Origin: Perkinsus olseni | Taxonomy: Eukaryota | Direction of reading: 5' to 3' | Length of the DNA: 45,391 bases | Assembly (NCBI GenBank): GCA_013115125.1 | Contig: JABANN010000265.1 | Location: forward strand, 1 to 45,391 | Part shown: positions 1 to 45,391 of the stretch, piece after piece | How positions within the stretch are numbered: position 1 is the stretch's first letter | Layout of the letters: the number at the start of each line of letters is the position of its first letter | Program-made: the position numbers and the translations under genes | Notes under the pieces: model-generated | The model's database searches: none | Told to the model about the DNA's origin: nothing | Seen by the model: the letters and a program-made list of their open reading frames with translations, nothing else

Positions 1-544
1 ACATACGTTGACCCTCTGGGAGAGACTGATTATACTCCTTAAGACACCGTCCAAGACGAGCCGCAAACACTACAAACCGCTGATGACCGTCCCACGTAAG
101 GGCATTAAAAGCTTGAAGGGCCTCATCCGGTGAACGCTGAGCGAAGAGGCTCAACATTAATGCCTTATCGGCCTTCCAGTTCGTCTTGCCTGCTAGTTCT
201 ACCCAGGAGTCGAAGAAGTCTTTCTCCAAATACATACCAAGACGAGACGCTCGGGAACGCTCCGACCACTGCGCCGCATCCGCTGCTGCCTCATAACGAC
301 GAAGCCATGACCGGAAGTCGGTAGTACCATCGAAGGGATGGGGCATTCTGCTGGAAAGTTGCACACTAATGGCTCCGGCCTGTTGGTTGTCGTTGTCACC
401 GTCCGCCATGTTGACTCGGGGCTCTCGCAATATAGTAGCGGTGGTCGGGCCGTTGTCAGCGTCACCATCTCGAGAAGTAGGCGATAGGAAGTCGGACTCT
501 CCACCATCCACACCAGTCGTAGGGCCTTGTAAGATAGAGGACAT
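1..544 (-). CDS. gag: Retrotransposon Gag (capsid-like) N-terminus, truncated by the window edge
   Basis: Manual translation from ATG 544 (or 409): ...MADGDNDNQQAGAISVQLSSRMPHPFDGTTDFRSWLRRYEAAADAAQWSERSRASRLGMYLEKDFFDSW... with no stop before base 1. It matches the gypsy Gag pattern FxG..D..xWLxxY/FE..A...xW...(R)L...L. Confidence 0.82.
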   Translation of the reverse strand, partial: MSSILQGPTTGVDGGESDFLSPTSRDGDADNGPTTATILREPRVNMADGDNDNQQAGAISVQLSSRMPHPFDGTTDFRSWLRRYEAAADAAQWSERSRASRLGMYLEKDFFDSWVELAGKTNWKADKALMLSLFAQRSPDEALQAFNALTWDGHQRFVVFAARLGRCLKEYNQSLPEGQRM

Positions 545-595
545 AATCGTTGGAGTTAACGTCGATACCAAAGTCGCAGTACTTTCGAACAAGGA

Positions 596-605
596 GCTGC
601 TACCA
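596..605 (-). promoter_or_regulatory. Primer-binding site, probably for initiator tRNA-Met
   Basis: TGGTAGCAGC lies 3 nt after an LTR-like ...CA end. It is complementary to a ...GCUGCUACCA tRNA 3' end of the eukaryotic initiator type. Confidence 0.65.
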
Positions 606-1472
606 AAATGTCAGGATTACTCGCGTAGTGAACCCGACCCAAAAGATGTACTGCAACTCAGAAGCAACCAAACGTATGGATAATACCCAAGGCGACACGA
701 GTCACCAAAGCTATACGATACGTCGACAAACCACGTCAGACAACTTATGTCGGACCACTACGTCTGATTACGAAGCTACGAACGTAATCGATCTAGCAAA
801 GCTTAGCTTGAAGCACCCGTCCCGCACTACACAAGTGCACAATTGTGCAGCGCTGTCCCGATTCCGGCCGAAACCCCACTTCACACCGTCACAAGTTCCT
901 GCTCGCCCAGGGGGCTGTTCCTCGTTTTGGCTTGAATCGCTCTCAGCCAGGTTGAATGTGAACACCACGGCAAGGTTCTAACGTCTATTTTGTAGCCTGG
1001 TGTGTGCGTCGACCTTTCGGGTTGTCAGTATTTGTGGGACTACGACTGCCGATCATTTGCCATCTCAATGAACATCAGACGAATTTTCGATGCCGGAATG
1101 TGGTCGGTGCGAAACGAGTATACAAACATCGCAATACCCCGTCCAGGTCTCGATTCGAGGGGATCTCTGATAGCATCCCCCTGTTTGATCCGATGAAGGT
1201 ATTCGGCTTTGAAAGATCGCAGAAACACTCAACTAGTCTTGGAGCAGGCATTCCAATGACCTTGATAGCTCATGGACGTAGGAGAGCGGCGTGAGGGCAA
1301 AAGGAATGCAAAACTCACGGACTTCAACTTAGACACTAACGTCTGGGAACGGTACCCTAATGCCTACTGCTTCCCTAGAACCCGGTCGCAACGTCGTAGC
1401 GCGAAAGCAATGCTTGGGAGTGCGCCTGAATGAATGTACTTGAATGTATGGAAACGAGAGTCCAAGAAATAT

Positions 1473-1496
1473 CATCATCATCATCATCATCATCAT
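1473..1496. repeat. (CAT)8 microsatellite
   Basis: Eight perfect CAT units read directly from the sequence. Confidence 0.95.
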
Positions 1497-1524
1497 CCGG
1501 CTCTACGCCTTAACGTCGTAAATA

Positions 1525-1716
1525 TCAAGAGGAGAGGGACAAGCCCACGGCCCCGACGAGTCTTGGCAATATGTCAACTGGAAGAGGGTACGATGTGCAG
1601 AGATATTGGATATCTTCCAAGTCGGCTTGAAACCTCGCTAGGAATGTCTGTAGAGGCCGGTGGTGCGCACTCCTTGAAGCGGTATCCTGTCTGGGTAGCC
1701 TCGAAGCATCAGCTTT
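1525..1716 (-). CDS. Possible terminal exon of a hypothetical gene divergent from BBS8
   Basis: A 64-codon open frame follows a ttcctgcag acceptor (KADASRLPRQ...FLARFQADLEDIQYLC...LSLSS*). Upstream exons are not resolved and no homology is recognised. Confidence 0.2.
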   Translation of the reverse strand, partial: KADASRLPRQDTASRSAHHRPLQTFLARFQADLEDIQYLCTSYPLPVDILPRLVGAVGLSLSS

Positions 1717-2115
1717 CTGCAGGAAGTTCCCCGAGCTGGGCAGCCTCTTGGGTGCGGATATTCGTAGGCAGCTCGATGAGAATGCTGAGATTCATCGTCT
1801 CCGAGGCCGGCACCGAAATGGAGGTTCTCATCGGTGCCTGTGAGCAAAGCTATAGTGACTGAGCACCACCGTATCCCGTTCCTTTTCTTCTTCGTATTAC
1901 TCGGGAATTGTTGAGTCGTTAATGATCGAGCTACGGGAATGATGCGTCATTCCCAACAGTCTCTGGAACTGTGAGATGCCATGAAGGGAGTTCCTCGAGG
2001 GATTCCTTATGAGCTCACCGGTCGAGGGATGACTGCGGTTACTTCTCGATGTTCTCCAGTACGCCTTCGCAGGCCTTTCGCGTGCTCTGTTCACCTCTTC
2101 ATCACTTCTCGTGGA

Positions 2116-4631
2116 ATGGCGGCGTCTATTACTAGTGGCAGAACAGCCGGGGACATCCCATCCGAATATCTGAAATCAGTGAATCCCTTCTTCCTGGTGC
2201 GTAGCGATTGTCTCTTCGGACGGCTTCCATGATCTCGGCCAGGCTATGAGTAAGTTCCGTCGTCGAAGGTGGGAGGAAGTCATTGACATCTGCAGCGGAC
2301 TCTTGCATGAAAACCCGAGGTAGGCCGAAACAACAATGCAGCGACACTGTACGGCTCGGGGCTGTTGGCCATGGCAACAAATCCGCGTCTAGAGTACCGA
2401 CGAGTTCTATTCTCGATGGGAGTATCTATTCGCTGTGGGGGGGCGAGATCGAATCCCCAGGGACGAGTCAGCCTGGTTCCTCAAATGTCGAGCGTTGACG
2501 ATGAAGAACTTCATAGATGATATGGAGTGCGATGAGGACCCCCTGGGCGACTTGGCTGCAGAGGAGGGCGCAATGAACTCAGCACCGCGGTACGCGCGAC
2601 ACGGTCGACTCACGTGATGCAGCCATTCATAGACCGGGGACAAGTCTGCAGAGGCCCGCCAGCAAGGCCATTGGAAAGACTCGGCCAACCAGCAATAATG
2701 GCAGGCCCATAACCGGCTTCGTTCGGCCTGGAACCAACAGTAACCGTGGGCGGTGTGGTGCTGATGATTGAAGCTTCTCGTAGGCGGGCGAGCTCCGCAG
2801 TCAGCTGGGGGGCGTGATCAGCTGTCCACGGCACTCCAGCAGCTCAATCGAGGGGCCGGTGGCAGAACGATGACGTCGTCCGTGGGTCGCCCAACCACCA
2901 GTCTCGGGCGTTTGGTAGATCAGATATACAGAGACTGTGCAGGTTGGACATTATAGCAGGTACGGATTGGCACCGCATCGCTGCAGAACGACCCCGATGG
3001 AGAGTTCATCGTACCCTCAGCATTGAACTTTCAGAAGTACGCGGGTAGCGTTCATGCCAGCGGAGCTCGTGTTGTTGAACAGATTTGTTCACAATCAAGC
3101 GCTCGCCAAAGCATTGATGGACTATATCGTCTACGTGCTACGCGATATGGGGTAGGCGTCCAAGCTACTGTCTGGCGAACCTGCGCTGGCGTTAGGAAGG
3201 CGTTGGAGCTCGCGAGTGAAGCCACCAAGCTGTGTGACTACGAAGACTGGTGGTGGAAGGTGGGTCTTCGTTAGAGCGATCTGAGGCTGCGCGAGGGAGG
3301 ATTGCCCTGCGGAGGTTAGGGGTGGTTTTATCGAGGAGCACATCGTCGTATGGTAGATCTACTTCGATACACAGGAGTGATCCCTGGACGGAGCCGAACC
3401 CCTCGTCGTCTCAGGCAAGGTTGGGAAAGTGCTACTTTCATCTGGGGCTATTCCGAGACGCTGAGAAGCAACTGTTGTCTGCGTTCAAGACGAGCGATGA
3501 TATATTGACGACGATGGAGCTCGCCAGGGTGTATCTCAAACTTGACCAGGTGTGATTGTAGATGATGCTGGGCGGGGGCAAACGCACTCATCGGTATTTT
3601 ACGTGAGCGAACTGCGCGGAGTCGAAGTGGTGCCCTGTTATTTGAATATGATGAACTCGGAGCTTGGCTTTGACGGAATGCAATCCTCATTCAGCCTCTG
3701 GTCGCCATTGATACTTACAAAAAGTCGTCCCTTCAATACCCTGGAGACCCCAGTGTGAGGTTAGGGATCGCTCGAGTTGCTGCCGCTATCGGGGACGAAT
3801 CGGCGAGTATCGATGTTTACAAAGAGTAAGGCCACGCCCGTGTTCCACGGACGGACGACGGGAAGGCACACGGAGTTCACATATCAGGGTTCTACAGCTC
3901 GATCCAGTGAATTGTGAGGGCATAGCCTCGTTGGCAGCGCATCACTTCTACAACGATCAGCCCGAGGTTGCTCTGCGATACTACAGGCGTCTGCTGCAGC
4001 TGGGCGTGGTAGCGAGCCCTGAACTGTGGAACAATCTGGGTAGTACTACTCGAGCCAATGGTGATCTTCGATCCGTTAGTTAGGGCTGAGCTGCTTCTAC
4101 GGCCAGCATTATGATCTCTGCCTTACATGCATGGAAAGAGCCCTCATGTTCGCCGATGATAAGACTCTTGCGGATGTTTGGTATAACATTGGACATGTAA
4201 GTTAGAGCTCTCTCAGGGTCCCCTTATGTGTGCTTCAGATAGGAATTGGCGTTGGCGATCTCGCCTTCGCATACCAAGCCTTCAAAGTGTCGGTGTCCTA
4301 CGACAACACTCATGCAGAGAGTCTGAACAACATCGGGGTCCTCGAGTTGAGAAAGGGCAACACCGAGTTGGCAAAAAGTCTTTTTCAGAGGTAAGACCGC
4401 CATTTTCATGCCCTACATAAGTTCATACGTTCGGGCCCCTTGTTCCTCAGCTCTATAAGTGCGGATGGCAGCCTCTACGAGCCCTCGTACAATGCCTCCC
4501 TCATGTATCACGTCGAAGGGAACGTGCAGGAATGTTTGGACAACCTCAACGCATCTCTGGACAAGTTCCCTGGGCACACCGATTCTAACGAGTTGATGGA
4601 AACGTTAAAGGAACGCCTCATGGGGTTGTGA
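2116..4631 (+). CDS. BBS8: Bardet-Biedl syndrome 8 / tetratricopeptide repeat protein 8 (BBSome subunit), multi-exon
   Basis: Spliced exons 2116-2196, 2243-2319 and 2461-... give NPFFL|AMSKFRRRRWEEVIDICSGLLHENPR|DESAWFLKCRALTMKNFIDD. Later exons give VRIGTASL..FIVPSALNFQKYA, KALELASEAT..DWWWK|ARLGKCYFHLGLFRDAEKQL, AAHHFYNDQPEVALRYYRRLLQLG, ELWNNLG, ADVWYNIGH and HAESLNNIGVLE. All are BBS8 hallmark motifs. Confidence 0.95.
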
Positions 4632-4746
4632 TCGCGTACATGTCTCATACAGGCTACGGGGGGTTGAGTTTCTTAGACATGCTCGCCACGACCGTGTTGT
4701 GATGTCCTAGTAGCGAGACGGTGAACACACACTCGTAAACTGACCC

Positions 4747-5155
4747 TTAGCGGCCGGGGGATGCACGCAGAAAGCTAAATAGCGAGTCACGGCTCTCCAC
4801 TGTTGTACTCGGCACAGCGACCTATGTGACCGTCCCCTACAATACATTCTTCGAGGCGAAGAGTGCCAACATACGATGGAAAAGAGACCACCGCGTTCAG
4901 CACGGTGTTCAGCGAAAACATCAACGAACAATATCTCCGCCTCAAGGGGACTTCCCAAGAACTTTCGAGGAATACGAGCGCTGACCGAGGCTCCCGGATT
5001 GAATGCTGGAACACAATCACGGTGGAGTTGCTCCACTCTCCCCGAGTTGGGACTCAACACCCCAGCCTACATCAAGCTTCAAGTCGCGATAGACTGCCTA
5101 ATGGAACCTCCTCGTACAGTAGAATGATATCGCATTCGACTGCCTTGGGAACCAT
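4747..5155 (-). CDS. Short hypothetical protein (tentative spliced model)
   Basis: ttcagATG at 5155 and plausible short GT-AG introns give MVPKAVECDIILLYEE|AGVLSPNSGRVEQLHRDC...GGLFSI|VAVPSTTVESRDSLFSFLRASPGR*. Other splice choices are possible. Confidence 0.3.
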
Positions 5156-5313
5156 CTGAAGCAAGCTGACAAGACGCGCCACAAAATCTGCGCTGCACGC
5201 ATGTGCACGACTTTGGGCGCGCGCTACTTTCGGCGCAGAAATGAAACGGCTGGGGCGCTCAGCTGCTGCTCCGCTTTACTCTACAACGTACTCTATCAAT
5301 TTCAACTAGAACA

Positions 5314-6159
5314 ATGAGCTCTGAAGCGCCCCCTGCCGCAACCACTCAGCCTGCCACCACTACTGTCTATCAGCAGCCTATGTACAGTGTGGTCCAACCG
5401 CAGGGTGTGTCCTACGTGCCCTCTGAGTTCCAAGCTCCACAGGCGTAGGATGATTCTTAGTTGGTATTACATTAAAGTTCTTTTCTGTGCAGGTCTATGG
5501 ATCCGGAGAGTATCAAGCACCAGAAGACTCAGAGCCTCTCGATGCTAGATAGCCAGCTGAACATGGCCATGCAGACTTGCAAGAGCGACTACGAGCAGGC
5601 CAAGCAGCAGATCTCCCTTCGTGCCAACTTCGACTCGCAGACTGCAACCGGTGCCGTTGAACAGTCCCGTCAGCAAGCCTTGTTCGCTCTCGACCAACAG
5701 CATCAGCAGCGCCGTATGGAGATTGAGCAGAGAGCCCAGGAGCAGCGCATGCAGATCGAGTCCACTGCTAGCCAGCTCTGTATGCAGGCTCAGCAGCAGA
5801 AGCTCCAGAAGGAGATGAACGACCGCATGGCCAAGCTCCAGAAGGAACAGGCTGAGCGCGAGGCCAAGGCCCAGCAAACGATGCCCACGTTGCCTCCTCA
5901 GCCGACTGCCCAGACGGGATCCTACGTCCCCCCTCTTCAGTACAGTACCATCCCTGCCCTTATGCCCCAACCTATCTATACTACTGCCGAAGGCGGTGCC
6001 ACCACTACTTACTCGACGGTTGGTAACATCTCGTCCTATCCTGTCAACTACGGTGGTATCCCCGGGTATGCCGGTCAACCACAGGTCATCAGAACAGTCC
6101 GTGTGGTGAGCGATACACAGTCTGCTCAACCTGCCCCTACCACTACCGTCTCCAGTTAG
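5314..6159 (+). CDS. Gln-rich coiled-coil protein with P/T/Y/Q-rich termini (2 exons: 5314-5444, 5493-6159)
   Basis: A 48-nt gtagga...gtgcag intron keeps the frame. Codon bias is strong (CAG/GAG/AAG), and there is a long helical Q/E/A/R-rich core (DPESIKHQK..LDSQL..ALFALDQQHQQRRMEIEQ). Confidence 0.85.
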
Positions 6160-7283
6160 ACTATTGCCAATCAAACGATTGCTTATGTAACAAGAACTAG
6201 CGCTCAAGGAACTCTCTTGATGCAATTGCATGAAGAGGAAGGGACTAGTTCTACATTGTTTGATTCTTCATCTCGAAATCAGTTGTTGAGTTAATCAGTT
6301 CGGCTCTTGGGTATACTATTCTGTTCGTTCCATTCAACTGGACTGCTGGGTAATCCTCGATGTAGAAACCTCGTGGTCGATCGTTGACTATTAGATGGCG
6401 ATTTTGAGCTTCAGAAATGGCCCACTAATTTTTGAAATTATGTTTAGTTTCGGTATCTGTAATTCTCGTGGTACACGCATCTTAAATTGGGGGTGTAATT
6501 CGAACCGGAGTTGTAACCTCACCTTGTTCGTCCGGGACGAGTCGTCCCGTACATTGTGTTTGGTACACAGCTCTATCGGTGTCGGCTAGCCGCAAGTGCC
6601 AGCCCATTGCAGGACTCTTGTGCGCGGTATGATCGTCAGTTCCTAAAAAGCTGTGACGCTCTGTGTCTGAGCCTCAGACCAGTTACTGTTTTGAGTGTGC
6701 CCTAATACGCCGATTTTTTCTCTTTCTTTAGTCTCTCTGAGGGGGAGATTCAGCGTTCGATTCATTGATGTATATCGGCGTTCACTACCCTGTCGTGCCT
6801 GGTCGGCGGTTTTATATGGATATTGCTGCATATCCGCTCCATCGAGCCGCTGAGTCCAGATGATAGCCCCCATCCTATGGTGTCTTGTGTTCGAGCTGAG
6901 GTTCGGCACGCGAAGGCAATGAACTGTGGGAAATCATTATATCCATCAGTATGTGATGCAAGCAGCGAAGTTCTTGAGGGGGAGAGTTTGAGTGAGCCGA
7001 GTATATGCAGTAGTGTCCTCTTCCTGCCAACTAAAGGATCTTAGACGGAGAGCGTTCATATGAATTATAATCCTAGCCAACTTTTTACATCACGAGGGGT
7101 GACCGGGGAAAGCGTTTCGCTTGAAGCGAATGCGGTGGTGCACTTGCATGACAGTAGCGCTTTACAAGGGGATTGTGAATTGGTTGGTTCCGAGATAACT
7201 TGATCTCACTCGGTGCTGTCCGTACCCCACACTACTCCAGCACGCCACTACACTATCGAAGGCGGAATGGATGAACATGGCAA

Positions 7284-10200
7284 TCATGCTTGCCTCGGCG
7301 ACACTTCAACACCTTGAGAAGTTATCCAACGTATTCCACTTGCTCCGGGATCCCTCATGGAGGCGAGGCTGACTCGTCTCGAAGACTGCTCCTTAGCCAC
7401 TATGTCGTCGGCTGTACGGGAGTGCGCAGAACAGTGAGCGAGGTATCGCCGGTGTGACCCGAGTAGGTGCTCCCGCCTCCTGCAAAGGCATTCAGCCCAG
7501 CTGCGCAAGCCTGACTACCCTACTTCTGGCCTTCGAGAGTTGCTCGCAGTATCTTCCGTCGACGCCTGGCTCGCACATACCGATGCCCCAGCGTCCTCGG
7601 TGTCAAAGTCCTCGCCATGTAAGTGCTACCTGAAACGGCCAACAACGCAATGCTGCCCTTGCGAGAGGGAACGCTGTGCTCACTGATAGTTGGTGGAGGC
7701 TGTTCAGGAGGCACGAAACTAGTAACTGACGGAAGAGTCCACACAGGGGCTCATAGCGGCTGCAGACGTACATCGGAGCCCCAGTTCCAGTTCGAGGGTT
7801 GATACAGCATTCTGTAAGGTGGATTCTATCTGGTCCAACCGTTCTACCACATTCGCCTGGTGGAGAGCAATTCGCTCGTTGTGATCTGCAGCACGATTGA
7901 CCTAAGCCGCAGCACCTGCGGCTCCCCACTGAGGACTCATTCGAGCTCACTTGCTCATCCAAGTCGTTAACGATCCCTTCCCATTTATCCGAGTCAGCAG
8001 TGACGACACCTCGAGGTTTGAGGGAATCATACCGGCGGTAAAATTGGCAGAATCGAGTAGCTGATTCCAAATCGGTGAACATGTTGGCCCTCAGCATAAT
8101 ACCTAGATGGTGGGGGGAGGGCGATCAGCCAAGGAGCTGTAAGAGGGCGCTACTCGTCAATCCGTTCCAGACGAATGCCATGCGAGAACGCCCGATGCAC
8201 AAGTTCGCATGACGGCAAAGGGTCCAACATGTTCAACATTCAAGACAAACGATTCCGACCATCGACAGACGACTGTGACGGCTCCTACGCAAATCCACGG
8301 TCTTTTTTGCACTCATAGTCTGAAGCGCCTCGATGAGGGCACCCCTGCGTGGGAGGCCCCAGAGGGACCACAGAATCTTCGACGCGTAGTAATCTATGGT
8401 CTCCATGATGATGGACTGCGCCGTCTGATGGTTCTCTACGGCATTTCTGACCTTCAACATGACGATCTTCGACTTCGCAGCTGGTTCAAACCTGGCTCAC
8501 CACTAGATAGGTTTCGACAATGATGGCCAGGAAGAGCTGCAGGAGGCAAAAGTACACGAGAAGAACGTAGACCACGATGTAGAGGAAGAGACGCCTGCGG
8601 ACGAGTACTGGATGCGACCACAGGAACCCGACCTACAGTAGCGGAGATCAACTCACCAGTCATTCTCCCAGGCGTCAAACCACTGACCACTTGACAATAT
8701 GTAAAACTGAGTCCAAAGAGTAGCAGAATACGTGGCAAACTCATCCATGAGGCCTCCGAAAGTGAGCCAGGCAATGAGCCCCAAGCCGAAGTAGAGAACC
8801 TGCTGGCGTGATGCCGATCAAGTCCCGCCTGGTCGAGAAGTCTCTCCCATACAGCGAAGGAGATCGAGAAGTGAACTATCTCGCTCTGGGCCGCGCGGAG
8901 GGTATCCGCGAAGAGCGCAATGCGCGGGTGGGCGCTCATACTCGAGACCATACGAGCGAGGATCGAGTAGAGAGAAATCTGCACCGCGAACTCGAGCCAC
9001 TCTCGTAGGCGATGGTATTTGATAATCTGAGGGAGCTGACTCCAAATGCAGTAGTCCAAGGTGACCAGAGTCACCTGATCGGCCATCCTTTGCAGCACAG
9101 CGAAGTTGGCCTCCTCCGGGACGGTACCATCGGTCCATGGTATCTGGAGGAGCTCGTCCAGGGTCGCGTCGAAAACGCTAGGGATTGCAGCCCAGTATGT
9201 AACCTGGGGACCGGTATGTCCAAGTTGTACTCGACCGTGTAGGGAAGTCAACGAGCGGAGGCGCCCGTGGACGTTTGCCCCTGATGGGAGATGTCGGGTG
9301 TTCTCTTACAGACACTACCACACGCGAGCAACAGCAAGCATCCCGCTTGCTAGGGCGAAGGCAGAGATGCAATGGCAGGCTTACTCCCAGTGTTAGCGTG
9401 ACCATGACGAGGATGGACACAACGATATCGAGCTCGAAGTAAAGTGCTTTCACCGCAGTCTCGGTGATGCTGCGTGACCCCGCCTTTCGAAGCAGCCTCG
9501 TGAAGTCAATTGCCAACAGGTAGAAGCAAGTTACATAAGCCAGAGCCGCGGTGATCACCCAAACGCCAATCCTGAGCATGCTGAGGTTCCGAGAGTATCG
9601 CATGCGAAGATCCCACTTGCCGGTGGCGATCTTCTTGACTGTATAGAGCCGCCACCGTCCAGGTTCCGACGTCTCGGGCCATTCCGCGACGAGGAGTCCG
9701 AGCAGGCCCTTGTCCGAGGCCTCGCCCTGGAAAGCATGCTTTGCCTTTAAGCCTTTCCGAGGGGCCTCACGGGCTGACTGTAGAAAGGAGCGAGCAGCGT
9801 GACGTCACTGCTCGCGCTGTCAACAGTGTGAGGGTCAATTTCTATTTCCCGGAGATATCCTACGACGTCGTCGTCTGAGCCATGGGACACCTCCAATTCT
9901 TAGACTCCGAATTACTCACCGTTGCCATCGTCGGGCTGGCAGGCGGAAGATAGGCCAGTGAAACTGAGACAATCACGGCGATTTGCCACATCTAGGACCC
10001 CATGACTACGTGAATGTGAAGGCCTCCCCTACCGACCTACGAGCTGCTGTGATTGTGGCTTGCCAGCCACTGATCCTCGATCGACGCGAGCACCTCCTTG
10101 GTAACATCGTCACAGTACTGTCGCATGGGGAGTGCAATGTGCTGCGCCAGTACAGGGGGTCCTAGCAAGTGTATTCCTTCGTGAGGATAATCCGCTTCGC

Positions 10201-11716
10201 TCCCCTCCAAACCCCGTCCGCTGATGAAATCCTCGATAGGGTATCCGTACCGCACAAGGCTGGGCATGGCAGACGGCTCTATTCTCCCTGGGAACATCCT
10301 CACGCCGCCACTGTTTTCCGACCGCAAAGTCGAGTTTCCGATAAAGCAACCCATCAATTCCGTCCCAACTGGCCAAGTCTCTGCCGGTGAATCCTCTATA
10401 CCCAAGTAGATCAGCTGCGTGTCGAGGCTCACGACGATCGAGGTTCCGGCGGGGGGCGCGTCCCCAAGGCTGTGGTTGATCGAAACGTGTCCCGCGGCAT
10501 TGAACATTACGAAGCCGTCACCAGAAAGCCGGAAGCATGCACGCCCCCTGGAGTCGAGGGCCTCAAGGATCGGGTTGTCAGCCCGGCCATCAGATGCTGC
10601 CAAGAAAGTGGTTCCATCGCCTAGGGCGGCGACCGACATGGATGACCCAAATTCCAGCAACTTTCCTGAAGGAATATCGGAGAAGGGCTGAAACCGGCGA
10701 AGGGCTTGATGGAGGATGCTCAAAGATTCTCGTATCTCCGGAACACTGCTAGCGGACAGCCTCTCCTCTGGACCTGACGGCGAGGGAAACTGGGCTTTCG
10801 AGGGAAATACGGGTACGAGCGCCAAGGACGGGAACATGGTATTACTCAAACGCTCGTGAATAGACAATCGAGTGAATCGAAGGTCCAAGTCCAGTGCAGC
10901 AGAGGCAAAAATGAAAACCAAGACGAATAGAGACATAAAAATGATGAACCTGAAGGATGGCAGGAGTCCCCATAGGAATGCGTTACAAGCCTTCTTAGCT
11001 TAGTTGGTAGAGCACCCGCTTAGTAAGCGGGAGGTCGTCGGTTCGACTCCGGCAGAAGGCTTTTCGTCAAACGTATAAAACGGCGACATCCGATCACGTC
11101 GCAAAGGCGCGCATTACGAGAACATACGAAGCGAGCCTACCTCGCTCCTATCGTATGAAAGCACCTCTCCAGCTGAAGACGTTCGATGAGAAGTTCTCGG
11201 TCGAATCGGTAGAAGCGCAATCTGCGGCAATCGAAGGACCACCTCATGTGAACCATGCTCATTTCAGGATGCACGGCAGCGCTCAGAGTCGCAGTCCGAG
11301 AGACTCCGGCGAACGGGATCCAAACGAGGAGATCACCGCGACTTCGAGGACGCTCCAGTAGATACTACCTGAAGTGCATCTGAATGTAGCTAGCGGCCTT
11401 GTTAGTCTTCGCTCTCGTCTCTGCAACTTTTTCTCCTCCGACGTCGATGATCTCGCCTATATGCTGCAGGAATTCGCTAGGAACCCTGCGGAGAGAGTCG
11501 CATCTTTCTTTCATAAGTATCAACACACCTCTCTTGTCGGGCAAGGGCGCGGACCCCGACGAAAGCCTCCCCGCGCTTCCGGTCCCTCGCCTGTAGCGAC
11601 CACATTACCCACCAGTTCCGGAGGTAATGCCATACACGACCCCTCGCAGACTGCGTGAGCAGCCTTGAACCATCTCGCTCGGCTGGAGGCCCTCCCTGTT
11701 CCCAGTGCTCAGCCAT
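7284..11716 (-). CDS. Polycystin-2 (PKD2)/TRP-like cation channel with N-terminal IQ motif, multi-exon; 3' end approximate
   Basis: Exons 11716-11529, 11485-11369, 11221-11141 and 10949-... splice in frame to a first TM segment (RFIIFMSLFVLVFIF) and a large extracellular loop. Further TM segments include SILARMVSSMSAHPRIALFADTLRAAQSEIVHFSISF (S4-S5 linker) and YVLLVYFCLLQLFLAIIVETY (S6 FLAII motif typical of polycystin channels). Confidence 0.8.
10989..11061 (+). tRNA. tRNA-Thr (anticodon AGT)
   Basis: Acceptor stem GCCTTCT/AGAAGGC, D-arm TAGCTTAGTTGGTAGAGC, anticodon arm CCCGC-TTAGTAA-GCGGG, T-arm GGTTCGACTCC, and a following T-run as Pol III terminator. Confidence 0.97.
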
Positions 11717-12484
11717 CGCAACCGAACCTTCACTATTCGGTCCAGTGTTTCCAAACACACTATGACTTTTAACTCAACATCATTATCTTTTTTGAAGAAG
11801 AGGGAGATTACTACAGTGCAGACATAGCCACGAGAGTGCGATACAGATGGTTGGCTATTACTGCCAAGTAAATCAATGCCGAGATATAGTCCAACACTAC
11901 ACCGAACTATACTACAGCAAATGTATGCAATCTCACATAGCAACAGCAGCAGCAGTAGTAGCACCGTCAGTAGTAGCCATGACCTGAACTCGCTCTCCGC
12001 TCTTAGCGTCATGTACAAGCGCAAGCCTCGTTCTCGACGAAAGCGTATAGACAATACAGTAAATATAGTAGTATCAATAGAAACTCCCACGAAGCAGTTA
12101 AGGAGGAATGATATCTGCTCGCAGGCGGCTAGCTCAATCGAAAGGAATAAGTAGAAGAAGGACAGTAGGTGGGGTATAACAAACAAACCACATAGTTCCC
12201 TATTTAATCAATATCAGCACGAGCAGAAAAAAGATCATTTTCGCAAGCGTCGAATGTTCTGCCTCGGCCTCAATGCACTACGAGGAAGTATTGCTACGCC
12301 ATCAGGCTATGTACAGGACCCTAGTCCAAAGTAAACGACATAACCCTAGCAGTAGACGACGCCAACTCCAACCAACAAACACACAAGCAGCAAGAGATAC
12401 CACCCTACACCCCAGTACGGGCGATAGTCATCCTTATTACTCTTTAGCAGCGGAGACAGATGATACATTACCTCCCCAAGCAGG

Positions 12485-13623
12485 CTACATGACCTGCCCT
12501 AAATTAGCAGCTGATACGACCGCATCGCCGAGGAAGGAGGGCAGAACTCTATCACTCCAGGAGTCACCGTGACCCACCGAAGTGAAGAGCCTAGGGCCTT
12601 CCTCTCCAGCGTTGTGTGTAGTGTCTTCCAGCTCAATGATGATATCCTCATCATCAAAGTCCTCTTCATCGTCGACGCAATCCGACTCGTCAGATTCCGA
12701 GTCGCTACTGTCCGACGAACAGTCAGATTCATCCGAGAGCTCCGAGAGACAATCATCATCGCTGACATCTTCGTCCTCGTCTTCATCATGTCCATTCCGT
12801 AGCGGCACTTCCTCTTCTTCATAACCCCGGCCATATGAGCGACCGAGGTCATTAGTTTCGCCGTTGCGAGCCTTCAGACTGGCAAAGGTTGGAGGTAGAC
12901 ACAAAGGTGTCGGGATCTCCGGTAACCTGGCCGGCAATGCGCTCGAAGCCACGACCCCGGGCTCGCGCTGTTTCATAAACAGGTTAGAGCCATCTCTACT
13001 GGTCGTTATCACAAGACGCAAGCCGGACGCCTTGAGAGAACCTGAGCCGCACTACTACAGGAGAGAAGGGAAACGCCGGTCTCGGGCAGTACCCGCTCTA
13101 TTGAGCCCAGATGCGCACGTCTGCGAGGCCGAGTTCCTCCTCCTTCTAACTCCATTAGGACTCGGTATCCCACAGTAGGCGCAGAAGGCTACAAAAGGAG
13201 ACATCAGCTACTGCTGCTCCACAACACAACGCAGACACAATCCCGCACTAGCTACGTGGAAGCATGACCCTCTCCCGTCTGCCTACCTCCTCCAGCCACA
13301 GTCAGCTTGTGGCACCGACGGCAATTAGTCCACTGCCCGAACAAACTAGCTACACTTTCTGCTGAGCCTCCGTCCACAACCTCATCGTTGCTGGACGGAT
13401 TTGTTCTAGCTTCTCCTTTGGCATTGCATTGGCTCTCTATAGCAGACTCTGTGGTGGTGTTGAGAGTAGCAGTAGCAGTATCTCCAATGATCGAGACGGC
13501 GGGAACTAACGGCGGCAGCACATCTTGATAACTCATTAGCGGCAAAACTCTGCGCATCGTCAACATTCCGTCGTCCAATACCCCCCCCCCAACGCAAGCC
13601 ATAATCGAAGTCATCGGAAACAT
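12485..13623 (-). CDS. Hypothetical protein with CxxC...CxxC zinc-ribbon-like motif and long Asp/Glu/Ser tract (spliced; ends approximate)
   Basis: ORFs 13252-13623 and 12485-13021, plus an intervening exon, give CRRCH...GEAFCAYCGIP and an acidic run (DEDEDEDVSDDD...DDEEDFDDED). Confidence 0.5.
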
Positions 13624-13653
13624 GCAAGGAACATAACAACAGCCCAGTTCAAT

Positions 13654-14141
13654 CTAATCCTCATCGGCAAGACGCTCCAAACTCCGCGTCTTCATATTAG
13701 ATAACATCGCTGCAGAGAGATTGTGGAGAGGGACCCGCCGACCGGCACTACTACATTTAAACTGAGACTTGTGGATCTCTGCCTGAACCTCGTCCAAAGT
13801 GTACTGCTCAATCGGGAACTCGTAGTCCGTACCATCCTGCATTTTGAAGTGGGCCCTCGCAGGTGTGTCGTAACCATATAGCTCATACGACGTCTGAGCT
13901 CGAACAGTAACAGGCTAGAGGAGGCCCGACTGTCCTCACCTTCAGCTGGGGGAACTTCCGCTGTATCCGGTCACTCTGCATGTGCATGATGAGCCGCCTA
14001 GCCGTCTCCGTGCGAGCCCTACCAGGGTTGTACCTTAAGGCGAGATCCAGAAGGCACTCCAGCAGCGATCGTAGACTACCCAACGTGAACGCTTTCCACG
14101 TGAGCGAGTATGTCCAGCTTGTGGAAGACCTTGTACCTCAT
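13654..14141 (-). CDS. Mitochondrial ribosomal protein mL53-like small protein (about 4 exons)
   Basis: Spliced: MRYKVFHKLDILAHVESVHVG|YNPGRARTETARRLIMHMQSDRIQRKFPQLK|TSYELYGYDTPARAHFKMQDGTDYEFPIEQYTLDEVQAEIHKSQFK.... This fits the mL53 layout (V.V.F/YNP....aR..l; f.DG....; l.ei). Confidence 0.6.
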
Positions 14142-14262
14142 TTGGCCACCGAGGAGCGGCAGTCTAACACCCAAACTCCTGAGACTAAACACCGCCGTCG
14201 CCTTCAGAGCTAAACAACATGCCAGACCAGAAACTTAGTTTCACAATCGTATCAGGCATGGG

Positions 14263-15624
14263 TCAGATGCGGGACAGCTCGTTCTGTAGGATGCAACGGC
14301 GCCCACTGGTCACTGGGGTTATCCAATGCTGCAGCTTTTCGCCTCGAAACAGGACCATATCCCCTCTTTGCAGTGGCACCTTGTAGCCCTCCTCTCTAGA
14401 GCACTTGAAGCAGTTCACGCCTCCGGTAAAGTCGAGACCCGGGGTAGACAGTAGGCACACAAGCGTAACGAGAGAGTAGTTATCAACGTGCTTCTGTATC
14501 ATACCATCACCCTTACTGGTGTCGTAAACTATATATTCCATCTCGGGGTAGGAGTGCTCGTACTCGTCGAGGATGCCCCAGAGTCTGTCCGAGGCGTACT
14601 TACTAGCCGCCGAAATCTTCCGGTAGAGGTCGGGTTGTCGCAGTCTGAGCAGAGGCTGCCCACCGCCATTAGACGATAAGAGACTCATCATACCTCATTT
14701 GCACCTCGACTCTGAAGGCTCTGTGCTTGTACTCTAGATTGGCTTTACGGTCCTCAATCTGCTGGACGGTAGGATCAGCGGCAACAGCACAGACAGTGGC
14801 GATCTCAGACGCGCTGAGGAAAGCCTATAATGAGGAGTATGATAAGATATGCAGAGCAAGAAGAGCCCGCAGTACTACAGGTAAAACGATGAAGTCCCTA
14901 TAGCTCTTCGGGGATCTGAATATCGCACAAGTGGAGTCGAACCGCGCCATGCCGAAGTTATCCACAAACTCCCCGAGGCGCTTGTGGGAGAGCCTCAGGC
15001 GATAGCCCTTGAGGGCGAAGGGGGGCAACCCGTCTTTTACATGTAGACGCCTAATGAGGACGGTGACCTCCAGCCATGATAACAGGCGAAGACCATGGCC
15101 AGGAGGCAGCTGGATTGACCCGCACTACCGCGAGGATGATCTCTTAGCCGTGCCGATACTGGGGCTGCGGTCCTTGCCAGAAAAACCACTTGTGGAGACC
15201 TCGGCCGCCTCAGAGGAAGCCTTCGCCGAAGGACTAGAACAGATAACAGACGCGATGGACGCCCGCGGCCATTACCTGTCCGACCGGTGGCTGCACGAGC
15301 CGCTTTCGCTGTCGCCCGATGATGAGGATGAAGAGGAGCAGCAGCTCGAGAGCTCCTCGACTCGCGAGAGATCGCCAGTGACATGGGCTGCCGACCAGAG
15401 GAGTCTGCCTGAGTCAAGCTTGCTCACACCACCTCTCACCAACTGCAAGAACTACTGTCAGTAACGATAGGCTTGAGCCGGACCTGCTGCCCTGTCACAT
15501 GGTCAGTCCCCGGCTCGGCTCCTCTCAAACTCGCCGGCATCTTCCCCACAATGGTTTCTATTCGCGATTTCTCCGGGGAAGTAGCCAAGTCTCCCTGGGA
15601 CGCATGAGTGTAAGACGGACACAT
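14263..15624 (-). CDS. 2-oxoglutarate/Fe(II)-dependent oxygenase (prolyl-hydroxylase-like); 5' exons uncertain
   Basis: The last exon carries HVD (HxD), DFTGG, GDMVLFRG, H (LQHWITPV) and GRR, the canonical 2OG-Fe(II) dioxygenase motifs. Upstream ORFs at 15037-15624 are probable N-terminal exons. Confidence 0.8.
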
Positions 15625-16456
15625 TATAGTGGAAGCAACGGAGAGATCAACAACAAGGCCTGATAACCGCTGCTCATCTGCTTCGATGTGAATGCCTGTT
15701 CAGAAGGGGCAGAATGGTCACCACGAAAGGGGACATCACCGCGCCACGATAGCTAACGCACACAGTCGACTCTCGACTGACGTGGAAGCCTCTCGCATTC
15801 ATCTGGGCGTCGTGGGAGCAGCAGTGCTCTCGAAGTGCTTTTAGTCGGTAACCAAGGCGCTGGTTCTCTCATAGCGCCATCAAGAATCGCTAATAGCTAA
15901 AGAGGTATATTGCGCCACCCTGGACCGAATGTGCATCCTGAGGGAGTGACTCTCGGAGCCGAGCTGGTTGCTCCTGTGTGAGAGTAAACCTAGTAGGGGG
16001 ATACGCCACTATAAGTGGCTCCTCTCTGGTCAGAACTCTCAAAGGAGTCTGAAGGACCATGTCAGTACCGTCTGTCCAGATAATCCTACGACAGACTCGA
16101 GCGTGTGTGACAGTATCAAAAGGGCACCTAAATAAAGCTGCCCTCAGGCAATCTCAAGCGTGATACGTCTCGAGCACGGGGACGAAGCCATTCAAGAGAG
16201 GAATGCTGTCAAATGGACCGGCATACGCATGGGGATAGCGGGAGGGCGACAAGACCTCTTAACCATCACCAACCAGTGACTACAGAAGAGCGCCATGCGA
16301 TGCCGGCTCTCGCCCCCCCCGATCAAACTCTACGAAGGGAGAGAATGCTCAGGGGCCAACAGCTAGCTCACTGTGGGCGATTCCCTTCGCATACGTTGAA
16401 CCAACTGGTTACCAAACCGAAAGCAAGAGCGCAAGATTCAAGAGAAAAAATGAGAG

Positions 16457-16533
16457 AAAATCACTCTGCTCAAGGATGGAACCAGGATCACACGCGCGTG
16501 TGACTGGACGCTCTACCACTACACCATTCTCCC
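16457..16533 (-). ncRNA. tRNA-like Pol III element (pseudo-tRNA or tRNA-derived ncRNA)
   Basis: A-box TGGTGTAGTGG (16526-16516) starts at tRNA position 8, followed by B-box-like GGTTCCATCC (16483-16474) and then TTTT. The acceptor stem does not pair, so it is not a canonical tRNA. Confidence 0.5.
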
Positions 16534-16830
16534 AAGAACCTTACGATGGGACCGCGCGCGAGACCCGCGCCGCGAGTCTGCTGTCTCGGCGGTGAGACAC
16601 CTGGAGGCGAGTTCGTTGAAGCCTTCTACACAGGCGTGCGGTCTCGCGTGCCTCAGGCTAGCAGATAGGGACAGTCCAGGACTTAGGAGACAGGACGAGT
16701 ATCGAGATTCCTCCGCTAGACAGACTGAGGTTTTGCTCGGCCGGACTGAGGTATGCTCACGGCTCAGTAATTTATCTTTTGGCTTTTGTAGTTGGACCCC
16801 TAATGCCCATCAATACCCAGTCTTGATTGA

Positions 16831-19450
16831 ATGCCCTCCTTGAAGAACCCCCTCCACCCCCCTGCTGTGCCTGCTTTCGACCTTTGGCTGGCCCTTTTCT
16901 GCGGAGTGGTCACATGCTGCTCCTCCTTCATGATCTTCACCCCCGCTGTCACGGAAGTCTTCTCGGCTAACTTTCTGGTAAGGCCCGTCCACGGATTCAC
17001 TCCCCAACGACGTATGTCCAATGCAGTAACTCGCCCTTTCTCAGATACTTGGCGTAGTGATAGCGATCATCACAGCGCAACTAACTGTAGCGGACGCGAT
17101 CGAGTGGACCGCCAAAACTGTGATAGCCTCGTGGTATGGCGCTGGCTTGGGATGTCTAGTGGTAGTATTCGTGACAGCGGTTAACCATGGGAACTACGAT
17201 CCTTATATTGGCACCTTGGTGGCCGTCCCCTTTGCTATTCTGGTCTGTCTGGCTGAGCAATCTAGTGTTACGTACTGCAAGTTGAGCTCTATTTATCGAG
17301 GAGATAAGGCTCTCTTGTTAATTCTTATTGTTGTTGTTTTCGGTGGTGACGACCCTTACTGGGTCGCACTCACCGCTGCACTCGCCTACACTATTGGGAC
17401 CACCATCCCCCTCCTCGGCACTCTGCTACTCTGGGCGTTCCGTATCCTACCCCAAAACGGGCCTCCAGCGATACCGATGTTCGCCCATACAGTAGCTGCC
17501 TACTTCCAAGAGACTACCGCTGTTGCGCCTGTTGGTGAAGTCCAGGAGCAAGAGTTGGACTATCTATGGACGCAGGTTAACAAGGCCTACATGGCCGCCC
17601 TCCGCACACCGGATCTTCACCTTCGCGGCATCATGTTCTCTATGGTATCCTCCCTGGGTACTGTGCGACACTCGCTGAAATTCGCCGCGTACAGTGAGTC
17701 AGCCGTAGAGTATCTTTGGGAGCCTTTAGACTTCACTCTTAGCACGATCAGAGTTGAAGTTATTTGTCGGCTGCGCGCTGGTCACGACGATCGCGTCTTT
17801 AAGGCCGACCTGGGTGAGCTGTCGAGAGATCTACGGCGGAGGGTAACAGAGGCTACGGCTCACTACATGGAGGCAAGAGCTGAAGGCCGAGCGAAGGCCA
17901 TAGCCGAGTCCGAGTTGGCGAGGTTCGGATTTGCTACGCGAGAGATTGCCCGATTCACTGCCTTGCTGGGTGATTTTATCTTCAGACTCGAGAACCCTCC
18001 GTCCAGGATTCGAACCGGATGGGAATTGGTTAAATTCAAAGTCAAGGAGTGGCTCAAAAGGCCCCTGTTCGAGTCGCTGAACCCACCGACGCCGTGGAGG
18101 TTTCGACTGGCGTTTCCTATCCGATCTGGTTTGGGTGGCTGTATAGCAGCATGGATTATACTGGGCATTGGGGAGGCCTTGGAGGAGGTCCAGCAGTACG
18201 GTTTGTGGATGCTGCTGCCCTGTGTCTTCTGCTTCCTACCTACTCCGGGCGCCTCGCTGGTGAAGGGCAGTCGAAGAATTATTGGTACTATTCTTGCTGG
18301 TATCATAGCGGTGGTGTGCGTCTCCATCCACCCCTACAACGATGCCGCCTTTCTTGTAGAGCTCTTTGTCATATCCTTCGCGGGCAAGCTCATGAAGTGC
18401 CATCCGAATGTCGACTACGCCGGCTTGGTCTTCGCCTTCACTTGGTCTATCGTCGGCCTTCTTGCAGGGACGGACGGCCATCTGGAGGAGGGTGACATGA
18501 TCCTCCGCTCCTTGTACAGGGCGGTTCTAACACTTTGCGGGGTCATCCTTGCGACGTTGATATCGGCCCTGGTCTTGCCCGTGTTTGCCTACGGCCGGCT
18601 TACCCGAGCCACGGCCCGCAGTCTGCAGATGATCGGTGACACTGTTGCTGAGTGTGTCGATAGGATACAGACAGCGACTGTAGCCGACAGGCTCCCGCCA
18701 GGCTCAGTGGACGAGCGGGTCGTCAGCATCGGTGATGAGCTTATGAAGCACCACCAGGAACGCTGGTCGCAGGTTATGGACGCTACCGTCGAGACCAAGC
18801 TCTTCTCTCTCCTCCGTGGCTATTTCAGATCCGAGGAGCGTCGGGTCAATGCGTCCCACATTATTGCGGCTCAGCCACTGCTTGATAGGCTCAACAGGAG
18901 GACTATGGTGGTGGTCAGTGCCGCTGCCTCCTTCCATCCGAGTTGGAAATCCCTGAGTCCTGAGCTGGAGCGAGCCTTGCAAGCTCTGACCGTCTTTGCA
19001 GAGGATATGCGAACCGCTGCCCAGGAACTCGCAGGGGTGACCTTGAAGCATGGCAGCCACCTTGGTCTGTGGGAGTCCCGCACCGGTAGGTTCGACGAGG
19101 CAGTCTCCTTGCTTGGGAAGGTTGAGCGTCTCATGGGCGAGGCTCGGCAGAAAATACAGAAGGCACGTAAGAAGGTGGCAAGTAACGGTGACGGCAATGG
19201 TAACTGTGTGCCGGAGGAGAGCGATCTAGATGACCTCTACTCGCTGGTTCGGGCCTTGGGTGTCTTCGTAGAAGCTTGGAAGCATGTTGAGTATATGATG
19301 TACTTTGGCTACTTGAGAGGCTCCATCAACCCCTTCGACTTAAAGACGATGCAAAGCAAGAGTATCGACATGAGCAGGCGGACGTCTACCGGTGGTGTGC
19401 CGCGGCTAAGGACTCACTCCTTCGCTCCGCCATTATCTGGACAAGTATAA
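16831..19450 (+). CDS. ALMT/FUSC (aromatic acid exporter) family transporter, copy 1 (about 850 aa; exons 16831-16977, 17045-19450)
   Basis: One phase-0 GT-AG intron. Motifs LW...CVFCFLPTPGASLVKGSRRIIGTILAG and YAGLVFAFTWSIV..YRAVL match the ALMT/FUSC_2 TM block (GATLxKGxNRxxGTxxxG; YGxxxFxLTF; R). Confidence 0.88.
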
Positions 19451-20208
19451 TTGCTACAATCAACTGTATAATCTTCATCGCCTCATGTAGTTTTTCATGC
19501 AGGATTTCGTATGAGCTCCGTGGGAAATTTTGATAACGTTGTATTCTCATCACCACTGCCGCCAAGGATTTTACTCCCTACTGGCCGTCTTGCGTTGCGG
19601 GCAGTTCCTAATTACGGTCGTCGAGTTGTATTGCACAGGTCTCAGGCAACGATGAATCGGGTCCTTGTCCCTTTCGGCGAAGTGCGGTGATGGAGGTACT
19701 ATTGTGGGGCATGCTGGAAGGTGGTATGCTTGGCATTTAATCATCATCGTGGCTTGTAATACCATTGCGACCGGAGTCGAACGGCAACTCGGTAGTCCAT
19801 AGAGGAATTGCGTCTGGATTCTTGCCGACAGTGGCGTGATACGACGATTGCAATCCTCATTTTTGTGTAAGAGTCGCTGCCTCTCATACTAGATAGTATG
19901 GTGACTGCTTCAGCTACGGCATGGCTATTGACATGGACTCTATCCGGTCCCTTCAGGAGTTTCGATCTAGGTTTGAGTAAGCGACAGAGCGTGCGAAGGC
20001 TGGGTAGGGTGGTCGCTACCCCAGAGGACTCTTTGAGTCGGAAATAGCTCAGTCAGGACTCGGGAGGAGCTGATTGAAGTCTTGCAGGAGATCTCGGTTG
20101 TGAACTTGGATTTTTGCGCCCTGCCTTGCAGGACCTGTACTGGCGTGTTCCCAGGAGGGAATGCTCGCGGTACCTTTCTTCCCGATAGTTTTGAATTTCT
20201 TTGTATGC

Positions 20209-22849
20209 ATGCCATTCACTTCCTCGCCGCCGTCCATTCTATCATATGATTTCTTTTCAGCGGTGCTGTCTGGCCTGGCAGCCTGCGCTTGCTTTTATGC
20301 CGGCCTACTGCCGATTGGAGACTTATCAGGGTTGTCGGTAATACCTGGGGGAGGGGTCTGTTCTAGGAGTAATGGCTCGTATTAGGAGCGTGTCCTTTGG
20401 CAGGTATTAGCTCCCGTGTGGGCCGGTGTCGTTACCTATATCGACATCAAAACAACTGCTGATTGGTGCTTAAAGAGCATAGCCGCAGCCATCATCGGCG
20501 CTGTGGTTGGCATCGGTGTCGGCTCGGCAGTCCATGCCTTCGTCTCAGTAGATTTCGTACAGTACGTCGGCGTGGTAGTTATGATACCATTCGCAATGGT
20601 ATTAGCGTTGAGCGAGCCTTCGACGGGCTGTAAGCTGACCCACGTTTATCGGTATGATGTGGCTCTGGTGACCTCATATGTGGTCGTTGCCTTCGGTCCT
20701 GGGGATGTTCTCACGAGATCACTTGTGATTTGTCTGAGCTTCGTCGCTGGCTCGTTGGTGCCACTGGCTCTTGTAGTGCTCGCTAACGCTGTTTGGGAAG
20801 TTCCTCGGGCGACGGCCCCTGCCCTGCCAGCGTTCGCGACTCGCGCTGCCGGCTTCTTCGAGATGCTGGCCACCCTTGCGATGACGGGAGAGTGCCAGGC
20901 GGAGTGGCTAGACAAGGAGCGCCTAGAATTCGAGAAAGTCTGGGGAGAGGCAATGAGGGTCGTGACCACAGATCCTCACTTGAGGGCTGTCATCTATCGG
21001 ATGGCTGCCGAGCTTTTCGCCATGCGGAAAACTATAAGGGGCGGGCTGTACAGCGAAGGCATTCTGGAGGTCATGTGGAACTCGCTGCTGGCGGATATTA
21101 CCGAACTGCGCCTTCAAGTTGTATTCTGGTTGCGAACGCTCACTAGGCCGAGAAGTCGGGACCCGAAAGAAGTCGAGGGACCCCACTTGAAAGAGAACGC
21201 AGCGAAACTTGAGGCCTTGCTGCTTGAGAAATCACTGGACTACAGCCGTCTGCAGGTCTCAGGCCGATCGAGGATCGTGCCCGCTGAGGATGTGGTGCGC
21301 TTTCAATATGCCTGCTCAGCCATGACCAGGTTTGCTGTCCTCGCGCAGGAGTTCCATGAGATACTGCGAGCTAAAGAAGAGGACATGGACGGAAGCCGCA
21401 GAGCGGTAATACAGGGCATAATTTCGTGGCGCGCGGTCAGACGTGACTTTTTTATTCCAGAGGTTGAGCAGTTTTTGGAAGTATATCAAGCGCGTTTGGG
21501 ACTATTGGAAGCACTGGCTACGGATTCCATGGTTTTCCAGCGGTCCCTTTAGCGGGAAGATATCGTCGAGACTGGCATTTCCAGTTCGCCTTGGTCTCTC
21601 TCTTACAATAGCGTGTATATTAGTTATAACCTGGGCCCGAGCGATGCCCTCCATGGCCCCTCACGCCCTGTGGGGCGTCCTCCCGGTTATGTTCTGTCTG
21701 GTACCGACGGCTGGAGCATCTTTGGTGAAGGGAACTCGTCGTATGGTGGGTACTGTCTTGGCGTCCGGTATAGCCATCGCTTGTGTGGCGATCCATCCTC
21801 ACAATATGGAAGCATTTTTTGTTGAACTTTTCATTATAACTTTCGTTGGTAAACTGGCTAGCTTCAAGCCTAAAATTGGCTACGCTGGCCTAGTATTCAG
21901 TTTGACCTGGACGATCATTGCGATCATGCCAGCGACCTTCGACGGTGACGAGCCATTCAGGACTGTACTCACCTCGGCGCTTTGGCGGATGGCGCTGACT
22001 AGCACTGGTGTAGCAGCGGCCACAGTGATGTCTTGGATCGTTTTCCCGACGTTTTCTACAACGAAAATGGAGCGCCTGACGGCCTGGGAGTTGGTCTCGC
22101 AGGTAAATTTGGTCACCACTGCCTTGGAGCGGCTCGTAGGGATTCATCAACCCGAAGCCAGCTCGGAAGCGGTGGGACCGGAGGTTGGCGGTGTTCTCTA
22201 TTTGTCCAGCGCTGAGCGCCACGCCTTGGAGTTGGATGCCAATGCCGAAGCCGCGATACTTGGAAAATTGAGGGCGCTGGGGCTCCCGACTCTGCGAGTA
22301 TTGGACGTGCAGGGGGATATCGACCGACTTGGCCGGAGCGCTATAGTGGCCCATGTGGCCATGACTGATTGCGCTATGGTCATCGAGGACCCAGCCGCCG
22401 GAGAGCTCTTAGAGCCACTCAAAGGCCTTTTATCGGGCATTGTGATGGCCCTGAAAGATTCGGTGTCGAGGGTTGTATTGTTCATAGTAGACACTAGCAA
22501 TCTGATGCCTGATGGACTGCAGAGTTCGGCACATATGCGAGACCCTGGGGTGCAGCTGCAACGGACGTATGATGCCTTTGTGAGACTGAGAGAGAAGCTT
22601 ATCACTTTGCCAGTGGATGGCAACTCGGACCTCATGGCCAACGTCCTCAGCTCTGGCGGCATCCGCTTTTACCACGCTATTTATACACTCTCGCTGTTCA
22701 TCGAGGACTGGCGGGATATTGAATCTTCTCTGCGCGGTTTTGATGGTGGACCGGCGAGAGATGTTGATGCTGTAGACGCTGTGCCTCTTGAGGTGGAAGA
22801 TCTTGCTGTCGCTCCGGTGTCCCTCCCTAGAATTGCCCCGACATCATAG
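20209..22849 (+). CDS. ALMT/FUSC family transporter, copy 2 (about 839 aa; exons 20209-20337, 20404-21405, 21461-22849)
   Basis: Two phase-0 GT-AG introns join the ORFs in frame. Motifs GASLVKGTRRMVGT, YAGLVFSLTW, WRMAL. Confidence 0.88.
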
Positions 22850-22996
22850 CGATGCCTCGGAACGTCGGCTGATTTGTTCTCGTTTGTAAGTGTCATATGA
22901 TTTTTCAACCAACCTTTCAACCCTGCTTGCGTTCACCGGGGCTACTGAGTGAGTGGTCGGACGCCCTGTTTCCCGTAGTGGCTTTATTACTGTAAT

Positions 22997-25684
22997 ATGA
23001 TCGATCAACTGCCATCTATACCAATTTGGAATCTCCTCACTGCTATATACACGGGCGTGCTTGCATGCCTCTGTTCCTGGGCTGTCTTCCTCATGCCTGG
23101 GGGCCACGGAGCTAACATTACGGTACTAGGGAGGGATAGGCGCGGCGATCGGGGTCCCTTTGGGGCCTGCTAGCTACGATGGAGTGTATTGCCGTTCCCC
23201 CGTGTTCTTAGGTCCTCGCTCCTATCTGGGCCTTGATCACCGCTTTCTTGGACGTCAGCTCCAACTACGATCAGTCATTGAGGTCTCTGGTTGGTGCGGT
23301 CTTGGGACTCTTCTGCACGGAACTAGTGGCCCTACTGGTTACAGTATGCTCCACCACCGGCTACAGCGCCTGGATCGGCGTCATCGTCAGCTTCCCACTC
23401 ACGTTCCTACTGGCAATAGGCGATCCGGCTAGTGGTAGCAAGCTGTGCAAGCTATTCCGGTCGGACGTGGCGATGGAGTCCATGTATATTCCCTTGGCAT
23501 TCCCCAACGGCCAGCCCTTCTACCACGGGCTTCTCAGCTCGGGTGCATTTGCGGTTGGGTCTGTGGAGACGATTGTCGCTACTACCGTTCTGAACGCTTT
23601 CAATCTGCTACCTAGGTCTTCGGTCCCAGCCATACCAGCGTTTGCAAGAGCAGCTGCGGACTACTTCGAGACACTAGCCACCTACGTCACCAGCGGCACG
23701 GATCATCTGAACTTCATCGACCGCCAGAGAGCTCACTTCGATGTGGCATGGCGTGCTGCAGCAAAGGCGGCGCCCAACCCGAAGATTCGGAGCATCATCT
23801 ATCAGATGTCCTCTGAGTTGATCGCGCTTAGACAGACGTTGCGGGACGGCTCCTACAGTCAGAGCATTCTCCACTATATCTGGCATCCTATAGTACCTGA
23901 CTTGGTGGACCTGAGGCTAGAGGTAGTCTATTGGCTAAGGCAAACGGCTATGCCTTTGAGGCCCGGAGAGGATATCGATGAGACGGAGCTCCTAGCGCTA
24001 GCGGAGCAAGTGCAAGGGAGGTTAACTGACGAGTCATTGTTATACAGCAAGGCTGTGGTGTCGGGAGAGTCGGCCTTGTCGCCGGCGAATGACATCGTTC
24101 GGTTCCAGTTTGCCTTCTCTCTAATAGCACATTTCGCCGTACTCGCAGATGAGTTCCACACACTAATCAGGGAATACGATATGAGCCTTCCAGAGAAGAC
24201 CAATAGAGTAAGTAGGGTATCCTAGGTTGATGCGTGGTTCTGATGAATTCTTCCGCTCCGAACGCCCCGTAACGATCATCTTTTTCGGAGATTATTTTTG
24301 TCTTTTTCAGTTTGACTGGTGGGGCCGACTGCGCCGCTATCTCGCCGAGTGTAAGGAGTATTGGATCCATTGGTGGCACCTGCCCTTCTGGGCCTACGGC
24401 AATATGACTCTCAGACAAAGGCTTGTGCATCCGTTGAGGTTGTCTCTTTCGATCACCCTCTTCGCACTGCCTCTCATTGCCTGGGCTCAGGGGGAGCCTG
24501 TAGTGGAGTCCTACGGTTTCTGGGGACTAGTACCGCTCCTCTTCTGTCTTTTACCGACTCCGGGTGCGTCACTGGTCAAGGGGACCAAGCGTATCATTGG
24601 CACACTACTAGCAGCTGTCACTGCCATCATCTGCGTATCGGCTAATCCCCGCAATATCCCCGCCTACGAGGTCGAGCTGTTCGTAGTGGTCACCTTGGGC
24701 AAGCTGGTCTCGCTGTATCCCAGCATCGACTACGCCGGTACCGTCTTTGCCTTTACGTGGATGATCATTGGTATCGTCCCTAGCCTCAACGAAACTTATG
24801 ACAGAACGCAGATGATCTACTGGTCCCTGTGGAGAGTGGCTCTGACCCTGATTGGCACTTTCGGCGGAACCGTGATCACGTGTTTCGTCTTCCCGACCTT
24901 TGCTATGACCAAGCTCAACAAGGAGTCTGCCCATGAGCTTCTTACCCAGGCCGACATGGTCGCTGGTTCTATCGAGGAGCTGTGCCGTATCGAGAAGGGC
25001 CCCGCGGTTAATCCGGATAACCGCCGGTACGAAGTTGGAGATTCCTTCTGGAAGTCGTGTGATACCCGCACTGGTCTGACCCCAGAGGCCAGGGCTGAAG
25101 CGCTGGTGTTGGGGAAGACTTCGTTCGTGGACGACACCACTCGATCTGTGATCAGAATTCAGGGGCATATCAGCTGCATGGGAAGGAGCTCCTTGGTGGC
25201 CCATGCTACACTGGCTGACTGCACACGCGCTATTGCGGAGCCTTCTATTAGCTTGGTGCTGGATCCACTACGCGACGATCTCTCTAAGCTGGCGGCGTCC
25301 ATTCGGGACTCGGCCTCGAAGGTGGCACTGCAGGTCCTGGACGATCACAGTTCGAAGAAGATTATAGTGGATGGGGACTTGGTCGGCAGTCAAGTAAATG
25401 TCGAGATGCAGAACATAGTGGACCACTTCGTACGCATCCGAGAGGGCATTCTGTCAGGAAAGGACGCCAACCTCGACGCCTTCACCAAGGCCATCCGGGC
25501 CGGCCTCTATACCCTGTACCACAGCTTGTACACGTTGAGAATGTTCACCGACGACTGGGTCAGGATTGAAACAGTCATCCTGGGGTACAAACAGCTTGGT
25601 CCAAAACGGACAAGAGCATTAAGTGGCGCCCCCAAGGAGATGGTCAGCCGTGCCAGAGTTCATCAGCCCAACAACAAGCCGTGA
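22997..25684 (+). CDS. ALMT/FUSC family transporter, copy 3, subfamily A (about 831 aa; exons 22997-23122, 23212-24207, 24311-25684)
   Basis: Phase-0 introns. Motifs GASLVKGTKRIIGT, YAGTVFAFTW, FRSDVAMESMYIPLAFPNG. Confidence 0.88.
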
Positions 25685-25949
25685 GCTATTTAAAATCCAT
25701 CCTCTTCAGTGGGTAGATGCCGACGACGTTCTCAGGGGCCTTCGGTGTGGTAGGTTATTCTCGACACTATCTTCACTGTTCAACGTCGAGCTCACTGTTG
25801 TTGCCTCGTTGGTAGTATTACCACTTTGATACCGTGCATACATTATTAGCAAAAGTGCTTTCGAATTATATCTGCGTTGTGGCTTCTCCGTCTACCTTGC
25901 AGCGTCGAGTTCGATTGCGATTGGAGAATCGGCTAGGTTTCGACCGAGG

Positions 25950-28741
25950 ATGGTCGACGAGCCGCGTGTTTCGGTCAGCATGCCGCTTTCCAGCGTGAAT
26001 GGATTGCCTACTCTCACCTACTTCCAGCTGGCCAACGCGCTCTCCAGCAGCCTGGTGGCCTGTGGTGTAGCGTCGGCACAGTTTCTGCCGTGGTTTGGAG
26101 ATCGATTCAGCAATCAGCTATTTGTAATAGAGTGGTCGGTCTAGAAGTGGAGTTCTTGTACTTTGTCTGATTTCCGTGCTCACTAGTGAGTCACTAGCGG
26201 CTAGTCACTAGCCGCTAGTGGTGTATTCCTAGGAGGCTATGTGGGCATTATCTGTAGCGGCTTGGATCGTGAATCTGTCTATGCACGGTGATCACTCATT
26301 ATTATTTCAGGCCCTCTCGACAGCATGGGCACTTTCGTATACCTCACTAGACTATTCCTTCTCAGTGGATTTCGCATGGAAGACATACATTGGAGCGGCC
26401 ATCGGAGCGGCGCTCGGGGCGGTGGTGGCCTATGCTACAGCGCCTCTCAACGGTGACATCTACAGTCCGGCATGGTCCTGTCTGTTCGGACTGCCCTTCT
26501 GCTTCATTCTCGCTATGGGGTGCCAGGGGAAGGCGTCGGAGGTGTACTCTTATACGAGCGCTCTCCTCAGGATGTACAGCATTCTGGCATTTGGTGAGGG
26601 CGAGCCCTACAACAAGGCCCTCTTTATCATACTAGTTGGTTTTTTCTCTGATATGGTGCCGATGCTCATCGTTTCTGTCCTCAATTGTTCCAACCTTCTG
26701 CCGGTTAAGTGCTCACCGCCGCTGCCGCGCTTTGAACGCGCGTTGAAGGGCTACCTGGAGCTGTCGGTCTTCCATCTGGCGGATGCGGTGGACCATCAAA
26801 ATGAGTTCAATCGGAAGCGGAATGACCTGGTCGAGGCGCACCGCGCTGTTGTGAGAGGCAACGTTTCGAAGCCGCTGAAGCTGGACGTGGCGAACATAGT
26901 CGGTCTCCTGTATGGCTTCCACGCATGTACTACAGCCGAGGGCTTTGGGGCGCAAGCGCGGGCCCACTTCTGGGAGCCACTGCGAAGGGACATGTGGGAG
27001 CTGGTTTCCCGTGTTGGTAGGGCGCTGACGGAGTCTTTCGATCCGGACCTGGTGGAGAGTCTGAGGACACTAGGCGGCCGGGTGACGCAGCAGATTAAAA
27101 GCTTGACGGTCGAGTACAGCCGGAACGTAGCGGACGCTAAATGCGCAGTGTTTTCTGGGAAGGAGTTGGCGCGAATAGAGATGGCCTTGCTCACAGTGCC
27201 ACGGTGTAGTATAATAGTTGCGGATTATGTCGAAAAGAGACGCAAGGAGGATTCGACTCGCGATCCGATTACTTGTCAAGTAATGTCGGGCGGTGGCGCG
27301 CTTGTCCTTTGCTGCAAGCGCTGCCGACGGGTTGGTCTTTTTTCAGTTACCATTGCCGTCGTTCGTTCGGGACTTCCAAGATTGGCTTCGGAAGCCCTGG
27401 TACCCTCCCACCCTCTCTTGGTGGGAGCGCATCCGCTACCCTTTGCGACTCACCATCTGCCTTCAAGCCGTCGTCTGGCTAGCAGTTGGTCTGGCCACCC
27501 GGTTCGAGGTTCTAGCAGCGGAGGGGTGGTGGATAATTGTTCCGGCGATCTTATGCTCGTTCGATGCTTTCGGCTTGACGGTCATCAAAGGCGCGCGACG
27601 GATATTTGGTATCTTCCTAGGTGGGGTCCTTGCGCTGGTACCTGTTGCGATTCATCCGGTTAATCGGCCAGCCTTCTTGCTGGAGCTCTTCATCGTCGGT
27701 AGTATCACCAAGCTGGTCACTGACTTCCCCAGCGTCGACTACACTGGTCTGCAAACCGGGGTCACATTCATCATTGTGGGGTTTGCTGATGGTATCAACC
27801 CGGGCCTGAGGGAGGATGAACGCTTTCAACTGGCCGGGTTGCGCCTCCTTTGCAACACGGGTGGGCTGGTTTTATTCGTGCTAATGACTTTGCTGACGCG
27901 CCCGCCCTATTCGGGTCACCTTCTCGCCAAAACCACATCGCGAGAGCTCGGCAGCATGGCCGATTACGTGTCGTCGGTTGTGAGGGCATTGCGAGCTGGG
28001 CCTGAGGTAGCCTTTCCAGACAGGGTGGAGAAGGGTTTGTCTCTACTGGACGCTGATGCCGCGAGAATAGCGAAGATTCCCTCGGTCGAGACAGAAGCTA
28101 GAGCATTGAAGGTATTGCGAATAACTACTACTGGCTGTGGGGTGAAGCCAAAGAGACTCGCTGCTGCGCAAACCCACATGTCGAGTCTATTGCACAGCAT
28201 TGCCGTGGTCTTCACAGAGTTCCACAACTGCGATCGCAAGATGGGCCCGGCGGCACGGCAGTTGCTGCTTGAGCCGATATCGGGCCTCCTGGAAGATTTC
28301 GAAGAGTCCTTGAAGGCGTCTGCCGAGGAGCTCAGCGTCGTATTGACGCGGAAAGTGTCTGCTAGTAGAGCCATCAGAGCCGCCCGGGATGTTTTAGAGG
28401 CCTACTTGCGGCTGGCTGCGGCTTTCGAGACGGTTCGTGCAGAGCTGTTATTTAGGCGAACGTGGGCTACTTCGGGGGAAGTGATGGCGTCGACAAAGCT
28501 GGCTGAGGTCGTGTCTGGAGGCGGAGGGGTCGGAGTGCACGTGGCCGTGTATACTCTAGGGCACTTCATCGAAGATTGGATAACGGTCGCTAACAGCTTG
28601 CTAGGTTCGGATATAAGGCCTCCCAACGACCCGCCGTCTGAAAAGGATTGGACGACGTCGGTGGACTCCGTTTCACCGGGCTCTTGCATCCTCACAGTGC
28701 CGAGGTGTGTGTCGGAGGGTTCGTTGCTACGACGGAAGTAG
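25950..28741 (+). CDS. ALMT/FUSC family transporter, copy 4, subfamily B (about 845 aa; exons 25950-26123, 26311-27279, 27347-28741)
   Basis: Phase-0 introns. Motifs GLTVIKGARRIFG, YTGLQTGVTF, C-terminal LLFRRTW..GGGVGVH. Confidence 0.87.
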
Positions 28742-29154
28742 GAGAATCTATAAATCTTTGGCGTGCGTTCATCATGAACGTCAAATTAGTATTCATGGCT
28801 AGTCGAGCCGCCGACTGGTAATATTCATGGTTCATTTTTTCTTCTTCATCGGGTCTCAACGGCCCCCTTTGTTTGAAGAGCTCGTTGCCGGCGACGTTAT
28901 CATTTTTTCAATCTTCATAGTATTGAAAACATTGACGCAGTCGCGTTCACGCTGCGAAGGTATACATTTACTGAATGGTCACTGGCTGAACAAACCCAAA
29001 CTGAATGGTCTCTGCCAGATAACATTCAGTTCGGGTTTGTCCAGAGACTCTCTGGGCAGCTCTACTGAGAGAGGAGGAATGGTCCGCCCCGTCACGGGCT
29101 CTCCTTCGTTTGATCGCATTTGTCAGTGCTGGCTTACGCTCGGCTTGGCCCACT

Positions 29155-32002
29155 ATGGCTGATGCCTTCCTCGATCGACAGTACACGAGATTTCGGCTCC
29201 TAGACGCCCTCTACACCGGCCTTCTCACCTGTGTTGTATCAGGCATCCAGTTTTTGCCTTTCGCCAAGGGCCATTTCGAGGTCCAGCTGTGGGTAGTACA
29301 AGGGACCGTTGCTTGCGTCATTGAGCACCGTCACCGTACTCTCGTGCTTGGCCGTTTGCGTGGTCTCTTTCCTTGGGAATTTGCTGATAAAATCATATCA
29401 TGTCTATTCTCAGGCTCTTGCAACTGTCTGGGCGGCCATGACGAGTACGCTCGATTATCATACGGCCGTTACCGAGTCGTGGAAGATTTACCTGGGCAGC
29501 GTTATGGGCGGTACGGTATCAGTGGTAGGAGCTGCCATTGTCGTGGCTTGTAACGGCGGAAAGTACAATGTCCTCTGGGGCAGTTTGTTCGCCTTGCCGT
29601 TTTGTTTCTTGGGGGCCTGTATGTACGTCGGTAAGATGTCGGAGGCTTTATCGTGGGTGAGCTTTGTCGTGAGGCTTTACAGTGTTGCTACCTTTGCTGG
29701 CGAGGCTGAGCCTTTCGCCAAAATGGCCTTCACTGTGGTTATGGGCTTCGTGGCCGATATCGTTCCGGTGCTGGTGACGGCGGTTCTGAACATTTCCGGC
29801 TTGCTGCCGAGTAAAGGCCCGCCTCCATTTGACGCCTTCGAACGAGCGACTCGGGACTTCTTGGAGACCAGTATGATCTGTGGTATGGAGGCCGGTGACC
29901 ATAGGAAGGAGTTGGCTCGGCGACAGAAGGCGATGCACGACGCTATGAGGGCTGCGCTGCCGAAGGCTGATAGGGGCTTGCAGGTCTCCATGTTCAAGAT
30001 GGCCGCGATATTGGACGGATTTACGGCAGCGTGCTCGGTCAAGTACCTCGACCCAGTGGTTAACCGAGAGCTGTGGGAACCCCTCCAGGCGGACCTGCGA
30101 GCATTGTGCTCTAGAGCGTTCCGAATTCTCAGCGGAACTCCGGAAAAGGTGGACGAAGTTGAAGAGTTGCGACGAAGCGGCGAGCGCGTGAAGGTTCGTA
30201 TCAAGCTGATGCTGATGTCCTACAGTAAGGGCTTGGTCAGATGCGAGGACTGGAGGTGGGTGGCGTCGGGGAGGGAGCTCTCTAGGGTTGAGGCAGCTCT
30301 GATTGCTGTACCACATTTTGCGGAAGCTTTGGCGAGTTATTTAGAGGCAAAGCCGGAGGGGGTGCCGAGGAAGAGTTGGGCAGATTATGTAAGTCGGATG
30401 AGGGACTTTCGCGACTGAGGGAGGCTCATCCGGGGCTTCTCTCGCCGAGTCTTTCCGTACGGCTGACTGAGTGTGTCTGAGAGTAGCTCGCTATCGTTGT
30501 CGCCGCTTGCTGTGCATGGTGAGATTCGCGCAATGTAGTTGACGGCGGCTTGGGCGAATGCATTCTCATGTGGTAAGTACTGCCTTTCTATCAGCCTGGA
30601 TTCTCAGGTTCCCCTGCCACCTTTCGTGATGAATTTCCGGGCTTGGTGGAAGAAGCCTTTGCTCCCTCGGATGTCTGCTTGGAGTTTCCTCGCCTTCCCT
30701 CTACGCTTCACTCTAGCTGTGCAGTTATTACTCTGGCCTGTATTGGGCTTGGCACAGAAGTACTCTTCCCTGGCGGTGGACGGCTGGTGGGTCGTACTAG
30801 TGGCTGTCATGTGCTCCTTCCCCGAGGTCGGGCCTACGGTCAGCAAAGCTCTCAGGCGGCTTGCAGGGGTCGTTGCTGGCGGAGTATTAGCAGTCATAGC
30901 GATACTTGTTAACCCAGGGAACGCACCGGCTCTGATGCTAGAGCTCTTCATCGTCACTTGCGCTGCAAGGTTCCTCACAGGAACGCCGAAGTATGGTTAC
31001 GCTGGCTTGCAGATGGGCGTTACTTTTGCCATCATGGGCTTCGCTGACGGTATTGCAGTGTCCCTGACTCAGACCGAGAGGGAAATCTTTGCGGCGAAAA
31101 GGTTCCTATTCACACTTACTGGGCTGATCGGCTCAACGCTGATTCAAGTGGTCGCTTGGCCCTCCTTCTCTTCTAAATTACTCGCACAGGCGACGGCAGC
31201 CGAATTGAAGGAAATCTCTAAAGCCGTGTCAGCTGCCGTACTGCAGCTGTTGCTTCGAGACGAAAACGGCAGGCGTGATGCTGGTTGCCAATTTGAGAGC
31301 GACGCCGAGCTCCTGTTGCTGGGACTCGACTCTGAACGACGTAAGAAAGTATCTTCGGTGGCAGAGGAGGACGTTTTCTTCCGACTGGTGAGAGTGAGCA
31401 CCTCTAGCGGAGCTGTCACCACGAGGAAGCTACTGGCTGCACAGGAGGCGATAGGAAGAGCGCACACGAGTGCCATTGTCGCTTACGAGGGGCTGAGGGC
31501 GTGCGGTGCTTGCATGAGTGGCTTTGCGGCTTCCGTGCTGTTGCTTCCCGTCCGTGCCAGACTTTCGGAGTTTGCAGAGTTCTGTGAAGCCTCAGGGGAG
31601 CGTCTATCAGAATCGCTGTTACGTGCTTCGGCCCTGACTCGAGCTAGGGACGCCTGCCGAGAGACCTTGGATGCGACGCTTGCAGTCATTTCTGCCTTCG
31701 AGGACGTTCGCATGGAGCTGCTATTCCGCAAGACCTGGACGCGCCGGGCAGAGGACGGGGATATCTCTTCCACTGCTATGGTCGAGGCTCTCGCCTATGG
31801 AGGCGGCCTTGGGCTGCATATAGCTCTGCACGCTCTCGAGGCCTTCGTACGCGATTGGACTGATGCTGCCAACATACTTCTCGACTGCGACATTAGACTG
31901 CCAAATTTCCCTCCTGATGGTTCCGGCTGGAATCACACAGGGAAAAATATTCCCACGACGCTTGCGAGACGGAGTCTATCAGAAGTAGTCATTCGCAAGT
32001 GA
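29155..32002 (+). CDS. ALMT/FUSC family transporter, copy 5, subfamily B (about 835 aa; exons 29155-29292, 29414-30388, 30608-32002)
   Basis: Phase-0 introns. Motifs GPTVSKALRRLAG, YAGLQMGVTF, LLFRKTW..GGGLGLH. Confidence 0.87.
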
Positions 32003-32297
32003 CTACTAATCACTTTCACATGTTTGTTGTCCAAGCTTATCGGGGGCTTGCTCGATGCGGATTTTTACGGTCGTGCTGGGCTGAAGGCCCTTTGCATGCA
32101 CAGTAGAAGTCGAGCATATATGAATACTTATATCCGAACGCGCTTATCGCGAATAATTTTTTAGGCCGGTCAAGAGGCGGGCTTTGAGTTATGGTAGGCG
32201 GAGCTCGGTCCTGGAGCGAGTTCCGATTAACCTCGCCCCAAGTTGCCGCCATCGTTTTTCTCTAGGTAGTTCCCATGTCCATTGGTTTGTGGTAAAA

Positions 32298-34954
32298 ATG
32301 ACCGGGTATGCGTCAAGTTACGTGATACCGCAATTTCCTCGTTACCAGCTACTCAACGCTCTCTATACCGGCGTTGTGGCTTGCTTGTGTGCAATACCAC
32401 AGTTCCTGCCCGTCCTGGAGGAGAACTTGAACCGCCATCTTTACGTAAGACAAAATGATTCCAGAGTTGCTTGAGTGGATTAAGTAGCCGAGATTACGCG
32501 TTTTCAGGCCTTGGCGATAGTATGGTCGTTGAACACGAGTTCTCTGGACTTCCCAACAGCTCGTGAGATGTCGTGGAAGATCTTCATGGGGAGTTGCGGC
32601 GGAGCGTGTTTGGCCAGCGCGGTTGTATCACTCGCCACTGCCATGAACCAAGGCGTCTATAATCCCTTCTGGGGCACTCTACTGGCTACGCCTGTCTGCT
32701 TCGCCGTTGCGACGGGCCAAAGGTCGAAGTTCGTCAACGTTTACTCGTACATAAGTTGCCTGCTGAGGATGTACAGCGTGGTCACCTTTGGTGGCGCTCT
32801 TCCCTTCGTCAAGATCTTCTCAGAGATGCTGGCGGGCTGCATTGCAGGCTTCGTGCCACTGACTCTAGTTGCCATACTCAACTGTCTAAATTGGTTGCCG
32901 CGCAGTCGACCCGATCCCTTGCCGCTTTATGAGCACTCTTCCACGAGCTTTCTCGAGTCCTCTGTGTGCTTCATCTTGGACGGTGAGAGGCATCGAGATG
33001 AGCTCGATCGGAAGCTGCGGAAGCTCGCTAGCTCCCGCCGCGCTGTGATGTCCAGTACCACGAACGATGCTCTCAAGCTGTGCGTGTTTCGTATGACAGG
33101 CTTCCTCGATTGCCTGAGGGTCTCCTGTACACTTGACGCCTTCAGCTCGGCTGCTGTGAAGTACTTCTGGGAGCCCGTCCAAACTGATATGTGGTACCTT
33201 GTATCGGGCAGCATCGCCCTTCTCCGCGACGGCCCTACACGGTACGATCCTGCTGAGCTCGAAGAGGCGGGCAAGAGGCTTCGCATACAAATTAAGGAGA
33301 CTATGATGAACTACAGCAGAGACGTGGCTGACCGCAAGTCTGTTCTGGTGTCGACAAGGGAGATGGCTCGTGCCGAGTCAGCCATGTTGGCCACTCCTCG
33401 GTTTTCTATTCTAGCGGCGGAGTACGCTCGATTGAAATGCTCTGAAGGGAAAGCTTCTAGGACGATCGAGAGCTATGTGAGTCGAGCGTGGTTAGTCGCT
33501 TCCTTGTCGATCAGCTTCTGTCCCAGGTACCCTTGCCTGTGTGGTTGCGTCATCCTGTCCTGTGGTTCCACAGGCCGCTGTATCCACCGAAGACGCCTAC
33601 TTGTGAGAAGCTTTCCTTCCCTTTGAGATTGTGTACCACACTCACTATTATACTTCTCTCCATACTTTGCGCCGGTACACGGTTCGAGATCGTCAAGAGC
33701 GAGGGATACTGGATTGCTGTATCAGCAATCACTTGCTTTCTGCCGACCCTCGGCGCCACTCTAGGCAAAGGCTTTCGGCGTCTCATGGGAGCCCTTTTGG
33801 GCGGAGTTCTGGCGCTAGTCGCCGTCACAGTTCACCCCAATGACAAGGACGCGTTTATGCTCGAGCTCTTCTTGATTGCCAGTGCGGCCAAGTTCCTCAT
33901 GCAGTTACCCAAGATCGGGTATGCCGGTATGCAGATGTGCACAACCTTTGTCATTGTTGGCTTCGCTAATGGCATCGATGACACCTTGTCGGAGCCGAAA
34001 AGACGTGAGCTCGCGGCCCTTCGTATGCTCTTTACTGTCCTGGGTTTGCTGGTGTCCCTCGTTCTCTGCGTGGTCACCTACCCGACCTTTTGCTGTCGTC
34101 GGCTTGCTCAGGGCACGGCGGAGGAGATTGACACGATTGCGGGGGTAGTGGCTTCCGGAATCGAGGCGTTAGTGCAGCGGAATCCAGACAGTCAAGGGGC
34201 CAATGATTGCTTCAAAGGTTTACTGGAGACTGGTACGGTGCTGCTTGACGCCAACTCTGCCAGGGTTGCAGAGAGTCCATGGGCGGATGAGGAGACCGTC
34301 TTCCTCGGCTTGCTTGGCATCAATCCTTCTCGCTGCAAAGTCCATGCAAAATCTATATTGTCCGGTCAGCGGCTGGTGACACGAGTTATCACCAGTGCAT
34401 TGGTGGCGTACGATAATCTGAAGAACTGCGACGAGAGGATGAGCGCTACGTCCGATCATCTCCTGCTTGAACCTGTACGACCGCTGCTCACTGAGCTGAG
34501 CTCGAAGCTCTTGGTATCTGCCACCGAGATTCAGGACGTCCTCGTCGGCAAGGCGGATGTTGAGGCTGCTCGGGACGCGACGGCTGAGACGTTGGAAGCC
34601 ATGGTGAGAATCTTCGCGCAGTTCGCAGATGTGCGCAGCAAGCTGCTGTACAGTCGAACTTGGACGGCGGAGCGAGAGGTGACTGCCTCGACGAAAATGG
34701 TGGAGGTTTTCTCTAGCGGTGGTGGAGTTGGCCTGCACGAGGCATTGCACAATGTTGGGGTCTTCATCGAGGACTGGGTCGCTCTGGCCAACGCCTTGCT
34801 TGGATCAGACGTGCGCCCTCCGAACATGCCAGCAGAGGATATCGAGCTTGTACCATACGGTGCTTCCGAAACGAAGCCTAAGCGTCGAAGAAGTAGAGCC
34901 ATAACGGCCGCTACCTTTTCGTACAAGCGTCGGAGTCGCGAGCATCTCGTTTGA
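32298..34954 (+). CDS. ALMT/FUSC family transporter, copy 6, subfamily B (about 847 aa; exons 32298-32444, 32508-33476, 33527-34954)
   Basis: Phase-0 introns. FLPTLGATLGKGFRRLMGALLGG is the closest match to the ALMT signature; also YAGMQMCTTF. Confidence 0.9.
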
Positions 34955-35093
34955 GTTGGTATCTGTCCTCTCTATTATTACTCCATAATATATTGGCTTT
35001 GCCGCATATTATTTTCCTTCACTCGATAGTCTTCTGTTGGCCTCTTCCTGGCAGTGGGCGTGGATTTTTCGATTCTCAGTGTTCCACTTGACA

Positions 35094-37994
35094 ATGGTTC
35101 AGAGGCTCCCGGCAGTGGACGTCTATAAACTCCTCACTGCTGCGTATACAGGGCTGATGGCCTGTCTCTGCTCTTGGGCAGTCTTTATCATGCCCCATGG
35201 ACAGGGCGCGAACATGACGGTGAGCGGTAGTGACCATTGCAATTTCACTGCTCGATAGCTCCCTGCTTTGAATTGCGGATCTCATCTCCTTGCCAGGTAC
35301 TCGCTCCCATCTGGGCATTAGTGTCAGCCTTCCTGAACCTGAGTGCCAACTACGACCAGTCGCTGCGGTCGATCGTCGGAGCTCTCATCGGCCTCGGTCT
35401 GACTCAGCTCATCGCCCTCATCATATCATCTGCATCATCCTCTGGTTATAATGACTGGATCGGCGTGGTCGTATGCTTCCCCGTCTGCTTCTTTCTCGGT
35501 ATCGCGGACCCCGCCACAGGTTGCAAGATGTCCAAGGTCTTCCGTTCTGACGTTGCGATGGAGTCCATGTACATCCCTCTCGCCTTTCCCAATGGGCAGC
35601 CATTCTTGCACAGCTTGTTAACATCTGGGGCCTTCATCGTCGGCTCTGCGGAGACACTCGTTGCTACTACTATACTTAACGCGTTCAACTTGTTGCCGCG
35701 CCATGAGGTGCCTCCGATACCGTCCTTTGCGAAGAGAGCAGCTGACTACTACGAGACCCTGTCCACGTACTGTACTAGTGGTATGCAGCATGCTGGCTTC
35801 ATCGATCGACAGCGGGCGGTCTTTGAGGAAGCTTGGAGAGCGGCCTCGAGGGCTGCCCCGACGCCGGAGCTACGGAGCGTGATATACAGGATGGCCGCGG
35901 AACTGATAGCCCTTAGAACTACTTTGAGGGACGGCGCCTACAGCCCCGAAATCCTGGAGTACATCTGGCATCCGCTGGTAGCGAACATAGTAGAGCTCAG
36001 GCTGGAGACGGTATACTGGCTGCGTCGATCGGCAAGCCCGATTGGAGACGACGGCGCCATTCATGAGACTGATCTCGTTGAGCTCGGGAACCAGATGAAG
36101 ATTCGTCTGAACGAGCAATCGCTAATTTACGGCACAAAGGTTTTCTCCGGCGAGTCTTCTCTCTCTCCAGCCACCGACATTGTGCGCTTCCAGTTCGCTA
36201 TGTCGCTGATTGCCCGGTTTGCAATGCTATCGGATGATTTCCACAGATTGGTCAGGGAGTACGAGAAGTCACTTCCGGAGACTAAGGGATGGGTGAGCGT
36301 GAAGGCGTGGCAGAAAGGACGGGTCGGCTGGCTACACCACTTCCCAATCGAGAAATGTTTTCGCTTCGTGTGAATTTAGTAAGTGCCTCGGAAATTTGAA
36401 TGTTGTCAAGCCAGTTCCGTCGAGATTGAATTCGTGACGAAATTTGATTTAGAATATGCCGTTCTACATCGAAGTAGTCGAGATGTCATTTGGTCGAGAA
36501 TTGGTGTAGATGTAGATCACTATGAAATGTCCTTATGGCCTCGTTTATCAGATACACTGGCCGTCAAGGCTCCGCCAGTACTTCGTGGATTGTAAGAAGT
36601 ATTGGATCGACTGGTGGCACTTGCCGTTCTTCGCTTTTGGTAGTATGACGCTCACCCAGAGATTCATCCACCCATTGAGGCTTTCAATCACCATAACTGC
36701 CTTCGCCCTCCCCCTTGTGGCCTGGGCTCATCAAAACCCTATAGTGGAGATCTACGGCTTCTGGGCGCTAGTTCCGATACTCTTCTGTTTCCTTCAAACT
36801 CCTGGAGCGTCCCTGGTTAAGGGGACGCGGCGGATCGTTGGTACTATCCTGGCTGCGGCTATAGCGATCATCTGCGTGTCTGTTCACCCCTACTCTCCTG
36901 CTGCATTCGTGGTGGAGATGTTCGTCATCACCTTTGTCGGTAAACTGGGCAGCCTCTACCCGAGCATCGACTATGGTGGTACAGTCTTCGCCTTCACGTG
37001 GATGCTGGTGGGCATCATCCCAACACTTGGCGAGGGGGAGACGCGCGAAGATATGATACTGTGGTCTCTCTGGAGGGTTGCGATGACTCTGATCGGTACT
37101 ATCGGTGGAACTATAGTGTCAATGTTTGTATTCCCTACTTTCGCAATGGAGAAGCTGAATCGGGAGTCTGCCCACGAGCTGCTTGAGCAGGCCGATATGG
37201 TCGCACGAGCTTTGGAGCAGCTGTGCGCTCTCGAGAAAGGGCCTTCTGTGAATCCCGAGGACCGGGGAGTCGAGGGAGGGGACGAGTTCTTCAGATCGAG
37301 TGATACTCGCTTTGCGCTACTTCCCGACGCGAAGGCTGAAGCTACTGTCCTCAACAGGACTGCGTTTGTAGACGATACCAACCGGGCTGTCCTGACTGCC
37401 CAGGGAAAGATCGACCGTATGGGTAGGAGTGCCCTAGTCGCGCACACTACGTTGGCTGACTGTGCTCGGCGCTTGGGAGAGCCTTCGATATCGTATCTGC
37501 TGGAGCCACTCAAGGGTGATCTGTACAAGTTTGCAACAGCATTGAGGGACTCGGCATCTCAAGTGGCGTTGACCATACTGGATGACTCGTGGCGGCCCTC
37601 AGCCAGGAGTGGGAATAAAGCGGTCACGCGCGGCAGGTTGACGAGCAGTCAGGTGAATGTTGAGATGCAGCGAATAATAGACATCTTCGTCAAACGGCGA
37701 GAGGAGATGCTGGCCGGCGAGGAATGCGATATCGAGGGGTGGTCGCGAGCGGTGAAGTCGGGCTGCTATTCACTCTACCATGCCGTCTATACTTTGCGGG
37801 TGTTTGCCGATGACTGGGTCCAAATGGAGACTATCATTCTCGGCTTGGCCCCTATGGTGGAGATGAGGGCCCGTGCGCTGAGTGGTGCGTACGTCCCTGG
37901 TCCGAGCGCCCTGGTGTTGAAGACGCCACGGCATAGCACGCTGAGAAGCTTCACGGACGCCTCCTCTGAGGAAAACGCCCGAGATTTCGATTGA
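35094..37994 (+). CDS. ALMT/FUSC family transporter, copy 7, subfamily A (about 854 aa; exons 35094-35219, 35297-36292, 36552-37994)
   Basis: Phase-0 introns. Motifs GASLVKGTRRIVGT, FRSDVAMESMYIPLAFPNG. Confidence 0.88.
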
Positions 37995-38513
37995 GATTCG
38001 TGTAGGATACACGGTGCATTCCGATCTTGATACGTGAACTGGCATGATTCGTGATAAGACTAGCGTGTCATGGCGACTCCGTTTGAATAGGAAACGCCTT
38101 TCTTGTGTTTACCAGCGTTGTTATCATTATCATTGGTCAGACTTTAACGAGTTTCACTTCTGAAATTTGTCGAGTTGGCGCGACCGGGCGGGCAACGTCG
38201 GCTGCCTTGGCTGGTCGGGTTTCTAGTTTCGTAATTGCTTTCCGTTCTGATTAAACTCAGAAGATTCCACAGTCAGGTGATCTTCGCTCAGCCAAGTTCA
38301 GCATGGAAAATACTGATTGAACGGCGGTCGAGTTTTCTGGGGGGGGGCGGTGCGAGGGCCACAGAGCATTCAGTCTGGGGAGGAGTAGATGAAAGTTGTA
38401 CTAACAGGTTGGGAATTCACGGGGCTTAGTGGGTCGCCAGCCTCTGGGCGGCGCTCCTTTGTGTACCAAGCATGCGACGCTGTCGATAAAGTCTTGAACA
38501 TTGTGTGCTTAAG

Positions 38514-39032
38514 ACAGCAGTGACTGTGAGCGGGCTCCGTGGTTTCTTACCCGCTATGTTTGGTATACCGACTATACTGCCTGTTAGTTACCTTTTGCTA
38601 GATTCTGCAAACCCCGCGCTGAAAGTGCGTCCCACCCAACACTCGCAACTAAACTCGCCCACCCTTGCCAGAAATGTAGCCTGCGGCTCCAAATTGGTAC
38701 TGTCGTGGCCCCACCACCGACACACCCAATTTGGACAAGTAACTTCCCCCAAACCCCGCAGGCTAACATTCGGCACTCTATCCGAAGTCTGTCGCCGAGC
38801 TCGTCGAGGTCACCTTTGCCACACCGTGTACTACAATACTCATACAATCTATACAACCGCTCATCACCAGCTCTCCGGATCCTGCAGCCAATCATCCCCC
38901 GGCCTCGAAATCTCGTTGTGGTGTGAGCTGTGGCTCACAGCAGTGACTGTGAGCGGGCTCCGTGGTTTCTTACCCGCTATGTTTGGTATACCGACTATAC
39001 TGCCTGTTAGTTCCCTTTTGCTAGATTCTACA
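38514..39032. repeat. Pair of 96-bp direct repeats (38514-38609, 38937-39032; 2 mismatches) flanking about 330 bp; TRIM/mini-LTR-like insertion
   Basis: Direct comparison of the two copies. Both end in ...CA and there is TG just upstream of each. The spacer is non-coding and contains inverted repeats. Confidence 0.85.
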
Positions 39033-39201
39033 AGATAAATACGAGAGTAAGACAATCAGTGATCAGTTTCTACTACTATCGACTACTGTTATACTTGGTT
39101 TTCTCATCACTTGGGATTTGTCCGTACTCTCTTCGCCGGCCTCCGAGAAATCCTGTTCACGTTTTCGGCCCTTGGCAGTTTCTGTTGTGATTTAGTAGTC
39201 T

Positions 39202-41862
39202 ATGGTTGAACGACTTCCTTCAATACCCGTTTACAAGTTGCTTACGGCGTTGTATACGGGCGTGATGGCTTGCCTCTGTTCGTGGGCCATCTTTTTGGCC
39301 CCTGAGGGCCGTGGAGCGAATATGACGGTAAGGGGACGAGTGTCCGGTAGACCGCTTCAGCTTAGGGAGTGCTCAGGTACTCGCTCCGATCTGGGCATTG
39401 GTCTCTTCTTTCCTCAACATCCACGATAACTATGATCAGTCCTGTAGATCAGTAGTAGGAGCCTTTATAGGTCTCTTCTTCACTGAGTTGATCGCCATCA
39501 TCATAACGGCCGGCAATACCGTCGAGTATTGTGACTGGATCGGTGTCGCTGTGGCCTTCCCAATTTGCTTTCTGATGGCATTGGGGGATGCAGCGACAGG
39601 CAGCAAGCTTTCTAAAGTGTTTCGTTCCGACGTGGCCATGGAAGCCATGTACATCCCCATTGCCTTTCCCAACGGCCGCCCGTTCCTGCACGGGGCTCTC
39701 ACTGCCGCGGCTTTCATGGTCGGCTCGGCGGAGTCCTTTATTGCCACTAGTATCCTCAACGCGTTTAATCTTCTTCCTCGGAAGGACATACCGGCGTTGC
39801 CGGCTTTTGCGAAGCGCGCTGCTGATTACTATGAAACACTCACGGCGTATTGGACGAGCGGTATGGAGCATGCTGATTTCATCGATCGACAAAGGAAGGT
39901 ATTCGAGGAGTCCTGGAGAGCGGCCTCTAGGGAAGCGCCGACGCCGGAACTTCGTAGTGTTATCTACCGTATGGCGTCGGGCTTGATCGCACTGAGGGAT
40001 ACCATGAACGATGGTCGGTACAGCGAGGATATGCTGGAGCATATATGGCACCCGCTCATGCCCGATATCGTTGACATGAGACTGGAAGTTGTGTACTGGT
40101 TGCGGACGACTGCGAAGCCTATCAGGGATGACAAGGAGATCGAGCAGACGGACCTCATGAACCTGGCGACCGAGTTGAGTAGCCGGCTGAGCCAGGCGTC
40201 CATCACCTACAGCGAGAAAGTCGTCGAGGGGGAGTCCTCGTTGTCGCCTGCGAACGATATTGTGAGATTCCAGTTTGCCATGTCCCTGATCGCTAAGTTT
40301 GCGATCTTGTCTGACGAGTTCTATAATTTAGTTCGCCGGCAGCAGAAGGAGGAGGCACATTCTCTAAAATGGGTAAGTACCTTCGATTCATTTTCACCGT
40401 TCATTCTTGTTCATTTCAAGCCCTTTGCTGGTTCTAGTGCCCTTCGTGCATAGCGAATGGTCTTCCTTTTCAGTATAACTGGGGAGGACGATTCTGTCGT
40501 TATATGAAGGAGTGCAAGGAGTATTGGATCCATTGGTGGCACCTGCCCTTCTGGGCCTACGGCAATATGACTCTCAGGCAGAGGCTTGTGCATCCGTTAA
40601 GGCTGTCTCTCACCATCACCCTATTTGCTTTCCCCCTAGTGGCTTGGGCTCATAAGGAGAAGGTGGTGGAGACCTTTGGGTTCTGGGCCTTGGTGCCCCT
40701 ATTGTTCTGCTTCCTGGGTACTCCCGGTGCCTCCTTGGTCAAGGGTACCAGGCGTATCATTGGTACCATCCTCGCTGCCTGTTTGGGTATGATTTGCATC
40801 GAAGCCAACTACAACAGCGTCCCTGCTTTCATTGTGGAGATGTTCGTTATCGTGTCTATTGGTAAGCTTGGTGCCCTCTACAGCAATATCGACTACGCCG
40901 GTACTGTGTTTGCATTCACGTGGATGCTTGTGGGTATTGTTCCTACGTTGGGCTCGGAGCCGACTGAGAGCGATATGATAACCTGGGCACTGTGGCGTCT
41001 GTTGATGACTCTGATCGGTACCCTCGGCAATATGGTCGTCGCCACGTTCGTATTCCCGACGTTCGCCTTCGAGAAGTTGAACGGTGAGACGGCTCACGAG
41101 CTTATGGCCCAGTCTCAGTTGGTGTCGATGGCGGTCGAGCAGCTCTGTGCTGTAGAGAAGGGTCCATCGGTGAACCCTGATGACAAACGCATAGAAAGCG
41201 GCGATGAGTTCTTCAAGTCTAGTGATTACCGATACCAGCTCCTACCTGACGCCAAGGCTGAGGGGCTTGTTCTGAACAAGACCGCCTTCATTGATGAAAC
41301 CACACGCGCAGTGATAGGATCCCAGTACGATATTGATATGATGGGCCGTTCTGCTATGGTGGCGCATACTAACATCGCCGATTGCACGCGCCAGATCGCC
41401 GACCCGACGATCTCCCTGCTACTGGACCCTCTCCGTGAGAGCCTCCATAAAGTGGCGGTAGCATTGAATGATTCATCATCTAAGATGGCGCTGAAGATAC
41501 TTGACCAGAGCAAGAGAGGACATAAGGATAGCGGCTCCTTTGAGCTTGCTGATCAAAGCAGCCAGGTCAACGTCGAGATGCAGCGGGCCTTGGATATTTT
41601 CGTCGCCAGGAGGGAAGTCATGCTCTCGGGCGAGAAGAAGAATCTTGAAAACTGGGCCAGTGCCATTCAAGGCGGCCTCTACGGTCTCTTCCATTCACTG
41701 TACACGCTGCGGGTGTTTGTCGACGAGTGGGTTCATATGGAGACTAGGATCTTGAACCTCAAGCCCGCTACCCGTAGGTCTCGTGCACTCACTGGTGCCC
41801 CGCAGGAGTTGGTCCGTGATATCTCCAAGGCCACTCGACATGGTTCGAGAGATAAGCTCTAA
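39202..41862 (+). CDS. ALMT/FUSC family transporter, copy 8, subfamily A (about 836 aa; exons 39202-39327, 39377-40372, 40474-41862)
   Basis: Phase-0 introns. Motifs GASLVKGTRRIIGT, FRSDVAMEAMYIPIAFPNG. Confidence 0.88.
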
Positions 41863-42425
41863 GTAACTATGTCGCATCTACGTCTCTTGCATGTTCCTCG
41901 GTTTATCGTCTCAATTTCCTAAGGAGGTTCTCCTCGCACTTAAGTTTCTCCCAGTTCCTGCTCACTGTATAGTTGATCTTTCGTCGCCTTACTAAGTACC
42001 TCATATCGTTCGCTGCGGGGTCATTTCACTCAGCATCAGATAAGCGAAGTATTTCGCGAGCTCCCGCGAGCTCTTATTCGTGGAGTAAAAAAGAAGCTGA
42101 GGCGAACCTTTGCTATGTCGAAGTGCGAGTCCTGGACGGCTCAAGCCAGTCTTGGTCTATTGATCTATACGCGTGTTCATGGCCTGGTCCGCTTCACAAT
42201 CAGTGTGTGACTAATACTATTGTGTCGATTCTTGGTATCGTCCACTCGAGCTCGTTCATCGCCGAGCTCGATCCCTGCCGAGTTAACATTCATTTCCTCG
42301 CACGGTCTTGTCGCGTTGAATCTCTCTTTTCGGACTTTCTTTAAATTTGTGGTGCCATGCATGGTCGGGTCAGAGTAATTTCCACCGTATATGCTCCTGT
42401 TGTTCAACCAGATTGTTGTGGATGT

Positions 42426-45217
42426 ATGTCGCGGAAGACTCACAGCACTCCAACGTCTTATATCCTCCCTCAGTATTCCCAGTATCGAGTGCTGTTGGCG
42501 GCATACGCCGGGCTAATCGCGTGTATATGCGCAGTCCCACAGTTTCTCCCCACCATGCAGGAAACTCTGTTGCAACATTTATATGTAAGACAATAGCTCG
42601 TTTTTGCCGCCGCTCTCTACGAATTCTCCAATCGTCTTTTGCACTGTATCGGGGTTGGAGGTACTCCAGAACAATTCTTGTCCTAACGTACCGATAGGCG
42701 CGATCAATGATGGGTTTCATAACAGCTATCTTACTTCTGTCACTTTCATGCTTCAGGTCCTCGGTATCTTGTACGCCTTCATATCAACATCCCTGGATGC
42801 CAAAACGTTTATGATGCTTCCCTGGCGTATCATCCTCGGTGTACTGGCTGGCGCTGTATCAGGATACATTATTGTTCTGGTCGTGACTGCCATGGGTGGT
42901 GGGGTTTATAACCCTTTCTATGGAACTTTACTCATGTCTCCCTTCTTGTTAGTATTCAGTCTGGCCGAGCCGACCCTAAAGTGTAAATTCTCCCAACTCT
43001 TCAGCTACATAGCTGCCAACGTGATTATGGTATGTATCGTGAGTTTCTCCGGGCCAACGCCTCAGAAAGCCTTCGTCTCGGCCATGTTCGTTGGAATACT
43101 CTCTTTCGTGGTGCCGATTACCTTAACAACGACACTCAATGTGCTTGGGTTGCTCCCTCGCACGGCAGCTGAACCTATGGTCATGTTCGAGTACGCTCTC
43201 GGCAACAACTTCAAGTCGAATGCCTGCTATATACTGGACGGTGACCTCCATAAGCGAGAGCTTGATGAGCTGCGGCGAGCCCTCGTGACCGCACGCAAAG
43301 CCATACTGGCGAGTGTCACCGATGCCGACCTTCGACTGTGTATCTTCCAACTGACAAGCACGTTATATGGACTCCGACGGGCCTCCGGTTGGGAGCCCTT
43401 CAGCGAGGCGGCGGTGACACACCTGTGGGAGCCGATGCAGATGGAGCTGAGAAATCTGATGACCTTTGTGACCGCCGTGTTAAGACACGAGGTGGAGGTG
43501 GACGACATTCCTGATTTGAAATCCACGGCTAGGAATGCGCTCCTTCGAATCAAAAGGATAAGCATCGAATACACCCGAGCAGTGGCTGACCAGAAATCTG
43601 TTGTGATCTCGACAAGAGAGATGGCTCGGGTCGAGTTTGCCATGCTCGCTATTCCGAGATTTGCTATCCTTGTGAACCACTATTTCGAGCTCAAGGCTAA
43701 GCGGAGCCCCCCGAAGCCCTCCCTAATGAGATACGTAAGCCGTCGGATGGGCAACCGCTGTTGTTCTTTAGGCATAATTCTCTGATATTCAATATTGGTT
43801 TCTGTTCTAGGTACCGATTCATACTCCACTGAGGCACCCCATACAGTTCCTGGAGCAACCTATATGGCCACCGGGCACTTCTCTACGCGACAAGCTGGCC
43901 TTTCCTCTGAGGTTGACCATCTGCTTGACGCTTATGCTCGAAGCTACTCTAGCTGTCGGTCAGGTCTACCCCATCCTTCTTATTGAAGGTCTGTGGATCT
44001 GTCTCCCTGCGCTTACTTGTTTCTTGCCAACGGTTGGTCATGCTTTGGACAAGGGTTTCAGACGAATGCTCGGTGTTACTATCGGAGGCGTGGCGGCAAT
44101 ACTGATTGTCTACGTTAACCCTATGGATGTTCCTGCGGTGATGGTAGAGCTCTTCATAGCTGCGGCCTTGAGTAAGTTCTTTACCATGGACCCTACCATC
44201 GGCTACCTAGGATTCCAAACGACTGGCACCTTCTGTGTGGTCGGAGTATGCAATGCTCTCGATCCAACCCTAAGTGGTGGAGAACGGATGGAAGCAGCTT
44301 TATACCGAATGCTCTTCACGCTGATCGGATTGGTGATCTCCATCTTCCTCTCTCTGGCTACGTTCCCTTCCTACTGTGGACGCCGTCTGGCGATACAAAC
44401 CGGCAAGGAACTCTCTTGTGCCTCAAACATGGTATCGACTTTGATCAAGGGGCTGGCGTCGAGGAAGCATGACGGTTCGAAGGAACCGGAAGGTCAGCCA
44501 CTGCCCACTGTGTCCGAAGTGGGTGCAAAGCTTTTGAAGGAAGACAACTGTCGCGCAGCAGAACAGCGGTGGTTCCGCGAGGAAGCCACGTATTTGAAGC
44601 TTTTCAATATTTCTTCCACACGGTGCGCTGTGAAGCCCAAGTGCTTGGGTTGTGCCCAAGATGAAGTCACCAGGCTCAACCGAAGTGCAGTCGTGGTGAG
44701 CCAAATTATCTGGGGCTGCGATCAAAGAATGAGTGCGGCAACGGACAACTTCCTACTCGAGCCTATCCGACCTCTATTAGGAGATCTTGCGGAGCATCTA
44801 CAACGTTCAGCTGTTGAACTGGATCGTTGTCTGCACGGTGTTGTGGATACTGGGCCAGCGATCGAGGCGACAGGTGAGACTCTCGAGGCAATGCTCTACC
44901 TGAATGCCGAGTTCGATGAGAGCAGAACTAGGTTACTCTTCACACGAACTTGGGCGGCCAAGGGTGAAAAGATGGATTCAACTCACATGATCGAAGTTCT
45001 GAGTAGCGGTGGCGGCGTTGGCGTCCATGAGGCCATACACGCCATCAATGTCTTCGTGGAAGACTGGGTCGCAGTTGTCAATCAGCTACTGGGATGCCAA
45101 GTGAGCGTACCGCACGCACCAGTCGAGGAAAGTGTTATGTCTTTCGGGAGTTTCGACACTACTACTGGATCTGATGATGAAGGTGTTCGCAGGAGAGCTG
45201 AGACTTGCGCGTATTGA
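42426..45217 (+). CDS. ALMT/FUSC family transporter, copy 9, subfamily B (about 847 aa; exons 42426-42584, 42757-43734, 43811-45217)
   Basis: Phase-0 introns. Motifs FLPTVGHALDKGFRRMLG, YLGFQTTGTF, LLFTRTW..GGGVGVH. Confidence 0.88.
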
Positions 45218-45391
45218 GTCCGCATCCACTTCATGTTCTGTGTCCTATATCGTATTCCTCACACTGCCTCATCGATTCATTATGTGTTTCGGAGGCCTTT
45301 CTGTGTTCTCGATTTGTGCGTTTCTTGACACTGCGGTGGTGGAGTTCTGTGGGTTTGTTGACGTCAAGAGATTTTTCGGGCAGATACTCGG

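Follow-up and report, generated by a model that had tools for sequence, protein, structure and literature searches.

A tandem array of nine same-strand genes in Perkinsus olseni is predicted to encode two-module, single-chain members of the ALMT/FUSC (ArAE) superfamily, and these proteins are most likely small organic-anion channels. The window analyzed here is the entire contig JABANN010000265.1 (45,391 nucleotides), in which the nine genes lie on the + strand between 16831 and 45217, separated by spacers of 139-1207 bp. Since the contig stops 174 bp after g9, nine genes is a minimum; no start of a tenth gene was seen in this tail. The features are as follows.

16831..19450, + strand: g1, 850 aa; sole intron 16978-17044
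20209..22849, + strand: g2, 839 aa; introns 20338-20403 and 21406-21460
22997..25684, + strand: g3, 831 aa; introns 23123-23211 and 24208-24310, both joined in contigs
25980..28741, + strand: g4, 835 aa; introns 26124-26310 and 27280-27346, both joined in contigs
29155..32002, + strand: g5, 835 aa; introns 29293-29413 and 30389-30607, both joined in contigs
32298..34954, + strand: g6, 847 aa; introns 32445-32507 and 33477-33526, both joined in contigs
35094..37994, + strand: g7, 854 aa; introns 35220-35296 and 36293-36551, both joined in contigs
38514..39033, no strand: 326-bp insert with a 97-bp direct repeat on each side (the two are 98% alike); lies in the g7-g8 spacer and outside genes
39202..41862, + strand: g8, 836 aa; introns 39328-39376 (joined in contigs) and 40373-40473
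42426..45217, + strand: g9, 847 aa; introns 42585-42756 and 43735-43810

For g4, the start codon may be at 25980 or at the ATG at 25950, which would give 845 aa. A probable spliced-leader acceptor precedes g7 at 35078-35079.

All nine spliced reading frames are free of internal stops, in agreement with the preliminary description of uninterrupted paralogues of 831-854 aa, and the strong divergence it reported is borne out by pairwise identities of 21-64%. The 17 introns are GT..AG and phase 0 throughout; those of g2-g9 occupy positions common to all eight genes, and intron 2 marks the module boundary in 8/9 genes. Between 17 and 5916 open-frame models were possible per gene. Within 20150-40149, however, run contigs show joints exactly where predicted for 13/13 introns, and thus the splicing of these genes is not merely a matter of model choice. 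The joints were found in three contig sets, X1 (13/13), X2 (11/13) and X8 (11/13), of which X8 is RNA by record while X1 and X2 are RNA by guess. Intron 2 of g2 is joined in X1 only. No reads were placed from the raw-read run X21, of which only ~4% was sampled. The four remaining introns (that of g1, intron 2 of g8 and both of g9) lie outside this interval and are based on public predicted proteins of equal length (P0001, P0181 and P0020). Of these, P0001 is identical to g1 (100% over 850 aa), which equals a public Perkinsus olseni “ALMT1” record, and g2 matches public P0175 at 99.6% over 839 aa.

The assignment to the ALMT/FUSC type made in the preliminary description is upheld for all nine proteins, but the match is confined to the C-terminal half, and the presence of two modules, one of them degenerate, had been overlooked. 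Pfam ALMT (PF11744) and FUSC_2 (PF13515) pass their curated cut-offs in 9/9 C-half ORFs only, with the best ALMT stretch spanning only profile positions ~8-231 of 471 and an ALMT score of 71 bits for g1. The N-half passes no Pfam cut-off, and FUSC_2 is weak in 2/8 N-half ORFs (E 0.0025 and 0.016). The only significant PDB matches of the Perkinsus profile are GmALMT12/QUAC1 (E 3.3e-15), AtALMT9 (4.4e-14) and AtALMT1 (6e-10). Atlas feature neighbors scored 0.89-0.96 for the whole protein, and the N-half scored 0.88 to an ArAE_2_N cluster, which serves as a lead only.

As judged from profile comparison, the N-module (~aa 1-370, a membrane and a helical domain) is a degenerate second ALMT module homologous to the C-module (~aa 375-810). 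The two align by hhalign with 96.8% probability locally (E 2.6e-10, 328 columns) and 98.6% globally, against 0.05-0.10% for crossed controls that pair membrane with helical parts; taken separately, the membrane parts reach 61-70% and the helical parts 14-19%. Because the N-half appears to be a second ALMT module, each chain is probably a fused pseudo-dimer. Both modules are kept in the 7/7 complete genes found elsewhere in the genome, and cross-species identities are similar for the two (g3: N-module 88-93%, C-module 84-94%; g8: 91-92% and 84-88%).

The two modules differ in their pore residues. The C-module carries equivalents of AtALMT1 W57, K76, R80, Y136, T144 and R165 in all nine array proteins, and R80 and R165 are also kept in 13/13 other C-modules of the genome; the accessible text of PMC11842843 places these ALMT residues in the pore. 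The N-module lacks both R80 and R165 in whichever of the possible registers, that of TM2-TM3 being read from profiles, and conserved W, K/R and G positions are retained in TM2-TM3. Its TM3 has one conserved basic residue vs three in the C-module, its TM6 has no arginine, and acidic residues lie within TM5/TM6 of g3/g7/g8 and TM6 of g4/g5. The T84 equivalent is present in 5/9 C-modules and lost in all of g4/g5/g6/g9, while T61 and N79 are replaced in 9/9. In our reading of the PDB-match alignments, T84 corresponds to ALMT9 T147, and the T147A mutation is described in the same accessible text as abolishing malate currents (PMC11842843). A TM4 Glu is invariant in 22/22 C-modules of the genome, but none of 10 plant-type, 7 dictyostelid-clade or 48 bacterial-type modules has it; 19/33 environmental relatives carry Gln at this position, as would fit hydrogen bonding. 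The WEP motif of the plant cytosolic domain is not found in the C-module, where only an invariant Glu lies near its place. A literal WEP in the N-module of 5/9 genes falls one helix later by alignment reading; it is probably a different motif and was set aside.

The array is an old one. In P. chesapeaki, orthologues lie on one contig in the same order, namely FOL47_010445 for g3 (90%), FOL47_010447 for g5 (57%), FOL47_010450 for g8 (88%) and FOL47_010453 for g9 (66% over 258 aa of a partial model); the origin of the array lies before the split of the two species. The genes are under purifying selection where tested. A dN/dS near 1 had been named as counting against a maintained expansion, and the values found are 0.08-0.42. 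Synonymous sites of the paralogues are near saturation (pS 0.72-0.75, with infinite dS for g4/g5 and for g1 vs C354), so that the ratios of 0.08-0.27 are rough, and it is the unsaturated comparisons with C385 (0.09, 0.21 and 0.42) that are usable. Together with the colinear orthologues, these ratios, well below 1, agree with the earlier view of an expansion that is old and kept by selection in a parasitic alveolate. The nine genes it counted are confirmed, but they are part of a larger family, with 23 hits in the genome, 14 of which lie outside the array.

A quick, midpoint-rooted tree was built from 158 domains, with domains of <135 aa or <25 bits dropped and near-duplicate and fragment rows left out by a fixed list. 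All 30 Perkinsus rows group in a single clade (98/97) adjoining environmental two-module relatives, and a recent transfer from plants or bacteria was rejected for this reason. Plant-type rows, so labeled from ALMT scores of 288-524 bits in 9/10 rows, form a separate clade in which Perkinsus is not nested, and under the midpoint root the clade that holds Perkinsus has an Amphidinium clade as its sister (SH-aLRT 94). The deepest split within the Perkinsus family runs through the array, which contains four old lineages (g1; g2; g3/g7/g8; g4/g5/g6/g9). A single array clade apart from the dispersed copies was rejected (AU p 1e-99), for a group defined by position after the tree had been seen.

In the explanation that we favor, which draws on plant ALMT structures, both membrane domains of one chain would pair as the two protomers do in the plant homodimer, with a single central pore between them. 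This pore would be asymmetric, with carboxylate-binding arginines supplied by the C-module alone. Small organic anions of the class of malate, succinate or 2-oxoglutarate, or else inorganic anions, would follow their electrochemical gradient through it, most likely leaving the cytosol. The four lineages may owe their retention to differences in substrate, gating or location and not to extra dose. Taken as a whole, including lineage specialization, this explanation is probable.

The same residues can be read as a changed chemistry, in which the C-module arginines pair with acidic residues and the proteins carry zwitterions (amino-acid or taurine-type osmolytes) or a proton-coupled anion flux, which would help to control volume or pH in a host whose salinity changes. 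The depletion of basic residues in TM3 and TM6 of the N-module, the acids in its TM5/TM6 and a TM4 Glu peculiar to the Perkinsus C-modules among the plant, dictyostelid and bacterial-type modules compared are all consistent with such a change. However, the carboxylate site of the C-module is intact in 9/9 proteins, the Gln of the environmental relatives fits a hydrogen bond, and the literature search found no osmolyte-transport paper on Perkinsus itself; we consider this reading unlikely, although it is the foremost of the alternatives. Less likely still is that the N-module conducts nothing and is an accessory domain only, and that the C-modules of two chains form a plant-like symmetric pore. 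Every recognizable pore residue does sit in the C-module, and the N-half stays below Pfam cut-offs, yet the N-module is as conserved between species as the C-module in g3 and g8, keeps its TM2-TM3 positions and accompanies the C-module in every complete gene elsewhere in the genome.

Published abstracts describe tandem arrays as frequent among dinoflagellates, and the array could be a by-product of frequent duplication whose functionally alike copies are kept for dose. This is improbable, as low identity and near-saturated synonymous sites indicate that the copies have not been homogenized like a dosage array, one-to-one P. chesapeaki orthologues persist while evolving at different rates (88-90% vs 57-66%), with g4/g5/g6/g9 as the faster lineage, and the T84 change is lineage-specific. 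An assembly artefact or a set of pseudogene relics is hardly credible. Some public models do stop at intron 2 (P0030, 400 aa; P0173, 464 aa; P0170, 383 aa), and one X2 contig retains intron 2 of g2. Self-blastn of the window, however, gave no long gene-to-gene match above ~68% identity, higher ones being short (56-101 bp), and the genes are therefore not collapsed or duplicated assembly copies. This result, the intact reading frames, the transcript contigs that splice all 13 tested introns and the gene order kept in a second species refute the artefact reading, and none of the outcomes that the preliminary description would have counted against the array was observed.

The preliminary description knew of no characterization of these genes. 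Our literature search, which covered main texts and only a minority of subscription journals, likewise found no paper on Perkinsus ALMTs, but several members already carry an automatic ALMT annotation in public databases. The word “malate” is absent from PMC2868825. A 2023 review still argues that ALMTs are not plant-specific, citing single Sphaeroforma and Dictyostelium proteins, and the string “alveolat” is absent from its main text. Alveolate sequences may be included in Figure S1/S2 of PMC10490231. With about 20 diverged two-module members in a protist parasite of clams, the family offers a natural series for the role of a second module and of lost arginines, and it suggests that carboxylate or osmolyte traffic deserves priority in work on Perkinsus physiology; its significance is limited in that tandem arrays may be common in the P. 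olseni genome. A bolder synthesis, which is unlikely, is that in perkinsids the ALMT fold became an asymmetric pore within one chain and of a different chemistry, with half of the arginines lost and acids added, and that old lineages were each adapted to other solutes, zwitterionic osmolytes or proton-coupled export among them. In that case the array would be the conserved cradle of the family and a main part of the parasite's salinity and acid handling in the clam.

Among known systems, the plant ALMT/QUAC channels (AtALMT1 7vq3, GmALMT12/QUAC1 7w6k, AtALMT9 8hiw; PF11744) share with the Perkinsus proteins a six-helix membrane domain followed by a helical domain, along with the six C-module residues listed above. 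They are single-module homodimers (matches of 493-598 aa), whereas the Perkinsus chains, known from sequence, have two modules, and T61, N79 and WEP of the plant proteins are not kept in the C-module. The mycobacterial Rv2571c belongs to the same superfamily and is likened here by description. The accessible text of bioRxiv 10.64898/2026.03.10.710584 presents it as a single-module FUSC protein, predicted to form an ALMT-like dimer, that mediates 2-oxoglutarate export dependent on a TM6 arginine, and links FUSC domains to ALMT-like carboxylate channels. As described there, it differs from the Perkinsus proteins in being a predicted single-module homodimer without the TM3 arginine.

Bacterial two-module FUSC/ArAE proteins (YccS/YhfK TIGR01666/7, MdtO, AaeB; PF04632, PF13515) resemble the Perkinsus proteins in having two modules per chain and FUSC_2 over cut-off, and the C-terminal part of the YccS/YhfK models (~384-566 of ~700) matches the Perkinsus C-module. 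In an NCBIfam scan of six Perkinsus proteins against the YccS/YhfK, MdtO and AaeB models, five gave weak scores (16-48 bits vs cut-offs of 468-821) and one gave none. Both modules keep R80 and R165 in 24/24 bacterial-type two-module FUSC proteins (no YccS/YhfK proper among identifiable rows), unlike the Perkinsus N-module; the Perkinsus pore may thus be less positive than in these proteins or in plant channels, and its cargo may be a different one. The long FUSC_2/ALMT proteins of dictyostelids, the dinoflagellate Amphidinium and fungi (ArAE_2_N + FUSC_2 + BRE4) also place the canonical module C-terminally, but the Perkinsus N-module HMM has no match in their N-halves, and the ArAE_2_N and BRE4 domains of the fungal type (PF10337, PF10334) have no match in Perkinsus at E<=0.1 for 17 exon ORFs or E<=0.01 for six full proteins. 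The superfamily and its two-module layout are thus already known, and the Perkinsus array is, by its predicted proteins, a variant whose N-module lacks the two pore arginines.

The nine plus-strand genes between 16831 and 45217 (g1-g9, numbered in order) form an array that is real, old and intact. The window is an entire contig of a Perkinsus olseni assembly of 39.9 Mb and 3353 contigs, and gene models were picked from enumerated splice models by splice signal and homology between paralogues. All nine encode 831-854 aa without internal stops, the 17 introns are without exception GT..AG and in phase 0, and the proteins share 21-64% pairwise identity, which bears out the preliminary description of nine intact, diverged paralogues. 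No long gene-to-gene DNA match above ~68% was detected within the array, thus ruling out a duplicated assembly. The g1 product (850 aa) is identical throughout to the public protein ‘Aluminum-activated malate transporter 1 [Perkinsus olseni]’, which settles the source species; several family members are already auto-annotated as ALMT in public databases, and some of these public models end at intron 2. No paper on the Perkinsus array proteins was found in the main texts of the open-access literature.

Each chain consists of two membrane-plus-helical units, an N-module (~aa 1-370) and a C-module (~aa 375-810). The ALMT/FUSC assignment made in the preliminary description stands for the C-halves, which exceed both Pfam cut-offs, for ALMT and for FUSC_2, in all nine proteins; the two-module anatomy had been missed. 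None of eight N-half ORFs scores above either cut-off. Significant PDB matches are to plant ALMT12/QUAC1, ALMT9 and ALMT1 only. Profiles for the N-half and the C-half were taken from an alignment of 46 rows, of which 41 and 45 were retained. They align to each other across 328 columns with a probability of 96.8% (E 2.6e-10), against 0.05-0.10% for crossed controls. On their own, the membrane parts reach 61-70% and the helical parts 14-19%, indicating that the homology signal is carried by the whole module. The module boundary coincides with intron 2 in eight of the nine genes.

Pore residues were numbered from the profile-to-AtALMT1 alignment of the PDB search. C-module equivalents of W57, K76, R80, Y136, T144 and R165 are kept in 9/9 proteins, T84 in five (it is missing in g4, g5, g6 and g9) and T61 in none, and the N79 position is Arg or Lys. 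W57, T61, R80, T84, T144 and R165 are described as pore or selectivity-filter residues in PMC11842843. Within the N-module, TM3 has just one conserved basic residue and TM6 lacks the arginine, and R80 is missing under both of two possible alignment registers. A TM4 glutamate is invariant in all 22 C-modules of the genome and absent among plant-type, dictyostelid-clade and bacterial-type rows. Between species the N-module is conserved as well as the C-module, and on this sequence evidence it is not decaying.

Four of 24 listed runs were compared with 20150-40149, a range that covers g2-g7 and intron 1 of g8: contigs of three (X8, RNA by record; X1 and X2, RNA by guess) and a raw-read sample of X21 (~4% of the run), from which no read aligned. 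Joints at the predicted bases cover all 13 introns in this range (X1 13/13, X2 11/13, X8 11/13). One X2 contig keeps g2 intron 2 (21406-21460) unspliced. At g5 intron 2 (30389-30607) X2 lacks a joint, and the g5 halves differ in X2 contig depth, at ~141 vs 31. If intron 2 were retained, the products would contain the N-module only, at 379-498 aa; the X2 pattern could reflect noise or a regulated isoform. A further feature was found upstream of g7:

35078-35094: probable spliced-leader acceptor, 14 bases upstream of the g7 ATG, in one X2 contig

In this contig, nine letters follow the adapter; joined to the genomic AG (35078-35079), they reproduce the 3' end of PmaSL1, a Perkinsus leader (sequence from PMC3101222). 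This one contig suggests that g7 is trans-spliced as a separate message.

The age of the array is evident from P. chesapeaki, in which one 88,181-bp contig carries FOL47_010445, 010447, 010450, 010453, 010455 and 010456. Four of the nine array genes are matched there in conserved order, the other five orthologues not having been retrieved:

g3: FOL47_010445, 90% identity
g5: FOL47_010447, 57% identity
g8: FOL47_010450, 88% identity
g9: FOL47_010453, 66% identity, partial model
gene fragment G000:C1121:1-1237: FOL47_010455, 63%
fragment G000:C113:152843-153629, at a contig end: FOL47_010456, 77%

The last two P. olseni fragments are probably genes 10 and 11. Since their P. chesapeaki counterparts follow the g9 orthologue, the P. 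olseni array would extend beyond the contig and comprise at least eleven genes. At odds with this array, a different set of P. olseni records numbers g2 and g7 just three loci apart; the discrepancy may stem from merged models or from an array with fewer genes. Rates differ greatly inside the array (g3 and g8 at 88-90% vs g5 and g9 at 57-66% to their orthologues). Seven paralogue pairs, with dS close to saturation, were compared by the Nei-Gojobori method: dN/dS is 0.08-0.27 in six and undefined in the seventh. Comparisons against a second g8 and a second g9, both on another contig, C385, give 0.09, 0.21 and 0.42. Together, colinearity and dN/dS of 0.08-0.42 uphold the earlier view of an old, selectively maintained expansion.

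An ALMT model search located at least 23 places in the genome: the nine array genes, two on C385 (probably allelic to g8 and g9) and 12 on further contigs. Among these 12, seven genes are complete, with both modules and without another ALMT gene in the 9-20 kb examined, and five are interrupted by contig ends. A careful tree built from 40 C-modules groups the 30 Perkinsus rows in a single clade (98/97). The array straddles the deepest split of this clade: g1 and g4/g5/g6/g9 fall to one side (91/93), and g2 and g3/g7/g8 join most of the dispersed copies on the opposite side (99/98). The lineages are intermixed along the array. In a quick tree of 158 rows, environmental two-module proteins lie nearest, followed by a clade containing Amphidinium; plant-type, dictyostelid and bacterial-type rows lie apart. 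The phylogeny suggested in the preliminary description returns one Perkinsus clade distinct from plant and bacterial types, a position that makes vertical inheritance with expansion inside perkinsids likelier than a recent import.

Other features of the window are:

2-610, minus strand: open frame off the contig start, resembling retrotransposon Gag by eye; no Pfam match at E<=0.01
3238-4631, plus strand: multi-exon TPR gene (weak TPR_2 match, E 0.008), which we take to resemble BBS8/TTC8
5476-6159, plus strand: glutamine-rich ORF of 227 aa without introns, probably coiled-coil; no Pfam match
14263-14694, minus strand: 2OG-Fe(II) oxygenase domain PF13640 (27.3 bits, cut-off 27)
26189-26220: short 14-base tandem unit, also self-complementary, within g4 intron 1
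38514-39033: spacer between g7 and g8, with a 326-bp insert bounded by direct repeats of 97 bp (98% alike)

The 326-bp insert recurs as a 98% copy on G000:C2805 and in part on four more contigs, and has the appearance of a recent mobile insertion.

Plant ALMTs assemble as homodimers around one central pore. A mycobacterial single-module FUSC protein is reported to be a predicted ALMT-like dimer and to export 2-oxoglutarate via a TM6 arginine (bioRxiv 10.64898/2026.03.10.710584). From these two cases the two-module chain is read as a pseudo-dimer, which would most simply provide both halves of a central ALMT-type pore. We consider it reasonably probable that the array encodes fused, asymmetric channels for small organic anions whose old lineages have specialised. 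The data demonstrate the homology, the residues, splicing, selection and age; the module pairing, channel behaviour, substrate, direction and specialisation we infer.

It is unlikely, if worth keeping in mind, that the chemistry is altered towards zwitterions or proton coupling, a reading for which the invariant TM4 glutamate speaks and against which stand the C-module arginines retained in all nine proteins. Somewhat less likely still, the N-module would be accessory and the C-modules would form homodimers; the recognisable pore residues, all in the C-module, speak for this idea and the undiminished conservation of the N-module against it. That the array is maintained for dose only seems improbable, given the depth of divergence among the copies, and an artefact is scarcely credible beside spliced contigs and a colinear relative. 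Fused, asymmetric channels for small organic anions remain our preferred reading.

By their sequences, the array proteins are members of the ALMT/FUSC superfamily. Membership tests place them outside plant ALMT proper, the YccS/MdtO/AaeB group and the fungal ArAE_2_N/BRE4 type, and scores against the YccS/YhfK and MdtO models fall far under cut-off. The Perkinsus N-modules, without R80 or R165, differ from two-module FUSC proteins of bacterial type (a label resting on Pfam and NCBIfam profiles for a subset, not on taxon records), in which both arginines occur in both modules in 24/24 distant matches.
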